From Oscillospiraceae bacterium (lineage in GTDB: Bacteria > Bacillota > Clostridia > Oscillospirales > Ruminococcaceae), in assembly GCA_017461565.1 (NCBI GenBank), contig JAFTXQ010000016.1:40178-104177 (forward strand): a stretch of 64,000 nucleotides of DNA. The letters run 5' to 3'. Positions within the stretch are counted from its first letter, which is position 1; each line of letters starts with the position of its first letter. This document shows positions 1-64,000 of the stretch, one piece after another. The notes under the pieces are model-generated. The model did no database searches and had not been told where the DNA came from. It worked only from the letters and a program-made list of their open reading frames with translations. The position numbers and the translations under genes were made by a program.

Positions 1-1640
1 GTGGGATGTGTTTCAATGAACTCCTTAGCCTCATTCTCCTCGTCAAAGGTGTTGTAGAAGTAGGGAGTTGCAGCGGAGAACTCAGCAGCGCAGGTGTCTA
101 CCATCTTGTATACTGCAAGTTTGCGCTCCTTGATCTTCTGACCGGAGATGCGCTCGATAGTGCTGTCAAGGTAGCAGTACTTCTTGGCTGTTTCGTACTT
201 CTCCTGAGTAAGCTCGCCCTCTGCAAGCCATGCTTCAAGCTTGACGAGGTTATTCAGCTTGCTGATGAACCATTTGTCCACCATTGTGATCTCGTGGATG
301 CGGTCGATGGAGATGCCTCTCTTGAGTGCCTCGAAGATGCAGAAGCAGCGGTCAACGTCAACGTCGTACAGCTTCTTCTCAATTTCCTCGTCGGAAAGCT
401 CAAGGAATGCCTTCTTGGTGAGAGTGTCCATGCCAAGCTCGATGGAGCGGACAGCCTTCATCATGCCGCCCTCAAAGCTGGGAGCGATAGCCATTACCTC
501 ACCGGTAGCCTTCATCTGTGTACCGAGGGTCTTCTTTGCGTATACGAACTTATCAAAGGGCCACTTGGGGAACTTAACTACCATGTAGTCGATGGTAGGC
601 TCAAAGCAGGCGTAGGTGTTGCCTGTAACCTGATTTACGATCTCGTCGAGGGAGTAGCCGATAGCGATCTTTGTTGCAACCTTGGCGATGGGATAACCTG
701 TTGCCTTGGAAGCCAGCGCAGAGGAACGGGAAACTCTGGGGTTTACCTCGATAACAGCGTACTCGAAGCTGTCGGGCTTGAGTGCGAATTGACAGTTGCA
801 GCCGCCCTCTACGCCGAGCGCCTGTACGATGTTGAGCGCTGCGGAGCGGAGCATACCGTACTCCTTGGGGGTAAGTGTAACTGCGGGAGCAACTACGATA
901 CTGTCGCCTGTGTGTACGCCTACGGGGTCCATGTTCTCCATGGAGCATACGGTGATAACGTTGTTCTTGCTGTCACGGATGACCTCAAATTCGATCTCCT
1001 TCCAGCCGCTGATGCACTTCTCTACCAGTATCTGTGTGATGGGGGAGAGGCGCAGACCGTTGGTTGCGATCTCATGGAGCTCATCGGGGGTGTATGCGAT
1101 ACCGCCGCCTGTACCGCCCAGTGTGAATGCGGGACGAACGATAACGGGATAGTCGATAACGGTAGCGAACTCCATAGCGTCCTCTACGGTCTCAACGACC
1201 TTGGAGGGGATACAGGGCTGATTGATCTCTTCCATCGTATCCTTGAACGCCTGTCTGTCCTCTGCCTTATGGATGGTCTCTGGAACAGCACCCAGCAGCT
1301 TTACATTGTGGCTTGCAAGGAAGCCCTCCTCAGCAAGCTGCATGGAAAGTGTAAGACCTGTCTGTCCGCCCAGTGTGGAAAGCACACTGTCGGGCTTTTC
1401 GATCTCGATTATACGCTTTACAACGTCAAGTGTCAGCGGTTCGATATAGATCTTGTCCGCCATGTGCTTGTCCGTCATGATGGTAGCGGGGTTGGAGTTG
1501 ATGAGTACTACCTCAAGCCCCTCCTGCTTAAGTGCACGGCACGCCTGTGTGCCTGCATAGTCGAACTCGGCAGCCTGTCCGATAACGATAGGACCGGAGC
1601 CAATTACAAGGACTTTCTTTATATCGCTTCTTAACGGCAT
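1..1640 (-). CDS. carB: carbamoyl-phosphate synthase large subunit, N-terminal ~546 codons (the rest runs off the window)
   Basis: Minus-strand translation from the ATG at 1640-1638 reads MPLRSDIKKVLVIGSGPIVIGQAAEFDYAGTQACRALKQEG..., the canonical CarB N-terminus. The start is 1 nt from the carA stop. The gene is open to the window edge, so it is absent from the ORF track. The listed + ORF 6..1634 is its antisense shadow. Confidence 0.93.
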   Translation of the reverse strand, partial: MPLRSDIKKVLVIGSGPIVIGQAAEFDYAGTQACRALKQEGLEVVLINSNPATIMTDKHMADKIYIEPLTLDVVKRIIEIEKPDSVLSTLGGQTGLTLSMQLAEEGFLASHNVKLLGAVPETIHKAEDRQAFKDTMEEINQPCIPSKVVETVEDAMEFATVIDYPVIVRPAFTLGGTGGGIAYTPDELHEIATNGLRLSPITQILVEKCISGWKEIEFEVIRDSKNNVITVCSMENMDPVGVHTGDSIVVAPAVTLTPKEYGMLRSAALNIVQALGVEGGCNCQFALKPDSFEYAVIEVNPRVSRSSALASKATGYPIAKVATKIAIGYSLDEIVNQVTGNTYACFEPTIDYMVVKFPKWPFDKFVYAKKTLGTQMKATGEVMAIAPSFEGGMMKAVRSIELGMDTLTKKAFLELSDEEIEKKLYDVDVDRCFCIFEALKRGISIDRIHEITMVDKWFISKLNNLVKLEAWLAEGELTQEKYETAKKYCYLDSTIERISGQKIKERKLAVYKMVDTCAAEFSAATPYFYNTFDEENEAKEFIETHP

Positions 1641-1641
1641 A

Positions 1642-2736
1642 TTACTTATTCTCCTCCATCATCTTGATAAAACGGTCGTACAGGTAGCCTGTATCATGAG
1701 GACTTCCCGATGTGTCAGGGCTGAACTGTGTTGAGAATGCGGGGATGTTAAGATATCTGATACCCTCGCACACTTTGTCGTTTCCGTTTATATGGGTAAG
1801 CTCCGCTGCACCTGCGGGCATTGTGTCGAACTCCACTGCATATCCTGTGTTCTGTGCGGTGATGTAGGTCTTGCCGTTTTCAAGGCTCTTTACAGGCTGG
1901 CTTGCGCCACGGTGACCGTACTTCAGCTTTGTGATTTTTGCACCGTTTGCGACAGCAAGCACCTGATGACCCTTGCATACTGCATAGATGGGGAGCTTCT
2001 TCTCGATGAGTGCCTTTACGGTCTCGATAGCTGCTGTATCAGCGGCAGGATCGCCGGGACCTCCCGAGATGATGACGCCGTCGGGAGACTCAGCAAGCAC
2101 CTGCTCTGCTGTTGCGCCGCATGGCATAACGGTAACGTTGCAGCCACGCTTAAGAAGCTGATCCTTAAGCTCGTTCTTCATACCGAGGTCGAGGACTGCA
2201 ACATTGTACTTTCCGTTTTCAGCGGCAAAGCTCTGCTTTTCCTTTACACTCACCTTTGCGGTAACGCATCCTGCGTCAAACGCATTTATCTCCTTAAGGA
2301 GTGCTTCCTTGTCGAAGTCGCCGCATACGATAGCGCCGTTCATAACGCCCTTTTCACGGATGACTCTTGTAAGGGAGCGTGTATCGATATCGCAGAGACC
2401 CACTGTGCCGTTCTTAACGAGGTAATCCTCAAGCTTGCCCTCGCAGCGGAAGTTTGAGGGGTCCTCGCAGCACTCACGTACAACGTAGCCTGCTGCTGCG
2501 TTGTACGCAGCAGCGTCGTCTGCGCTGTTAACGCCGTAGTTGCCTATCAGCGGGAATGTCTGTACGATTATCTGTCCACAGTAAGCGGGGTCTGTAAGTG
2601 TCTCCTGATAGCCGACCATGGAAGTAGTGAATACCACCTCGCCGATGACCTTGCCCTCAGCACCGAGGGACTTGCCCTCGAATACTGTGCCGTCGGCAAG
2701 AACAAGGCTGGCTTTTTTGCTGTTCTCTAAGATCAT
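1642..2736 (-). CDS. carA: carbamoyl-phosphate synthase small (glutaminase) subunit
   Basis: 364 aa. The N-terminus is LVLADGTVFEGKSLGAEG...FTTSMVGYQETLTDPAYCGQI, and a class-I amidotransferase region is present (ICKGHQ-type VCKGHQVL). It lies directly upstream of carB. Confidence 0.93.
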   Translation of the reverse strand: MILENSKKASLVLADGTVFEGKSLGAEGKVIGEVVFTTSMVGYQETLTDPAYCGQIIVQTFPLIGNYGVNSADDAAAYNAAAGYVVRECCEDPSNFRCEGKLEDYLVKNGTVGLCDIDTRSLTRVIREKGVMNGAIVCGDFDKEALLKEINAFDAGCVTAKVSVKEKQSFAAENGKYNVAVLDLGMKNELKDQLLKRGCNVTVMPCGATAEQVLAESPDGVIISGGPGDPAADTAAIETVKALIEKKLPIYAVCKGHQVLAVANGAKITKLKYGHRGASQPVKSLENGKTYITAQNTGYAVEFDTMPAGAAELTHINGNDKVCEGIRYLNIPAFSTQFSPDTSGSPHDTGYLYDRFIKMMEENK

Positions 2737-2781
2737 ATATTGCCTCCGAACTATATTTATTTTAAATTTTGTTTTTGACTG

Positions 2782-3717
2782 TTACTTGCTGAGAGTGATC
2801 TTTCCTACAAAGCTCATGATATCGTCTCTCATGCGGATAGCTTCTCTGCGTGCAGCCTGTGCGTAATCATGCTCATCACACTTTTCCTTCTGGTATGCAC
2901 ACATGATTCCACGGGAGCTGTTTACGATACCGCCGAGGCCGTTCTTGTCAAATGCGGCTGCGATATCCTTTGCACCTGCACCCTGAGCGCCGTAGCCGGG
3001 GATGAGGAAGAATGTAGTGGGCAGCGCCTCTCTCAGATATACGATCTGCTCGGGATATGTTGCGCCTACAACTGCGCCGACGCCGCTGTAGCCGTACTTG
3101 CCGGGAAGCTCCTTGCCCCAGCCCTCGCACATGTGACCCATTACCTCATAGATGGGCATATTCTCGATCTTTCTGTCCTGAAGCTCACCAGAGGAGGGGT
3201 TGGAGGTCTTTACCAGTACGAAGATGCCCTTGTCGCTCTCACGGCAGATGTTCAGCAGAGGCTTGATGCCGTCGCTGCCGAGGTAGCCGTTTACTGTCAG
3301 AGCGTCGCCTATGAAAGGCTCATACTCCTTGCTGCCTACCTTTACCTTGCCAAGGTGTGCTGTTGCGTAAGCCTCCATCGTTGTGCCGATGTCGTTGCGC
3401 TTGCCGTCTGTGATAACGAACATACCCTTTTCACGGGCATATTCCTGTGTCTTCTGCAGTGCCTTCATGCCTGCGGGGCCGTACATCTCATAGTAAGCTG
3501 CCTGGGGTTTTACAGCGGGAACGATGTCGCACAGTGCGTCGATAAGTCCCTTGTTGTATTCCAGCAGAGCCTTGGATGCGCCCTTGAGGGTCTCGCCGTA
3601 CTTCTCAAAGCACTTCTTCCTGATGTACTCGGGAACGTAGTCCAGCTTGGGGTCAAGGCCTGCAACGGTGGGGTTCTGGGTCTGCTCGATCTTTTCGATA
3701 AGTCTGTCAAATGACAT
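2782..3717 (-). CDS. pyrF: orotidine 5'-phosphate decarboxylase (long, type-2 form)
   Basis: 311 aa with NPTVAGLDP...DGKRNDIGTT...LIPGYGAQG motifs. It sits inside the pyr operon. Confidence 0.85.
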   Translation of the reverse strand: MSFDRLIEKIEQTQNPTVAGLDPKLDYVPEYIRKKCFEKYGETLKGASKALLEYNKGLIDALCDIVPAVKPQAAYYEMYGPAGMKALQKTQEYAREKGMFVITDGKRNDIGTTMEAYATAHLGKVKVGSKEYEPFIGDALTVNGYLGSDGIKPLLNICRESDKGIFVLVKTSNPSSGELQDRKIENMPIYEVMGHMCEGWGKELPGKYGYSGVGAVVGATYPEQIVYLREALPTTFFLIPGYGAQGAGAKDIAAAFDKNGLGGIVNSSRGIMCAYQKEKCDEHDYAQAARREAIRMRDDIMSFVGKITLSK

Positions 3718-3761
3718 GATGTCTTCCTCGCTTTCGATATATAAAATTTTTAATTACTTGG

Positions 3762-5048
3762 TTAACTGTGTATTCCGTCGTCCTCATAGACGATGTTACC
3801 GTCAAGGATGGTGAACTTTACTCTGCCCTTGAGCACCTTACCCTTGAAGCAGGTGTTCTTTGATTTGGAGTGAAGCTGGTCGGGAACGACCTTCCATTCC
3901 TCGTTGGGGTCGAATATGCAGATGTCCGCAACATCGCCTGCACCGAGGGATCCACCCGGGATGGAGAGTATCCTGCGTGGATTTATGCACATAAGGGATA
4001 CTATTCTGGAAAGCTTAACCTTGCCTGTGTGATACAGGGCGGTAAGCGTTGCAGCGAGAGAGGTCTCAAGGCCTACGACTCCGTTGGGAGCTTTTAAGAA
4101 GTCTTCCTTCTCCTCCTTGGAGTGGGGAGCGTGGTCTGTAACGATACAGTCTATCGTTCCGTCGCAGATGCCCTCTGTGATGGCTTTTACGTCATCCATC
4201 GTTCTGAGTGGTGGGTTCATACGGTAGTCTGCATCACGGGTGCGGAGCTTCTCGTCTGTCAGCATGAAGTAATGCGGGCAGGTCTCGCAGGTGACCATGG
4301 TGCCGTAACGGGAGGCTATCCTTATATTGGACATGCTTGTCATTGTTGATACATGTGCGATGTGGATAGGCATTTCAAGGTCGGTAGCGAGTGTTATCTC
4401 ACGGGATGTGATTATATCCTCGCTCAGGCGGTGCATACCGGGCACGCCGAGGTCCTTGGATACCTTTCCGCTGTTTATTATGCCGCCGTCGATTATATCA
4501 AGGTCCTCACAGTGGGAGATGACCTTAAGACCTGCGTAGTGCGCCTTTACCATGGCTCTTGCCATAAGCTTTGCGTTCTTGACGGGTCTGCCGTCGTCGG
4601 AGACCGCAACGCAGCCTGCCTTGCGGAGCTCTTCGAAATCGCACAGCTCCTCGCCCGAAAGACCTTTAGTGATGCTTCCTACGGGATATACCTTTGTTTT
4701 GGCCTGTTTTGCTTTTTCTATGATATATTTTACGGTCTCGGCATTATCCACAGTGGGGATGGTGTTAGGCATACATGCAACTGCTGTGACTCCGCCTGCT
4801 GCGGCAGCCTCGCTGCCTGTGATTATATCCTCCTTGTGGGTCTGACCGGGATCACGGAAATGCACGTGCATATCGCAGATTCCGGGTATTATGACGTAGT
4901 TCTTACAGTCGATGACACGGTCAGCCTTTGCACAGCTGAGTCGCTTTCCTATCTTGTGTATCTCTCCGTCCTTTATTATGATATCCGCCTTACCTTCAAA
5001 ATCGTTTGCGCTGTCTACAACATAGCCGTTTTTCAGAAATAAAACCAT
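3762..5048 (-). CDS. pyrC: dihydroorotase
   Basis: Metal-binding motifs DMHVHFRDPG and TDHAPH are present, on an amidohydrolase fold. I place the start at the ATG at 5048 (MVLFLKNGY), 4 nt after a GGAGGA. The ORF-track start at 5060 is a TTG that lies inside that RBS. Confidence 0.9.
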   Translation of the reverse strand: MVLFLKNGYVVDSANDFEGKADIIIKDGEIHKIGKRLSCAKADRVIDCKNYVIIPGICDMHVHFRDPGQTHKEDIITGSEAAAAGGVTAVACMPNTIPTVDNAETVKYIIEKAKQAKTKVYPVGSITKGLSGEELCDFEELRKAGCVAVSDDGRPVKNAKLMARAMVKAHYAGLKVISHCEDLDIIDGGIINSGKVSKDLGVPGMHRLSEDIITSREITLATDLEMPIHIAHVSTMTSMSNIRIASRYGTMVTCETCPHYFMLTDEKLRTRDADYRMNPPLRTMDDVKAITEGICDGTIDCIVTDHAPHSKEEKEDFLKAPNGVVGLETSLAATLTALYHTGKVKLSRIVSLMCINPRRILSIPGGSLGAGDVADICIFDPNEEWKVVPDQLHSKSKNTCFKGKVLKGRVKFTILDGNIVYEDDGIHS

Positions 5049-5099
5049 CTCATCCTCCAAAATATGCTGTCATGTATACTGAAACTGTTATAAATTTTA

Positions 5100-5651
5100 T
5101 CATTCCGATCTGCCGTAGATCAATACCTTATCGCAGCCATCCAGCTCTGAGACCATGACTTTTACCGTTTCCTCGCTTGAAGTGGGGAGGTTCTTTCCGA
5201 TGTAGTCCGCCCTTATAGGAAGCTCACGGTGGCCTCGGTCTATCAGTGCTGCAAGCTGTATCAGCATCGGTCTGCCACGGGAGATAAGACCCTCAATGGC
5301 GGCACGAGCGGTTCTGCCTGTGAAAATAACATCGTCTACGATGACCACACGCTTGTCGGTGATGTCAAAATCGATGCGGCTGTTATCCTCGGCGTCTGTC
5401 CTGGGCTTGTCGTCACGGAACGGGGTGATGTCCAGAAGCCCGACGGGAACTTCGCTGCCCTCTACCTCTGCGATCTTTGCGGCGATCCGTTTTGCAAGTA
5501 CTGCGCCACGTGAAAAAAGCCCGATCAGGCAAAGACCCTCTGTACCCTTGTTTCGTTCAAGTATCTCGAACGAAATACGGGTCACTGCCCTTGCTATCGT
5601 GCTTTCGTCAAGTATTTCGGCTTTTACTACAAGTCCTTTGGTACAGCACAC
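5100..5651 (-). CDS. pyrR: bifunctional pyr operon regulator / uracil phosphoribosyltransferase PyrR
   Basis: AEILDESTIARAVTRISFEILERNKG... and the PRPP motif VVIVDDVIFTGRTARAA are present. I place the start at the GTG at 5651, preceded by AAAGGGAG. The longer ORF-track start (5699) falls inside an attenuator terminator hairpin. Confidence 0.88.
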   Translation of the reverse strand: MCCTKGLVVKAEILDESTIARAVTRISFEILERNKGTEGLCLIGLFSRGAVLAKRIAAKIAEVEGSEVPVGLLDITPFRDDKPRTDAEDNSRIDFDITDKRVVIVDDVIFTGRTARAAIEGLISRGRPMLIQLAALIDRGHRELPIRADYIGKNLPTSSEETVKVMVSELDGCDKVLIYGRSE

Positions 5652-5684
5652 GGTCGGCTCACTCCCTTTCTGTATTCCTGCATC

Positions 5685-5714
5685 AAAAAAGCCTGCCACC
5701 GTGAGGTGACAGGC
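5685..5714 (-). terminator. attenuator (intrinsic) terminator in the pyrR leader
   Basis: The minus-strand RNA is GCCUGUCACC-UCAC-GGUGGCAGGC. That gives a 10-bp stem with one G-U pair, followed by UUUUUU. It lies between the putative PyrR-binding element and the pyrR RBS. Confidence 0.7.
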
Positions 5715-5773
5715 AGTTTACGCACATTTCGGATATAGTTACAGCTATGCCGAACGAACGAAAAACATCTCTA

Positions 5774-5797
5774 CCTTGCCGACCTCTCAGTGCCGCC
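5774..5797 (-). promoter_or_regulatory. putative PyrR-binding loop in the pyr leader RNA
   Basis: The minus-strand RNA GGCGGCACUGAGAGGUCGGCAAGG contains the GAGAGG core of the Bacillus PyrR binding-loop consensus (..UCCAGAGAGGCU.., recalled from memory). It sits about 60 nt upstream of the terminator. Confidence 0.5.
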
Positions 5798-5975
5798 TTA
5801 AAGGTGCCGATTTTCGCAACATTTTTACTTCAATAATTATAACTCATTCTGAGATTTTTGTCAATAGGGATTGAAGCATTTCCAATCTTTTTTTGTTGTC
5901 AGTTTTCACAAATATAGCGCATTGGCCGAACTGTGATTTTGTGACTGTGGTATGTGAACTTTTGAGGTAAAGCTC

Positions 5976-6004
5976 TTGCAATTTTATAAGGTTCATGCTA
6001 AAAT
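5976..6004 (+). promoter_or_regulatory. sigma-A type promoter for the 6028 gene
   Basis: TTGCAA, 17 nt, TAAAAT, with TG two nt upstream of the -10 (TGCTAAAAT). Confidence 0.5.
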
Positions 6005-6027
6005 AATTATATGAACGGAGGCGTAAT

Positions 6028-6516
6028 ATGTATCGAGTTTCATTTACGGGTTATCGTCCGGATAAACTGCCGTTTTTTGGCGAGGACGATCCTTTGTGTA
6101 CAGAGTTGAAGCGGAGTATCGCAGATAATATAGTCCGTCTTGCGGAGGATGGCGCACGGGAGTTTTACAGCGGCATGGCGCTTGGCGTTGATACGTGGTG
6201 TGCGGAGGCTGTGCTGGAGCTGAAAAAGCATTGTCCCGATGTGCGCCTTACGGCAATGATACCATGCCCGCAGCAGTGCGATAAATGGAGTGTGCAGCAA
6301 AAGCGGCGTTATCAGGAGATACTGACACAGTGCGATCAGACTATATGTATAAGCCCGTCCTACACATCAGATTGTATGCACCGACGCAACAGGGCTTTGG
6401 TGGATATCTGTGATGTATTGGTGGCGGTTTTCGACGGTCAGAGCGGCGGTACAAAATATACTGTGGAATACGCACAGAAAAAGGGGCGTAAAGTGCTGAT
6501 AATGCCGCCTGTATGA
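6028..6516 (+). CDS. SLOG-fold DUF1273 (YspA-like) family protein
   Basis: 162 aa. The pattern is FTGYRPDKLPFF...FYSGMALGVDTWCAEAVLELK...VAVFDGQSGGTKYTVEYAQKKG, typical of the DUF1273/UPF0398 family. Confidence 0.7.
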   Translation: MYRVSFTGYRPDKLPFFGEDDPLCTELKRSIADNIVRLAEDGAREFYSGMALGVDTWCAEAVLELKKHCPDVRLTAMIPCPQQCDKWSVQQKRRYQEILTQCDQTICISPSYTSDCMHRRNRALVDICDVLVAVFDGQSGGTKYTVEYAQKKGRKVLIMPPV

Positions 6517-6538
6517 TATCGGACAGTAGTAAAACTGA

Positions 6539-6567
6539 TTGACAATCTTAATCTGATATAGTATAAT
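6539..6567 (+). promoter_or_regulatory. consensus sigma-A promoter
   Basis: TTGACA, 17 nt, TATAAT, exact. It lies about 40 nt upstream of the 6608 start. Confidence 0.65.
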
Positions 6568-6607
6568 AAAATGTACGCAAAAAATCATGGCATTTTACGG
6601 AGGTATA

Positions 6608-7816
6608 ATGAAAGTGACAAAAAAAGCCGTTTTATCGGCTGCTGCCGCATTGATAATGATGATAAGCGGCTGTGCTGCGGATACGGACAGCGCTGTCGGC
6701 GGCACATCGGAAGTAAGTTCAACAACTATGGAGAGTGATACACCTATGGACACTAATTTCAGCTTTTTACCCTCTGCCGAGACAGTAAAGCTCATCGGCA
6801 GGACAGCAGAAGACGAAGGTATACTGTGGCTTGCGCTTTCAGCAAGCGGAATTGAGTTCACATTCACCGGCACATCGGCGACTGTTGATATCGTGGGAGA
6901 CAATATGATCTCCAACGGCAAGGACAAGCAGGCACGCTTTGCTATCTATGTTGACGGCGAGAAGACCCTTGACGCTCAGGTGGATGCAGAGGCTAAGACC
7001 TACGAGATATGCTCCTTTGACGAAGCCAGGGAGACAACCGTTAAGATACTCAAGCTTTCTGAGGCCGCTGAGTCCACATTCGGTATCAGAAACATCACGG
7101 TCAACGGTACAGACGTAAAGCCGACCGGGTCCAAGGAACTCAAGATCGAGTTCATCGGAGACTCCATCACCTGCGGATATGGTGTTGACGATGAGGTTAA
7201 GGAGCATCATTTCTCTACATCAACAGAGGACGCTACCAGAGCCTATGCTTATAAAGCTGCACAGCTGCTTGACGCTGATTACAGCCTGGTTTCTTACAGC
7301 GGACACGGTATAATTTCGGGATATACGACAAACGGCAAAAAGGTAAAGGGTCAGCTCGTTCCTCCTGTGTATGAACAGTTTGCAAAGTCCTATGGCTCAT
7401 ACGGCGGTATTTTCAATGTGTCTTCCATCGATTGGAATTTCGGAAGCTTCCGCCCTGATTTTGTTGTTATTAATCTGGGTACTAACGACGCCTCCTACTG
7501 CGGCAACGATCCTGAGAAGATCGAGGACTATGCTGTAAGTTATGCCGAGTTCCTTAAGGTGGTTCGTGAACATAATCCTGATGCGCACATCATCTGCGCT
7601 CTCGGTGTAATGGGCGACAGCCTTTATAAGAACGGCGTATGCAAGGCAGTGGAGCTTTATACCACAGAAACAGGCGACACAGCGGTCTCATCGCTGCGTC
7701 TTACGCCTCAGAACGGCAGCACAGGATATGCTGCGGACTGGCATCCCACTGAGGCGACCCACGAGATCGCTGCAAATGAACTTGCAGATGAGATCAAGAG
7801 ACTGATGGCAGAATGA
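6608..7816 (+). CDS. secreted lipoprotein, SGNH/GDSL esterase with an N-terminal beta-sandwich (CE2-like acetyl-xylan-esterase architecture)
   Basis: A signal peptide with lipobox is present (MKVTKKAVLSAAAALIMMISGC). GDSL block I is FIGDSITCGYG, followed later by INLGTNDAS and DWHPT. The start at 6608 follows ACGGAGG. Confidence 0.75.
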   Translation: MKVTKKAVLSAAAALIMMISGCAADTDSAVGGTSEVSSTTMESDTPMDTNFSFLPSAETVKLIGRTAEDEGILWLALSASGIEFTFTGTSATVDIVGDNMISNGKDKQARFAIYVDGEKTLDAQVDAEAKTYEICSFDEARETTVKILKLSEAAESTFGIRNITVNGTDVKPTGSKELKIEFIGDSITCGYGVDDEVKEHHFSTSTEDATRAYAYKAAQLLDADYSLVSYSGHGIISGYTTNGKKVKGQLVPPVYEQFAKSYGSYGGIFNVSSIDWNFGSFRPDFVVINLGTNDASYCGNDPEKIEDYAVSYAEFLKVVREHNPDAHIICALGVMGDSLYKNGVCKAVELYTTETGDTAVSSLRLTPQNGSTGYAADWHPTEATHEIAANELADEIKRLMAE

Positions 7817-7830
7817 TCGATACATAATAG

Positions 7831-7869
7831 CGACCGCACACGGACGGGATCTGTGTGCGGTCGTTTTTT
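7831..7869 (+). terminator. intrinsic terminator between convergent genes
   Basis: CGACCGCACAC...GTGTGCGGTCG is an 11-bp stem followed by TTTTTT. The T-run overlaps the stop codon of the convergent deacetylase gene. Confidence 0.8.
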
Positions 7870-8869
7870 ATTTATTATCGTTTGCTTCTTGGGTTTGTTG
7901 TCCGGCGGTGTTTGTCTGTGTTAGCACAGAGGGATCGATGGAACTTATCACTGCCATTACATCATCGGGAATAGCGCCGCCATCCTTTATTGCCTGAGAG
8001 GCCTGTGCTATCTGTTCGTCTGAAAATCCTGCAGCAGCGATAACATCAGCATATTGCGACATTACATCCTCAACATTTTCGGGGGTAAGCTCAAGGCTGC
8101 TGAGAACATCGGGAATCTGTTTACCGCTGGAGTCGATGGTGTAATTTTCGTGATAGATAAGATCACTGACTTTAACGAACTCATAGCCCTTGCTCTTAAG
8201 CTGTGACAGGATATCGGGCAGGGCTTCGGTGGTGTTTTTGAGGTCGTTATGGAACAGGAGGATTGAGCCTGATTTTACTCCGCCGAGTACCTTTTCGGCG
8301 ATCTCCTCGGGCGTCGGCTCCTTCCAGTCTACGCTGTCAACGTCCCACTGCACAGGCTTCATTCCCATGCCCTCTATAGTTGTGATGAGGGAGTCATCAT
8401 ACTCGCCGTAAGGCGCACGGTAAAGGGTTGGCTCAATGCCTGTTATCATTTCGATCTTGCGGGAACATTCCTTTGTGTCGCTTATAAGTTCGTTTACGTT
8501 TATTCCCTCAACGTGAGGGTGCTGATCGGAGTGGTTCTGTATCTCGTGACCTGCATCATAGAATTTCTTGACATCCTCGGGATAACGGTCGCACCAGTCG
8601 CCTGTGATGAAAAAGGTCGCCTCGGCGTCGTATTCTTCGAGTATATCTATCAGCTCCTGTGTATTTGAATTCTCCCATGCTACGTCAAAGGTCAGCGAGA
8701 TCTTGTTATCGCCACGCTCAACACTGTATATCGGGATCATCCTCTGAGCTGCCTGAGTTCCGACTGAGGTGAACACCGCCAGTGCGCCCACTGCCACAGC
8801 GGCAGCTGCCATTGATGATACCGCCGCTATCCTTTTGACCTTCTTTTTGGTAAATGCTATCATCTGCAT
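7868..8869 (-). CDS. polysaccharide deacetylase (CE4 / NodB homology domain), membrane-anchored or secreted
   Basis: NodB motifs are FDVAWEN.., HSDQHPH, LYRAPYGEY and LLFHND. An N-terminal hydrophobic anchor is present. I place the start at the ATG at 8869 (MQMIAFTKKK), after ACGGAGGG. The ORF-track start at 9097 adds 76 implausible residues. Confidence 0.85.
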   Translation of the reverse strand: MQMIAFTKKKVKRIAAVSSMAAAAVAVGALAVFTSVGTQAAQRMIPIYSVERGDNKISLTFDVAWENSNTQELIDILEEYDAEATFFITGDWCDRYPEDVKKFYDAGHEIQNHSDQHPHVEGINVNELISDTKECSRKIEMITGIEPTLYRAPYGEYDDSLITTIEGMGMKPVQWDVDSVDWKEPTPEEIAEKVLGGVKSGSILLFHNDLKNTTEALPDILSQLKSKGYEFVKVSDLIYHENYTIDSSGKQIPDVLSSLELTPENVEDVMSQYADVIAAAGFSDEQIAQASQAIKDGGAIPDDVMAVISSIDPSVLTQTNTAGQQTQEANDNK

Positions 8870-8960
8870 ATAATGTCCCTCCGTACAAGGCTTTGTTTTT
8901 TGTATGAGTATATTCCGTAGTCGGGACAAATATGACAAGTCTGGTCTGAACAGGATGTAT
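8700..8960. repeat. direct-repeat copy A (5' end and upstream region of the CE4 deacetylase gene)
   Basis: It aligns by eye with 25279..25525 in the same orientation, for example CATCCTCTGAGC, GCCTGAGT, GCTATCCTTTTGA, AATGCTATCAT and GGACAAATATGACA. Confidence 0.8.
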
Positions 8961-9052
8961 ATGCTTCTGACATCATTTGAGATATCACAAGCCGCAGATC
9001 GTTGCAGTGATGATTGCAAGCAGTATATCTGGTTGTTAATAACATTGAATGA

Positions 9053-9097
9053 TGTAACAAAATTGCTCCATCGGTCATTGTTGAGACCATGGAGCAA
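9053..9097 (-). terminator. intrinsic terminator after rfbB
   Basis: An imperfect hairpin, TTGCTCCATGGTC...GACCGATGGAGCAA on the minus strand, is followed by TTTTG. It lies 46 nt past the rfbB stop. Confidence 0.55.
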
Positions 9098-9142
9098 TTT
9101 GTTGTATGATTCTTTTGAGAAATAATGCCGGATGCCGATCGG

Positions 9143-10162
9143 TCATTTATGGCCGTACATTGTCTTGTAGTATTCCTGATACTCGCCGTTGATGATGTGC
9201 TCCCACCACTCACGGTTGTCAAGATACCACTGAATGGTCTTCTGTATACCGTCTGCGAATTTTGTTTCAGGAAGCCAACCGAGCTCGTTATGTATCTTGG
9301 TGGGATCAATGGCATAGCGCATATCGTGACCCTTGCGGTCTGCCACATAAGTGATAAGGCTTTCGGGCTTGTTTAGTGCCTTGCAGATCATCTTTACGAT
9401 GTCTATATTCCTCATCTCGTTGTGACCGCCGATGTTATACACCTCACCGACACGTCCCTTGTGGATGATAAGGTCGATAGCACGGCAGTGGTCTTCCACA
9501 TACAGCCAGTCACGGACGTTGAGTCCCTCGCCGTAAACGGGAAGAGGCTTGTCGTTCAGCGCATTTGCTATCATCAGAGGAATGAGCTTTTCAGGGAAAT
9601 GGTAAGGACCATAGTTGTTGGAGCACCTGGAGATAGTAACAGGCAGGCCAAAGGTCCTGTGGTAAGCCTGCACCAGCAGATCTGCGCTTGCTTTGGAGGC
9701 AGAGTAGGGGCTTGAAGTGTGGATGGGGGTTTCTTCAGTAAAGAACAGGTCGGGTCTGTCGAGAGGGAGATCTCCGTATACCTCGTCGGTGGACACCTGA
9801 TGATAGCGCTTGATGCCGTATTTGCGGCAGGCGTCCATCATCACCTGGGTTCCCATGATGTTCGTTTTAAGAAATACAGAGGGATCCTCGATGGAACGGT
9901 CCACGTGGCTTTCTGCGGCAAAGTTCACAACGATGTCGGGATGTTCCTCCTCAAACACCTTGTTCACAGCCTCACGGTCTGTGATATCCACCTTGCAGAA
10001 GCGGAAGTCGGGCTTGCCCATTACAGGAGCGAGGGTCTCCATGTTTCCTGCATAAGTAAGACAGTCGAGGCAGATGATCCTGTATTCGGGATGGGCTTTT
10101 AGCATATAGTGGATAAAGTTTCCGCCGATGAAGCCTGCGCCGCCTGTTACGATTATCTTCAT
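9143..10162 (-). CDS. rfbB: dTDP-glucose 4,6-dehydratase
   Basis: 339 aa. It contains [16 protein letters not shown], the [12 protein letters not shown] catalytic YxxxK, and the C-terminal WWE..I motif typical of RmlB. Confidence 0.92.
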
Positions 10163-11037
10163 AAAGCTTCCTCCGAGAGTGAGAGTATGTATTTTCCGTA
10201 GTCTGTCATTTTCAGCTCTTCACCAAGCGTGTGAAGCTGTTCGGTGGTGATATAGCCGCATCTCCATGCGACCTCCTCGATACAGGAAATATAAAAGCCC
10301 TGCATCTCCTGGACTGTCTTTACAAAACCGCTTGCCTTATGCATTCCCTTTGGAGAGCCTGTATCCAGCCATGACATGCCACGTCCAAGCAAGGTGACAT
10401 GAAGTGAGCCTTGTTCAAGATAATGATTGTTGATGGAAGTGATCTCGATCTCGCCACGGGACGATGGCTTGATATTTTCCGCAATCTTAACAACCTGATT
10501 GTCGTAGAAATACAGACCGGGAACAGCGTAGTGCGACTTTGGTACGGCAGGCTTTTCTTCAATAGAGATCACCTTATTGTTATCATCAAACTCAACCACG
10601 CCGAATTCACACGGATTTTTTACCGGATATCCGAATATGGTTGCGCCGCCATGTTCAACCTGTTTTTTGGCAATTTTGAGATATTCCGAAAAACCTTGTC
10701 CGTAAAACACGTTGTCACCCAACACAAGACAAACACTATCATTGCCGATAAAATCGGCGCCAATAATAAACGCATCGGCAAGTCCACGTGGCTTATCTTG
10801 AATCCTGTATTCAATATGTATACCGATGCGGCTGCCGTCACCGAGCAGCTTTTTGTAATTAGGTGTGTCCTCAGGTGTGGAAATAATAAGGATCTCTCTT
10901 ATTCCGGTCAGTAACAGGACGGATAAAGGATAATAAATAAGTGGCTTATCGTAAATTGGTAGCAGTTGCTTTGATACCGCTATTGTGTTAGGGTAAAGGC
11001 GGGTGCCTTTACCGCCTGCCAGAATTATACCTTTCAT
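10159..11037 (-). CDS. rfbA: glucose-1-phosphate thymidylyltransferase
   Basis: 292 aa. It contains [17 protein letters not shown]...[17 protein letters not shown] and LGDNVFYG. It overlaps rfbB by 4 nt. Confidence 0.92.
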
Positions 11038-11392
11038 TTCATGCCTCCTATCTTTACAGTGAACACGGTTCCTGATATGATCAACATCATACCGATCAGC
11101 TGGCGTTTAGTAAGCTTTTCTTTGAAGAATATGTAACTTAATACTGCAACGAAAAGTATCCGCTTACCTTAGGTATCGGCGCCATGGAAAGCGGTACAAC
11201 CTTTTATTGCATACATTAAAATGAATGTTGTGCCGAATAAAATCCGTATGCAATTATAACAAGAGGACTTAAACACTCTTTCAATTTTGACGGGTATTCT
11301 TTCTGTGCACTATTTTTTGGCATTATTCGTGAAAAAACAAAAATTAAAGTTCCCATTACCATAATACAAGAGCAGCCCATTGACTCACTCAT
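11038..11392 (-). pseudogene. decayed paralog of the small ArnF/EamA-like membrane protein gene at 46625..46975
   Basis: Minus-strand pieces are MSE...SRIMPKNSAQKEYPSKLKECLSPLVIIAY / FGTTFILMYAIK / VVPLSMAPIPKVSGYF / [30 protein letters not shown]. These align with [90 protein letters not shown] only if at least three frame changes are allowed. Confidence 0.8.
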
Positions 11393-11851
11393 GTTTCTTA
11401 TGTGTCACGGTGAACAAAAACGACAGTAAAAACTCTAACCAAATCGATATAGATTATTGTACCTCAAGAAATATGAAAAGTCAATACTAAGCGGTTCAAT
11501 AATTACTCGCATTTATTTTCATTTGTTCAGCTTTTGTATTTTATCAGTATTATTACATTTTACAATGGCTGGATGTACGAGGGGATTCGGAAGAAAACGT
11601 TCAGAGCAACAAGGAAAAAGCGGTACTTGTTCCCGGCTGACAGGGCTTGTGAAATGCGCTTGCTCTCCGTGTGACGCAGCGTGAATGCACAGGCATGGCA
11701 AACCACAAGGCATGTGGAAGATTTCGGGTAATCTGTTTGTGTCTGATATAGAAGCGGTGTCGGGACAGAGATAATAATGCAGTGTGTCTCTTGAAACATA
11801 TTGTTATTATTTGCACTAAAGTTTGCGTGATTTTTGTCGATATTATAAATA

Positions 11852-11880
11852 TTGACAGATAACTATTTTTTTTGTATAAT
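11852..11880 (+). promoter_or_regulatory. consensus sigma-A promoter of the 11990-22615 operon
   Basis: TTGACA (11852-11857), 17 nt, TATAAT (11875-11880), exact. Confidence 0.65.
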
Positions 11881-11989
11881 ATAGTTGTATTGTACAAAAG
11901 TGCAACGCATTCAACTTTTAAATTTGTTGCTTTTGTTTGCAAAAAGTATTATTCTATTGTTCGATATGACAACCGAAGGAGAATTGACT

Positions 11990-14527
11990 ATGCGAAAGGC
12001 ATTTAAACAAAATCTGATAGAGGTTTTTGGAACACTGTATGAGGCGCACGGTGTCATAAAGGAATTTCTTGAAAAGGGAAATTTGGATGATGCTCATGCG
12101 CTTCTGTGCGATTGTCAGAATACAGCTATAGATATAGGCAATATCATAATCGACTCCGAAGGCGAGGGTCAGGCAAGCGTATCTTACCTTGAACAGTATT
12201 GTGAAGAAGTATATCAGGCAGATGTAGAGCTTAGCAACGGACTGACAGGGGCAAGAGCAAAAGAAATTCTCGATGAAAAGCTTGCTTGTGCCGAAAACAG
12301 CGTGAAGAACGATATCAAAGTAAGGCTTGAAGTGGTTTTTATGCCTTACAAGGCAAGTATGTGGGACTCTCTGGAAAGTGTCTGGAAAGCTGCAGACGCT
12401 GATCCTGATTGTGATGCATACGTTGTGCCTATTCCCTATTTTGACAGAAACAGCGATTTTTCCATGGGCACTTGTCACTACGAGGGAAACGATTTTCCGG
12501 ATTATGTTCCTGTAACGCACTATGCGGCCTATGATCTGTCGTTAAGGCAGCCTGATATTATATACATACATAATCCCTATGACAATTTAAACACCGTGAC
12601 TTCCGTTGATCCGGGATTTTACTCGTTCGAGCTTAAGAAATATACGGAATGTCTTGTATATATTCCGTACTTTGCAACTTCCGGATGGCTGGGAGAAGGA
12701 AAGGGAATGTGTCCCGTTTATAACTATGTTGACTATATAGTAATACAGTCGGAAAAATATCGATCCTTTTATCATAGCTCTATTCCTGCCGAAAAGCTTC
12801 TGCCTTTTGGTTCGCCTAAATATGATAGGGTCATAAATGCGTGCAAGCAACCTCGATCTTTACCGAGCGGATGGAAGCAGAAGACGGAGAATAAAAAGGT
12901 GTTCTTTTATAATACCAGTATCGGTGGCTTACTTTCGAATACAGGCGTTCTGCTGAGAAAAATGCAATATGTTTTTGAAACATTTGCGAAATATCCCCAG
13001 GCTTGTATCGTTTGGCGACCACATCCACTGCTTGAATCGACTATAGATTCCATGCGCCCTCAGTATAAGACCTTCTATAATGCGTTAAAGAACTTTTTTG
13101 TCAGCAACGATATCGGCATATTGGATACTACTCCTGACATCACCAATACTATTGCTTTGTGCGACGCTTACATCGGAGATCCAGGATCTTCCGTCGTTTC
13201 TCTATTTGGAGTGGCGGCAAAGCCGATATTTCAGTTGGATAATTTTATTACTGATGTACCTGCTGAAGATGACTGGCGTGGTCAGTTGCTTGATACAGGT
13301 TTCAGACAGAATGCTGATAATAAATGGCTCGTAACTATGCAGAACCGTTTGTTCCTTTCTGAGAACAATGACTACAACTATAAATATATCTGCCAGCTTA
13401 ATCAGTATTCCAACTGCGGATATTATCTGTGTGCTGTCAATGTCGGTCAAAAAACGTATGTTTGCCCTGTTCATGCCAGAGATATTCTGATGATCGGCAA
13501 AAATGGCGTGGAAAAACGGATAGAGCTTGAGAACAGAACTGAACAGGTGTGTTCTTTTGTGGCTGCGCATACTATCGGAAAATATATTTTCCTGATCCCG
13601 TGTCATTATAATGCCATAGTAAGATATGATACCGAAACCGACGAGGTAAGATATATCGAAAATTATAACAGTATATTTACTGCTAAGATTAACGGAGAAC
13701 TGACTACGGGAGGCTCATGCGTTCACAACGGAAAGCTGTATCTTGCCTCCCCTGTTGACAGCGGTGTATTGGTGATCGATCCTGAAAGCTGTATGGCGGA
13801 GATCGTTACTGTAAAAACAAATAACAGCAAGGGCTGTTATGCTTTGCAGTCTGATGGTGAAGCACTGTGGTTCCTGCCGATGAATGGCAAGACGGTAGTG
13901 TGTTGGAACACAGGAAGCGGACGTGTCAGCGAGTTTTCTGATATGCCACAAGAGTTTGCGTGTCATAATCTTGAACATTATTATCTGTGTGAGGAAAAAC
14001 CTTTCTCAACAGCAGTGTTCTGCGGAGACCATGTTTATCTTTCTCCGAAATATGCAAATATGTTTGTTAAGCTCAACAAGTCAACAGGAAGGACAGAACA
14101 GTGGGAAACTCCGTTCACGCTCCCTGAGGATTTCAAGAACGGATATTTTAGATCATCTGAGACTGCAAGATTTGCAGATAGGCTATCTGAAAATGTATAC
14201 ACCGTATTCTCTTTGTTTGACAGAAAGCTTTATAAAGTCGATCTGTTAACGAATGAGTACGAAGAGATCCCTGTTGTGTTCGATCAGGATGAGGTCAGAA
14301 ACAACGAAGCAGGCTTTGCTGTTTTTTCACAGTGGCATCAGTATTGTGCAAACGAAAGTGCTTTTTATACTCTTCCTGATTTCATTGAGAATAACGTTAT
14401 CGGCAGGGCATTTGATCCAAAGGAGCAGATCCGTGCATACGATACCATCAATGCCAGCCCCAATGGCGATTGTGGTAAAAAAGTGCATCAATACATCAAG
14501 GATGCTTTAGCAGGTGAGGTGGAGTAA
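11990..14527 (+). CDS. TagB/TagF-family CDP-alditol (glycerol/ribitol-phosphate) transferase with an N-terminal helical domain and a ~400-aa C-terminal repeat (beta-propeller-like) domain
   Basis: TagF-like blocks are KKVFFYNTSIGG (compare the YAPT.R region), IVWRPHPL and DITNTIALCDAYIGDPGSSVVSLFGVAAKPIF. The C-terminal half has repeated hydrophobic-strand/turn units (..VRYDTETDEV.., ..VLVIDPESC.., ..VVCWNTGSGRV.., ..FVKLNKSTGRT..). The start at 11990 follows GAAGGAGA. Confidence 0.6.
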   Translation: MRKAFKQNLIEVFGTLYEAHGVIKEFLEKGNLDDAHALLCDCQNTAIDIGNIIIDSEGEGQASVSYLEQYCEEVYQADVELSNGLTGARAKEILDEKLACAENSVKNDIKVRLEVVFMPYKASMWDSLESVWKAADADPDCDAYVVPIPYFDRNSDFSMGTCHYEGNDFPDYVPVTHYAAYDLSLRQPDIIYIHNPYDNLNTVTSVDPGFYSFELKKYTECLVYIPYFATSGWLGEGKGMCPVYNYVDYIVIQSEKYRSFYHSSIPAEKLLPFGSPKYDRVINACKQPRSLPSGWKQKTENKKVFFYNTSIGGLLSNTGVLLRKMQYVFETFAKYPQACIVWRPHPLLESTIDSMRPQYKTFYNALKNFFVSNDIGILDTTPDITNTIALCDAYIGDPGSSVVSLFGVAAKPIFQLDNFITDVPAEDDWRGQLLDTGFRQNADNKWLVTMQNRLFLSENNDYNYKYICQLNQYSNCGYYLCAVNVGQKTYVCPVHARDILMIGKNGVEKRIELENRTEQVCSFVAAHTIGKYIFLIPCHYNAIVRYDTETDEVRYIENYNSIFTAKINGELTTGGSCVHNGKLYLASPVDSGVLVIDPESCMAEIVTVKTNNSKGCYALQSDGEALWFLPMNGKTVVCWNTGSGRVSEFSDMPQEFACHNLEHYYLCEEKPFSTAVFCGDHVYLSPKYANMFVKLNKSTGRTEQWETPFTLPEDFKNGYFRSSETARFADRLSENVYTVFSLFDRKLYKVDLLTNEYEEIPVVFDQDEVRNNEAGFAVFSQWHQYCANESAFYTLPDFIENNVIGRAFDPKEQIRAYDTINASPNGDCGKKVHQYIKDALAGEVE

Positions 14528-15867
14528 TGAAAAAAGTTATTACATACGGTACTTTTGATCTGTTTCATGAGGGTCACTACCGCTTGCTCAAAAGAGCTAA
14601 AGAGCTTGGAGATTATCTTATTGTAGGAGTAACTTCCGAGGAGTTTGACCGTTCACGTGGAAAGTTGAATGTTATAGATTCTCTGGTTACACGTATTGAA
14701 AATGTCAAAAATACGGGTTTTGCCGATGAGATAATCGTTGAGGAAGTGCAGGGCCAGAAATTCCGTGACATAAAAAAATACGATATTGATATATTTACTG
14801 TCGGCTCGGATTGGGTGGGTCATTTTGACTACCTTAAAGATTATTGTGAAGTCGTGTATCTTGAACGCACCAAAGAAATATCCAGCACACAACTGCGTAA
14901 CCGTGCCAATCCTATACTGCGCATGGGTATAATCGGAACTGGCAGGATCGCTTCAAGATTCATTCCTGAGTCGCACCTTGTAAGCGGCATCTCTGTTACA
15001 AGTGTATATAATCCTAACAAAGCGAGCGCTGATAAGTTTGCAAAACGGTGGGATCTTAATTCTTTCGGTGGAACGGAGGCTTTTTCTGATTTTCTGGAGT
15101 ATGTGGATTGTGTGTATATAGCAACACCGCATGAACACCATTATGATTATGCGCTCCGTGCTATGGAGGCGGGCAAACACGTTCTATGTGAAAAACCGTT
15201 CACTCTGAGAGCAGCGGAAACCGAAGCACTGTATACCTATGCTGAGGAACATGGTCTTGTGATAATGGAGGGAATAAAAACCGCATATTGTCCGGGCTTC
15301 AATAAACTGATAAGTATTGCCTGCAGCGGCAAGATCGGCGCTGTAAGAAATATAGAAGCCTGCTTTACAAAGCTTGAAAATTCCCTCAGCCGTGAGCTTA
15401 CCGACACAAAATACGGCGGCAGTTTTACAGAGCTTGCAAGTTATACGCTGCTGCCCATTATCAAGCTTTTCGGAGTTGATTACGAAGAAGTTAGATTTGA
15501 TTCCATAAAGGATAAGAACGGCATCGATCTGTTTACAAAGGCTCATTTCAGATACCCCAACGGAATGGCTACTGCCACGTGCGGTCTTGGCGTAAAATCA
15601 GAAGGTCAGCTTATTATCTCAGGTACAAAGGGATACATACTCGCTGAATCTCCGTGGTGGAAAACATCATATTTCGAGGTGCGTTATGAGGATCCTAACA
15701 ATATTGAAAAGTATTCGGATGTTTTTCTGAATTACGGACTGAGATATGAAATAAGTGATTTTGTTTCCACCATCAACGGAAACAAGACCAATGATTTCAA
15801 GCTTATCAAAGAGGAGTCGATAGCGATTTCCGGAATTATTGAGGATTTCCTCAGTATGAACAGGTGA
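14527..15867 (+). CDS. fusion of a TagD-type cytidylyltransferase (glycerol-3-phosphate cytidylyltransferase-like) with a Gfo/Idh/MocA NAD(P) oxidoreductase
   Basis: N-terminal residues 1-125 are KKVITYGTFDLFHEGHYRLLKRAKELGDYLIVGV...GSDW, carrying the HxGH cytidylyltransferase signature. The C-terminal part is RMGIIGTGRIASRF...YIATPHEHHYDYALRAMEAGKHVLCEKPF, a Gfo/Idh/MocA Rossmann fold with the EKP motif. Confidence 0.8.
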   Translation: MKKVITYGTFDLFHEGHYRLLKRAKELGDYLIVGVTSEEFDRSRGKLNVIDSLVTRIENVKNTGFADEIIVEEVQGQKFRDIKKYDIDIFTVGSDWVGHFDYLKDYCEVVYLERTKEISSTQLRNRANPILRMGIIGTGRIASRFIPESHLVSGISVTSVYNPNKASADKFAKRWDLNSFGGTEAFSDFLEYVDCVYIATPHEHHYDYALRAMEAGKHVLCEKPFTLRAAETEALYTYAEEHGLVIMEGIKTAYCPGFNKLISIACSGKIGAVRNIEACFTKLENSLSRELTDTKYGGSFTELASYTLLPIIKLFGVDYEEVRFDSIKDKNGIDLFTKAHFRYPNGMATATCGLGVKSEGQLIISGTKGYILAESPWWKTSYFEVRYEDPNNIEKYSDVFLNYGLRYEISDFVSTINGNKTNDFKLIKEESIAISGIIEDFLSMNR

Positions 15868-15932
15868 GCCATTGATATTTCAGAGCTTTATCTGCTTACA
15901 CAAACCAGAACAAGAGAGGTTATGATATCATA

Positions 15933-16742
15933 ATGATAGAACTGGATGAAAATATGCTCAAGAATATACATGATATTGAGCTTGAAATGCTTGTAGAGTT
16001 TGATAGGATATGCAGAAAACATAATATCCTTTACAGCATAGATGGCGGAACTCTTCTTGGGGCGATAAGGCATGGTGGTTTTATACCATGGGATGACGAC
16101 GCAGATGTAATAATGAACCGCACGGAATATGATAAATTGATAGCGGTCATTGATGAAGAGCTTGATTCGGACAGGTTTTACTTTCAGGATATGTTCAGGA
16201 CCCCGGGCTACAGATGGGGTTACGGTAAGATGCGGCGCAAGGATACCGAGTTCATAAGGCTTAACCAGGAGCACATGCCGTATGAACAGGGACTGTTCAT
16301 GGATGTGTTTGTATGCGATAATGTCCCTGATAATTACATTTTACGTTCTGTATGCAATTTTGTTTCTTTCATATATAGAAAGATATTCTTTGCGCCTGTT
16401 GGAGTCAATATTTCAAAAGGCTTTACAAAAATTGTGTACAAAATTCTGAACTGTATCTCTGAAGAAAGGGCAAAAAATTCCTACAGAAAATACATAAGCT
16501 TCAGGAATAGGAAGCATACATCCTGGGTCAAATGTCTTACCTTTCCTGCGTGCAACAGGACTTATGGTTACAAGCGTACTTGGTATGAGGATACGGTCGA
16601 TGTGCGCTTTGAGGATAAGGTGTTCAAAGGTTGTAAAGATTACGATGAATATCTGACTTTTCTTTACGGCGATTATATGAAGTTGCCCCCCGTTGAAAAG
16701 AGAAAAATACATCCAGTATCAAAAATCAAATTCCCCGATTAA
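15933..16742 (+). CDS. LicD-family phosphotransferase (phosphocholine/polyol-phosphate transfer to glycans)
   Basis: LEMLVEFDRICRKHNILYSIDGGTLLGAIRHGGFIPWDDDADVIM matches the LicD signature, including the DxD. Confidence 0.85.
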   Translation: MIELDENMLKNIHDIELEMLVEFDRICRKHNILYSIDGGTLLGAIRHGGFIPWDDDADVIMNRTEYDKLIAVIDEELDSDRFYFQDMFRTPGYRWGYGKMRRKDTEFIRLNQEHMPYEQGLFMDVFVCDNVPDNYILRSVCNFVSFIYRKIFFAPVGVNISKGFTKIVYKILNCISEERAKNSYRKYISFRNRKHTSWVKCLTFPACNRTYGYKRTWYEDTVDVRFEDKVFKGCKDYDEYLTFLYGDYMKLPPVEKRKIHPVSKIKFPD

Positions 16743-16755
16743 AGGAGGCTTTATT

Positions 16756-19059
16756 ATGAACAAAATAATGTTTGATATCCTTCTGCTCATACATAAAGGA
16801 GAGCAGTATAACGTCAAGGCGTTTGCCAAGAAGCTGTATAAACCGTATTCGATAATAGAGCAGGAATATAATAATCTTGTTCACGGCGGATATATTTCCG
16901 ATGCCCGGGTAACTGAAAAGGGTAAGGAGTTCCTTGATGGGAAAAAGATAGATAATGCCATAATACTTGCTGCAGGCATCTCTTCGAGATTTGTGCCTTT
17001 ATGCTATGAGACCCCTAAGGCACTGCTCAGCGTCAAGGGCGAGATAATGATCGAAAGACAGATCAGACAGCTGCTGGATGTGGGCATTACAGAGATATGT
17101 ATCGTTGTCGGACACATGAAAGAAAAGTTCTATTATCTCCGTGATAAATATGGTGTGAAGCTTATCGAGACCGACACATACCGCTCAAGAAACAATCATG
17201 CAAGCGTATATGCCGCAAAAGAGCATTTAAGGAATACGATCATCACATCCGCAGACCTGTACTTTAACGAAAATATATTTGAGAGATATGCGTTCGATGC
17301 GTATTACTGCACTGTATACAGAGAGGGCGATACTGAAGAACGTGGCGTGAATACAAACCAGTATGACAAGATCATCAAAACATATTATGGCGCTTCCGAT
17401 ACATGGGTAACTCTTGGATATGCTTATTTCAATGAGCGGTTCTCCAATAATTTCATTGAGATAATGGATAAGGAATATAACCGTGCAGAAACCCTGAATA
17501 AGTTCTGGGCTGATATTCAGGACGAGCACCTTCAGGAGCTTTATATGTACGCAAAGCACTGCGACAACAACATAATATATGAGTTTGACTCTCTTGAAGA
17601 GCTGCGTGATTTTGACGAGGAATACCTTGACAACACTGGCTCTGACCTTATGAAAAAGATTGCAGATCAGCTCAATACCTCTCAGAGGAACCTGAGAAGC
17701 TTCAAGCCGATAACAAAGGAAGACCTTGCGAGAGGAATAACGTTCACTTTTGAGCAGAAAAGATATATCTGCAGGATCGCCGAGGATCATCAGATAATCG
17801 ACATAAAGAGATACGATGATTCTATTCAGGAGCTTGTAAATCTTACTGAAAGCTTTGAAACGTATTATGATATGACTCTTCCGCTGTGTGCAGCTGAAAA
17901 TGTCATTTCACCGTTTGCAAATATGCCACTTTCAATGGGATTTCAGGAAAGGTATATTGTAGGTAATACCTATTCCTATGAGGAAGATAACAACTTCATC
18001 GGAAGTACATATCTCCTGCCTTTCTATCAGATGATATCCGAAAAATGCAAGAATATATTCCGTGCAAAGTACTCAGACGCCAGAACATTGACAGGTATGA
18101 ACTGTCTTATGATGGTGCTGACTTCGTTATCAAAGATCGGCGATAAGATACTCATTCTTGGTGCGGCTGCGGGTGGACACGCCTCTGTAAAACCGATAGC
18201 AGAAAGACTGGGTCTGATCGTTGATGATGTGCCGTTTGATTATGACGTTCAGGATGTTGACTATGACAAGCTCAACCAAAGGATCAGGGATGAGGAGATA
18301 GATTATGTCCTGCTTGCTCCGTCCGATATAATCCATCCTTTTGAAGTGGAGAAGATGGACACCTCAAAAACCGTTCTTCTGTATGATGTAAGCCAGCTTC
18401 TTGGCCTTATCGGTGCAGGCGTGATAAAGAATCCGCTTGACACTGTTGATAACATGGTAATGTTCGGCGGAACACACAAGACATTCCCAGGCCCTGCAAG
18501 CGGACTTATCATGACCAACAACGAAAGCCTGCATAAGAGATTAGAGACCACTGTAAACCCCATATATATCCGACACACCCAGATGCACCAGAAGGTGAGT
18601 CTGCTGTTTGCGCTGGTAGAGTTTGAGATATTCGGAAGTGCGTATCAGAGACATATTGTAGAGCTTTCAAATGCGCTTGCAAGCGAGCTTGAGAAATGCG
18701 GTTTTTCTGTCGGTAAGGCAGATGAGATGTATTCTCATACGCATGAGGTGTTCATATATACCGACAAGGATATGATGGACAGGATATATCAGAACAGCCT
18801 CAGACTTGGAATCACACTCAATAAGAAGCATAAGGAGCTGTTCAGGGGCTACGGAATAAGACTTGGAGTGCAGGAGATCGCAAGATATGGCTGGTCGGTC
18901 GAGTCAATGAAGCAGATAGCGCAGATAATCCTTGAGACCTCAAAGCCCGATGTGAACGATAATGCTGTATATGAGATGATGTCGGGACTGCCACGCAAGA
19001 AGATCCAGTATACATTCGACGAGGCAACAGCATCGTATTTCAAGAGGTTTTTACATTAA
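16756..19059 (+). CDS. three-part fusion of an N-terminal winged-helix-like segment, a LicC/GlmU-type sugar- or alcohol-phosphate nucleotidyltransferase, and a fold-type-I PLP domain resembling serine hydroxymethyltransferase
   Basis: The nucleotidyltransferase signature is AIILAAGISSRFVPLCYETPKALLSVKGEIMIERQI. The C-terminal half has LCAAENVISPF (compare SHMT LIASENF.S) and GGTHKTFPGPASGLIM (compare SHMT TTTHKTLRGPRGG, the PLP lysine). The start at 16756 follows AAAGGAGG. Confidence 0.65.
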   Translation: MNKIMFDILLLIHKGEQYNVKAFAKKLYKPYSIIEQEYNNLVHGGYISDARVTEKGKEFLDGKKIDNAIILAAGISSRFVPLCYETPKALLSVKGEIMIERQIRQLLDVGITEICIVVGHMKEKFYYLRDKYGVKLIETDTYRSRNNHASVYAAKEHLRNTIITSADLYFNENIFERYAFDAYYCTVYREGDTEERGVNTNQYDKIIKTYYGASDTWVTLGYAYFNERFSNNFIEIMDKEYNRAETLNKFWADIQDEHLQELYMYAKHCDNNIIYEFDSLEELRDFDEEYLDNTGSDLMKKIADQLNTSQRNLRSFKPITKEDLARGITFTFEQKRYICRIAEDHQIIDIKRYDDSIQELVNLTESFETYYDMTLPLCAAENVISPFANMPLSMGFQERYIVGNTYSYEEDNNFIGSTYLLPFYQMISEKCKNIFRAKYSDARTLTGMNCLMMVLTSLSKIGDKILILGAAAGGHASVKPIAERLGLIVDDVPFDYDVQDVDYDKLNQRIRDEEIDYVLLAPSDIIHPFEVEKMDTSKTVLLYDVSQLLGLIGAGVIKNPLDTVDNMVMFGGTHKTFPGPASGLIMTNNESLHKRLETTVNPIYIRHTQMHQKVSLLFALVEFEIFGSAYQRHIVELSNALASELEKCGFSVGKADEMYSHTHEVFIYTDKDMMDRIYQNSLRLGITLNKKHKELFRGYGIRLGVQEIARYGWSVESMKQIAQIILETSKPDVNDNAVYEMMSGLPRKKIQYTFDEATASYFKRFLH

Positions 19060-19075
19060 ATTGGAGGTGCGGTCA

Positions 19076-20272
19076 GTGGCTGAACTGCTATCAATAATCA
19101 TCCCCGTTTATAACGTGGAAGAATATCTGCCGCAATGCATTGAAAGTATACTGGCTCAGACTTATCGTGAGCTTGAGGTCATACTTGTAAATGACGGTTC
19201 TACCGATTCAAGTCCCGATATCTGTGACGCCTACGCCAAAAAGGACGGTAGGATCGTTGTGATACACAAGGAGAACGGCGGTCAGGACAGTGCAAGAAAA
19301 GCAGGAATAAGAGCGGCGCATGGCGAGTATATCGGTTATGTTGACAGTGATGACTGGATAGAGCCCGAGATGTACGAGCGTCTCATGACCTATGCATCGG
19401 AATACGGTGTTGATGTGGTGGAATCGGGAGTTATAGATTCCTGGGAGGACAAGCACAAGCAGCGCCGACCGTTTCTGCCCGAGGGCTGCTTTAAGGACAA
19501 GGATTTCCGTGAGAAGATCGCTCCGTACATAGTGTATTCAGGCGTTTTCTTCAAGCACGGCATATTTCCGTATTTATGGAATAAGATCTACAGAAAGCAG
19601 GCTATGATAGGCTATCAGCTTATGGACGAGCCTACAAACAACCTTGTGGACGATGTTATGTGCACTTTTCCGTGCGTGTACAATTCGGCTTCGTTGTACA
19701 TAACGCACGAATGTTTTTATCATTACCGTGTAAGAGGAAATTCTACAAAGAGAAATATCAGAAAGGATATCTATCCGCTGGTCAAAAAGTATCACAAGGA
19801 ATGGAAGAGCAGATTTTCCGCTTCTGCCGATAGCAATATTGAAAAGCAGGTGGATCATTTCCTGATGTATCTGCTGCTTGCGAAAGCGATCGGGGTATTC
19901 GATCAGAATGACAGGGATAATATCCTTAAGCCATTCGGTTCAATAAGCAAGGACAAGAGGCTGGTCTTATACGGAGCCGGAACCGTCGGCATACATCTGA
20001 AGAGCTACCTTGACAGCTGCGGTGCTGATACGGTACTTTGGGTCGATAAAAACTACGAGCAGCTCCAGAGTGCTTATGCGGTATCTGCGCCAAGCGAGAT
20101 GTGCAGCGTTGATTTTGATTGCGTGATATTAGCTATACTTAACGCCGATGCGGCAGAAAGTGCAAGAGCCGATCTGCTTTCTATGGGTATTGCTGATGAG
20201 AAGATAATGTGGATAGACAGAGAATATATCAATGATCCTACAGGGTCGCTGGAATTCATTTTGAATAGTTGA
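19076..20272 (+). CDS. family-2 glycosyltransferase with a C-terminal Rossmann-like extension
   Basis: The GT2 core is LSIIIPVYNVEEYL...ILVNDGSTD...YIGYVDSDDW. I prefer the GTG at 19076, after GGAGGTG. Confidence 0.85.
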   Translation: MAELLSIIIPVYNVEEYLPQCIESILAQTYRELEVILVNDGSTDSSPDICDAYAKKDGRIVVIHKENGGQDSARKAGIRAAHGEYIGYVDSDDWIEPEMYERLMTYASEYGVDVVESGVIDSWEDKHKQRRPFLPEGCFKDKDFREKIAPYIVYSGVFFKHGIFPYLWNKIYRKQAMIGYQLMDEPTNNLVDDVMCTFPCVYNSASLYITHECFYHYRVRGNSTKRNIRKDIYPLVKKYHKEWKSRFSASADSNIEKQVDHFLMYLLLAKAIGVFDQNDRDNILKPFGSISKDKRLVLYGAGTVGIHLKSYLDSCGADTVLWVDKNYEQLQSAYAVSAPSEMCSVDFDCVILAILNADAAESARADLLSMGIADEKIMWIDREYINDPTGSLEFILNS

Positions 20273-20290
20273 TTTTTAACGGAGGAAAAT

Positions 20291-21382
20291 ATGGATAATA
20301 AAGAACTTGTTTTATCATGGCTTGAGGATGAGGAGTCAAGGTTTATTTACAACAAACGGATAGAGTTTTTGTCTACAAAACCGAATTGTAAGCCTATTAA
20401 TGAGATTGTAGACAAATATTGTCCCGAATTTGTTAAAGGAAAGCATTTTTCTGAAAAAATGAATGAGTTTTTATCTAGAGTCAATGGGAAAAGTGTATAT
20501 GTATGGGGTGCAGGAATAAGGTATTCAAGGGTAGCGAAGATGGCGGAAGATGGCGCTTTCAGCATCGTCGGAGTTATTGATGTCAATGCGGATGACCTGA
20601 ATAGCAGTGGTAAGCTTGATATAACTGTATGTAAGCCCGAAGATGTAAATCTTCGTGAAGTGGATTGCCTTGTTGTTTCAATGATAAATGATCAGTGGAT
20701 AGAACAAGTATGCAGATATGCCAAAGAGAATGGAATGGATGATGAAGATATTATCATTCTTAACGATTATTATGATTGGCATGATTACCATTTGGTGAAC
20801 AAACAATATTTCGATGAAAAAGTAATTTTTGATGAGGGTGAAGTGTTCGTTGATGCGGGCGTTCTTGATCTTGCGACTTCTCTTCTTTTTGCTCAGAAGT
20901 GTAAAGAGCGAAACATATCCAAATTCAGTATGATCGCATTTGAGCCGGACAAAGAATGTTATATCAACTGCAAAGCGATTGCGGCGCAGCACCCTGAACT
21001 TGATATAGAACTGGTTAACAGTGGTCTATACAGCTCCAACACAACAATAGGTTTCAATTCTTTGGATAATGGTAGATCGACTATTTCTGAAGATGATGAT
21101 TCATCGACTTTTATAGATGTTGTTACGCTGGATTCGTATATAAATGATCGCAGAGTTACATATATAAAAATGGATATAGAGGGTGCGGAGCTTGAGGCGT
21201 TGAAGGGATGTGCTGAAACGATCAGAAAGCAGAAGCCCAAGCTTGCTATATCTATTTATCATAAACCTGAAGATCTCACGGAGATTCCTGTCTTTATCAA
21301 ATCACTGGTTCCTGAATATAAATTCTACATACGTCATTATTCTGATTCTATATCAGAAACAGTTCTTTATGCACTATTGTGA
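20291..21382 (+). CDS. FkbM-family SAM-dependent methyltransferase (copy 1)
   Basis: The FkbM C-terminal block is FVDAGVLDL...YIKMDIEGAELEALKGCAETIRKQKPKLAISIYH. An N-terminal Rossmann-like domain is present (VYVWGAGIRYSRVAK). Confidence 0.8.
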   Translation: MDNKELVLSWLEDEESRFIYNKRIEFLSTKPNCKPINEIVDKYCPEFVKGKHFSEKMNEFLSRVNGKSVYVWGAGIRYSRVAKMAEDGAFSIVGVIDVNADDLNSSGKLDITVCKPEDVNLREVDCLVVSMINDQWIEQVCRYAKENGMDDEDIIILNDYYDWHDYHLVNKQYFDEKVIFDEGEVFVDAGVLDLATSLLFAQKCKERNISKFSMIAFEPDKECYINCKAIAAQHPELDIELVNSGLYSSNTTIGFNSLDNGRSTISEDDDSSTFIDVVTLDSYINDRRVTYIKMDIEGAELEALKGCAETIRKQKPKLAISIYHKPEDLTEIPVFIKSLVPEYKFYIRHYSDSISETVLYALL

Positions 21383-21529
21383 TTCCTTCTGAATATACAT
21401 AAGTTGCACCATAGCCTGTTTTAAGAAACGCAATCAAATAATTACAAAATGCAAATTGACAATTTTATACAATTGATGAGCGTTCATGCTGAGACACAGA
21501 TTAACAATATAATATTTATGGAGGACTGT

Positions 21530-22615
21530 ATGAATAACGAAGAAAAAATTCTATCATGGCTTGAGGACGAAGAATCAAGGTTTATTTTTTGTAAACGTAT
21601 GGAATATTTATCTGTTAAACCGAATTTTAAGCCTATAAGAGAAATGGTTGATAGATGCTGTCCAGAGCTTTCACTTTTAGAGAACTATCCTGATAAAATG
21701 AAAGAGTTTTTATCTCTGGTGAGTGGAATGAATGTATATATATGGGGCGCCGGCGTAAGATGTGCCAAGATAGCTAAGATGGCTGAGACCGGAGATTTTA
21801 ATATCATCGGAACTATTGATATCAATGCGGAAAAGCTAAATAGCAGTGGTAATCTTGATGTTGTTTTATATGCGCCTGATGATGTGGATCTGACAACGGC
21901 GGATCGTCTCGTTGTTTCAATTGAAAATATGAGTGCTGTGGATTCTGTATGCATATATGCAAAAGAACATGGACTGAAGGATGAGGACATTATTATTTTT
22001 AATGATTATCATGAGTCTATGCATTTGTTAGATAAGCAGTATTTTGACGAGATAATAAAATTTGAAGAGGGCGAGGTGTTTGTTGACGCAGGCGTTCTCG
22101 ACCTGTCCACTACTCTTCGCTTTGCACAGAAGTGCAGGGAGCAGAATATATCGGATTTCAGGTCTATTGCCTTTGAGCCCGATAAGGAATCCTATAGCAA
22201 GTGCAAGGAGATCAGAGCGCAGCACGGCGATCTTGATATCGAGCTTGTCAACAGCGGTCTGTACAGTTCCAATACCACGATAGGTTTCAATTCGCTTGGA
22301 AATGGTAACTCGTCAATCATGGAAGAGGGTGGCTCAGCATCAAGTATAGATGTTGTGACACTTGATTCGTACATAGAGGATCGCAGAGTTACATATATAA
22401 AAATGGATATAGAGGGTGCGGAGCTTGAGGCGTTGAAGGGATGTGCCGAAACGATCAGAAAGCAAAAGCCCAAGCTTGCTATTTCCATTTACCACAAGCC
22501 TGAGGATATGACGGAGATACCACTCTTTATCAAATCATTGGTTCCCGAATATAAGTTCTATATAAGGCATTATTCCGATTCTCCGGCAGAAACGATTCTT
22601 TATGCGCTTCCCTAA
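21530..22615 (+). CDS. FkbM-family SAM-dependent methyltransferase (copy 2, tandem paralog)
   Basis: It has the same architecture as 20291..21382. The start at 21530 (MNNEEKILSWLEDEESRF) follows GGAGGA. Confidence 0.8.
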   Translation: MNNEEKILSWLEDEESRFIFCKRMEYLSVKPNFKPIREMVDRCCPELSLLENYPDKMKEFLSLVSGMNVYIWGAGVRCAKIAKMAETGDFNIIGTIDINAEKLNSSGNLDVVLYAPDDVDLTTADRLVVSIENMSAVDSVCIYAKEHGLKDEDIIIFNDYHESMHLLDKQYFDEIIKFEEGEVFVDAGVLDLSTTLRFAQKCREQNISDFRSIAFEPDKESYSKCKEIRAQHGDLDIELVNSGLYSSNTTIGFNSLGNGNSSIMEEGGSASSIDVVTLDSYIEDRRVTYIKMDIEGAELEALKGCAETIRKQKPKLAISIYHKPEDMTEIPLFIKSLVPEYKFYIRHYSDSPAETILYALP

Positions 22616-22630
22616 AAACGAATAAATAAA

Positions 22631-22672
22631 CCGCTCCATAAGTCATTGAAATGGCTTGTGGAGCGGTTTTTT
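22631..22672. terminator. intrinsic terminator (operon end), U-tracts on both strands
   Basis: CCGCTCCATAAG...CTTGTGGAGCGG is a 12-bp stem with one G-U pair. TTTTTTG follows on the + strand and TTTATTTATT on the - strand. Confidence 0.8.
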
Positions 22673-22832
22673 GTGTATCGTTTTCTTGTCTGACGGATTT
22701 CAGATGCATCACTCTTTGTCTTTTGTACAAGTATATATACATCGGGACAGATACACCAATAAATGAAAGCGTTGGAAAAAGATTATGGTATTGGCTTAAG
22801 AGCTTGTGGAAATGCTGTTTCACAGTTTGACA

Positions 22833-25058
22833 CTATGAAGAAAACTTTTTCTTTAAATAATCGAATGTGGCAGTCGGCACAAATTCGTGCAGTTTATCCC
22901 ACTGATTTTCTTTAAGCAGTCTGCGCACCTCGCTTGCCGAGATGACATCATTGCCATTGGTTTTTCTGCTGATCTCCCTGAATTCGATATCATACAACGG
23001 CAGTATTTTTTCCATCTCACGGTTATATTGATTGGTGACGTTATCCAGAGGCTCGCTTCCTGCAAAGCGGATCTTTATATTCGCAGCAGGTGCGATCTCT
23101 TTCGCAAACAAAGTTACATCGTTAGAAGTATCGATGACTCTGTCCTGCAGCTGAGATTTATTGAAATAACCCTCAAATGTCAGCGAGGAGATTATAAATT
23201 CTCCGCTCTCCACTACGATAACATTTTTCAGATCTTTTGTGCCTTGACGTACAAGCTCTATTCGATCTTTGAACGGGAAGAACGATCTGTCCTCCTGTAC
23301 AACAAAGATTACAAGATACTCGCATTCTTTTGCTGCTGTTTCTATCAGATATCTGTGACCTAATGTAAAGGGATTGCAATTCATTACAATAGCACCGACA
23401 TTTTCAGAGCGGTGCATATCGTTTTCCCAGATGTCGGATATTTTCTTTCTGTATGCGTTTAGTTTTTCAGACTGCTCAGGCGAGAGATTTATAAGTGCCG
23501 CTGTGTTTTGCTTTTCAGGCTGTGCGATATCGAGATAATCCTCGAAAAAGCTATGTTCCTCCAGTGATCTGAAGACGCCCTCGGCGATCATTTTATGTGC
23601 AGCCTCTGTAAGGTGGGTCACATCAAAGAACAGCTCTCCGTACTTATATGGATCGGTCACCAATTCATCGTTTTTGGCATGATATTTGCTACCCAGACCA
23701 ATAACTATATCGCCCGACTTCAATGGGAACGTGTTGAACAGGTTTATCATCTCTTCTTCGGCATTAAGGCCATCAAGGCACAGACCATAGTTTTCTACTA
23801 TGAATCCTTTGTCGGCTGCATACTTGTTCAACAGCATTTGCAACTGTGATGAATATGTGCCCTCGTCTCTTACACCCACGCCCATAATGTAGCAGGGACC
23901 CATTACATATATCGTTCTCTTAAAGCTTTTAGGTTGATCTACCGTTATTCTGTGACCGTTAACGATGTTAAAATATTTACCTTTATAATCCTCATAGTGT
24001 CTGGCTCCGTCTATTCCTATATATGCTTTTGACGGTGGATTAAGCACCTCGGGAATATCATTGACGTCGGGTATGTATTGCTGTATTGCGAGCGCAGCAC
24101 GGGGGTACTGGCACACAGTCGCAAAATTGATCTTATTTGTCAGGATAAATTCTTCGTTTTCCGTAACAGGTTTTTCAGGGAATATCGGAAGATCGATGCT
24201 CATAAACACGATCCCGGGATTCTGGTCGACTATATCCTTGATCCTTTTGCTGTAATCACGCCTGCAGGGTATACCGGGAGCATAAGTATCAAATATCGTA
24301 AAATCGACCATTTCCAGCGTTTCTTTATTATATACAAGAAATGCTATTCCTCTGGTGCTGTTCAGCTTATCCTTAAGCTTCCATACTGTCGTTCCGACAC
24401 CGTCGATGGATATAGTGGCTCCTGAATGTCGGTAATTGGCGTCGGTGCTTTCAAAGCCTATGCTCTTTACTGATACCTGCATATTGCCTATGATACGGTT
24501 TACTTCAAGCGACTTGCCACAGCGCAAATCTTCAGCAACAAGCTTGCCGTCATCGATTATCGCAACATAAGATGCTCTGAATTTGTCGTAGAGATTTATC
24601 CCGGTTCCTAAGCTACAGAGCTTTTGTGCGACTGCGTATGTGAAATCGGGGCTTCCTGAGGGAGTGTTGCTGGAAAAGATAATAATGCAATGATCTTTTG
24701 TAAACCAATTCAGCTTATCCAGATATTTAACAAAATCTTCTTCTCTGTTTAAAGAGTCTGGAATACAGTTGTCTGCATATATCTCTTCGAGGTAAGTTTC
24801 AATATTATTTCTGAACTCGTACAGATCTATCTCAGCATCTTCATTGCCCAATGCGTCATATATGCGCTTTAATTCACTTCTCAGGGTGAGACATTCTTCG
24901 GCAGGTGCAGAGAATTCAATGATATTTGTAATAAAGGCCCGAATATCTCCTACCAGCTGATCGATTATAGCGGTTTCGTTCTGTCTGACAAGAATATCAA
25001 ACGCTTCATTCAGGGTGTCCAGCAATTCACAAAGCTTATCATACATTTGTTTTTTCAT
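22833..25058 (-). CDS. large multidomain protein with an N-terminal helical domain, a central domain of unknown function, and a C-terminal citrate-lyase-ligase (CitC)-like / cytidylyltransferase-fold adenylylating domain
   Basis: The C-terminal ~200 aa read GAIVMNCNPFTLGHRYLIETAAKECEYLVIFVVQEDRSFFPFKDRIELV...ISASEVRRLL. This carries the (T/H)xGH and ISAS motifs of the CitC-type nucleotidyltransferase superfamily. Confidence 0.6.
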   Translation of the reverse strand: MKKQMYDKLCELLDTLNEAFDILVRQNETAIIDQLVGDIRAFITNIIEFSAPAEECLTLRSELKRIYDALGNEDAEIDLYEFRNNIETYLEEIYADNCIPDSLNREEDFVKYLDKLNWFTKDHCIIIFSSNTPSGSPDFTYAVAQKLCSLGTGINLYDKFRASYVAIIDDGKLVAEDLRCGKSLEVNRIIGNMQVSVKSIGFESTDANYRHSGATISIDGVGTTVWKLKDKLNSTRGIAFLVYNKETLEMVDFTIFDTYAPGIPCRRDYSKRIKDIVDQNPGIVFMSIDLPIFPEKPVTENEEFILTNKINFATVCQYPRAALAIQQYIPDVNDIPEVLNPPSKAYIGIDGARHYEDYKGKYFNIVNGHRITVDQPKSFKRTIYVMGPCYIMGVGVRDEGTYSSQLQMLLNKYAADKGFIVENYGLCLDGLNAEEEMINLFNTFPLKSGDIVIGLGSKYHAKNDELVTDPYKYGELFFDVTHLTEAAHKMIAEGVFRSLEEHSFFEDYLDIAQPEKQNTAALINLSPEQSEKLNAYRKKISDIWENDMHRSENVGAIVMNCNPFTLGHRYLIETAAKECEYLVIFVVQEDRSFFPFKDRIELVRQGTKDLKNVIVVESGEFIISSLTFEGYFNKSQLQDRVIDTSNDVTLFAKEIAPAANIKIRFAGSEPLDNVTNQYNREMEKILPLYDIEFREISRKTNGNDVISASEVRRLLKENQWDKLHEFVPTATFDYLKKKFSS

Positions 25059-25134
25059 AAGTTTCTCCTTATATTGAAAACGTGATAAGTGATACCTGAT
25101 AACATTTTACCATATTAGATATGGAATTGTCAAA

Positions 25135-25277
25135 TATGGGATGAATATTGAAGGTGCGGGCTTAGAGTGTTGAAGGGATGTGCCGAAACGATCAGAAATC
25201 AGAAGCCCAAGCTTGCTATTTCCATCTTTCACAAACCTGAAGACATGACGGAGATATCGACCTTTATCAAATCACTG
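25135..25277 (+). pseudogene. 3' fragment of an FkbM methyltransferase gene (third, truncated copy)
   Basis: It aligns with 22404..22545 and includes an identical run, TTGAAGGGATGTGCCGAAACGATCAGAAA. It encodes ..LKGCAETIRNQKPKLAISIFHKPEDMTEISTFIKSL, lacks the 5' ~85% of the gene, and breaks off before the normal C-terminus. Confidence 0.85.
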
Positions 25278-25278
25278 C

Positions 25279-25433
25279 ATCTTAATGTTGCCAAGATCAA
25301 CTCCTATATATCAGAAGCATCCTCTGAGCAGCCTGAGTACCTACCGAGGTGAATACTGCCAGTGTGCCGGCGGTCATTGAAAATACCGCAGCTATCCTTT
25401 TGATATTCTTTTGGTGAATGCTATCATACGCAT
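25279..25433 (-). pseudogene. 5' fragment of a CE4 deacetylase gene (frameshifted copy of the start of 7868..8869)
   Basis: The minus strand reads MRMIAFTKRISKG* and, after a 1-nt shift, KRIAAVFSMTAGTLAVFTSVGTQAAQRM... The intact gene reads MQMIAFTKKKVKRIAAVSSMAAAAVAVGALAVFTSVGTQAAQRM. The fragment is fused directly to the FkbM fragment. Confidence 0.85.
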
Positions 25434-25525
25434 TAAAAATCTTCGTTTGTGAAAATTACCTTTTGTTTGGGTAGGAATAAATGCTCATTTACGGACAAAT
25501 ATGACAGGTTTGCAGAATAGCTATG
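25279..25525. repeat. direct-repeat copy B (degenerate copy of 8700..8960)
   Basis: See copy A. It has the same orientation, with substitutions and short indels. Similarity is strongest in the coding 5' end and at GGACAAATATGACAGGT. Confidence 0.8.
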
Positions 25526-25531
25526 AGGTCT

Positions 25532-25580
25532 GCAAAACAATATATCCCCCTTACATGTTTTCGATGTAAAGGGGATATAT
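25532..25580 (-). terminator. intrinsic terminator after the CotH gene
   Basis: The minus-strand hairpin is ATATATCCCCTTTACATCGAAAACATGTAAGGGGGATATA, followed by TTGTTTTG. It starts 9 nt past the stop. Confidence 0.7.
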
Positions 25581-25588
25581 GCTTAATA

Positions 25589-28576
25589 TCAACTATATAG
25601 CTCAGGGAAAAGCTCTGCCATCCGTGCGTCGGAAATGCTGAAAGTCTTGCGGAGATTATTGGCACATATCGCCCAGCGCTCCTCTACGATCATGCGAAGC
25701 CGCTGTACATTCTTCTGCCAGCCCGAGTAGGATGGGTTGTTCCAGACTGCACAGTGTCGCTGCATCTCGCTATCAACCTGTGCCACCATGTCGTCCAGTA
25801 TCTGAAGCATTCGCTCCTTATCAAACACTGTGTGCATATATTTTGCGTAGGTTTCAATGAAATACTGCTTGTAGTTTTCGTTCTTCAGCATATTTAACGA
25901 TATTGTTGTGTCAAACATATCGCCTGCGCCGTGTCCGTTGGGATCGGTCATCTGCCATACCGAGTTGCCTTCGTAAGTGGTGATGAACAGCGCCCAGTCG
26001 AGATCAAACAGTATCCAGCGCCATTTTCCGTTTCCGCTACGTGAGTTGTAGAAACGAATGTTGCCTGTGTCTGTGTTGCCGATAAAGGTTTCTGTTATCC
26101 AGTAGTTTGTCCATTCCTCAACATCTATCTGTGAAGCCACATAGTCAAAGTGCTCCTGCTTGGAAAGGTCATGGGTCTTGATGTAATTCAGAAGCTCCTT
26201 ATATGCGTCTGACGATCCTGTTTCAACAATATTATTGCCCTTTATGGCATCAAGATCGTTTGCTTCTATACCGCTGTGGTCGTAGATGTAGGACTCGTTT
26301 ATCTTTTCACGGATGTAGTACATTCCGTGGTATTTGCCGTTTATGTACAGCGCAACGGGAACCTCGTCCATAATATCAAGATCCATCTGTCCTTTTACTA
26401 CACGGGCACAGTAGGCGTCAACAAGATTTGTGACCACCCAGTCCTGACCGCCTGTACGCAGCAGCAGATTGTCAAATTCCTTAAGGCCGTCCTCACCGAA
26501 AAATGGGTAGCGTATAGTATCCGAACCGTATGCCTCTTTGGCGTTGATAGACAGTGATTTCATGTCGGCTGCACGGGAATACTGTCCGTGATTTCTCATA
26601 CCTGCGGAAAAGCCCACGCCCAGCTGTCCGTTGGTGTCATAGTATTCAAAGTATACCTCACGCTCCCAGTCCTTCCAGTAGTTAGCGCCGAGGTGCGGAA
26701 ATTCCTCTGTCCAACCCGGTCCATCCGCCCAGATTCCTGTGGAATAGTCGTACAGGTCGTCAGGATCGCAGGTGAGGCAGACAACGTCGAGTTCGTGCGG
26801 CTCATCTACAAGAAATGTCTGTGCGACAGTTTTTGAGGGCAGCAGACCATCAGCATAAACGATAGCACGCACAGATGCCGATTCTGTCAGCTCAATAGGC
26901 GAAGTGTACATCGTGCTTTCGTTTGTCGGCTGGGTGCCGTCAAGCGTGTAATAGATAGCGGCGTTGCGCTGGTCGGTCTCAAGCATCACCAAGTGGCTGT
27001 CAGCGGTAAGCGTCGTGCTTTCTGTCACAAATCTCACGGGTTGTGCGTAAGCAGTAGCAGCGCTGACGATATCGTTTGCTTCGCCCTTAGTAGGGCTTGA
27101 GAAAAAGTAACGCCGAAGCGTCTGACCTTCGATCACACGTCCTGAGGTGACAGAACGCTGCTGATATCCTGTGGAAAAACAATCGGTGACAACTCCGTTG
27201 TTGTCTGAGAGATACAGCGTATCGCCTGTGTGGTCGATCTTAAAGCCTGTGCTCAGCTGTTCGGTATTTACCGAGGCGACATCAGAGGCTGTAACCACAA
27301 GATAGCCATAAGCGGGCACGGTCACAGCGGGGAAGATAAAATCACGCAGGCTGGTCACATCTTTACTGAGTGACCAACCTGCCATATTTATATCAGTGGG
27401 TGTGTTGTTGTACAGCTCTATCCAGTCTTCATCGGGAAGTTCTTTCGTTCTGTCGGAGCTTACTGCGCATACTTCATTTACAAATAGGCGCTCGGTGGCT
27501 CTGGACAGCACATCCTCAAGAGACTCAAAGCTGCTGCCTGTATTGGCTCTTCCGGGTGTAGGGTATGTGAAGAATTTCAGCTGCTTTGTATCGGAAACGT
27601 CCCTGCCGTGGGAAACTGTACCCGGCATAGGGATAAGCTCCACGCTGTCGATCATCACGCCCTTAGGATTTGAAAGGCGGAGCTGGGTATCGTTCTCGCT
27701 CAGCTTGAAATCTGCATGTATGTACGTGGAGTCGGAGGTGTATCCGATGTCGTTGCCCGACAGAATGACGATGAGATATCCGTCAGGCTGGATGGTAACG
27801 GAAGGGAACACCCATTTCAGCGGATCGGCAGGATCATCTGAAAGTCCGTATCCGCCGAGAGCAACAGGAGCGTCCGAAAGGTTGCGAAGCTCCACCCAAT
27901 CATGGCAGTCGCCGTATTCGTCATACATGACACATTCGTTTTTGGTCATCCATTCGTTCAGAACCACACCTACGGTATCATCGTGCATATCGTCAAGTGC
28001 GCCTGCATTGAAGCCTGTGTTCTGCGCTTTGGGTGTAGGCTCCGCCATATATACGGCAGTGCCTGAGCTGTCAACCAGACCGTAAGAGTAGTCGGCGGGA
28101 AGATCGTCAGGGACCGTAACGCTCGTCAGCAGCTCGCCGTCATAAAACAGGCAGACACTTTCTCCTGCGCTTATTTTAAAGCTTGTGTGAAGCTCACCCG
28201 TATCGGTCAGTGTTTCACGACCTGAAGCAAATACGACGATATATTCGTGTGCGGGAATGGTGATATCGGGAATAGAAAACTGATCTGTATTGGTAGAATC
28301 ATCCGAAAGGCAGCAATCCTTGAGATCGATGGGATGATCGGTAGTGTTGTACAGCTCTATCCAGTCCGAATACTCACCGAAGCTGTCTTTGAGCACAGTG
28401 TCATTTGAAGCCATGACCTCGGTTATGAGTATATCGCTTTTACCTATTACATCTTCGGGTGTTGTTATAGAAACATCAGGGACGCTTACCTCCGTCACCT
28501 TGTCACAGGCTGTCTGAGTAACAACGGCAGCCATTGCAAGTGCGATGGATATGCTCCTGTAAAATATCTTTTTCAT
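25589..28576 (-). CDS. CotH-family (atypical kinase fold) lipoprotein with three lamin-tail domains and a chitobiase/Fn3-like domain
   Basis: The signal and lipobox are MKKIFYRSISIALAMAAVVTQTAC. Three LTD repeats are present (ITEVMASN..YSDWIELYN, LNEWMTKN..CHDWVELRN, VNEVCAVS..DEDWIELYN). IYYTLDGTQPT marks the next domain. The CotH region is LSINAKEAYG...LLLRTGGQDW...YINGKYHGMYYIREK...WRWILFDLDWA. The start at 28576 follows GGAGG. Confidence 0.8.
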   Translation of the reverse strand: MKKIFYRSISIALAMAAVVTQTACDKVTEVSVPDVSITTPEDVIGKSDILITEVMASNDTVLKDSFGEYSDWIELYNTTDHPIDLKDCCLSDDSTNTDQFSIPDITIPAHEYIVVFASGRETLTDTGELHTSFKISAGESVCLFYDGELLTSVTVPDDLPADYSYGLVDSSGTAVYMAEPTPKAQNTGFNAGALDDMHDDTVGVVLNEWMTKNECVMYDEYGDCHDWVELRNLSDAPVALGGYGLSDDPADPLKWVFPSVTIQPDGYLIVILSGNDIGYTSDSTYIHADFKLSENDTQLRLSNPKGVMIDSVELIPMPGTVSHGRDVSDTKQLKFFTYPTPGRANTGSSFESLEDVLSRATERLFVNEVCAVSSDRTKELPDEDWIELYNNTPTDINMAGWSLSKDVTSLRDFIFPAVTVPAYGYLVVTASDVASVNTEQLSTGFKIDHTGDTLYLSDNNGVVTDCFSTGYQQRSVTSGRVIEGQTLRRYFFSSPTKGEANDIVSAATAYAQPVRFVTESTTLTADSHLVMLETDQRNAAIYYTLDGTQPTNESTMYTSPIELTESASVRAIVYADGLLPSKTVAQTFLVDEPHELDVVCLTCDPDDLYDYSTGIWADGPGWTEEFPHLGANYWKDWEREVYFEYYDTNGQLGVGFSAGMRNHGQYSRAADMKSLSINAKEAYGSDTIRYPFFGEDGLKEFDNLLLRTGGQDWVVTNLVDAYCARVVKGQMDLDIMDEVPVALYINGKYHGMYYIREKINESYIYDHSGIEANDLDAIKGNNIVETGSSDAYKELLNYIKTHDLSKQEHFDYVASQIDVEEWTNYWITETFIGNTDTGNIRFYNSRSGNGKWRWILFDLDWALFITTYEGNSVWQMTDPNGHGAGDMFDTTISLNMLKNENYKQYFIETYAKYMHTVFDKERMLQILDDMVAQVDSEMQRHCAVWNNPSYSGWQKNVQRLRMIVEERWAICANNLRKTFSISDARMAELFPELYS

Positions 28577-28824
28577 TTTTGCCTCCATTGGTGATACATA
28601 CTCGGGAACTGCGACAAATTCCGACATTTTGTTCACAAAACTTATTGTATCACAATAATATCAGTTTGGCAATAGATAATTGCGTTTTTTTGTTTTTTTC
28701 ATAAAAATTACAGAAAAAGTCCGGAAAAGGGTCATATTGATGATTTGTGATACGACATAACACGGATCGCACAGCAGGCGGTTCCTGAAAGAATCCGGAA
28801 ACCGCCCTGCACATATATTATGGA

Positions 28825-30735
28825 TCAAATATGAAACTGCTTTACCTCGTCCTTAAGCTCAAGCGCCTGTGCGTTAAGCTCCTGACAGGACGCAGCTATC
28901 TCCTGTGCCGCAGCGCTGTTGTGCTGCACAACGTCAGAGATTTCCCCAAGTCCGTCTGTGATCTGTCCGATAGCTGTGGACTGGTTATCCGCAGCTGCGG
29001 ATATATCGTCTACCATCTTCTTTGTTTCGCCGAATATCTCTACCACACGCTCAAGCGACTTAGCGTTCTTGTCGGCGATCTTTCTGCCCTCTTCAACAGC
29101 CTGTGTTGAGGCGTTGATGAGTGCCACCGTGTCATTGACAGACTCCGCAGATTTAGCCGCAAGATTACGGACCTCGTCGGCAACCACTGCAAATCCCTTT
29201 CCTGCCGCACCCGCTCTTGCAGACTCGATTGCTGCATTGAGTGCAAGTATATTGGTCTGGAATGCGATATCGTTGATGGTTTTGATGATGACCTCGATCT
29301 TTTCGGATGTGTCGGCGATCTTCGCCATTGCCTCTACCATCTGCTCCATGTGATCGTGCTGCTCGGCAAGCACATCAGATGCGTTGTCTGCAAGCGTGCG
29401 TGCATTTCTCGCATTTTCTGCGGTACCACGGACAGTGTCAGATATATCGTTAAGGGTAGCTGACAGCTGTTCGATAGCGGCTGCCTGTCTTGATGCGCCG
29501 TCAGCCAGCGCATTTGAGCCCTCGGCAGATTGACTGGAGCCATTATATACACTATCCGATGTACGGAAGATACTGTCTATGATACTGCGCATCTGCTCAC
29601 TGATATGCTCTGCCGAGCTGCTGAGCTCCACAAAATCGCCCACATAATCCACTTCGGGATGGGCGGTAAAATCTCCGTCTGCCATCATTTGCATAACACG
29701 GGAGATATCGCTTATGTACATGGAAAGGCTGTCTCTCATGTTGTCAACGGAGGTGAGCAGCTGTCCGACCTCATCCTTTGTTCTGCTGACATTCTCGGGA
29801 ACATAGCTGAAGTTTCCGTTTGCTATCTCCTCGGTCATTCTGCCTATCTGCTTAACAGGCGCAAGTATCTTCTTCCTGATAATGATGCTGCACAGCATAG
29901 AGGCTGCTATGCAGGCAATCACTCCTGCTGCGCCTCCTGCAACGATCATCATTATGATCTTATCGGAAAGTGCGGATTTTACGGTAGATGTATCGTATCC
30001 TCCGAAATAAGCTCCTATAACATTGCTGTTGAGATCATAAAGCGGCTCGTAGCAAACGTTATATACTACGCCGTTGATAGTAGCCTCGCCATTGTAGGCG
30101 TTACCGCTGAGTACCTGCTCGGCGATTGCGGCATCCATCTTTGTGCCCTCAAAACGCTCGCCGTTGTCGTCGATGATGGTGGTAGCGTATCTCACATCAT
30201 CCTTGAACACTGTAAAATGCCCGCCGGTTTTCTCTCTTATGGGATCTAGATATTCGTATGCCCTGAGATCATATCCCACGAGATATGAACCAACTCCGTT
30301 TATCTCCTTGGCATAGCTGTAATACATACGCTGTGAGTCAGCACTGATCCCGTTTGCGGAAGTTGATACTGTCAGCTCCTCGGGACAGTTTTCGGTCTGC
30401 CATATCAAAGAGCCATCCGCACTATAAAAAGCACCAAATGAGCTTGCATCTGATGCATAGCTGTCATATATCGTTTTTACGTCGTCGGCATTCTTGGCGC
30501 TTAGCGCTGACTCAAGCAGGGGATCTTCTCCGATGATCCCAAAGAGATAGTCAGCCTCGACATCGAGCTCGCTGTAATCGCTCTGCATTATCGACACATA
30601 CGAGGTTGACTGCTCGTCCAGAATGTCGTTGCTGAGTGCAATAAGTGACTGCGCCGCAAGCATGATAACTAATGACACTACTGCAATAACAGTGACGAGG
30701 ATAATGACCAATATGTTCGTTCCTATTTTTGACAT
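28825..30735 (-). CDS. methyl-accepting chemotaxis protein (N-terminal TM, Cache-like periplasmic sensor, HAMP, MA signalling domain)
   Basis: The highly conserved MCP hairpin is [44 protein letters not shown]. Two TM segments flank a ~250-aa extracellular domain. Confidence 0.9.
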
Positions 30736-30793
30736 TTTCTGCTCCTTTCAAGTCACCGAGTGATTTAGCGTGCTAACCTGCTACTATAATGCA

Positions 30794-30822
30794 ATCATAT
30801 CACGTTGATAACATTTTGTCAA
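30794..30822 (-). promoter_or_regulatory. sigma-A type promoter of the chemoreceptor gene
   Basis: Minus strand: TTGACA (30822-30817), 17 nt, TATGAT (30799-30794). Confidence 0.55.
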
Positions 30823-31079
30823 GAGCCTGCTGTCACATCCTTATTATGTCGGATAAGCAGGCAAAGCGCATTGTTAAGCGGCTTTTCGACACTTTGCAGG
30901 TGTGTGTCAAAAATAAGGCTTGTTTTTTGTTGGTTTTTACAGCATTTAATTATAATAAAACCGCTCTTCAAGCCGTATAAGGCATGACGAGCGGCATAGG
31001 ATATGCGATCTCTTGTTGCGTAAGTGTGCAGATCGTTTTTGGGAACATTAAAGCTCATTGCGATGATTCTTCTGGGATA

Positions 31080-31760
31080 TCATACGGATTTGAGTTGCTG
31101 TGAACTTCTTGCATCTCTCATATAAAAGGTCTTTCCGTGGCCGGGCAGTATTAACGTAGCATCGCTTATACTGTTGAGATAAGGAAGTGTGATCGTTTTG
31201 TATTCTTTTTCACTTCCACCGACAAAACGGGTTATTACGGGCTCGTTCAGTATAAGAGAGTCGCCCGTAGCAACCGTATCGTCATCCAGTTCTATGCAGC
31301 AGCTGCCTTTGGAGTGTCCCGCACAGGATATCATGCGGATGTTATGTCCGTTCCATACTAATTTATACTCGTCGGAAAAGGTTATGTCGGCATTGTAGCG
31401 GTAACCCTGCGGCAGGGTGCGCATGACAGCCTTTAGTTCTTCTGGGGAGTATTTGTTCATCCTGCTTGCCGCAACCACTAAAGGACGGCTGTTTTTTCCG
31501 TTTTTAAGTGATACGGCAGTTTGTTCATGACATATAACAGTGCTTTTAAAAATGCTGCACAGCCATGTAAGCCCCGATGTGTGATCGTAATGCTCGTGAG
31601 TCAGTAGAACAGTCACGTGTTTTACGTTGGCTTTTTCCAGCTGCGAGAGTGCATCTGTACAAACGTGAGGGTCTATCACCAGCGCTTCTTCGTTTTCTGT
31701 CAGTATATACATATTGCTGCCTGCATGGTCAAATATGTATTGCGTTATACTGCTGTGCAT
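31080..31760 (-). CDS. MBL-fold metallo-hydrolase (glyoxalase-II-like; possible thioesterase)
   Basis: 226 aa with the HxHxDH motif LLTHEHYDHTSG and a downstream CAGHSKG. It is the last gene of the minus-strand operon. Confidence 0.8.
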   Translation of the reverse strand: MHSSITQYIFDHAGSNMYILTENEEALVIDPHVCTDALSQLEKANVKHVTVLLTHEHYDHTSGLTWLCSIFKSTVICHEQTAVSLKNGKNSRPLVVAASRMNKYSPEELKAVMRTLPQGYRYNADITFSDEYKLVWNGHNIRMISCAGHSKGSCCIELDDDTVATGDSLILNEPVITRFVGGSEKEYKTITLPYLNSISDATLILPGHGKTFYMRDARSSQQLKSV

Positions 31761-31792
31761 CGATACCCTCCTTTATGCGGAGCTTTGTAATT

Positions 31793-32515
31793 TTATAGAA
31801 TGTTATGCTTGACAAAGGTATGCGCTATATCCTCGATAACATAACCGTTTCTGATCAGATTTCTTATCTGCGCCGGATTGTTGGTGGAAACGTGAGTACT
31901 TACAGATATTCCGCCTCTGGCTTTTACCGCTTCGGGAACCTTTACCACTGTACCTATCCCGCCTTTTCTATACTCTGGATAGATACCTCCCAGAAAGGAT
32001 GTGTATTTTTTTTCTTCGCTTTCTCGGATCGCAAAGAAACCTATCGTATTGTTCTTGTATATGTATTTTATGAATTCTGCGCCCTTTCGGAACTCATCAT
32101 CGATCCAGTTTATATATCTTTTCGCCGCAGAGGCATGGTCAAAAAAAGGGTCGATGTAAACTCTGTCCTTGTCAAACAGCCCGTCTGCTATCTTTTGCTT
32201 TAATAATGCCATATCGCTTTGGTCCATCAATGCGATATCTACCGCATCATACAGACGCTGTTCTATCGGCGAACGTCTGACTTCACTGAGATAGCTTACA
32301 AATTTCACGGAGTCTTCCACATAAGTGTAGCCGCAGCGCTGAATATCGAAAAGGAGATCCGTGCGCTCCGCAGGCACCTTTATTACGCAGTATTCTTTCC
32401 GGATGTCAGACAGTACGGAGCTTACATAGTCTGCGGTATCGCCGCTTTCGATGGTGATCTCACAGGCTTCTACGCCAAGATTGCGCTTTTCCCATACAGC
32501 ATCGACTATTAACAT
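31793..32515 (-). CDS. WecD/RffC-like GNAT N-acyltransferase (dTDP-4-amino-4,6-dideoxygalactose acyltransferase family)
   Basis: Blocks parallel E. coli WecD as I recall it. DAVWEKRNLGVEACEI matches EPLTWENAFFGVNSAIV. RVYIDPFF..AAKRYINWIDDEFRKG matches RF.APWY..SGRFYAQWIENAVRG. GFFAIRE matches GYVSLRE, and NNPAQIRNLIRNGY matches NTAALKRYIQSGA. The GNAT P-loop-like segment is YRKGGIG. Confidence 0.6.
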   Translation of the reverse strand: MLIVDAVWEKRNLGVEACEITIESGDTADYVSSVLSDIRKEYCVIKVPAERTDLLFDIQRCGYTYVEDSVKFVSYLSEVRRSPIEQRLYDAVDIALMDQSDMALLKQKIADGLFDKDRVYIDPFFDHASAAKRYINWIDDEFRKGAEFIKYIYKNNTIGFFAIRESEEKKYTSFLGGIYPEYRKGGIGTVVKVPEAVKARGGISVSTHVSTNNPAQIRNLIRNGYVIEDIAHTFVKHNIL

Positions 32516-32521
32516 ATAATA

Positions 32522-33493
32522 TCACCTCCGTAAATTTGCCAGAACATCTGAGGCTATCTGCTCGGGAGAAAGACCCTGAGTGGTTTCGGTATATTGAACG
32601 CTTCCCGGCATTGGGTAACTGTCGTCTACGCCTATCATTATGTGCAGAGGTCTTGTCAGTTGTCCGCAGTAGTATTCGGCGACTGCGCTTCCAAGTCCTC
32701 CGTGCAGCAGGTGCTCATCTATGGTGGCTATGATCCTGTATCCTCTCAGAGAATCAAGCAGGCTCTTGTCGACAGGGGAAATTGTGTGCATATTTATTAC
32801 GGCAGTTGAAACTCCGTTTTGTTCCAGTACTTCAGCTGCTTTCAGGGCGTTGGCAACTACGCTTCCGCATGAGATAAGCGCAGCGTCGCTTCCGTTTTTT
32901 AGCACGACAGCTTTACCCGGTTCAAATGTGTTATCAGGCTCCTTGTATATTATAGGGAGAGTTTGACCGCCGGTGAGCCTTATATACACAGGACCGTTGA
33001 TGTCGAGAGCTGCGTTGACAGCTTTGTATATTTCTGTTCCGTCGCAAGGTGAGATTATCGTGATACCAGGAATGGCGCGCATGATCGCAATGTCGGGAGG
33101 GTTTGCATGAGAATAACCGAATCTGGATTGCGTAAATCCGCTGTCCATTCCTATGAGCTTTATGTTTGACTGCATATAACCCATAAAATTCCGTATCTGA
33201 TCGGCAGCTCTTACAGCGGCAAACATTGCCCATGATGTGGCGATCACAGGAGTTCCGTCACGTGAAAGTCCTGCGGCGATGCCGATCATATTCTGTTCGG
33301 CTATGCCGACATTGAGATAAGCGTCGGGAAATTCCTTGATGACACGTCCGAAGCCCGAAGCATAAGCAAGATCGGCAGATACCACATACATTTCACGGCC
33401 GTCTTTAAGGCTATCATATACGGCTTGTCCCAGAGCGCCTCTGGCTCCCATACGGGAAAGGAATCTTGCATTTTTAGAGTTCATTTCCAACAA
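32522..33493 (-). CDS. transketolase-family C-terminal subunit (pyrimidine-binding plus C-terminal domains), copy 2
   Basis: It contains FLSRMGARGALGQA...NVGIAEQNMIGIAAGLSRDG and a later GGLGSAVAEY. The start may be the ATG at 33484. It overlaps the preceding gene. Confidence 0.85.
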   Translation of the reverse strand: MLEMNSKNARFLSRMGARGALGQAVYDSLKDGREMYVVSADLAYASGFGRVIKEFPDAYLNVGIAEQNMIGIAAGLSRDGTPVIATSWAMFAAVRAADQIRNFMGYMQSNIKLIGMDSGFTQSRFGYSHANPPDIAIMRAIPGITIISPCDGTEIYKAVNAALDINGPVYIRLTGGQTLPIIYKEPDNTFEPGKAVVLKNGSDAALISCGSVVANALKAAEVLEQNGVSTAVINMHTISPVDKSLLDSLRGYRIIATIDEHLLHGGLGSAVAEYYCGQLTRPLHIMIGVDDSYPMPGSVQYTETTQGLSPEQIASDVLANLRR

Positions 33494-34313
33494 GTCTGCT
33501 CACTTCCTCTCCGGCTTTTTCAAGTTCAGTTCCTTTAAGCGATCTGTCGTGCCATGTGAAGTCGTTTTCAAAAAATGACACGCCCTTGCCCTTGATGGTA
33601 TTGGCTATTATGGCTTTAGGCATACCCTTTTCATTGGAACATGCAAGGGCTTCCGTCAGCTGCTTGCAGCAGTGACCGTCAACTGATATGGTATTCCAGC
33701 CGAAGCTGCAAAGGCGGTCTTTCATTGAGCCGCCTCCTACGATCTCGGAGGTGGGACCATCCGACTGAAGACCGTTGGAATCTATTATCAATGTAAGATT
33801 ATCAAGTCTGTGCTGAGACGCAAACATGAGCGCTTCCCATATCGAGCCTTCGTTCATTTCGCCGTCTCCGACCAGAACATATACTTTATATGGGTAGTTT
33901 TTCCGTTTTGCCGCCAGTGCAAGCCCAGCTCCGTATGACAACCCCAACCCCAGGCTTCCGCCTGAGGTTTCAAAGCCCAATGAGCGATCTGCCTCAAGCA
34001 ATTCCGAGATGATACTGCCATCCTGCTGATATGTTTCAAGCAGCTCATCTGATAACAGGCCCGACAAATTCATTGCTGAATATACAGCCATTGCGGCATG
34101 TCCCTTCGAAAGAAGGAATTTATCCTTATGCATATCGTCAAGTCCTTTATCCTTGACATTGAGAACAGCGCAATACAGTGTCGCCAGTATTTCGGCGCAC
34201 GAAAAAGAGCCGCCCCAATGCATGGGGCCGCTGCTGATCTCTGACATTTCAAGCATTTTTTTTCGCATACTGTTTGCGAACTCATGGCAGATCTGAGCCT
34301 GATCCTTTATCAT
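33474..34313 (-). CDS. transketolase-family N-terminal (ThDP-binding) subunit, copy 2
   Basis: It contains HWGGSFSCAEILATLY...LSKGHAA...VLVGDGEMNEGSIWEALMFASQHRLDNLTLIIDSN, the GDG..N ThDP motif. I prefer the ATG at 34313. Confidence 0.85.
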   Translation of the reverse strand: MIKDQAQICHEFANSMRKKMLEMSEISSGPMHWGGSFSCAEILATLYCAVLNVKDKGLDDMHKDKFLLSKGHAAMAVYSAMNLSGLLSDELLETYQQDGSIISELLEADRSLGFETSGGSLGLGLSYGAGLALAAKRKNYPYKVYVLVGDGEMNEGSIWEALMFASQHRLDNLTLIIDSNGLQSDGPTSEIVGGGSMKDRLCSFGWNTISVDGHCCKQLTEALACSNEKGMPKAIIANTIKGKGVSFFENDFTWHDRSLKGTELEKAGEEVSRLVGNEL

Positions 34314-34328
34314 ATACACACCACCCAA

Positions 34329-35069
34329 TCAGTTTATTCTGCTGTCGATCCTGAAATTCTGACCTGTTATGCATCCTGAGCGTTCCGATGCAAGAAACAG
34401 GATCGTTTCAGCAACCTCGTCGGGTTCTATTTTTCGTTTTACTATATTTGCTGCCATTACATGATCCATTGTCTTTTCGCTGATCATATTGCCCATGTCG
34501 GTGTCCACCGGACCGGGACAGACAGTGTTGACCCTTATGTTAAAGCTGCCGTATTCTGTTGCTAGGCGTTTTGCAGCGCAAAGCACTGCCGCCTTGCTGG
34601 AGCAGTATTCTACATTGCTTCCTGCGTCAAACGCTGCGGACGAAGACACAAATATGATATTGCCGCTGTTGTGTTTTATCATATTTTTTGAAATAAGCTG
34701 TGTAAGTAGCAGCGGAGAAAACAGATTGATCTGAAATACATCCTTTATCCTGCTTATAGGAGTCATGTTGAGCACGCTTTCGGGATACATTACACCTGCG
34801 TTATTTATCAGCAGCGATATCGGGACTTTATGTGACAGTATTTTTTTTGCGCAAGCAGTCACTGAAGCCTCATCGGAAAGATCGCAGCACACGGGTATGA
34901 TCTCTGTGCCGTGCTTTTCGGCGTGTACGATGATATCGGCAAGGGTATCTGAATTACGGACGATGGCAAATATGTTAGCGCCGTTTTCTGTCAGCTTTTC
35001 GGTTACTGCTCTTCCAATGCCTCTGTTGGCACCCGTGACTACCGCATATTTTCCTTCAAATTCTCTCAT
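34329..35069 (-). CDS. short-chain dehydrogenase/reductase (FabG-like ketoreductase), copy 2
   Basis: VVTGANRGIGRA (TGxxxGIG), NNAG and the YCSSKAA catalytic YxxxK are present. Confidence 0.88.
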   Translation of the reverse strand: MREFEGKYAVVTGANRGIGRAVTEKLTENGANIFAIVRNSDTLADIIVHAEKHGTEIIPVCCDLSDEASVTACAKKILSHKVPISLLINNAGVMYPESVLNMTPISRIKDVFQINLFSPLLLTQLISKNMIKHNSGNIIFVSSSAAFDAGSNVEYCSSKAAVLCAAKRLATEYGSFNIRVNTVCPGPVDTDMGNMISEKTMDHVMAANIVKRKIEPDEVAETILFLASERSGCITGQNFRIDSRIN

Positions 35070-35071
35070 TC

Positions 35072-36280
35072 TCAGTAGCTCCCTGTATAAACAAATCTTG
35101 TCATAGCCTCTATCATCTTATATCCATCCCAGATAAACTCCAGTCCCATTGTCTGACCGAGAGGGACTATTCTGTCTACCCCTCTGACACCGTTGTCAAA
35201 GACGAGTTTTTTGATGTCGTCCTTATCGATGCCCAATACGGATATTGTCTGACATTGCTTTGTCAGCACAGGGGCGATCTCACTGATGTCTGAGGCGGTA
35301 TATTCGAAGAAATATCCACCGCTGTTTTTATAGTTCATCAGATCGGCGGACAGTCCGCTGACCTCTGCACGCATAACGTAGTTGTCGTCTGAGATCAGTT
35401 TTATATTGCCGTATTTCATTCCGAGCGCACAGAAGGACGTGTACTTATCTATTGCCTGTATAGGCTTCATGTCGTATTGCTCCTTTACGAGCTTTCCGAG
35501 GGCGCTCCAGAAGCGCTGCTTGGCCTCGTTGACACTGCCGCCTGTCCATACCACAAGGCGTGGGGAACTGCAGGCGTTCTGATCGGTATAGTATGTATCG
35601 GTGTAAAAATCCTTTGCGGTCTTATCTGCGTCGCAGTTCATATATTCGTCGGAATTTATTATCGCAAGCGAGTGGCGGTCGGCAAATGTCATTTCTATTG
35701 CACGAGGCGGCAATGACGCTTTGCGTATCTCACTGATCGTTCTGTCGCCTCCCCAGATTATTCTTATATCGCAGATAGAGGACAGCTGCTGCGTTATTTC
35801 CGCACTGTGGCTGTATCTTAATATGCAAAGGTAAGGCTTCATACAACTGTGTTCGCCGTTCAGCAGTTCATTTATGGCGTCGCATATTATATCCACCTGC
35901 GGGAACTTTTTATCCGATACACGGATGAGCGTGCAGTTTCCGGCAAGAAGCGACGAGGTCATGGATACCGCAAAATTTACAGGCACGTTGGACGGAGCAA
36001 TATGGAATGCCACGCCTCGGCCAATACGTTCATTTTTATCGGTGTGCTTCTGTTTTACATTTTCGAGAGAAGCTTTTCTTATCCAATACGCATAGGAGGT
36101 GATATCTGCGTATTCGTGTGAGCGTTTGTCTCTGATGATCGCTGTTGAAAGAGCCGCCAGAAATCCCACGGCTTTGTCCGAAAACATTCTTAGTGCAGGT
36201 GTTTCCTGCATTTTTTCGATGGTGCCGCAATCGCCTACAAGAAAGTCCATATTATTTGAATTTATCTGCATAGGTATCAC
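35072..36280 (-). CDS. LuxC-family acyl-CoA/acyl-protein reductase (aldehyde-forming), copy 1
   Basis: GVAFHIAPSNVPVNFAVSMTSSLLAGNCTLIRVS, ..IWGGDRTI.. and DQNACSSPRLVVW match the LuxC family pattern. It pairs with a LuxE-like gene. Confidence 0.75.
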   Translation of the reverse strand: MIPMQINSNNMDFLVGDCGTIEKMQETPALRMFSDKAVGFLAALSTAIIRDKRSHEYADITSYAYWIRKASLENVKQKHTDKNERIGRGVAFHIAPSNVPVNFAVSMTSSLLAGNCTLIRVSDKKFPQVDIICDAINELLNGEHSCMKPYLCILRYSHSAEITQQLSSICDIRIIWGGDRTISEIRKASLPPRAIEMTFADRHSLAIINSDEYMNCDADKTAKDFYTDTYYTDQNACSSPRLVVWTGGSVNEAKQRFWSALGKLVKEQYDMKPIQAIDKYTSFCALGMKYGNIKLISDDNYVMRAEVSGLSADLMNYKNSGGYFFEYTASDISEIAPVLTKQCQTISVLGIDKDDIKKLVFDNGVRGVDRIVPLGQTMGLEFIWDGYKMIEAMTRFVYTGSY

Positions 36281-37331
36281 TGCACCCCCTTATCTCGGCG
36301 CTTTTTATTCTTCCTAAGATCTGAATATACTTTCCTTTTCTTCCGCAAGGGCAGTCGTCCTGACCGAGGATGATGCCTTCATCTTCGGTCAGCAGGGAAT
36401 GTCCGGGGTAGGAGTGGGGTAATACAGATACGACCTGAATGATCCCCTTTTCTCCGATACCGCAGGGGGAAAAATCCTTGTAGCTGCGTATTATCACGTC
36501 AGAATAGATGCTTGCGTGAAGATGTCCGCATTCACATTCTGCGTATATGCAGCCTGTCTGCTCCACCATACCGTAGTGATCAAGAAAGTGGCGTATTCCG
36601 CATAGTTCGGTGAAACGGTTTTTGAACTCTTCTCTTGAGATAGCCTGAGCTTCAAGCGTCTTCCAGCCTCCGCCAGTCATGAGAAACGCTTCTGACATAT
36701 CAAGCTTTGTGTCGCTTTTTTTCAGCTCATGATAAAAATGCTGCCAGACCATAAAGGTAAAGCCGAAAATGATAAAGCGCTGTCCGCTGTATTTTTCCAT
36801 AAAATCACGCAGCTTGTCCATGTTTAGCGACATATCATCATTGAGAGCATATACGGTATCTCTTGAGACGATATTCAATCCTATGATAGCTGCGCCACGT
36901 GCGGAAAATTTTGCTCTGTCCTTTATGACGTCCGGTGTGTCGATGACCAGCATTGGCAGTCTTTTGCTGCCCCAGTAATTGCTTAGTATCTTTATCATGG
37001 TCTTCTGCTGCATCATTGCGGTCTCTTTATCGACAAAGATCTTTGAAACGCTTTGTCCTGTGGTGCCTGAGGAGACCATCGTCTTGAAGACATCCTTGCG
37101 GTCAATGCTCATAAGCTCGTATTCCTTGAACATCCTTACAGGAAAGAACGGAATGTCTTCTACCGAGTTTACATTGGTTTTGTCATATCCTACGGATTTG
37201 AGAAAATTATAATAATAACCGCAGCGCTGTGCATGAAGTCCGGTAAGCTCTGTAAGCTCTGCCAGCAGCAACTCGTTTTTTTCCGCAGCGGCAAGAGAAT
37301 ATGGGTCTAGCCTGTAAAAATCATCTATCAT
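36252..37331 (-). CDS. LuxE-family acyl-protein synthetase (adenylate-forming), copy 1
   Basis: IPFFPVRMFKEYEL...SSGTTGQSVSKIF...GGGWK...HYGMVEQTG matches the LuxE pattern. The start at 37331 (MIDDFYRL) forms an ATGA overlap with the upstream stop. Confidence 0.75.
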   Translation of the reverse strand: MIDDFYRLDPYSLAAAEKNELLLAELTELTGLHAQRCGYYYNFLKSVGYDKTNVNSVEDIPFFPVRMFKEYELMSIDRKDVFKTMVSSGTTGQSVSKIFVDKETAMMQQKTMIKILSNYWGSKRLPMLVIDTPDVIKDRAKFSARGAAIIGLNIVSRDTVYALNDDMSLNMDKLRDFMEKYSGQRFIIFGFTFMVWQHFYHELKKSDTKLDMSEAFLMTGGGWKTLEAQAISREEFKNRFTELCGIRHFLDHYGMVEQTGCIYAECECGHLHASIYSDVIIRSYKDFSPCGIGEKGIIQVVSVLPHSYPGHSLLTEDEGIILGQDDCPCGRKGKYIQILGRIKSAEIRGCSDTYADKFK

Positions 37332-38305
37332 CAGCTGTGCCTCAATTCGTTGATTATTCTGTCGGCGATCTGCGTGTCGGTCAGTCCCTTCTGTTCCCAA
37401 ACATAGCGCTGAGATCCGGCTTCGGCAAAGCCATCGGGGAAGCCTATGAACACCTGACGGGGAGTATTGGCAAGCGTTGCTTTGTATTCTGCCACGGCGC
37501 TGCCCATTCCGCCTATGGTATTGTGTTCTTCGACGGTAACGATAAGATCGTTTTCTGCAAATATGTCATCCAGTGTGCTGCGGTCGATCGGTTTTATCGT
37601 GTGCATATTATATACGGAACATTCCACGCCTTTTTCAGCAAGAAGCTCTGCTGCTTTCATGGACTCCGCCACCATAAGACCTGTAGCGATTATTGCTGTT
37701 CTTCCCGCTTTACGCAGGCAGACCATTCTTCCTGCCTTGAAATCATAATCCTCGGTATATACGACAGGGCAATTCAATCCGCCACTCAGACGAATATATA
37801 CAGGGGTATCTGTATTGGCTGCATATTCAGCCATTTTTATCGCTTCAAAGCTATCTGCTGCGGAAAGCACAGTGAGATTAGGGAGTGCACGCATAAACGC
37901 CATATCCTCTGTCGCCCAATGTGAGACGCCTGATTTTGCTGCGACTACTCCTGCTGCAGAACCAACTATTTTTACGTTGCATCCGAGATGAGACAGATGC
38001 TGCCTGATATGCTCAAGGCTTCTTACAGCTATAAAGGAGGCGTAGGTGGTAGCGAAAACGCAGTCTCCGTCCATGGCAAGCCCTGCGGCTATGCCTATCA
38101 TGTTCTGTTCGGCAATGCCTGTGTTCAGGAACTTTTCGGGATGCGCCTTTATAAATCTGTCCATTCCTGAAAGAAGCGCAAGGTCGGCGGTCAGCAGCTT
38201 GACATTGTTTTTTTCTGAAGCTATTTCGGGCATTGCAATTCCGAAAAAAGCGCCTCTTTGTCCCAGCCTTGCCCAGGTCCTGATGTTTGCGGATGTTATA
38301 TTCAT
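37331..38305 (-). CDS. transketolase-family C-terminal subunit, copy 1
   Basis: It contains IRTWARLGQRGAFFGIA...NTGIAEQNMIGIAAGLAMDG...GGMGSAVAEY. Confidence 0.85.
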   Translation of the reverse strand: MNITSANIRTWARLGQRGAFFGIAMPEIASEKNNVKLLTADLALLSGMDRFIKAHPEKFLNTGIAEQNMIGIAAGLAMDGDCVFATTYASFIAVRSLEHIRQHLSHLGCNVKIVGSAAGVVAAKSGVSHWATEDMAFMRALPNLTVLSAADSFEAIKMAEYAANTDTPVYIRLSGGLNCPVVYTEDYDFKAGRMVCLRKAGRTAIIATGLMVAESMKAAELLAEKGVECSVYNMHTIKPIDRSTLDDIFAENDLIVTVEEHNTIGGMGSAVAEYKATLANTPRQVFIGFPDGFAEAGSQRYVWEQKGLTDTQIADRIINELRHS

Positions 38306-39144
38306 GATGTCTGACCTCCGAGAACTTCTGCCTTTGCAAGCTCATATTCCTTTTCCGACAGCCTGTGATGATGCCATTCGGGACGGTTTTCAATAAATGA
38401 AACACCTTTGCCTTTAACGGTATCCGCTATGATAACTCTGGGTCTGTCCGCAGGTTCGTCGGCAAAGGCAATAAGCAGCTCCTGCGTGCTGTGACCGTTG
38501 CAGGATACGACATGCCAGTTGAAGCTCTGCATTTTTCCTGCAAGATCATCTATTCCCATCACGTCCTCGGTGTTTCCGTCGTAAGAGAGATGGTTCCTGT
38601 CTATAATGACAGTGAGATTGCTGAGCTTATAATGTGCAGCTGACATGAAGGCTTCCCATACCGAGCCTTCGTTAAGCTCGCCGTCGCCCATGAGGATATA
38701 CACCTTTGTGCGGCGCTCCTTTTCACGTGCGCTCAGCGCAAGACCTACGCCGACAGAGACAGCCATTCCGAGACTTCCGCCCGAATATTCCAGACCGATC
38801 TCCTGACGTTTTGGATAACCTGTGAGTCTGCCACCGTCCTTCTGGAATTCAAGTACCTCATCATGCGTAATGAAGCCTGCCTCGGCAAGGGCTGGTATAT
38901 GTGCAAGCACGCAGTGATTTTTACTGGGGATAAAACGGTCACGCTGAGGGTCCAGTGGTTGATCAATGCTGTAATTCAGCACTTCGCCGTAAAGAACGGC
39001 GAGGATTTCTATGCATGACAGGCTTCCGCCGAGATGCGATCCGTTATTTCCTGAGGCAAGCGCCATATCCAGTGCGTCAAGCCTCATGCGGCGTGACATC
39101 AGGGCAAGTCTTTCTGCGTTTTCGTTAGATGTATTTATGCTCAT
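38302..39144 (-). CDS. transketolase-family N-terminal (ThDP-binding) subunit, copy 1
   Basis: It contains SHLGGSLSCIEILAVLY...PSKNHC...ILMGDGELNEGSVWEAFMSAAHYKLSNLTVIIDRN. Confidence 0.85.
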   Translation of the reverse strand: MSINTSNENAERLALMSRRMRLDALDMALASGNNGSHLGGSLSCIEILAVLYGEVLNYSIDQPLDPQRDRFIPSKNHCVLAHIPALAEAGFITHDEVLEFQKDGGRLTGYPKRQEIGLEYSGGSLGMAVSVGVGLALSAREKERRTKVYILMGDGELNEGSVWEAFMSAAHYKLSNLTVIIDRNHLSYDGNTEDVMGIDDLAGKMQSFNWHVVSCNGHSTQELLIAFADEPADRPRVIIADTVKGKGVSFIENRPEWHHHRLSEKEYELAKAEVLGGQTS

Positions 39145-39869
39145 ACTCTGCCACCGTCCAATACCATAATATGTCCCGTCATATATGATGCGGCATCTGA
39201 TGCAATATACAATGCGGCAGATGCGATCTCTTCGGGAGAGCCTGTTCTGCCAAGACTCATTCTTTGAAGGACCTTGTTTTTTTCTTCTTCGGACTTATAG
39301 TTGCCCATATCTGTCTCCACAAGTCCGGGGGCTATTCCGTTTACTCTGATGTTATATTTCCCAAGCTCCTTTGCTGCCGAACGGGTTATCCATATCAGCG
39401 CTGCCTTGCTTGAGCCGTATGCGAGATATCCGGGCTCCGTCTCGATACCTCCGACGGAACACATATTGATGATACACCCGCTTTTCTGCTTCATCATTCG
39501 CCGTGCGATCAGCTGCATGATCTGCACCTGTGCAAATACATTTACCTCGTAGACCTCTTTCATTTTTTCGATCGGGGTCATCGTTAGCAGACCGCCGTGT
39601 GCGATACCTGCGTTATTTATCAAGACATCGATGTCCTTTTTTTCTTTTATAATATTTGTTACTGCTGCTTTTGTCTGCTCGGTATCAGCGAGATCGAAGT
39701 ATACAGGTTGGATATCGACATGGTATTTATCGGCAAGTTGCCTGAGATGGTCTTCGAAATCCTTGTTATATTTTCTGGCACAAGCCCAGATATCATAGCC
39801 TGTGGATGCGAAATTCTCTGTAAGAGCTTTTCCTATACCTCTGTTTGCGCCTGTTATTACTGCGTTCAT
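39141..39869 (-). CDS. short-chain dehydrogenase/reductase (FabG-like), copy 1
   Basis: VITGANRGIGKA, NNAG and YGSSKAA are present. The start at 39869 follows AGGAGGG. Confidence 0.88.
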   Translation of the reverse strand: MNAVITGANRGIGKALTENFASTGYDIWACARKYNKDFEDHLRQLADKYHVDIQPVYFDLADTEQTKAAVTNIIKEKKDIDVLINNAGIAHGGLLTMTPIEKMKEVYEVNVFAQVQIMQLIARRMMKQKSGCIINMCSVGGIETEPGYLAYGSSKAALIWITRSAAKELGKYNIRVNGIAPGLVETDMGNYKSEEEKNKVLQRMSLGRTGSPEEIASAALYIASDAASYMTGHIMVLDGGRV

Positions 39870-39926
39870 GTTTCCCTCCTGAGGCTGTTGATATGCCGTG
39901 ATATGCACAAAATACTATACATATAT

Positions 39927-39955
39927 ATCATAAACTAAACGACTGTTTTTGTCAA
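39927..39955 (-). promoter_or_regulatory. near-consensus sigma-A promoter of the minus-strand operon (SDR to MBL)
   Basis: Minus strand: TTGACA (39955-39950), 17 nt, TATGAT (39932-39927). Confidence 0.6.
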
Positions 39956-40021
39956 TAGATTTATTTGGCCTGCGGCTTGTAAGCACCCGTTGTGCGTGGC
40001 GCTGCAAGTGTGCTCGTGTGC

Positions 40022-40050
40022 TTGACAAATACGGTGTGCTGTTGTATAAT
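40022..40050 (+). promoter_or_regulatory. consensus sigma-A promoter of the plus-strand operon (wecE to the ArnF-like gene)
   Basis: TTGACA (40022-40027), 17 nt, TATAAT (40045-40050), exact. Confidence 0.65.
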
Positions 40051-40143
40051 AAAACAAATATACCTATGATCCCTGCGATGCTTTTTGTGAAAGTTATCAT
40101 ACCGGTGTTAAGGGGTAGTAAGTACAACTCAGGAGGTGTGACA

Positions 40144-41274
40144 ATGATTCCGTTCAATGTGCCTCCCCGCACAGGCAGGGAGGAGGAATATGTAGCACAG
40201 GCGATAAACTCCGGAAAGATATGCGGCAACGGCAGGTTTACAAAGGAATGCACCGAGTGGCTAGAAAGCAAGACGGGCTGTCGCAGGGTACTTATGACTA
40301 CGTCCTGTACACATGCGTTGGAAATGGCGGCGATACTTGCTGATATAAAGCCCGGCGATGAGGTGATAATGCCCTCATACACCTTTGTTTCCACCGCAAA
40401 TGCATTTGTAATGCGTGGCGCAGTGCCGGTTTTTGTGGATATCAGACCTGACACTATGAATATCGACGAACAGCTTATTGAGGACGCTGTTACACCAAAA
40501 ACCAAGGCGATCGTTCCCGTGCATTATGCGGGAGTGGGCTGCGAAATGGATGTTATTCTTGATATCGCACGCCGCCATGATCTGATCGTAGCAGAAGATG
40601 ATGCGCAGGGATTGATGGCATCATACAAGGGTAAGCCCCTTGGTACTTTTGGTGCTGTCGGTTGTGTCAGCTTCCATGAGACCAAAAATTATTCCATGGG
40701 CGAGGGCGGCGCTCTCCTGATAAATGACGAGTCGCTTATTGAGCGTGCTGAGATAGTGTGGGAAAAAGGAACAAACCGCAGCAGATTTCTGCGTGGGCAG
40801 ATAGATAAGTACACCTGGGTGGACTGCGGTTCTTCTTATCTTCCGAGCGAGCTTTGTGCGGCATATCTGATACCACAGCTTGAGGATGCGGACAAGATAA
40901 ATGAAGCACGTCTTGCTTGCTGGCGGATGTATTATGACATTCTTACGCCTCTTTCGGAAAAAGGATTTATCGAACTTCCGTTCGTACCGAAGCACTGTAC
41001 ACACAATGCCCATATGTTCTATATAAAAACAAAGGATATCGAAGAGCGTACAGCACTGATTGCACATCTGAAGGAACATGACGTGATGTCTGTTTTCCAT
41101 TATGTACCGCTTCATTCTGCCGAGGTGGGAAGAAGAGTCGGGCGTTTCAACGGCGAGGACCGATATACTACACATGAAAGCGAAAGACTGCTGAGGTTGC
41201 CTATGTATTATGGCCTTAAGACGGAGCATATAGATGAGGTGTGCCGTATCATAGCTGATTTTTACAGCAGATAG
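40144..41274 (+). CDS. wecE: dTDP-4-amino-4,6-dideoxygalactose (dTDP-4-keto-6-deoxyglucose) transaminase, DegT/WecE family
   Basis: MIPFNVPPRTGREEEYVAQAINSGKICGNG.FT..C..WLE...LMTTSCTHALEMAA.L.DIKPGDEVIMPSYTFVSTANAFV.RGA.PVFVD.RPDTMNIDE..., then SFHETKNY (PLP lysine) and EKGTNRS.F.RGQ.DKYTW.D.GSSYL. This is nearly colinear with E. coli WecE as I recall it. The start at 40144 follows AGGAGGTG. Confidence 0.85.
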   Translation: MIPFNVPPRTGREEEYVAQAINSGKICGNGRFTKECTEWLESKTGCRRVLMTTSCTHALEMAAILADIKPGDEVIMPSYTFVSTANAFVMRGAVPVFVDIRPDTMNIDEQLIEDAVTPKTKAIVPVHYAGVGCEMDVILDIARRHDLIVAEDDAQGLMASYKGKPLGTFGAVGCVSFHETKNYSMGEGGALLINDESLIERAEIVWEKGTNRSRFLRGQIDKYTWVDCGSSYLPSELCAAYLIPQLEDADKINEARLACWRMYYDILTPLSEKGFIELPFVPKHCTHNAHMFYIKTKDIEERTALIAHLKEHDVMSVFHYVPLHSAEVGRRVGRFNGEDRYTTHESERLLRLPMYYGLKTEHIDEVCRIIADFYSR

Positions 41275-41308
41275 AACGATAGATTTGATTGATGCTGCGA
41301 GGTGAACT

Positions 41309-42718
41309 ATGGATTTTTATAATGACATAGAAAGATATGGCAGCCGTATTGCCGTTATAACGGACAGTGGAAAAAGTTATTCCTATAAGGAGCTTGCCGA
41401 GGCGGCGGATGCTTCGGCTGTGGCTGTGCCTCCTCGTTCGCTGGTGTTCCTTGTGTGCGAAAATTGCTTTGAGTCAATAGCCGCATATATAGGATTTCTG
41501 CGGAAACGGGCGGTGCCTGTACTTGTTAACCCCAAGATAGATGATGAGATGAAATCGGTGCTTCTTGAGAAGTATCGTCCGCAATATATTTTCTGCCCGT
41601 CGGGTTGGATAAAGTGTGATGACAGTGTTTTTCGTCTGAATGACCATGTCCTTATTGCAACGGAAAACGCTGAGCTTCATCCCATGGATGCGGAGCTTGC
41701 TGTAATGATAACCACATCGGGCAGCACCGGCAGCCCAAAGCTTGTTATGCAGAGCTATAAAAACATCAGTTCAAACGCAGGCTCCATTGCCGAGTATCTT
41801 GAAATACGCAGTGATGACAGAGCGATTACTACCATGCCGATGAGCTATACCTATGGCTTGTCCATAATACAATCCCATCTGCTTATGGGTGCTGCTGTTA
41901 TCGCAACAGAAAAAACCTTAATGGATAAGGGCTTCTGGTCGTTGATGAAGGAGCAGGGTGCTACCACCTTCGGCGGAGTGCCTTATATTTATGAAATGCT
42001 TAAAAGGCTTCGTTTCGGCAGGATGGATATTCCGTCACTGCGTTATATCACGCAGGCAGGCGGAAAGCTTTCCAGAGAGCTGGCGCTGGAATTTTCGGAG
42101 ATATGCCGTGATAAGGGCATAAAGCTTATCGTTATGTATGGACAGACTGAGGCTACTGCAAGGATGGCGTATCTTCCGTGGGAGTACGCCTTTTCAAAGG
42201 CGGGTAGTATGGGTATTCCCATCCCCGGCGGCAGAATGAGGCTCATCGGTGACGACGGCGCCGAAATAACACAGCCTGATATTGTTGGCGAACTTATATA
42301 TGAGGGCGAAAATGTCACTTTGGGATATGCGCTGTCATGGAGCGACCTTGCAAACGGCGACAGCCGAAACGGAATACTGTATACGGGAGACATGGCAAAA
42401 CGTGATGCAGATGGCTTCTATACCATTGTAGGCCGAAAAAAGCGTTTTCTCAAGCTTTTCGGAAACAGGGTTAATCTTGACGAAGCAGAGGCAATGCTTA
42501 ATAAGGAAGGCTATAAATGCGTCTGTGCAGGCAGAGATGACCTTATGAAGATATATATCGAGCAATGTGACGCAGCCGCATCAAAGAATGCGACGGAATA
42601 TATCAGCGGCAGGCTGGGATTGCACCATTCTGCTTTCAAGACTATCGCAATAGACACTATCCCTCGCAGCGAGTCGGGAAAAGTGATGTACTCAAAGCTG
42701 GAGGAGCTTTATGGTTGA
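41309..42718 (+). CDS. ANL-superfamily adenylate-forming ligase (acid--ACP/CoA ligase)
   Basis: The AMP-binding core motif is MITTSGSTGSPKLV, followed later by YGQTE, YTGDMAKRDADGFY and GRKKRFLK. Confidence 0.85.
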   Translation: MDFYNDIERYGSRIAVITDSGKSYSYKELAEAADASAVAVPPRSLVFLVCENCFESIAAYIGFLRKRAVPVLVNPKIDDEMKSVLLEKYRPQYIFCPSGWIKCDDSVFRLNDHVLIATENAELHPMDAELAVMITTSGSTGSPKLVMQSYKNISSNAGSIAEYLEIRSDDRAITTMPMSYTYGLSIIQSHLLMGAAVIATEKTLMDKGFWSLMKEQGATTFGGVPYIYEMLKRLRFGRMDIPSLRYITQAGGKLSRELALEFSEICRDKGIKLIVMYGQTEATARMAYLPWEYAFSKAGSMGIPIPGGRMRLIGDDGAEITQPDIVGELIYEGENVTLGYALSWSDLANGDSRNGILYTGDMAKRDADGFYTIVGRKKRFLKLFGNRVNLDEAEAMLNKEGYKCVCAGRDDLMKIYIEQCDAAASKNATEYISGRLGLHHSAFKTIAIDTIPRSESGKVMYSKLEELYG

Positions 42719-43796
42719 TTATGGTGAAATACTGAATATCCCTCCATATTCCATGCAGAGGGAAGAAAAGCACAGCTTTCTGACGGATATACTGAAAGAG
42801 CTTTCGCTGTTTCATTACGATAATTGTCCCGAGTATAAACGTGTGATCGATGGATTGGGAGTAAAGCTTTCTGACATAACAAGCTTCTGCGATATCCCTT
42901 TTCTTCCGGTTCGCCTGTTCAAGGAGTATGACCTCAGGAGCGTAGGCGGAGAGAACATCACAAAGACGATGACATCGTCAGGTACGACCGGGCAGCAGGT
43001 CTCCAGAATATATCTGGATAAAGAGACTTCGGCAAACCAGACGAAGGCGCTGACTAAAATAGTAGGCTCTTATATAGGGAGCACACGTCTGCCTATGATA
43101 ATACTTGATACATCGGCAGTGGTAAAGGACCGAAAGATGTTTTCCGCCAGAGGAGCAGGTATACTCGGCTTTCAGATGTTCGGACGTGATAAGATATACG
43201 CTCTGGACGAGGCGATGAAGCTGGATATCGAGGGTCTGAGTGCTTTTCTGGAAAAGCACAGTGGCGAGAAGATACTTCTTTTCGGTTTTACTTTTATGAT
43301 ATGGCAGCATTTTTATGAGGAACTCAAGAAAAGCGGATATCGTCCCGATCTTTCCAATGGTATTCTGATCCACGGTGGTGGTTGGAAAAAGCTCGCTGAT
43401 AAGAAGGTCTCACAGGAGGAATTCAAATGCCTGCTGAATGAGGTGTGCGGTATACAGCAAGTATATGATTATTACGGAATGGTAGAGCAGACGGGCACTA
43501 TCTATATGGAGTGCGAATGCGGACATCTCCATGCCAGCATTTTTTCGGATGTTATCGTTCGCCGTCCGCATGATTTTTCGGTGTGCGGCTATGGAGAAAA
43601 GGGACTTGTTGAGGTAGTGTCGATATTGCCTGCGTCCTATCCGGGACATGCTCTTCTTACTGAAGATGAGGGTGTTATACTTGGCGAGGATGATTGCCCC
43701 TGTGGAAGAAAGGGTAAGTATTTTTCAATCCTCGGACGCATCAAAAACGCTGAAATAAGGGGGTGCAGTGATACCTATGCCGATAAGTTCAGATAA
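42711..43796 (+). CDS. LuxE-family acyl-protein synthetase, copy 2
   Basis: It is colinear with 36252..37331 (IPFLPVRLFKEYDL, SSGTTGQQVSRIY, GGGWK, YYGMVEQTG, the shared C-terminus RIKNAEIRGCSDTYADKF). It overlaps the ligase gene by 8 nt. Confidence 0.75.
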   Translation: MVDYGEILNIPPYSMQREEKHSFLTDILKELSLFHYDNCPEYKRVIDGLGVKLSDITSFCDIPFLPVRLFKEYDLRSVGGENITKTMTSSGTTGQQVSRIYLDKETSANQTKALTKIVGSYIGSTRLPMIILDTSAVVKDRKMFSARGAGILGFQMFGRDKIYALDEAMKLDIEGLSAFLEKHSGEKILLFGFTFMIWQHFYEELKKSGYRPDLSNGILIHGGGWKKLADKKVSQEEFKCLLNEVCGIQQVYDYYGMVEQTGTIYMECECGHLHASIFSDVIVRRPHDFSVCGYGEKGLVEVVSILPASYPGHALLTEDEGVILGEDDCPCGRKGKYFSILGRIKNAEIRGCSDTYADKFR

Positions 43797-44979
43797 GGTG
43801 CAGGTGTTATGTGGCTGTAATGACCTTGATGCTATGACTGCACAGTGTGCACTGCCGCCATTCAGCAAAGTTGTATGCGAATTTTTTTCAGCGCTGTCTG
43901 CGGAAATAATGAAGCATCCTGAAGCAAAACAGTATCCTGATGTTGTCACATTCGGCTTTTTTTGCCGAAGGGGAAATATTCAGCGCCTTAAGGATGAGTA
44001 TTCCGATAAGATATCAAACAGGCTGGGACGTGGTGTATCGTTTCATATCGCACCGTCAAATGTGCCGATAAATTTTGCATACAGTCTTGCCGCTGCACTT
44101 CTGGCAGGAAACAGCTGCATCGTGCGAGCTTCGTCAAAGGGCTTCAGACAGATCGGGCTTGTTTGCGAATGTATACAGAACACCATAAGCCTGGTGGAGT
44201 TCAGAGAGATCGCTTCACGCATTTCTGTGATATGCTACGAAAGAAGCAGGGAGATAAATGACCGGCTTTCGGCGCTTGCGGATGTGCGTATAATCTGGGG
44301 CGGAGACGCAACGGTTACGGAACTGAGGAGCTCTCCTCTTTCTCCGAGAGCTGTTGATATAGCTTTTGCTGACAGATATTCACTTGCGGTGATGGACGCC
44401 CGTGCAGTGATCGATACGGCTGATCTGAAAAGGCTTGCACAGGATTTTTATAATGATACGTATCTTTACGATCAGAACGCCTGCTCATCTCCACGGCTTG
44501 TCTATTGGCTGGGTGATAATGAGGATACGGCATCCGCTGCTGAGCTTTTCTGGGAGGCTGTACATAAGGAGGCTGCGGCGAGATATCACATTGAGCCTGT
44601 TGTTGCGGTGGATAAGTATACAGAGGCATGTCGCATGGCGATAGAGCACAATGCCGATATACGATCGGGCAAGGATAACCTGATAAGCCGTATTGTGGTA
44701 GACAGCCTTTCTGCCGATCTGCCTGACCATCGCTGTGCAGGCGGCAGCTTTATCGAATATCATAGCAGCTCGCTTGATGCGCTTAAGACGATAGTTACGA
44801 AAAAATATCAGACGCTTTCGTATTTCGGAGTTGACAGGCAGACGCTTATGCAGTTTGTTGTCGGCAATGGACTGAGCGGTATAGACCGCATCGTTCCGAT
44901 AGGAAAAACTGCAGATTTTTCGCTTGTCTGGGATGGATACGATCTTATAATGCAGATGTCGAGAGTGATCGGCTTCTGA
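43768..44979 (+). CDS. LuxC-family acyl-CoA/acyl-protein reductase, copy 2
   Basis: It is colinear with 35072..36280 (GVSFHIAPSNVPINFAYSLAAALLAGNSCIVRAS, IWGGDATV, DQNACSSPRLVYW). The real start may be the ATG at 43777. Confidence 0.75.
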   Translation: MIPMPISSDKVQVLCGCNDLDAMTAQCALPPFSKVVCEFFSALSAEIMKHPEAKQYPDVVTFGFFCRRGNIQRLKDEYSDKISNRLGRGVSFHIAPSNVPINFAYSLAAALLAGNSCIVRASSKGFRQIGLVCECIQNTISLVEFREIASRISVICYERSREINDRLSALADVRIIWGGDATVTELRSSPLSPRAVDIAFADRYSLAVMDARAVIDTADLKRLAQDFYNDTYLYDQNACSSPRLVYWLGDNEDTASAAELFWEAVHKEAAARYHIEPVVAVDKYTEACRMAIEHNADIRSGKDNLISRIVVDSLSADLPDHRCAGGSFIEYHSSSLDALKTIVTKKYQTLSYFGVDRQTLMQFVVGNGLSGIDRIVPIGKTADFSLVWDGYDLIMQMSRVIGF

Positions 44980-45006
44980 ATACAAAAATAACGGAGGTTA
45001 ACAATT

Positions 45007-45243
45007 ATGACAAATCTGGAGATCTATAATAACGCTTTTAAGGAAGCATTCGAAGTGGATGAGGCTCAGCTTGCAGGCCTTGAATATCAGGGTATTGCCG
45101 CATGGGACAGTGTAGGCCACATGAACCTTATCGCTCTTCTCGAGGATGCTTTTGATATCATGATGGATACCGATGATATCATTGATCTCAGCTCTTATGA
45201 AAAGGGCAAGGAGATAATGGCTAAATATGAAAAGAATATCTGA
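45007..45243 (+). CDS. acyl carrier protein (phosphopantetheine attachment)
   Basis: 78 aa and acidic. The serine attachment motif is AWDSVGHMNLIALLEDAF. Confidence 0.8.
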   Translation: MTNLEIYNNAFKEAFEVDEAQLAGLEYQGIAAWDSVGHMNLIALLEDAFDIMMDTDDIIDLSSYEKGKEIMAKYEKNI

Positions 45244-45270
45244 TAAGAGAAGGGAGCAGGGGGATGCGGT

Positions 45271-46239
45271 ATGAGTACTCTGCTTAGCTTTGTTATCCCG
45301 TGCTATCGCAGTGAGCTTACAATAGAAATGGTCGTTAATGAGATCATCGAAACTGTTTCACAGCGTGACGGGTATGATTACGAGATAATATGCGTCAACG
45401 ATTTTTCGCCTGATGGAGTATACAGCGTCCTTGAAAGGCTTGCGGCTGAAAATAAGAGGATCAAGGTCGTGGATTTTGCAAGGAACATGGGAAAGCACGC
45501 TGCTGTACTGGCAGGTTATGCCCGTGCAAGCGGCGATTATATCGTAAATCTTGACGATGATTTTCAATGCCCTGTATATGAACTGTGGCGGCTTCTTGAA
45601 CCGCTCGAAAAGGATGAATGTGATTTCGCAACAGCGAATTATAACCGCAAAAAGCAGTCGGGCTTCAAAAATTTCGGAAGCACGATCAATCTTATGATGG
45701 CTTCCGTGATGCTTGAAAAGCCTATGTCGCTGCGCTTTGAGAATTTCAGTATCATGCGTAGGTTCGTTGTGGAAGAGATCGTGAAATATGATAAGCCATA
45801 TCCTTATCTTGAGGGTCTTGTATATCGTGTTACCCGCCGTATTTCTGTGGTGATGATGGAAGAAAGAGAGCGTGGCGATAATAAAAAGACAGGGTTTACA
45901 TTCGGCAAGTCGCTTTCGCTGTGGCTGAATGGTTTCACGGCTTTTTCGGTAAAACCGCTGAGGATATCATCGTTTCTTGGAGCCTTTATTTCTGTTTTCG
46001 GATTTATTGTCGGCGCTGTCATGGTAATAAGAAAGCTTATATATCCTGAGGTGCAGGCGGGTTATACCTCGCTTATTGCCGCTGTCCTTTTTATTGGCGG
46101 TCTGGTGCTTATGGTGCTGGGGCTTATCGGAGAGTATGTCGGCAGAATATATATATGCCTTAACAATACTCCTCAGTATGTTGTGAAACGGACGATAAAT
46201 CTTGAAGAAAAAAGTAATAGTTCACTCATCGGAAATTGA
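45271..46239 (+). CDS. polyprenyl-phosphate glycosyltransferase, GT2 (ArnC/GtrB/DPM1-like), with two C-terminal TM helices
   Basis: It contains FVIPCYRSE...ICVNDFSPDG...NMGKHAAVLAGY..ASGDYIVNLDDDFQ and a C-terminus LIGEYVGRIY....PQYVV. This is the same layout as E. coli ArnC (..LLGEYIGRIY...PRYFV). Confidence 0.8.
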   Translation: MSTLLSFVIPCYRSELTIEMVVNEIIETVSQRDGYDYEIICVNDFSPDGVYSVLERLAAENKRIKVVDFARNMGKHAAVLAGYARASGDYIVNLDDDFQCPVYELWRLLEPLEKDECDFATANYNRKKQSGFKNFGSTINLMMASVMLEKPMSLRFENFSIMRRFVVEEIVKYDKPYPYLEGLVYRVTRRISVVMMEERERGDNKKTGFTFGKSLSLWLNGFTAFSVKPLRISSFLGAFISVFGFIVGAVMVIRKLIYPEVQAGYTSLIAAVLFIGGLVLMVLGLIGEYVGRIYICLNNTPQYVVKRTINLEEKSNSSLIGN

Positions 46240-46275
46240 ATTTGTTGAGAGGGCTTTTACGGAAAGCAGCATGAT

Positions 46276-46632
46276 ATGTTAAAAAAAATAGGACCCTATC
46301 TGCTTTTGCATCTTGTGCTGATCATCAGCACAATTGGTGGTATCTTTTCAAAGCTGGCTTCGAAGCAGCCTTTTTTCTCGTTTGAGTTCTGCTTGTTTTA
46401 TGGGTTGCTCCTGCTATCGCTTGGCGTTTACGCCATCTTATGGCAGCAGGTGTTGAAGCTTCTGCCACTTAATCTCGCATACGCAAACAAGGGCGTAACG
46501 ATTATATGGGGAATGCTCTGGGGTGTGCTGTTTTTCAGCGAAAGCGTTTCTTTGAGCAATATAATAGGTGCGGCAGTTGTTCTGGGCGGTGTTATCCTTA
46601 TGACGTGGGATGGTGAAAAGAAGCATGAGTGA
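46276..46632 (+). CDS. small 4-TM EamA/SMR-like membrane protein (ArnE-like putative flippase subunit)
   Basis: 118 aa with four hydrophobic helices. It lies immediately downstream of the ArnC-like GT2 and overlaps the next small membrane gene. Confidence 0.65.
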   Translation: MLKKIGPYLLLHLVLIISTIGGIFSKLASKQPFFSFEFCLFYGLLLLSLGVYAILWQQVLKLLPLNLAYANKGVTIIWGMLWGVLFFSESVSLSNIIGAAVVLGGVILMTWDGEKKHE

Positions 46633-46975
46633 GCTGTTTGTTTATTCTGCGATAATGCTTGTCAGTATCCTTATATCTGCTGTGTCTCAGATAATGCTGA
46701 AGAAAAGTGCACAGAAGACCTATCCATCAAAGCTGAAAGAGTATCTTAATCCGATAGTGATAACAGCGTATATCCTCTTTTTCGGGTGCAGTTTTATCAC
46801 TATGTATGCGCTTAAAGTCGTGCCGCTGTCTATGTATTCTATAATTGAATCCTGTGGATATATTTTTGTTGCGGTATTGAGCTTTTTTTTCCTTAAAGAA
46901 AAGCTTACAAAGCGGCAGCTTGCAGGAATGGCACTGATAATCATCGGCATAGCAATATACTCAATAGAAATATAA
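46625..46975 (+). CDS. small 4-TM EamA/SMR-like membrane protein (ArnF-like putative flippase subunit)
   Basis: About 116 aa from the ATG at 46625, an 8-nt overlap with the previous gene. It has four hydrophobic helices and ends [24 protein letters not shown]. Confidence 0.65.
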   Translation: MSELFVYSAIMLVSILISAVSQIMLKKSAQKTYPSKLKEYLNPIVITAYILFFGCSFITMYALKVVPLSMYSIIESCGYIFVAVLSFFFLKEKLTKRQLAGMALIIIGIAIYSIEI

Positions 46976-47058
46976 CAGAAAATACGATATGATCGTTTTG
47001 TGGAGCGTTTGCTTTGCGATATCAGTACGTATTGTCGGATGAATTCTAATACCACGCA

Positions 47059-47086
47059 GCCGTTTGTTGAAACAAGCGGCTTTTTA
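47059..47086 (+). terminator. intrinsic terminator at the operon end
   Basis: GCCGTTTGTT-GAA-AACAAGCGGC is a 10-bp stem with one mismatch, followed by TTTTTAT. Confidence 0.7.
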
Positions 47087-47504
47087 TGTTTGCTTTTTCC
47101 TGTTACAAAGGTACATGATACCATTTTAAAATTCATGTATTATCAAGATTATTTTTGCTGTATCAGACAATAATTATCACAAGGAGCGCTGACTTCGCTA
47201 TGTCAAAGGCGGATGATGGGGAATGATGCAGAATAAGCGCTGTTTTGACATTTGACTCCATACTCTTCCGTTGATAAAAACGCAAAGTTTTCCACTGCGT
47301 TTTTGTTCAATGTTACAAATCGTTGAAATTGCGTGTTTTTTTTGACGATACCACTTTACAATGTTTCGTACCTTATGATATAATGTAAATGTATGAGTGC
47401 ATACTTGCGCTCTTTGTGTAAGATATTTCCACAATTAGGATTGTGTTATATACAAATTATAAATAATATCAGTCCCGACTTGCGGGACGAGGGGATGTGT
47501 TCTT

Positions 47505-48803
47505 TTGGAAAAATACGTTATCAGGGGCGGAAAGAAGCTCAGCGGTGAGGTAGTTATCAGCGGTGCGAAAAATGCCGTTGTCGCTATACTTGCGGCTTCT
47601 ATACTTTCCGATGAGCCCTGCGTCATTGAAAATATACCCAACATCAGCGATGTTACCATAATACTTCAGATACTTGCAGAGATGGGCGCAAACGTCCGTA
47701 TGGTCAACAAGACCACCGTAGAGATCGATCCTACTACGCTGAAAAACGTTCCTGTGCCCTATGAAAAGGCAAAGCTCATGAGAGCTTCATCCTATTTCCT
47801 CGGCACACTGCTTGGCCGCTTCTGTGAGGCTCATGTTTCCATGCCCGGCGGATGCAACCTCGGCGACAGGCCAATAGACCAGCACCTCAAGTGCTTTGCG
47901 GCACTCGGCGCAAGCTATACTATTGAGGGCGGCATGGTAAATCTTACTGCCGAAAGACTTGTCGGCAACCAGATATTCTTTGACAAAAACTCCGTAGGCG
48001 CAACTATCAACGCTATTATGGCTGCTTCCAAAGCTGACGGACTTACAATAATTGAAAATGCGGCTAAGGAGCCTCATGTTGTGGATCTTGCAAACTTCCT
48101 CAACTCTATGGGCGCAGATATCCTCGGTGCAGGCACGGATGTTATTAAGATCCGTGGTGTGAAACGTCTGCATGGAACGACATATTGCGTTATCCCCGAT
48201 CAGATCGAAGCGGGAACCTTTATGGCAGTTGCTGCCGCTACAAAAAGTGACATTCTTATTAAAAATGTTATTCCCAAGCATCTCGAGCCTATCACACGCA
48301 AGCTTGTGAAGATCGGTGTAAAGGTAGAGCAGTTTGATGACGCAGTGCGTGTCGTTGGCGGCGACGATTATGTCGGCACCACTGTCAAGACCCAGCCGCA
48401 TCCCGGCTTCCCCACTGATATGCAGCCTCAGATGGCGGCGGTTCTTACCTGTGCCAAGGGCGCAAGCATGGTGACAGAAAGCATTTTTGACAACCGCTTC
48501 CGCTATGTTGATGAGCTACGCAGAATGGGCGCAAATATCTCCGTTGAAGGCAGGGTAGCTGTTATCGAGGGTGTGGATCGCCTTAAGGGTGCTCCTGTCA
48601 AGGCTACTGACCTGCGTGCGGGCGCTGCGCTGATAGTTGCGGCACTCGGTGCAGAGGGTACTACCGAGATATATGATATCTTCCATGTAGAGCGTGGCTA
48701 TGAGAATATGGAGCTTAAGCTCCGTGGTCTGGGTGCTGATATCTGCAAGGTGGATGAGCCTGATCCTGCCGAGGCAGAGAAGCCTCTCAGAAAGGCACTT
48801 TAA
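47505..48803 (+). CDS. murA: UDP-N-acetylglucosamine 1-carboxyvinyltransferase
   Basis: 432 aa beginning EKYVIRGGKKLSGEVVISGAKNAVVAILAASIL. It contains the active-site GGCNLGDRPID. The start is TTG. Confidence 0.92.
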   Translation: MEKYVIRGGKKLSGEVVISGAKNAVVAILAASILSDEPCVIENIPNISDVTIILQILAEMGANVRMVNKTTVEIDPTTLKNVPVPYEKAKLMRASSYFLGTLLGRFCEAHVSMPGGCNLGDRPIDQHLKCFAALGASYTIEGGMVNLTAERLVGNQIFFDKNSVGATINAIMAASKADGLTIIENAAKEPHVVDLANFLNSMGADILGAGTDVIKIRGVKRLHGTTYCVIPDQIEAGTFMAVAAATKSDILIKNVIPKHLEPITRKLVKIGVKVEQFDDAVRVVGGDDYVGTTVKTQPHPGFPTDMQPQMAAVLTCAKGASMVTESIFDNRFRYVDELRRMGANISVEGRVAVIEGVDRLKGAPVKATDLRAGAALIVAALGAEGTTEIYDIFHVERGYENMELKLRGLGADICKVDEPDPAEAEKPLRKAL

Positions 48804-49600
48804 TGGCGAGGATATACCCTATATGCAGCTCCAGTACCGCAAACTGCACGTTTATCGGAACAAAGGGGCACGGTATACTGATCGACGACGGCTGCTCGTT
48901 TGCTTCGCTAAAAAATGCGCTGTCGCTTATCGGTACGGATATAAAGCAGATAGAGGCTGTGTTCATAACGCACGAGCACATTGACCATGTAAAGGGCCTG
49001 AGCGTGCTTGCGAAAAATACAAATATCCCTATATTTGCAAGCGAGGGTACCATAGGCGCACTCAGATGCGGACGTGAGCCGCTGCCCGAGAGTGTAAAGC
49101 TGTACGATATTTTCAAAGAGGGCTATAAAAGTGCGGAATTTGAAGTAACGGCTTTTCGTACGCCGCATGACACGCCCGAAAGCGTCGGATATAAAGTAGA
49201 CTATAACGGTACAAAGATCGCCGTTTGCACGGATCTCGGTATCGTTACGCAGGAGGTGCAGGATAACCTGCTCGGCTGCGAAGCGGTGTTGCTTGAATCG
49301 AATTACGATGAGGAGATGCTGAGACGTAATGTGAATTACTCCGCTCCGCTTAAGCGACGTATCTCTTCAGAGACGGGACATCTATCCAACAAGGATGCCG
49401 CTGTATTTGCGGAAAAGCTTGTAAAAAGCGGAACGACACGCCTTATACTGGGGCATCTCAGCCGTGAGAATAACACCCCTAACACTGCATTTTCTCATGT
49501 CTGCTCCCACTTGCAGAAGTGTGGCCTGAAATGTGGTAGCGATTTTACGCTTGATGTTGCTCCGATAATTACCGAGGGGCAGTACATAGCACTTGGATGA
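48803..49600 (+). CDS. MBL-fold metallo-hydrolase (YycJ/WalJ-like)
   Basis: FITHEHIDHVKG is the HxHxDH motif. 265 aa, with a 1-nt overlap with the murA stop. Confidence 0.8.
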   Translation: MARIYPICSSSTANCTFIGTKGHGILIDDGCSFASLKNALSLIGTDIKQIEAVFITHEHIDHVKGLSVLAKNTNIPIFASEGTIGALRCGREPLPESVKLYDIFKEGYKSAEFEVTAFRTPHDTPESVGYKVDYNGTKIAVCTDLGIVTQEVQDNLLGCEAVLLESNYDEEMLRRNVNYSAPLKRRISSETGHLSNKDAAVFAEKLVKSGTTRLILGHLSRENNTPNTAFSHVCSHLQKCGLKCGSDFTLDVAPIITEGQYIALG

Positions 49601-49614
49601 ATAATAAAATAGTC

Positions 49615-49647
49615 AGGACCTGTGAAGAATGCTCACAGGTCCTTTTT
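49615..49647. terminator. intrinsic terminator between convergent genes
   Basis: AGGACCTGTGA-AGAATGC-TCACAGGTCCT is an 11-bp stem followed by TTTTTG. Confidence 0.8.
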
Positions 49648-49655
49648 GTTATAAT

Positions 49656-50579
49656 TCAGATGTCGTTGCTTTCGCAGACAGACCTTATCCAGCCTGTCAC
49701 ACCGTTTGGGAGATTTTTGTCGGCAGGTGTTCCGTCATCAAACATAAGGTCGTGTTGGATCCAGTTTATCATGCAGTGCTGACCCATCTCAAAGCCGTAG
49801 AACACTGAGGATACTCCACCGTCGCCGTTGTATACCCATTCCGGGAAGAAGCACTGACAGTTTATGAGCTTTGACAGCTTTTCAAGGTGCGGAGCTATGC
49901 ACTCGTCAAAGGTCGCCATCTCGTCGTGCCTGCCGTGGGCGATAAGCAGCTTTACGCCGCTCTCCACTATTCGGTCAAGTGCGCTGTATTCAGGAAAATA
50001 CCCTGAGGATATTGGTATCGCACCGTCGAAAAAGCTGCCGTAGTCCTCCAGCAGCCGCCACGTGAAGTAACCGCCTGAGGATGCGCCCATAACGAATTTC
50101 TTTCCGATATTGTCAGCATTGTCGCTGCACACCTTGTCAAAAATACCCTTTATCGGTGCGGAGTGCTTGGGAGACCATGTGCCGAGTATATTTCCGTTTT
50201 CAAGGCGCTCTTCGTTTGCGAGCGGCACAATTATATATGCGCCGCCCATTTTCTGCTGATACTTTGGTGAGGCGTATTGTTCTGCGCCGCAGCACATTAT
50301 ACAGCCGACGCCCATAAGCGAGTTGCTTGCGCCGTGGAGCCACATAAGCACAGGGTATTTTGCTGATGGATCGGCGCCGTGCTTTACGGGATCGTAGACA
50401 TAGTATCTTATGTCGCCTGTTTCAGCGCAGGGATAGGAATACTCGTCGAAAAGGTCAAAGTATATCTTGCTTTTATAGGTGTTGGAATAGCTGATAAATT
50501 CGCCGTCACTGAGATATTTTGCCCAGTCCGGCACTGCGCTTTTGTCCTGTGCGGTCTTTTTGAAATCGGGAAGTGCCAT
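49656..50579 (-). CDS. alpha/beta-hydrolase-fold esterase/peptidase
   Basis: The nucleophile elbow is GASSGG (GxSxG), with downstream HGRHD. No signal peptide is evident. Confidence 0.65.
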   Translation of the reverse strand: MALPDFKKTAQDKSAVPDWAKYLSDGEFISYSNTYKSKIYFDLFDEYSYPCAETGDIRYYVYDPVKHGADPSAKYPVLMWLHGASNSLMGVGCIMCCGAEQYASPKYQQKMGGAYIIVPLANEERLENGNILGTWSPKHSAPIKGIFDKVCSDNADNIGKKFVMGASSGGYFTWRLLEDYGSFFDGAIPISSGYFPEYSALDRIVESGVKLLIAHGRHDEMATFDECIAPHLEKLSKLINCQCFFPEWVYNGDGGVSSVFYGFEMGQHCMINWIQHDLMFDDGTPADKNLPNGVTGWIRSVCESNDI

Positions 50580-50608
50580 GCTGTCCTCCTTATGTCGCAG
50601 ATATGCGG

Positions 50609-51574
50609 TCAGTTGAGTCGTTTTGGTGAAAAATCGCTGACTTTAGTATACACTATCAGCGTGTCTCCGTCAAGCCTTTCGTGGGACATATCAACAGCAC
50701 GCAGCGAGCTGTCGTTGTATCTGCAGAAATAGTAGACTCCGCCGCTCATGCAGCAGGAATAATCTGTAAGCTCATGCCGCCCGTCTGCGGTCCTTACGCT
50801 GCCGAGTGGCATGGCGACATTTCGGAGAATGTGGAGTGTCTGCGTGATAAGTTTATTCTCGCTACTCGCTTCAGGGGAGTTCAGTTTTAAATATGCGGCT
50901 CTCACATAGCGTGAGGCAGGAGAGAAGTCCCCCGGAAGACCTATTGTCCCGAAGCCTCTTCCAAACGGCGAAAGCGTAGCCTTGCCGAATGTGATGTTAT
51001 CGGGGTAGTCGGGTCTAATATGCAGATACTGTCTGAAGTTTGTCAGATGGAAGGGAAACGGCGGAGAATTAGTCAGCACACCGATTGGATCGTCATATAT
51101 CCTAACTCCGTCAGCAGTGCTTTCAAGCACGAGTGCGCCGTTTTTGTCTGCAATATGCCAGTGCAGCGGTGTGAGCGGTATGTTTTCGCTGAACGGTATC
51201 GCTGCCAATGAAGTGCGCTGAAGAAGCGCCCTTGCTTCGCTGATATCCGCACACTGCGAAAGCACCCATGGGATAAGTTCAAACGGCGATATTACGATGC
51301 TATTATCGATGCGCTCTGAGATCCTGCTGTCAGGGAAGCTCAGTCCTGCCATGCACAGCCCTTTTTCGTTCATCGCATCCGCATAGAGAGGGTATCCTTC
51401 GGCGATCATAGCAGTTCCCGTAATTGCGTAGTGGGTGGATAGCTCTCCTGCTTTACGGAAATTAAGCGGATATTGTCTCGGTATTATCACGATATCCGCA
51501 TTGAACTTAAATTCTATATCCATATTTCTGCCAAAGCAGAAGCCGCCGCTGTTCATCGAAAGACTTGTACACAT
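50609..51574 (-). CDS. choloylglycine hydrolase family (Ntn linear-amide C-N hydrolase; bile-salt hydrolase or penicillin V acylase-like)
   Basis: The N-terminal MCTSL supplies the catalytic Cys2, followed by GRNMD. The size is about 320 aa. Confidence 0.8.
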   Translation of the reverse strand: MCTSLSMNSGGFCFGRNMDIEFKFNADIVIIPRQYPLNFRKAGELSTHYAITGTAMIAEGYPLYADAMNEKGLCMAGLSFPDSRISERIDNSIVISPFELIPWVLSQCADISEARALLQRTSLAAIPFSENIPLTPLHWHIADKNGALVLESTADGVRIYDDPIGVLTNSPPFPFHLTNFRQYLHIRPDYPDNITFGKATLSPFGRGFGTIGLPGDFSPASRYVRAAYLKLNSPEASSENKLITQTLHILRNVAMPLGSVRTADGRHELTDYSCCMSGGVYYFCRYNDSSLRAVDMSHERLDGDTLIVYTKVSDFSPKRLN

Positions 51575-51668
51575 TTTTGTTTCCTCCTTTTCGGATTATG
51601 ATAACCGAAATGTAAGGGCGGATACATCAGAGAGTACAGAAGTTTTTCAAGAACAGCGGCGGAAGCTT

Positions 51669-52307
51669 TTATCCGACCATATCTGGACTTATCTGGAGCA
51701 TACGTGCATTTTTTCCGTCGATGAAATCAATGCGCAGGAGAGTTTTGTTGTTCTGCCAGGAGAGAGAATAGCGTTCCTCGTTTTCAGCAAAGCTCTCAAG
51801 CCACGAGGTAGCAATCAGCTTTACGCTGTTGTCGGTAAGCGAGGGCATATATACCTTTACAAGCCCTTTGCCGTCGGAATATTTTTCCTCGGCTATTACT
51901 ATGCAGGCGTTAGAGTCGCTGTAACTGTAATACTTTGTTTCAACGGGTACATCGCCTCTCACCATAAAGAATGACAGCAGTATTATCAGCACAGACGCTG
52001 TAAGCAGCACGGCGCTTCCGATTATTTTAGGCACAGGCTTTGCGTCGTTTTTCTTTGATAGTATACCGATCATCATGAAAGCTGTCATGGAAGCTGCAAT
52101 AACAAGTGCGATTATCACAGCTATGATGAAGAAATCATACGGATGCGACATCGATATGGGCTGTTCGCCGTTGCCTGTAAGCGTGTATGTTGCTGAGACC
52201 TTGCTGCGAAGCGTACCGAGGACGACAGCGGTTGCTGCAATGACGAAGTCGGTAGCGAGGACTATTGTTGCTGCTGTTCTTGGTCTGCGTAATATCTTTG
52301 CTTGCAT
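51669..52307 (-). CDS. hypothetical membrane protein (3 predicted TM helices)
   Basis: Hydrophobic segments are TIVLATDFVIAATAVVLG, FFIIAVIIALVIAASMTAFMMIGI and IIGSAVLLTASVLIILLSFFMV. I recognise no family. Confidence 0.45.
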   Translation of the reverse strand: MQAKILRRPRTAATIVLATDFVIAATAVVLGTLRSKVSATYTLTGNGEQPISMSHPYDFFIIAVIIALVIAASMTAFMMIGILSKKNDAKPVPKIIGSAVLLTASVLIILLSFFMVRGDVPVETKYYSYSDSNACIVIAEEKYSDGKGLVKVYMPSLTDNSVKLIATSWLESFAENEERYSLSWQNNKTLLRIDFIDGKNARMLQISPDMVG

Positions 52308-52321
52308 TTGTGCTCCTTTCG

Positions 52322-55174
52322 TCAGGGCTTTTCACCGAAGATCGGAGAGCTGCCTTTAAGTATCACGATGCGCTCTGCATTTCCTGCGGAATAGTCGTTT
52401 CCGAGATTGAAATCCGTCCAGTCGGCACGGGTGATGCGCACCTGCACTGTCATGCTGTCTCCTGCATTAAGACTGCCCTCTGAAAACTTTATGGCACATT
52501 TCGTGTCGCTGTTAGTGCCGCTTGCTTTGCTGAACGTGCCGTTCGTAACAGATGTAAGCGCAATATATCCGCTGCCATTGGTAGCGGCATGGTCGCACCA
52601 GAAATTGAGGTCGTTCATGCCGTCTGCTGTAAAGAAATAATCTATCTCAAGCTTTGAAAGATCTATCGCAGCGCCTGTGTTGTTCACTATTTCGAGGGTA
52701 AACTGGATAGTGTTTCCGCTGCCGCTGACAGCAGACTGATCCAGCCTTACAGAAACGCCGTTATCCTCGGCGGACGGGTTCTGTGGCTGTGAGGGAGCAG
52801 AGGGCTTTGGAGTGGTAGCTACAGAGGATGAATTCCCACCGGCGGGGGTGCTTACAGGCTTCTGCGAGCTGCTGCTCTTTCCGTCGGGTTCTTTGCCGAA
52901 CACAAGCACGCCGCCCTCATATAGTGCGGTATTTACCGCACGAACCTCAGAGGATCCGTTTGTTCCGATAAGCTCGGCGAATGACGGGTCATTAGTTGCG
53001 TCCCACACACCGTTTTTAGAGGTTATGCGGAACTGGACCTCCTTTTTATAGGCGCTCTGTCCGCCCGGATATATCTTTGTGCCCGAGAAATCTATCGAAA
53101 CATAATAAATATGGTTCTTTTCGTTATGCACGAAGATGCCACCGCTCTTGCCGCCCTCGCTGTAATTGGTGGTAACGGTAAGATCCGATGCACTTCCGCC
53201 TGCTTCATAAAGCTCGGTGAGGTCGATGTAATAGCGCAGCTCGAGATCATCGGTGACTCTTGCAGGCCATGCGGTCTTGTTGTAAATGAGCGCCTTAATC
53301 TCGGTGAAGCCGTTGCCCTGTGCATTGGTGCGGTACTCCACGTAAAGCTCCTCTTCTATATTTTCGATTGCTCCGAAGTCCTTGAGGGTCTTGCCACCGT
53401 ATTTGCCGTACATCTTCGCAAGCAGCGCAGTGAATCCTGCATTGTAGTCGCAGGCGACCTCGTTGCAGTTGAAATCAGAAACGGTGTCTGTATATCCATC
53501 CGAGCTGTTCGGACCGCCTACAAGTGCGCCATAAAGGGTGTGACGGTGATGATTCGGTTCGTTCATATTGTCCGCCCAGCTTCCCTGTGCAGTACGGTGA
53601 TGGGGATGCTCCGGAGGGTTAACACCGTAGCCTACCACATAACTTCTTCCACTGCTGCCGAGGGCATAGTTTATCTGACTTTCGTAGAACTCTGTGTAGG
53701 TGGCCTTTTTAGCCGAGGGACAGCCGCTCCAGTCGGAATACACCGCTGCAAGATATGCTGCGGTGGTAGCATATCTCAGGCTTCCCCAACCATCAAGCCA
53801 TGCAAGGCCTTTGGGCGTATAGGTTATGCGTTCGCCGTTCGTACCTGTCGTCCACCAGTCGAGATTTTTTTCGACGATATTCTTGTAATCCTGCTCGCCT
53901 GTAAGCTTTGCAAGCATAAGGGCTGCTCCGATAGAAACGTCGTCCCAGCACATGGTCCACTTGTAGTCGCAGGAGGCGCTGGTTATGTACTTCTCTGCCT
54001 TGTCGAGATAGGAAGAGTCATCTGTAGCGAGATACAGCCATACTCCTGCCCAGGAAAGCTCATCATAAAAACCGCTCCAGGAGTTGTAGAAACCGTTTGC
54101 GGCAGTATATCCGCTGTCGCTCTTGGTGCGCTCCGCAAAGTCATAGAGCTGCTTTGCGTGTGTCAGACATTTCTTTGCGTAAGCGGAATCGATGTCTTTG
54201 AAAACATAGGCGCACGCCGCAAGGGAGGCAGCTGCCTCGCCCACCACGGCGGACCCGGGGCTGTTTACCGTCACCTTGAAGCTTGGACGTTCCATCTGCA
54301 TTACTTCGGCAGCACCCCACCACGCATGGTCTCTGTTGCCGTCGCCGACCTGATAGTAGTAAACATCATCCTCGGGATGGCATTTCATTAAATAATCATT
54401 CACCCATTTCAGCGTGTCGAGGATATATTCAAGCTGACCGCTTTTTTCGTAGGCATCCTTATACTCATATACTGACCACGCAAGCACAGAAGTGGTATAC
54501 GCCATCGGCAGGTTGAATTTAACGTTGTCGCCTGCGTCATAAAGTCCGCCTGTAAGATCAACTCCTGCGTCGGCGCCGTCATTCATTCCTGAGTCGCCAC
54601 GCCAGTTGGTGCGTGCGTTAGCTTCATCGATATCGCCCGAACGCTGCAGCTCATAGAAAAGAATAGCCTTTTGCAGAGCCTCGCCGTAGTTGTAGTCGCC
54701 TGTGGAAGCAGTGCCCTGCGTACCGCTGCCTGTTTCGGTGAGTCCTGACTGGTTCTGCGTCGGCTTCTGCTGGGGCTTGCTTTCCGGAGAGGTAGATGTA
54801 GCTGGTGTCACAGCGGGTATAAGCGGTGATGTGTTTCCTTCGGAACTTTGAGTGCCTGATGAAGAGGGCTGCTGTACCTCCTCCTGTTGCGATGATGATA
54901 CAGGTTTTTCCTCGCCTCCTTGCTGCAAAGAGGAGCTTTGCGGTGGAGCGCTCTCCGCACTTTCTGTGACGGCAGGCGCATAATATTCGCTGCCTGAGGT
55001 GCCTGAGACGTTGTTTGAGGAAGAAGATACGGAGCCTTCAGGCGCAGAAGTGCTGTCCGAAGCGGTTGTCTGAGATGTAAGATCAAGAGGGATGTTTTCA
55101 ACATCTGAGGCGCAGCCTGTCAGCAGTAAAGACGCCGCAAGCATTATCGAGGCTATTTTAATGCGTAGCTTCAT
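52322..55174 (-). CDS. GH9 endoglucanase with a fused CBM3c-like module and a C-terminal CBM3, predicted lipoprotein
   Basis: The signal and lipobox are [21 protein letters not shown], followed by a long S/T/P/Q-rich linker. GH9 motifs are [24 protein letters not shown] and [11 protein letters not shown]....[12 protein letters not shown]. Two CBM3-like modules follow, separated by a Ser/Pro linker. The start at 55174 follows ACGGAGGA. Confidence 0.88.
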
Positions 55175-55311
55175 TGTGTGTTCCTCCGTTAATATGGTGA
55201 ATAAAATATCGTCAGTTTTTGTCTCCATCCATTATACTCCCTTGCAAGACCTGTTGTCAAGGCTGTTGTATCCTTTAAAAAGCAGATGTCCGGCAGATGC
55301 ATAATTATACC

Positions 55312-55341
55312 TTGACAAAGCATGATAAGATGTGATAAAAT
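55312..55341 (+). promoter_or_regulatory. sigma-A type promoter upstream of the sufC-like gene
   Basis: TTGACA, 18 nt, TAAAAT. Confidence 0.45.
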
Positions 55342-55401
55342 ATTAACATTAAAATTATCATGAACATGGCGGAGGAGTCTGCCTGAAAGGAGCATGTTTA
55401 A

Positions 55402-56127
55402 GTGCTTGAACTGAAGAACCTTACATGGCGTCTGCCGAGCGGTGAAAAGATAGTTGATGATATCAGCTACAAGGCGACGCAGAAGCTTATCGTTATCACT
55501 GGCCCGAACGGCGGCGGCAAGACCACCCTTGCAAAGCTTATTGCGGGCGTTGAGGCTCCCGATTCCGGCAGGATACTGCTTGACGGAGAGGATATTACAG
55601 ACCTTGATATCACACAGCGTGCGCAAAAAGGCGTTGCCTATGCGTTCCAGCAGCCTGTCCGTTTCAAGGGGCTTACTGTACGTGATCTGCTGATACTCGC
55701 AGCAGGCGAGCACATGAAGGAGACCTCCCTGTGCGAGCTTCTTGGCAAGGTGGGTCTGTGCGCCGAGGAATATATCGACCGTGAGATGAGCACAGCGCTC
55801 TCAGGCGGCGAGGCAAAGCGCATAGAGATCGCAACCGTGCTTGCAAGAAAGGCAAAGCTCTCCGTGTTTGATGAGCCCGAGGCAGGTATCGACCTTTGGA
55901 GCTTCTCAAAGCTTGTGGAGACATTTGAGGATATCAGGAACAACACCGACGGTACACTGGTGGTGATTTCGCATCAGGAGCGTATACTTTCCATTGCTGA
56001 CGAGATCATCGTTGTTGCGAACGGAAAGATAAGGACCGCAGGTCCCCGTGAGGAGATACTTCCTGCGCTGCTTAAGGGTGAGTATACCTGTTCCTGCCCC
56101 AGAAGAAACGGAGGTGTTTGTCAGTAA
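55402..56127 (+). CDS. sufC: SufC-like ABC ATPase (Fe-S cluster assembly)
   Basis: Walker A is GPNGGGKTT, the signature is LSGGEAKR, Walker B is SVFDEPEAGID, and the H-loop is ISHQ. It pairs with a SufB/D-family gene. Confidence 0.75.
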   Translation: MLELKNLTWRLPSGEKIVDDISYKATQKLIVITGPNGGGKTTLAKLIAGVEAPDSGRILLDGEDITDLDITQRAQKGVAYAFQQPVRFKGLTVRDLLILAAGEHMKETSLCELLGKVGLCAEEYIDREMSTALSGGEAKRIEIATVLARKAKLSVFDEPEAGIDLWSFSKLVETFEDIRNNTDGTLVVISHQERILSIADEIIVVANGKIRTAGPREEILPALLKGEYTCSCPRRNGGVCQ

Positions 56128-57071
56128 TGAGCGATATCATGGATATTAATTTCAATGCTGTAACAGGCGACCTGCTGAAGATGATCTCCGATTACGACGG
56201 AACCGAGTTCAAGGGCGCTTACAATATCCGTCAGGACAGCGAGTGTGCAGGCAGAAAGTCATCGGAGAACGTTTCTATCGAGCCTAAGACGGACAACCCC
56301 GGCATCGTTATCACAGTAAAGCCCGGCACAAAGGGAGAGACCGTGTTTATTCCTGCGTGTGTAACCCATAGCAATGTGGATGATCTTGTTTACAACGATT
56401 TTTACATCGGCGAGGGAGCAGATGTTGTGATAGTTGCAGGCTGCGGAGTTCACAGCGACGGCGAGGAGACCGCACGTCACAATGGTATTCACCGCTTTTT
56501 CCTTGCAAAGGACAGCAAGGTGCTGTATAAGGAAAAGCACGTGGGCACAGGAACAGGAACAGGCCTCAAGAAGATCGATCCGGTTACCGACTGTTATCTT
56601 GAGGAAAATTCACGGCTTGAGATGGATACTATCCAGCTTGGCGGCGTAGACCGTTCTACAAGAAACACCTCTGCGGTGCTTGGGAAGAACGCAAAGATTA
56701 TCGTGCGTGAGCGCATAATGACAGACAATGAAGAGGTTGCAATAACAAATTTCAAGGTAAAGCTGGACGGTGAGGACTCGGGAGCGGATCTGGTTTCACG
56801 TTCCGTTGCAAAGGGAAATTCCCATCAGGAGTTCTATTCTCTTGTTGAGGGCAACAACCGCTGTACAGGTCACTCTGCCTGTGACGCTATCCTTGCGGAG
56901 AATGGCACAGTAGACGCACAGCCTGCGCTCAATGCTTCTCATGTTGATGCGGCGCTTATCCATGAGGCAGCTATCGGAAAGATAGCAGGTGAGCAGCTTA
57001 TGAAGCTGCGCACTCTCGGACTTACCGAGGAAGAAGCCGAAGCAAAGATAATTGAGGGCTTCCTGAAATAA
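56127..57071 (+). CDS. SufB/SufD-family Fe-S assembly scaffold protein (short form)
   Basis: It is about 315 aa with a beta-helix-type repetitive core. The C-terminus is HEAAIGKIAGEQLMKLRTLGLTEEEAEAKIIEGFL, typical of SufB/D (..HEA.IG.I..EQL.YL..RG....A...I..GF). Confidence 0.75.
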   Translation: MSDIMDINFNAVTGDLLKMISDYDGTEFKGAYNIRQDSECAGRKSSENVSIEPKTDNPGIVITVKPGTKGETVFIPACVTHSNVDDLVYNDFYIGEGADVVIVAGCGVHSDGEETARHNGIHRFFLAKDSKVLYKEKHVGTGTGTGLKKIDPVTDCYLEENSRLEMDTIQLGGVDRSTRNTSAVLGKNAKIIVRERIMTDNEEVAITNFKVKLDGEDSGADLVSRSVAKGNSHQEFYSLVEGNNRCTGHSACDAILAENGTVDAQPALNASHVDAALIHEAAIGKIAGEQLMKLRTLGLTEEEAEAKIIEGFLK

Positions 57072-57087
57072 TATAATGCTAACATTT

Positions 57088-57115
57088 GCCCACAGATAGC
57101 TGTCTGTGGGCTTTT
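57088..57115 (+). terminator. intrinsic terminator
   Basis: GCCCACAGA-TAGCTG-TCTGTGGGC followed by TTTTG. Confidence 0.75.
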
Positions 57116-57208
57116 GCTTATTGATATGTTTATCTGAGCTTTGCGGAATGTTTCTGCATAGGTCTTAGCTGTAATATTTTACAAACTGCTTAAAATCGTA
57201 AAAAACAC

Positions 57209-57237
57209 TTGTACAAATCTAAAAAATATGATATAAT
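57209..57237 (+). promoter_or_regulatory. sigma-A type promoter upstream of asp23/nusB
   Basis: TTGTAC, 17 nt, TATAAT. Confidence 0.5.
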
Positions 57238-57288
57238 AAAATGGAATAGATATGTTTAATGATACTATCACATTATAGGAGGAAAATT

Positions 57289-57630
57289 ATGGAAGCAAAT
57301 GAAAACAAGACCATTGGCAGCATAAAGGTATCTGACAGCGTTATCATTAAGATCGCAGAGGTTGCAGCTACCGAGATCGACGGCGTTGACTGCAAGGATC
57401 AGACGCTTACTCCCGCAAACAAGAAGTCAAAGCTCCTTGGCGTTGTTAAGACAAAGCTGAGCGGCGACGAGGCTTCCGTCAAGCTGGAGATCGTTGTCAA
57501 GGAGGGCTTCAATGCCGTAAACGTTGCAGAAAACGTACAGAAGAGCGTAAAATCTGCCATCCAGAACATGACAGGCTTCACTGTGACAAAGGTGGATGTT
57601 GTTGTTGCAGGTATCAAATTCAATAAGTAA
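57289..57630 (+). CDS. Asp23/Gls24-family envelope stress (alkaline shock) protein
   Basis: GSIKVSDSVIIKIAEVAATEIDGV...VDVVVAGI matches the family. The start at 57289 follows TAGGAGGA. Confidence 0.8.
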   Translation: MEANENKTIGSIKVSDSVIIKIAEVAATEIDGVDCKDQTLTPANKKSKLLGVVKTKLSGDEASVKLEIVVKEGFNAVNVAENVQKSVKSAIQNMTGFTVTKVDVVVAGIKFNK

Positions 57631-57645
57631 GAGGTAGACATAAGA

Positions 57646-58062
57646 ATGGAAGAAAATCTTACAAGACGTGAAGTGCGTGAGGGTGCGTTCATCATCCTTT
57701 ACCAGACCATCTTCGGTATCTCTCCCGAGGAGATATGCGAAGCAAATGAGGAAGCATTCGGTCTTGCCAGAAACGAGGAAACAGACGAGATAGTAAACGG
57801 CGTACTTGCTCACAATGAGGAGCTGGAGCAGATCATCGCAAAATACAGTACCACACGTTCTGTTTCGAGAATTGCAAAGGTCAACATGGTCATCATGAAG
57901 ATCGCCGTGTACGAGATGAAATACTGTGAGCGTGTACCCAACGCTGCTGCAATAAACGAGGCAGTGGAGCTTTCAAAGAAGTATGCTTACAAGGCTGACA
58001 GCGGCTTCATAAACGGAGTGCTGAACGCATATCTCGGTGAACTGGATGGAGCAAAGGAATAA
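57646..58062 (+). CDS. nusB: transcription antitermination factor NusB
   Basis: 138 aa. It contains RREVREGAFIILYQ and ..INEAVELSKKY....SGFINGVL. Confidence 0.88.
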   Translation: MEENLTRREVREGAFIILYQTIFGISPEEICEANEEAFGLARNEETDEIVNGVLAHNEELEQIIAKYSTTRSVSRIAKVNMVIMKIAVYEMKYCERVPNAAAINEAVELSKKYAYKADSGFINGVLNAYLGELDGAKE

Positions 58063-59254
58063 GCCTCCCGTTGTCACGGTGTCGCAGGTCAACCGTGTTA
58101 TCGGTATGCTGATAAAAGGCGACAAGCGGCTTGCGAACGTGGCGGTCAGGGGAGAGGTATCCAACTTCACGAGACAATACCAAAAGGGACATCTGTATTT
58201 TACACTAAAGGACGGACAGACCCAGCTCAAAGCGGTGATGTTTGCAGGGAATGCACAGATGCTCCGTTTTCAGCCCCGGAACGGCGATAAAGTCGTGTGC
58301 TGCGGCGCAGTTACGGTTTATGAGCCGGGTGGAGTGTATCAGATAAACTGCACCGAAATGTATCCCGATGGCGAGGGCGAGCAGGCGGCTGCTCTTGAGG
58401 AGCTGAAAAAGCGTCTTTCTGCTGAAGGACTTTTTTCACGTAAGCGAAGGATACCTGCGTTCCCTAAGAAGATAGCGGTCGTAACCTCGGCAGGGGGAGC
58501 GGCTTTGCAGGATGTGATAAACATAATCTCACGCCGCTGTCCTATGGTCACGCTGACGATAATTCCCGCACAAGTGCAGGGGGCGGATGCGCCGCAATCG
58601 ATAGCAAAAGCGCTGAAAAGGGCGCAGAGTGTAGGGGCGGATACGATAATATTCGGCAGGGGCGGAGGCTCCGCCGAGGATCTTGCGGCATTCAATACCG
58701 AGCTTGTAGCAAGAGCGGTATTTGACAGCGATGTTCCGACGATATCCGCAGTCGGACATGAAACAGACCTCAGTATTGCTGATCTTGCGGCAGATATGAG
58801 AGCACCTACGCCTTCGGCGGCAGCTGAGCTCGCTGTGCCTGAGGCTAGTGCAATGCTTGCGGCAGTTGAAGAAGCCGGCAGACGCATATCTGCAAACACA
58901 AAGCGCTGTCTGTTGAAAAAGGAACAGGATCTCGTTTTCAGGAGCGAGGTCATACGTGCGCTTTCTCCGCACAACAGGATAAAAAACAGCGAGCAGAGGC
59001 TCGAAGGTTTGAGTGAAAGCATATCACGCAAGGCGCATTTTGTGCTGGACGATGCAGAACGCAGGCTGTCAGCAGCGGCTGAGATGATATCTGCGCTAAA
59101 TCCCATGAGCATTTTGGTGCGGGGATATTCGGTAACTTATCATAACGACAGGATAATCACAGGCTCCGAGGGGCTTGAAACGGGCGACAGGCTTGATATA
59201 CGCCTTGCACACGGAAGCGTGCAGGCACAGGTCACTGCCGTCGAAAAGGAATAA
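58037..59254 (+). CDS. xseA: exodeoxyribonuclease VII large subunit
   Basis: TVSQVNRVIGMLI...V.GEVSNF......GHLYFTLKD is the OB-fold N-terminus. PKKIAVVTS..GAALQD and RGGGS.EDL are also present. Confidence 0.9.
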   Translation: MNWMEQRNKPPVVTVSQVNRVIGMLIKGDKRLANVAVRGEVSNFTRQYQKGHLYFTLKDGQTQLKAVMFAGNAQMLRFQPRNGDKVVCCGAVTVYEPGGVYQINCTEMYPDGEGEQAAALEELKKRLSAEGLFSRKRRIPAFPKKIAVVTSAGGAALQDVINIISRRCPMVTLTIIPAQVQGADAPQSIAKALKRAQSVGADTIIFGRGGGSAEDLAAFNTELVARAVFDSDVPTISAVGHETDLSIADLAADMRAPTPSAAAELAVPEASAMLAAVEEAGRRISANTKRCLLKKEQDLVFRSEVIRALSPHNRIKNSEQRLEGLSESISRKAHFVLDDAERRLSAAAEMISALNPMSILVRGYSVTYHNDRIITGSEGLETGDRLDIRLAHGSVQAQVTAVEKE

Positions 59255-59261
59255 ATAGTAT

Positions 59262-59438
59262 ATGGATCTGGAAAAATCAATGGCACGTCTGGCAGAAATA
59301 TCCGAGCGTATGAGCGGAGAGCTTTCACTGGAAGAGTCTATGAAGCTTTATACCGAAGCGGTGGAGCTTGTAAAGCAGTGCCGGGGATATATAAACGAAG
59401 CAAAGCTTACGATAGAGCAGCTTGAGGCTGCGGAATGA
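59262..59438 (+). CDS. xseB: exodeoxyribonuclease VII small subunit
   Basis: This is a 58-codon ORF below the ORF-track cutoff. My translation is MDLEKSMARLAEISERMSGELSLEESMKLYTEAVELVKQCRGYINEAKLTIEQLEAAE. It shows the XseB pattern (..LE.....LE.G...LEES...Y..G..L...C...L..A) and sits between xseA and ispA. Confidence 0.85.
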   Translation: MDLEKSMARLAEISERMSGELSLEESMKLYTEAVELVKQCRGYINEAKLTIEQLEAAE

Positions 59439-60331
59439 GGGAAATGATGGTCAAGGAACGGTTGGAATATTACGCTGAGATAACGGAGGAGGCGCTTGAT
59501 AAGTACCTTCCCGATACACAGTGTCTGCAAAGCAGCGTAATTAAGGCGGCACGTCACAGCCTGAGTGCAGGCGGTAAGCGTATCCGCCCTGCACTGGTGA
59601 TGGAATTCTGCCGTGTGTGCGGCGGCGATGCGGAGGATGCACTCCCTGTTGCGTGCGCTATTGAGATGATGCACACATTCTCTTTGATACATGACGATCT
59701 TCCCTGTATGGATGATGACGATATGCGCAGAGGCAAGCCGAGCTGCCATAAGGTGTATGGAGAAGCGACTGCGCTTCTGGCAGGCGACGCACTTGCGATG
59801 CTGCCATATCAGATAATTGCGCAGGCGGCTCTTAAAAAGCGTCTTGACAGCGAAGCAGCGCTCAAGATCATTTCACTTCTCGGTGAAAGATCGGGTATAT
59901 TCGGCATGATCGGAGGTCAGGTGATAGACACCGAGAACGAGGGCAAGCAGCTCCCCGAGAATATTTTACTTGAAATGTACAGGATGAAAACGGGTGCGCT
60001 TCTGGATTTTTGCTGCCGTGCAGGCTGTATTGCGGCAGGCGCAGGCGCAGACAGACAGCTCGCCGCAGGCGAGTATGCAGGACGTCTTGGTCTTGCGTTT
60101 CAGATGATCGACGATATTCTTGACGTTACGGCGGATGAAAAGCTGTTGGGCAAGCCCGTAGGCAGCGACGCCGACAGCGGCAAGCTCACATACGTTTCGG
60201 CAGTGGGTCTTGAAAATGCCCGTAAAGAGGCGGAGAGGCTCACGGCTCAGGCAATAAATGCATTGGAAGCCTTTGAGGATACGGAGTTCCTCATAGGACT
60301 TACTGAAATGCTTCTTAAAAGAAATTATTGA
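59435..60331 (+). CDS. ispA: (2E,6E)-farnesyl diphosphate synthase / polyprenyl synthase
   Basis: The first Asp-rich motif is LIHDDLPCMDDDDMRRGK and the second is FQMIDDILD. Confidence 0.88.
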   Translation: MREMMVKERLEYYAEITEEALDKYLPDTQCLQSSVIKAARHSLSAGGKRIRPALVMEFCRVCGGDAEDALPVACAIEMMHTFSLIHDDLPCMDDDDMRRGKPSCHKVYGEATALLAGDALAMLPYQIIAQAALKKRLDSEAALKIISLLGERSGIFGMIGGQVIDTENEGKQLPENILLEMYRMKTGALLDFCCRAGCIAAGAGADRQLAAGEYAGRLGLAFQMIDDILDVTADEKLLGKPVGSDADSGKLTYVSAVGLENARKEAERLTAQAINALEAFEDTEFLIGLTEMLLKRNY

Positions 60332-60351
60332 TCTGCAAAGGTAGAGATAAG

Positions 60352-60840
60352 ATGGATATTTTAATGGCTAATCCCATATTGAGTGTAGGCATAATCGGAT
60401 GGTTTGCTGCGCAGATAATAAAAACGGTCGTCCATGCTATAAAGGTGAAATCCTTTAATCCTGAGAGGTTTATTGGCGCAGGAGGTATGCCTTCTTCGCA
60501 TTCCTCGCTGGTGGTTTCGGTGGCGATCTATACTCTGAGGTCGGAGGGCTTTTCAAGCCCTGCGTTCGCTCTTGCTATGATACTTGCCTGCGTCGTTATA
60601 TACGACGCTATGAGTGTACGCTATAATGCAGGTCTGCACGCAAAGGAGCTTAACCGTATGCGTAAGGTGATCGATGAGATAGACGATGAGATCGCACAGC
60701 TCTGCGGTGATGATGACGATGAGATAGATGATCTTTCTGAGCAGAAGGATCTGAAGGAATTCCTTGGTCACACTCCCATCGAAGTGCTGGCAGGCTCTAT
60801 GCTTGGTATCATCATAGCTATGGTATTTCCTCTCAAGTGA
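60352..60840 (+). CDS. divergent PAP2 / DUF212 family membrane protein
   Basis: IIKTVVHAIK......RF.GAGGMPSSHSSLV and YDAMSVRYNAG.HAKELN match DUF212. Confidence 0.75.
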   Translation: MDILMANPILSVGIIGWFAAQIIKTVVHAIKVKSFNPERFIGAGGMPSSHSSLVVSVAIYTLRSEGFSSPAFALAMILACVVIYDAMSVRYNAGLHAKELNRMRKVIDEIDDEIAQLCGDDDDEIDDLSEQKDLKEFLGHTPIEVLAGSMLGIIIAMVFPLK

Positions 60841-60882
60841 TGCCGTGCACGGCTATCCTACTTCTCTTTTCGGAGGATAACA

Positions 60883-62697
60883 ATGTATCTTGACGACAAT
60901 ATCAACCATGATATGATCTCTGATATGACGCTTCCGCAGCTCAAAGGTCTTTGCCGTGAGCTGCGGGGCTGTATTTTAAGAACAGTGACAAAAACGGGCG
61001 GACATCTTGCTTCCAATCTCGGTACGGTGGAGCTTACGGTGGCGCTGCACTATGTTTTTGATATAAAAGAGGACCGCATACTGTGGGATGTGGGTCACCA
61101 GGCGTATGCCCATAAGCTGCTTACGGGAAGATATTCCCGTTTTTCCACGTTAAGGAGCAACGGCGGTCTTTCGGGCTTTACACGCAGGAGTGAGTCTGAG
61201 GCCGATGCTTTCATATCGGGACATAGCAGCACTTCTGTTTCCGCTGCCTGCGGAATTGCAGCTGCGATGAAGCTAAGCGGCAGAAAGGGCAGTGTAGCGG
61301 CGGTGATCGGTGACGGTGCTTTCACAGGCGGCATGGCTTATGAGGGTCTTAACAATGCCGCCAAGAGCCGTACGGGTCTCGTGGTGGTGCTGAACGACAA
61401 CGCTATGTCCATATCGAAAAGCACGGGAGCGTTTGCGAGATATCTTTCTCAGATACGCTCTACAAGGAAATATTACTGCGCCAAGGAGAATGTAAAGTCG
61501 GCGCTGTCACGTCTTCCTGTTGTGGGTATCCCCCTTGAAAAGAGTGTGCGCACGGCAAAAAACCTTGTAAAGGACGCCATCTATGGCTCGGCAACGCTGT
61601 TTGAAAATCTCGGCTGCACCTATATCGGTCCTGTGGACGGTCACAATATGGAGGATATGATAGAGGCGCTCTCAGTGGCTAAGATGCTGCGCCGTCCATG
61701 TGTTGTGCACGTGTTTACAACAAAGGGCAAGGGCTATCGTCCTGCGGAGGAGAATCCGGGAGAGTATCATGCGGTACCAAGAAAGGCTGCAGGTGTGCAG
61801 ACGGTGGTGCCCAAAAGCAGCTTTTCCGAGGAATTCGGATTGGAGCTGGAGCGCCTTGCAAAGACAGACAGCAGGATATGTGCCATAACTGCGGCAATGA
61901 AATACGCCACAGGTCTCAACTTTTTCAGCCACTCCTTTCCTGAGCGATTTTTTGACACGGGCATAGCTGAGCAGCATTCGGTTACCTTTGCGGCAGGACT
62001 TGCGGCAGAGGGGATGCTTCCTGTGTTCGGCGTTTATTCCACGTTTTTGCAGCGTGGATATGATCAGATCATACACGACTGCGCCATCGAAAACACCCAT
62101 GTTGTGCTGGCGGTAGACAGAGCGGGCTTTGTCGGAGAGGATGGAGAGACTCACCAGGGTATAATGGATGTGCCGATGCTGTCCGCTATACCCAATACGA
62201 CTATATATTCCCCCGCTAGCTATGAGGAGCTTCGCCGCTGCTTGAAGCGTGCGATATTTGACACGAAGGGTATTGCGGTAGTCCGCTATCCGAAGGGCAG
62301 CGAATACAGAAGCTATATGACTCCTGCGCAGGATTTCGCCTACAGTGGAAAGCGCAGCAGGACGCTAGCAATAAGCTATGGAAGGATAGCAGGCTGGCTG
62401 GATGAGGTGGCTGAGAAAACGGGTGCTGACTGGCTCCGTCTTGTGAAGATAGCGCCGCTTCCGGATTGGATAAGCGAGATAGCCGCAGCATACGAAAGAG
62501 TGGTTTTCTTTGAGGAGAGCCTGCTTAACGGCGGTATTGCGGAGCGCCTCGGGGCGCAGCTCATGAAGCGTGGCTTCCGTGGAAAGTATGAGACTGTTGG
62601 CGCAGATGGTTTCGTTCCGGCTGCCGGTGTCGAGGAGCAGCTGATCATGTACGGCCTGGACAGACAGAGTATGACTGAAAGGCTGCTGCACCCCTGA
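60883..62697 (+). CDS. dxs: 1-deoxy-D-xylulose-5-phosphate synthase
   Basis: 604 aa. It contains GGHLASNLGTVELTVALHYVFD...ILWDVGHQAYAHKLLTGR, IGDGAFTGGMAYEGLNNA and DTGIAEQHSVTFAAGLA. Confidence 0.92.
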   Translation: MYLDDNINHDMISDMTLPQLKGLCRELRGCILRTVTKTGGHLASNLGTVELTVALHYVFDIKEDRILWDVGHQAYAHKLLTGRYSRFSTLRSNGGLSGFTRRSESEADAFISGHSSTSVSAACGIAAAMKLSGRKGSVAAVIGDGAFTGGMAYEGLNNAAKSRTGLVVVLNDNAMSISKSTGAFARYLSQIRSTRKYYCAKENVKSALSRLPVVGIPLEKSVRTAKNLVKDAIYGSATLFENLGCTYIGPVDGHNMEDMIEALSVAKMLRRPCVVHVFTTKGKGYRPAEENPGEYHAVPRKAAGVQTVVPKSSFSEEFGLELERLAKTDSRICAITAAMKYATGLNFFSHSFPERFFDTGIAEQHSVTFAAGLAAEGMLPVFGVYSTFLQRGYDQIIHDCAIENTHVVLAVDRAGFVGEDGETHQGIMDVPMLSAIPNTTIYSPASYEELRRCLKRAIFDTKGIAVVRYPKGSEYRSYMTPAQDFAYSGKRSRTLAISYGRIAGWLDEVAEKTGADWLRLVKIAPLPDWISEIAAAYERVVFFEESLLNGGIAERLGAQLMKRGFRGKYETVGADGFVPAAGVEEQLIMYGLDRQSMTERLLHP

Positions 62698-62711
62698 AAA
62701 GGAGAGCTGAT

Positions 62712-63119
62712 ATGATCCTTAATGTAATTGCAGTGTTTGACAGGACTCGTGAAAAATGCCTTTTCTGCAAGAGAAGAAAGGACCCCTATAAAGGTCTGTA
62801 TAACTTTGTGGGCGGTAAGGCTGAAGACGGCGAGGATGGCCTTCATGCCGCCTATCGTGAGCTTTACGAGGAAACAGGCATAAAACAAGAGGATATACAG
62901 CTCATTCATCTGATGGACTTCACCTATTGGCTTTACGATGAAACAGTAGAGGTGTATTTCGGGTATCTGGATAAGGATATCGAGGTGTATGGTGACGAGA
63001 ATGAGCTTTTGTGGCTGGACCGAGAACGTGATTTTTTCAGCATGGAGGAATTTGCGGGAGAGGGCAACATCGGTCACATAATGGAGCATATCCGTATGTA
63101 TGAGCGTAATAACATATAA
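62712..63119 (+). CDS. NUDIX hydrolase
   Basis: The Nudix box is GGKAEDGEDGLHAAYRELYEETGI. Confidence 0.8.
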   Translation: MILNVIAVFDRTREKCLFCKRRKDPYKGLYNFVGGKAEDGEDGLHAAYRELYEETGIKQEDIQLIHLMDFTYWLYDETVEVYFGYLDKDIEVYGDENELLWLDRERDFFSMEEFAGEGNIGHIMEHIRMYERNNI

Positions 63120-63122
63120 ATT

Positions 63123-63857
63123 ATGAACGGAGGTGCCGCAGTGCGTCTTGATGTCTATCTTGCCGAAAACGGAATGTGCAAAAGCCGCACGGCAGCACAG
63201 AGCCTTATCAGAAACGGCGGAGTGTCGGTGAACGGCACTCCCTGTGAAAAGCCGTCCTGTGAGATATCGGAGCAGGATGATGTTAAGATAACGGGAGAAC
63301 AGCTGCGTTATGTTGGCAGGGGCGGTCTTAAGCTTGAGGGGGCATTGAACAGCTTCGGGATAGCGCTTCAGGGGCTTGTATGCCTTGATATCGGATCGTC
63401 TACGGGCGGCTTTACGGATTGTATGCTGCAAAATGGTGCAGCCAGGGTCTATGCGGTGGATGTGGGTACAGATCAGCTTGACGGGAAGCTCCGTGCGGAC
63501 AGTCGTGTTGTAGTTATGGAACGCACGGACATCCGTACAGCTCAGCTGCCCGAAGTGGTTGATTTTGTTGGTACGGATGTTTCGTTTATCTCGCTTAAGC
63601 AGGTGATTCCGCACATTTTCCGTATGCTGAAAGGCGGAGGTACAGCTGTGGCGCTGATAAAGCCACAGTTTGAAGCAGGCCGTTCCGCCCTAAATAAAAA
63701 GGGAATCGTAAAGGATGAGAAAACACGCCGACGTACGGTGGATGACATAAAGGAATTCGCACAGCAGTGCGGTTTTGAGGTGCTGGGGCTTACAGAGTCG
63801 CCCATACATGGCGGCGACGGAAATATAGAGTACCTTATACATCTTGGAAAGGACTGA
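63123..63857 (+). CDS. tlyA: TlyA-family 16S/23S rRNA (cytidine-2'-O)-methyltransferase
   Basis: The S4-like N-terminus is VRLDVYLAENGMCKSRTAAQSLIRNGGVSVNG. The FtsJ-like motifs are RGGLKLEGAL and CLDIGSSTGGFTDCMLQNGA. Confidence 0.88.
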   Translation: MNGGAAVRLDVYLAENGMCKSRTAAQSLIRNGGVSVNGTPCEKPSCEISEQDDVKITGEQLRYVGRGGLKLEGALNSFGIALQGLVCLDIGSSTGGFTDCMLQNGAARVYAVDVGTDQLDGKLRADSRVVVMERTDIRTAQLPEVVDFVGTDVSFISLKQVIPHIFRMLKGGGTAVALIKPQFEAGRSALNKKGIVKDEKTRRRTVDDIKEFAQQCGFEVLGLTESPIHGGDGNIEYLIHLGKD

Positions 63858-63861
63858 TATT

Positions 63862-64000
63862 GTGGATAAGCGTGTTATCATATCCTACAACACGATGGAT
63901 GAAGCGGCAGCAGTGCTTGCAAAGGACATCGCCGCACTTCTCGAAAGCAGCGGAATACAGCCTGTGCTTTATGACTCTGAGAATATATGTGAGCTTCAAA
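63862..64000 (+). CDS. nadK: probable NAD kinase, N-terminal fragment (runs off the window)
   Basis: The frame is open from the GTG at 63862 (VDKRVIISYNTMDEAAAVLAKDIAALLESSGIQPVLYD...). The assignment rests mainly on the conserved Firmicute order dxs-tlyA-nadK. The fragment is too short for motifs. Confidence 0.45.
   Translation, partial: MDKRVIISYNTMDEAAAVLAKDIAALLESSGIQPVLYDSENICELQ

Follow-up and report, generated by a model that had tools for sequence, protein, structure and literature searches.

In the tetronate route of Vibrio cholerae O1, RfbL is assigned as the ligase and RfbK as the carrier, a scheme proposed from sequence (Morona 1995, as cited in PMC12208996), and papers on flagellin glycosylation islands have suggested that ACP, FabG, ligase, LuxE and LuxC genes make a "liposugar" (PMC7874193, PMC4875605). 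The 18-gene locus described here, which lies in a 64-kb window (the whole stretch of DNA that was analysed), is real, and it is widespread in gut and rumen anaerobes yet uncharacterised. A first-pass annotation had likened it to the V. cholerae O1 rfb genes; the analogy is real, but the V. cholerae pathway is itself only a proposal from sequence. The same annotation knew of no described pathway with this make-up, and our literature searches agree, having returned no pathway that pairs transketolase (TK)-like enzymes with LuxE/LuxC and no paper on this gene combination. Most likely, the locus builds an unusual hydroxylated acyl chain and joins it to a 4-amino-6-deoxy sugar, which a lipid carrier then takes outward as a decoration of the cell surface.

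All 18 ORFs are present, arranged in two divergent operons (Table 1). As first annotated, the genes are tightly packed and often overlap, with intergenic gaps of -29 to +36 nt and overlaps at 7 junctions, and they read away from divergent near-consensus promoters: the strongest sigma-70 matches across a 17-kb scan are the back-to-back pair between the operons. The plus-operon leader runs for ~90 nt up to the wecE ATG at 40144 and matches no Rfam family. That wecE start (RBS AGGAGG) replaces one at 39949; starts were also corrected for SDR1 (39869), LuxE1 (37331), LuxC1 (36271), TKN2 (34319) and TKC2 (33451).

Table 1. Coordinates of the locus, its predicted signals and the sugar-supply genes within the window
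Feature	Position	Strand	Basis
rmlB	9143-10162	-	GDP_Man_Dehyd/Epimerase 293 bits
rmlA	10159-11037	-	NTP_transferase 242 bits; predicted to supply dTDP-4-keto-6-deoxyglucose with rmlB
MBL-fold hydrolase, possible thioesterase/editing enzyme	31080..31760	-	Lactamase_B 54 bits, partial GloB-like match
WecD-like two-domain GNAT, proposed N-acyltransferase onto 4-amino sugar	31793..32515	-	fold
TKC2, C-terminal half of TK-like enzyme 2	32522..33451	-	Transket_pyr+Transketolase_C; 41% identical to TKC1
TKN2, ThDP-binding half of TK-like enzyme 2	33474..34319	-	108.5 bits
SDR2, second FabG-like reductase (module 2)	34329..35069	-	38% identical to SDR1
LuxC1, acyl-thioester reductase-like, aldehyde-forming (predicted)	35072..36271	-	LuxC 98.9 bits
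LuxE1, acyl-protein synthetase-like adenylating enzyme	36252..37331	-	LuxE 174 bits; 7XC6 LuxE 84.5 bits
TKC1, pyrimidine-binding/C-terminal half of TK-like enzyme 1	37331..38305	-	Transket_pyr+Transketolase_C
TKN1, ThDP-binding half of split TK-like enzyme 1	38302..39144	-	Transketolase_N 108.8 bits
SDR1, FabG-like short-chain reductase, proposed module-1 ketoreductase	39141..39869	-	adh_short_C2 197 bits
Minus-operon promoter (predicted)	39927..39955	-	TTGACA-17-TATGAT, 11/12 consensus, 58 nt 5' of SDR1 start
Plus-operon promoter (predicted)	40022..40050	+	TTGACA-17-TATAAT, 12/12, top site in 17-kb scan
WecE, dTDP-4-keto-6-deoxyglucose 4-aminotransferase	40144..41274	+	TIGR02379 + NF008687, end-to-end alignment
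ANL (AMP-forming) ligase, proposed ACP loader	41309..42718	+	AMP-binding 175.8 bits
LuxE2, second acyl-protein synthetase-like enzyme	42711..43796	+	LuxE 181.6 bits
LuxC2, second aldehyde-forming reductase (predicted)	43768..44979	+	LuxC 111.3 bits
ACP, 78 aa	45007..45243	+	Ser35 in invariant WDSVGHM motif, aligns to AcpP Ser36
GT2, polyprenyl-phosphate glycosyltransferase type (ArnC/GtrB/PgfS-like)	45271..46239	+	Glycos_transf_2 101.9 bits
Small SMR/EamA protein a, ArnE/F-like flippase half (putative)	46276..46632	+	ArnE 32 bits, under cut-off
Small SMR/EamA protein b, second flippase half (putative)	46610..46975	+	EamA 46.4 bits, 4 hydrophobic helices
Terminator-like hairpin	47058..47081	+	10-bp stem, then TTTTATGTTT; closes plus operon

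The families assigned in the first-pass annotation stand, each call being backed by an HMM or by fold. At Pfam level these are two SDRs, two Transketolase_N, two Transket_pyr+Transketolase_C, two LuxE and two LuxC proteins, together with an MBL hydrolase, a DegT aminotransferase, an AMP-binding ligase, a GT2 and two small EamA/SMR proteins. Because the WecD, ArnC, ArnE, LuxE and LuxC matches all fall far under the equivalog cut-offs, enzyme specificities are not readable from these names. WecE passes both NCBIfam cut-offs (632.6 vs 434.85 bits for TIGR02379 and 630.4 vs 375 for NF008687). The WecD-like protein has no Pfam match and scores under the cut-off of the NCBIfam WecD model (38 bits), yet aligns with it over its full length; for its AF2 model (pLDDT 94.6) the top Foldseek match is E. 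coli WecD (2FS5; E 7.5e-15, TM 0.74/0.80), which bears out the acyltransferase named at the outset. The rmlA and rmlB genes (rfbA and rfbB in that annotation) lie at a distance in the window, as it had noted; in several relatives their homologues fall inside the 10-kb flanks of the cassette.

We propose, with moderate confidence, that the product of the locus is a 4-amino-4,6-dideoxyhexose bearing an N-acyl group, that this group is assembled on a carrier system of its own, and that undecaprenyl phosphate carries the sugar across the membrane to be attached on the outer side. RmlA and RmlB would furnish dTDP-4-keto-6-deoxyglucose for amination at C4 by WecE, a step with support from sequence; sequence and fold point to the ANL ligase and the 78-aa ACP as the loading pair, and fold to the WecD-like GNAT as the N-acyltransferase. 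The ligase may load a small di- or tricarboxylic acid, after which each LuxE/LuxC pair could convert a free carboxylate to an aldehyde, each TK-like ThDP enzyme could add a two-carbon unit to that aldehyde to give an alpha-hydroxyketone, and an SDR, one per round, would reduce the ketone; two rounds would leave an acyl group that is polyhydroxylated and resembles a sugar acid. The WecD-like enzyme would then move this ACP-borne group onto dTDP-4-amino-4,6-dideoxyhexose, with the MBL hydrolase plausibly editing or releasing thioesters (6 other loci have an MBL hydrolase, and 10 have a type II thioesterase). Finally, the GT2 would pass the acylated sugar to undecaprenyl phosphate, the SMR pair would flip it, and a GT-C transferase whose gene lies elsewhere (in relatives, YfhO) could transfer the sugar to teichoic acid or a surface protein. 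We infer the product chemistry and the surface acceptor; for the starter acid, the two-carbon donor and the sequence of steps we offer only guesses.

Far from being a one-off, the locus represents one form of a widespread modular cassette. We found this cassette in 77 genomes sampled from anaerobes of the gut, rumen and mouth, among them Anaerobutyricum hallii; the conserved core of the cassette consists of SDR, TK-N, TK-C, LuxE and LuxC, then ACP, ANL ligase, LuxE and LuxC. The gene-neighbourhood comparison proposed in the first-pass annotation finds split TK with LuxE/LuxC in a conserved order, SDR-TKN-TKC-LuxE1 in 53/78 loci and LuxC1 after LuxE1 in 76/78; these and all other co-occurrence counts are lower bounds, since many comparison loci lie on incomplete contigs. 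The core joins either of two mutually exclusive sugar modules: (i) WecE, a WecD-like transferase, GT2 and an SMR pair, as here, or (ii) a nonulosonic-acid type with NeuB and a PglD-like transferase. WecD-like genes are found in 26 loci, PglD-like genes in 18 and both together in 0, so that the kind of acyltransferase goes with the kind of sugar. The TK module is present in 18 loci of the WecD-like context and in 8 of the NeuB context; minimal cassettes without it occur in Selenomonas and Lacrimispora.

The export genes travel with the first sugar module: 15 of the 18 GT2-carrying loci have a WecD-like gene, and SMR protein a is confined to GT2-carrying loci (7/7). The GT2, which has two C-terminal hydrophobic helices, scores under the cut-offs of both PgfS (155 bits) and ArnC (136 bits), SMR protein a has 3-4 hydrophobic helices, and gene b overlaps gene a by 23 nt; the family matches and helices uphold the ArnC/ArnEF-like module of the first-pass annotation. 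To our knowledge, no GT2 of this type is established as accepting dTDP-sugars. The 64-kb window contains no final GT-C transferase and no YfhO, but YfhO transferases adjoin the cassette in five relatives (L004, L019, L027, L031 and L062), and this supports a lipid-linked route of export that ends on an acceptor at the surface. In L004 the genes next to the cassette further include a hexose 2,3-dehydratase and a GFO-type reductase. The acyl cassette and the sugar-export genes could be independent neighbours, the ANL ligase and ACP delivering a small acid in ester linkage to a wall polymer in the manner of DltA/DltC, or the cassette making a free polyol or aldehyde while WecE, GT2 and SMR proteins export a plain N-acetylated amino sugar. 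We consider this unlikely. The two halves do form separate operons, many relatives' cassettes have no WecE, GT2 or SMR genes in the sampled flanks, amino-acid adenylation domains are among the ligase's matches (141.7 bits) and E. coli WecD works with acetyl-CoA; nevertheless, sampled cassettes usually sit beside one of the two amino-sugar classes and switch acyltransferase type with the class, the WecD-like gene is part of the cassette operon, where its neighbour is TKC2 here and ACP in relatives, and the Pfam-scanned ORFs of the window include no DltB- or DltD-like gene.

An acyl chain joined to the sugar remains our preferred product. For the TK-like enzymes, profile searches confirm the family that the first-pass annotation named, but these are not ordinary transketolases: residues that bind sugar phosphate have been lost across the family, which is a diverged clade with an altered substrate site. 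The ThDP catalytic residues H26, H66, D155, N185, H261, E411 and H473 (E. coli TktA numbering) are retained, whereas R520 (Gly in 71/73), H461 and D469 are gone. TKN1 keeps the first five of these catalytic residues and TKC1, whose nearest solved structure is the split TK 6YAJ (204.9 bits), the other two; H100 is Tyr in TKN1 and, in the family alignment, Leu in TKN2 (43% identical to TKN1). R520 is Gly in both C-terminal halves, H461 is Ser in TKC1 and Asp in TKC2, and D469 aligns, depending on the alignment, to Ser or Lys in TKC1 and to Phe or Arg in TKC2.

Such enzymes might instead act on the sugar nucleotide, setting a two-carbon branch on a keto-sugar for SDR reduction, as YerE does in yersiniose synthesis, with LuxE/LuxC/ACP making a simpler acyl group separately. 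In 26 loci an acetolactate-synthase (ALS)-like ThDP enzyme, of the same class as YerE, takes the place of the second TK pair, keto-sugar intermediates occur in both sugar contexts, and the dehydratase and reductase of L004 amount to sugar tailoring beside the cassette. Yet a YerE-type branch would consume the C4 keto group that WecE requires, the TK module is fixed between SDR and LuxE/LuxC in those 53 loci and occurs with two chemically different sugar classes, and the pyruvate aldolases added in relatives (DmpG-like in 16 loci, HpcH-like in 8) use free aldehydes, which makes branching distinctly improbable. Like these aldolases, the ALS-like enzyme is aldehyde-accepting, and the gene after SDR2 in relatives is TK2 or the ALS-like enzyme. 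Because the TK module goes together with LuxE/LuxC in either sugar context, we favour a role in the acyl chain; of the two products first suggested, the polyhydroxy-acyl group is thereby favoured and the C2-branched sugar disfavoured.

The ANL ligase adjoins ACP in most loci, and all of the top 50 fold matches to the AF2 model of the ACP (pLDDT 88.7) are ACPs, with TM up to 0.84. That the cassette makes a fatty acyl group, the "liposugar" of PMC7874193 and PMC4875605, is very improbable: the annotations do resemble fatty-acid enzymes and the SDRs match FabG models best (SDR1 under all equivalog cut-offs), but neither the locus nor its recurrent neighbour families include a ketosynthase or enoyl reductase, LuxE and LuxC reach 84 and 56 bits where the long-chain equivalogs require 550 and 750, the ligase's nearest solved stand-alone enzymes (malonyl-, oxalyl-, succinylbenzoyl- and 4-hydroxybutyryl-CoA ligases) use small (di)carboxylic acids, and the added enzymes are carboligases and aldolases rather than chain-elongating synthases. 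With the hydroxylated acyl chain, two LuxE/LuxC pairs and one ligase call for three carboxylates, or for an extension unit carrying a new one, and no gene in the window plainly supplies either. The pairs are themselves related: LuxE2 is 57% identical to LuxE1, with the C-terminal RGCSD motif in both, and LuxC2 is 40% identical to LuxC1, with the NACSSP Cys motif in both. In LuxE1 the motif cysteine is Cys349, 10 residues before the end and invariant in 115/115 homologues; in LuxC1 it is Cys237, invariant in 107/107. Set beside known systems, both pairs have the same catalytic cysteines as the Lux fatty-acid reductase, and the TK-like enzymes that accompany them differ from the characterised split TK 6YAJ, which retains R520, H461 and D469 where this family does not.

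The locus, an 18-gene divergent pair of operons, is best read as encoding a carrier-built N-acyl decoration of an amino sugar with lipid-linked export, in which the new element would be a set of repurposed ThDP carboligase modules. Protein families, folds and comparative loci support and sharpen the earlier reading as a whole. Pfam profiles confirm the family calls made in the first-pass annotation for two SDRs, two Transketolase_N proteins and two Transket_pyr+Transketolase_C proteins (the halves, TKN and TKC, of two split transketolase (TK)-like enzymes), two LuxE and two LuxC proteins, a DegT aminotransferase, an AMP-binding (ANL) ligase, a GT2, an MBL hydrolase and two small EamA/SMR proteins. 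The WecD-like GNAT and ACP calls are borne out by predicted fold. The WecD-like protein has no Pfam hit and scores 38 bits against the WecD HMM in a full-length alignment (NCBIfam equivalog cut-off 219), and a fold search was needed because its sequence gave only chance matches in the PDB. An AlphaFold model built with 40 homologs (pLDDT 94.6) has E. coli WecD (2FS5) as its best PDB match (E 7.5e-15, TM 0.74/0.80), and in this model the WecD fold is common to both proteins. A 78-aa protein is modeled as a four-helix bundle (pLDDT 88.7) whose top structural neighbors are all ACPs (50/50), and the Ser in its invariant WDSVGHM motif aligns with E. coli AcpP Ser36.

The residues expected to carry acyl groups are kept in the reductase subunits. 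The C-terminal LuxE cysteine (Cys349), which in the window proteins lies 10 residues before the terminus and matches Photobacterium LuxE Cys364, is invariant in 115 of 115 homologs, and so is the cysteine of the LuxC NACSSP motif (Cys237; 107/107), which we take to be the catalytic, acylated residue. LuxE reaches 84 bits against a long-chain equivalog cut-off of 550, and LuxC 56 against 750; here the names LuxE and LuxC, like WecD, ArnC, ArnE and PgfS, rest on scores well under the equivalog cut-offs. The substrates of LuxE/LuxC are likely short polar acids rather than myristate; the nearest solved stand-alone relatives of the ANL ligase act on malonate, oxalate, succinylbenzoate and 4-hydroxybutyrate.

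An ORF map and gap measurements agree with the initial description of 18 tightly packed, partly overlapping genes: ten on the minus strand and eight on the plus strand, with intergenic gaps of -29 to +36 nt and seven overlapping junctions. The proposed divergent near-consensus promoters were likewise recovered, as the two top sigma-70 matches of a 17-kb scan are a back-to-back pair between the operons (see the table). The starts of wecE, downstream of AGGAGG, and SDR1 were read from the intergenic sequence, and gene calls on the source scaffold (scaffold_35 of metagenome assembly ERZ28654512) shifted those of LuxE1 and LuxC1 (the minus-operon pair), TKN2 and TKC2 slightly. An Rfam scan of the whole window returned no families, and the 90-nt leader thus holds no known riboswitch; tRNA genes were not found in the window either. 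An origin of this copy on a mobile element or plasmid was rejected, given a GC content that is level across the locus and its flanks and the lack of visible mobility genes; no plasmid was matched when the 16-kb locus was compared by megablast. The nearest relatives of the locus proteins, among the matches listed, come from Ruminiclostridium, Lachnospiraceae and Oscillospiraceae assemblies, which places the host among uncultured Clostridia.

Coordinates of features in the window and in related loci of other genomes (L handles)
Feature	Sequence	Position	Strand	Remarks
Plus-operon promoter, TTGACA-17-TATAAT	window	40022-40050	+	12/12, sigma-70 scan of 17 kb
Minus-operon promoter, TTGACA-17-TATGAT	window	39955-39927	-	11/12, sigma-70 scan of 17 kb
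Minus-strand genes	window	31080-39869	-	SDR1 start 39869
Plus-strand genes	window	40144-46975	+	wecE start ATG 40144
Terminator-like hairpin	window	47058-47081	+	3' of last plus-strand gene
Polysacc_deac_1 protein	window	7868-9097	-	downstream of rmlA-rmlB
rmlA and rmlB	window	9143-11037	-	
880-aa protein	window	11885-14527		
Second glycopolymer cluster	window	11885-25058		
1015-aa protein	window	25589-28636	-	
79-aa ORF	window	30819-31058	-	after MBL gene
Polyprenyl synthase and DXS	window	59435-62697		downstream of locus
Giant membrane protein	L027	2-6016		
Giant membrane protein	L031	2-5818		
Cassette and following genes	L085/L086	1-13616		Anaerobutyricum hallii-type contigs
Minimal cassette	L078	4463-17358		Selenomonas infelix ATCC 43532

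The window otherwise contains a GH9-CBM3 cellulase, a CotH/lamin-tail protein, a chemoreceptor and housekeeping genes. Separate from the locus is another glycopolymer cluster, teichoic-acid or phosphocholine-type in look, which encodes an 880-aa soluble protein with TagF-like motifs and no Pfam domain, a cytidylyltransferase+GFO fusion, LicD, a 788-aa NTP-transferase+SHMT-like fusion, a GT2 and two FkbM methyltransferases, with a 741-aa protein ending in a citrate-lyase-ligase (CitC) domain on the opposite strand. Between the two glycan clusters lies a 1015-aa protein with three lamin-tail domains as well as Fn3-associated, chitobiase-C and CotH kinase domains. A 79-aa ORF that follows the MBL gene was gene-called on the scaffold and may be spurious; it was rejected as a second carrier protein, having neither a carrier motif nor a family hit.

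WecE is assigned at the equivalog level, aligning end to end with NF008687 (630.4 bits, cut-off 375) and TIGR02379 (632.6 bits, cut-off 434.85); these models disagree on a galacto or gluco product, so stereochemistry is not readable from the HMMs. The distant RmlA and RmlB genes noted at the outset were both confirmed, about 20 kb from the locus, and rmlC and rmlD were not seen among the annotated window ORFs. Equivalog-level WecE and precursor supply by RmlA/RmlB are shared with the dTDP-Fuc4NAc branch of enterobacterial common antigen synthesis. A role for WecE as transaminase of the LuxC aldehyde can be dismissed, as its sugar-aminotransferase equivalog score is too strong. Directly downstream of rmlA-rmlB and on the same strand is a gene for a Polysacc_deac_1 protein, a member of the family of ArnD, the Arn-pathway deformylase; it could trim the N-acyl group from the lipid-linked sugar, or be unrelated.

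The cassette, by which we mean the conserved core SDR, TKN, TKC, LuxE, LuxC plus ACP, ANL ligase, LuxE and LuxC, is far wider in distribution than one locus would suggest. A homolog search with LuxE1 gave at least 8000 candidates, the best 120 of which are 71-95% identical, and the ACP has more than 6000 homologs. Scanning one genome per species yielded 77 loci, onto all of which the window proteins were mapped and whose neighboring genes were clustered; they come from Lachnospiraceae, Oscillospiraceae, Ruminococcaceae, Selenomonas, Centipeda, Succinivibrio, Succinatimonas and one alphaproteobacterial assembly. The cassette is common in gut, rumen and oral anaerobes of several phyla, and its proteins have so far been annotated merely as generic enzymes or "hypothetical". 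Co-occurrence of split TK with LuxE/LuxC was evident in these neighborhoods: 53 of 78 loci have the genes arranged as SDR-TKN-TKC-LuxE1, and LuxC1 follows LuxE1 in 76 of 78, counts that are lower bounds since many contigs are incomplete. Besides these genes, the ACP, the ANL ligase and another LuxE/LuxC pair are present in the majority of loci. A second module consists of an SDR with either another TK pair (13 loci) or an acetolactate-synthase (ALS)-like ThDP enzyme (26 loci), and a minimal, TK-less form, SDR-LuxE-LuxC-ACP-ANL-LuxE-LuxC, is present in Selenomonas, Centipeda and Lacrimispora. A complete set resembling that of the window, two TK pairs included, occurs in locus L004 and in Hominifimenecus sp. 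rT4P-3 (L023), a cultured strain.

Anaerobutyricum hallii, a prevalent human gut commensal, has a close version of the cassette, and one WecD-like protein from this species is found in 3641 blocks of the assembly index. On A. hallii-type contigs the order is LuxE-LuxC-SDR-TKN-TKC-TKN-TKC-ACP-ANL-LuxE-LuxC-WecD-like-unknown 397-aa protein-GT2-thioesterase; genes for a large Amidase_3 wall protein and a lectin-like cysteine peptidase come next.

The genes around the cassette fall into two sugar contexts. A WecD-like gene is present in 26 loci, often together with WecE, the SMR pair and GT2. Of the 18 loci that encode GT2, 15 also have the WecD-like gene, and every locus with SMR genes has GT2 as well (7/7); with many contigs truncated, the counts for both contexts are lower bounds. 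A PglD-like hexapeptide acyltransferase is found in 18 other loci, and NeuB in 18, nine of them shared with the PglD-like gene; a CMP-sugar synthetase and FkbM methyltransferases recur in this context. Together, these families mark a nonulosonic-acid pathway. The acyltransferase type is matched to the sugar type, and no locus has both acyltransferases. Of the comparative evidence, this mutual exclusivity argues most strongly that an amino sugar finally bears the cassette product as its N-acyl group. The TK module is not confined to one context (18 loci with the WecD-like gene, 8 with NeuB), which counts against its action on one particular keto-sugar. Other enzymes that, like the ALS-like one, replace or join the TK modules in relatives are an HMGL-family protein with best matches to 4-hydroxy-2-oxovalerate aldolases (16 loci) and an HpcH/HpaI-type aldolase (8 loci). 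Going by family, the ALS-like, HMGL and HpcH/HpaI enzymes would all form C-C bonds on an aldehyde acceptor, and LuxE/LuxC would make aldehydes from carboxylates.

What the TK-like enzymes might do is suggested by the residues they keep and those they have lost. Both window pairs were aligned with E. coli TktA, whose numbering is used here, and compared with the split TK of Carboxydothermus hydrogenoformans, whose structure (6YAJ) is the nearest of those solved (204.9 bits), and with 73 TKN and 73 TKC subunits from the related loci. Both pairs, and nearly all 73 subunits of each type, keep the residues for ThDP and metal binding and for catalysis (H26, H66, D155, N185, H261, E411 and H473). In contrast, H461, D469 and R520 are absent from the window enzymes, and H100 is replaced too; across the family, Gly takes the place of R520 in 71 of 73 subunits, H461 is replaced by Ser, Ala or Asp and D469 by Ser or Phe, and R358 is kept only in part. 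From yeast and E. coli TK structures, we take R358, H461 and R520 to hold the substrate phosphate and D469 to read the C2 hydroxyl. The loss of phosphate-binding residues argues that the clade has probably moved to non-phosphorylated substrates, and on residue evidence these enzymes are not ordinary transketolases. Thus, the label "split transketolases" holds for the two-gene architecture and the ThDP residues but not for the sugar-phosphate residues H461/R520 and D469. The split TK (6YAJ/6YAK) has the two-gene layout and ThDP catalytic residues in common with the window pairs, yet it retains, as does human TK, the H461/D469/R520-type substrate residues that are replaced throughout the window family. 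A full-length DXS (DXP_synthase_N, 354 bits), encoded with a polyprenyl synthase downstream of the locus, offers an internal contrast to the diverged TK-like genes. ThDP carboligases are known to tailor natural products, as exemplified by YerE and by QncN/QncL, a split TK that acts with an E2-like partner and an ACP. A glycolyl-ACP route of the QncN/QncL type was rejected for want of an E2-like partner, since Pfam detects neither lipoyl nor 2-oxoacid dehydrogenase acyltransferase families in the locus.

The export half can be assigned at the family level. The GT2 has its domain at residues 6-170 and hydrophobic helices at 229-247 and 261-279, with PgfS and then ArnC as best NCBIfam matches, both under cut-off; the two small membrane proteins are of the SMR/EamA type, ArnE/ArnF-like, and do not belong to the GtrA/GtcA family. 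To this extent, the ArnC/ArnEF-like export module posited earlier stands. To our knowledge, no GT2 of this class uses a dTDP sugar. Neither YfhO (by tblastn and Pfam) nor any other GT-C transferase was detected in the 64-kb window, the remaining large ORFs being housekeeping; the 880-aa protein was discarded as a GT-C candidate, with one hydrophobic segment and no YfhO similarity. Elsewhere, five loci (L004, L019, L027, L031 and L062) have YfhO as an immediate neighbor of the cassette, and in three others (L023, L040 and L047) polytopic membrane proteins with no assignment flank the cassette. In L027 and L031 the adjoining proteins are of ~2000 aa with 28-29 predicted hydrophobic segments; a YfhO domain scores 432 bits in the former, and clustering placed the latter with it.

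We posit the following mechanism. RmlA, RmlB and WecE would, as their sequences support, provide a dTDP-4-amino-4,6-dideoxyhexose, which the WecD-like enzyme, given its fold, would N-acylate; the polyprenyl-phosphate GT2 and the ArnE/F-like pair, also supported by sequence, would then bring the sugar to the outer face of the membrane. The acyl group could arise on the ACP, onto which the ANL ligase would load a small di- or tricarboxylic acid; each LuxE/LuxC pair would convert a free carboxylate into an aldehyde, each TK-like enzyme would add a two-carbon unit, and each SDR would reduce the new ketone, so that the end product would be a polyhydroxy acyl chain. The MBL hydrolase here, and a type II thioesterase in other loci, could edit the carrier. 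Two reductase pairs alongside one ligase imply either three carboxylates or an extension unit bringing a new one, and no aldolase able to supply an extra carboxylate was found in the window. Terminal transfer would need a GT-C, and candidate acceptors are surface proteins and wall polymers, teichoic acid among them.

A broader interpretation, offered tentatively and as one joint claim that we consider possible but rather unlikely, is that the cassette is an assembly line that turns a simple carboxylic acid into a sugar-like polyhydroxy chain with no sugar precursors, through repeated LuxE/LuxC reduction, C-C bonding on the aldehyde by a TK-like enzyme, an ALS-like ThDP enzyme or a pyruvate aldolase, and ketoreduction; that modules exchanged between species vary the product; and that the chain becomes the N-acyl substituent of surface amino sugars in major gut commensals, e.g., A. 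hallii, giving a surface structure that differs among strains and could be recognized by the host or by phages. If the model is true, many abundant commensals would carry an undescribed, strain-variable decoration of wall polymers, surface proteins or flagellin, and such decorations often control immune recognition, phage adsorption and colonization. It would also add a TK-like clade active on non-phosphorylated substrates and a carboxylate-to-aldehyde-to-extended-chain logic of possible use in biocatalysis, and would account, in a way that can be tested, for the "fatty acid" genes LuxE/LuxC of flagellin glycosylation islands.

Our literature searches revealed no paper joining TK-like enzymes with LuxE/LuxC in a glycan, Clostridia or Lachnospiraceae context, in line with the initial statement that no described pathway is known to add two split transketolases and double the LuxE/LuxC and SDR genes, but parts of the proposed route have counterparts in known systems. 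With the Lux reductase (7XC6), the locus has in common the acylated C-terminal LuxE cysteine but not LuxD or luciferase, families of which none was found among the Pfam-scanned window ORFs. In the Arn pathway, a DegT-type aminotransferase and cytoplasmic N-acylation are followed by GT2 transfer to undecaprenyl phosphate and flipping by a small SMR-like pair. The window shares this logic, with a dTDP-6-deoxyhexose in place of UDP-arabinose and a presumably complex acyl group in place of formyl. The likeness is limited to family and logic, as the Arn equivalogs are not reached (ArnB 196 vs 631, ArnC 136 vs 529, ArnE/ArnF 32 vs 92 and 22 vs 99), Pfam finds no ArnA, ArnD or ArnT in the locus, and the host is a Gram-positive-type member of the Clostridia. 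The three-component CsbB/GtlA-GtcA-YfhO systems and S. mutans PgfS share with the window a GT2 with two C-terminal helices; however, they employ a GtrA-family flippase and carry glucose, galactose or GlcNAc, whereas the window has an SMR/EamA pair, no YfhO within 64 kb, and would carry an N-acylated 4-amino-4,6-dideoxyhexose. As far as sequence comparison can tell, the export half is Arn in logic and CsbB/GtcA/YfhO and Pgf in components, and an orthologue of none.

A related cassette has been reported in flagellin islands of Aeromonas group II (PMC7874193) and Enterobacteriaceae (PMC4875605), where ACP/FabG/AMP-ligase/LuxE/LuxC genes lie beside pseudaminic acid genes and the product was guessed to be a lipid. 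These islands lack TK-like genes and contain a single LuxE/LuxC pair, and their flagellar or pse surroundings are replaced in the window by genes for dTDP-sugar synthesis and for export on a lipid carrier. The minimal cassette of Selenomonas infelix, among NeuB, PglD-like and DegT genes, resembles the flagellin-island setting; the order in this nonulosonic-acid locus is PglD-like, FabA-like dehydratase, SDR, NeuB, LuxE, LuxC, ACP, ANL, LuxE, LuxC, Vat-like hexapeptide transferase, GT2, DegT. The pseudaminic acid derivative on Aeromonas group II flagellin is reportedly 376 Da. A di-N-acetyl pseudaminic acid residue has a mass of 316 Da, and the difference of 60 Da would equal an acetyl-to-dihydroxybutyryl swap, the same acyl as the V. 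cholerae tetronate.

The V. cholerae O1 tetronate pathway is, by analogy, the nearest precedent in logic. The Vibrio set has one LuxC/LuxE-like gene, for the reductase RfbN, and an iron alcohol dehydrogenase, RfbM, and acts on GDP-perosamine to yield an O-antigen. It lacks ThDP enzymes, whereas the window has two TK pairs, two LuxE/LuxC pairs, SDRs, a dTDP sugar and single-sugar export on undecaprenyl phosphate. RfbKLMNO are matched by functional class only, with an SDR for the iron alcohol dehydrogenase and a GNAT for RfbO, and the Vibrio route is itself putative, having been proposed from sequence (Morona et al. 1995, Gene 166:19, cited in PMC12208996). According to the account of this route in PMC12208996, RfbK would be the carrier and RfbL the ligase for the 3-deoxy-L-glycero-tetronyl N-acyl group of perosamine; on that account, a carrier, an AMP-forming ligase and an acyltransferase that would together acylate a 4-amino-6-deoxy sugar with a short hydroxy acid are common to V. 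cholerae O1 and the window.
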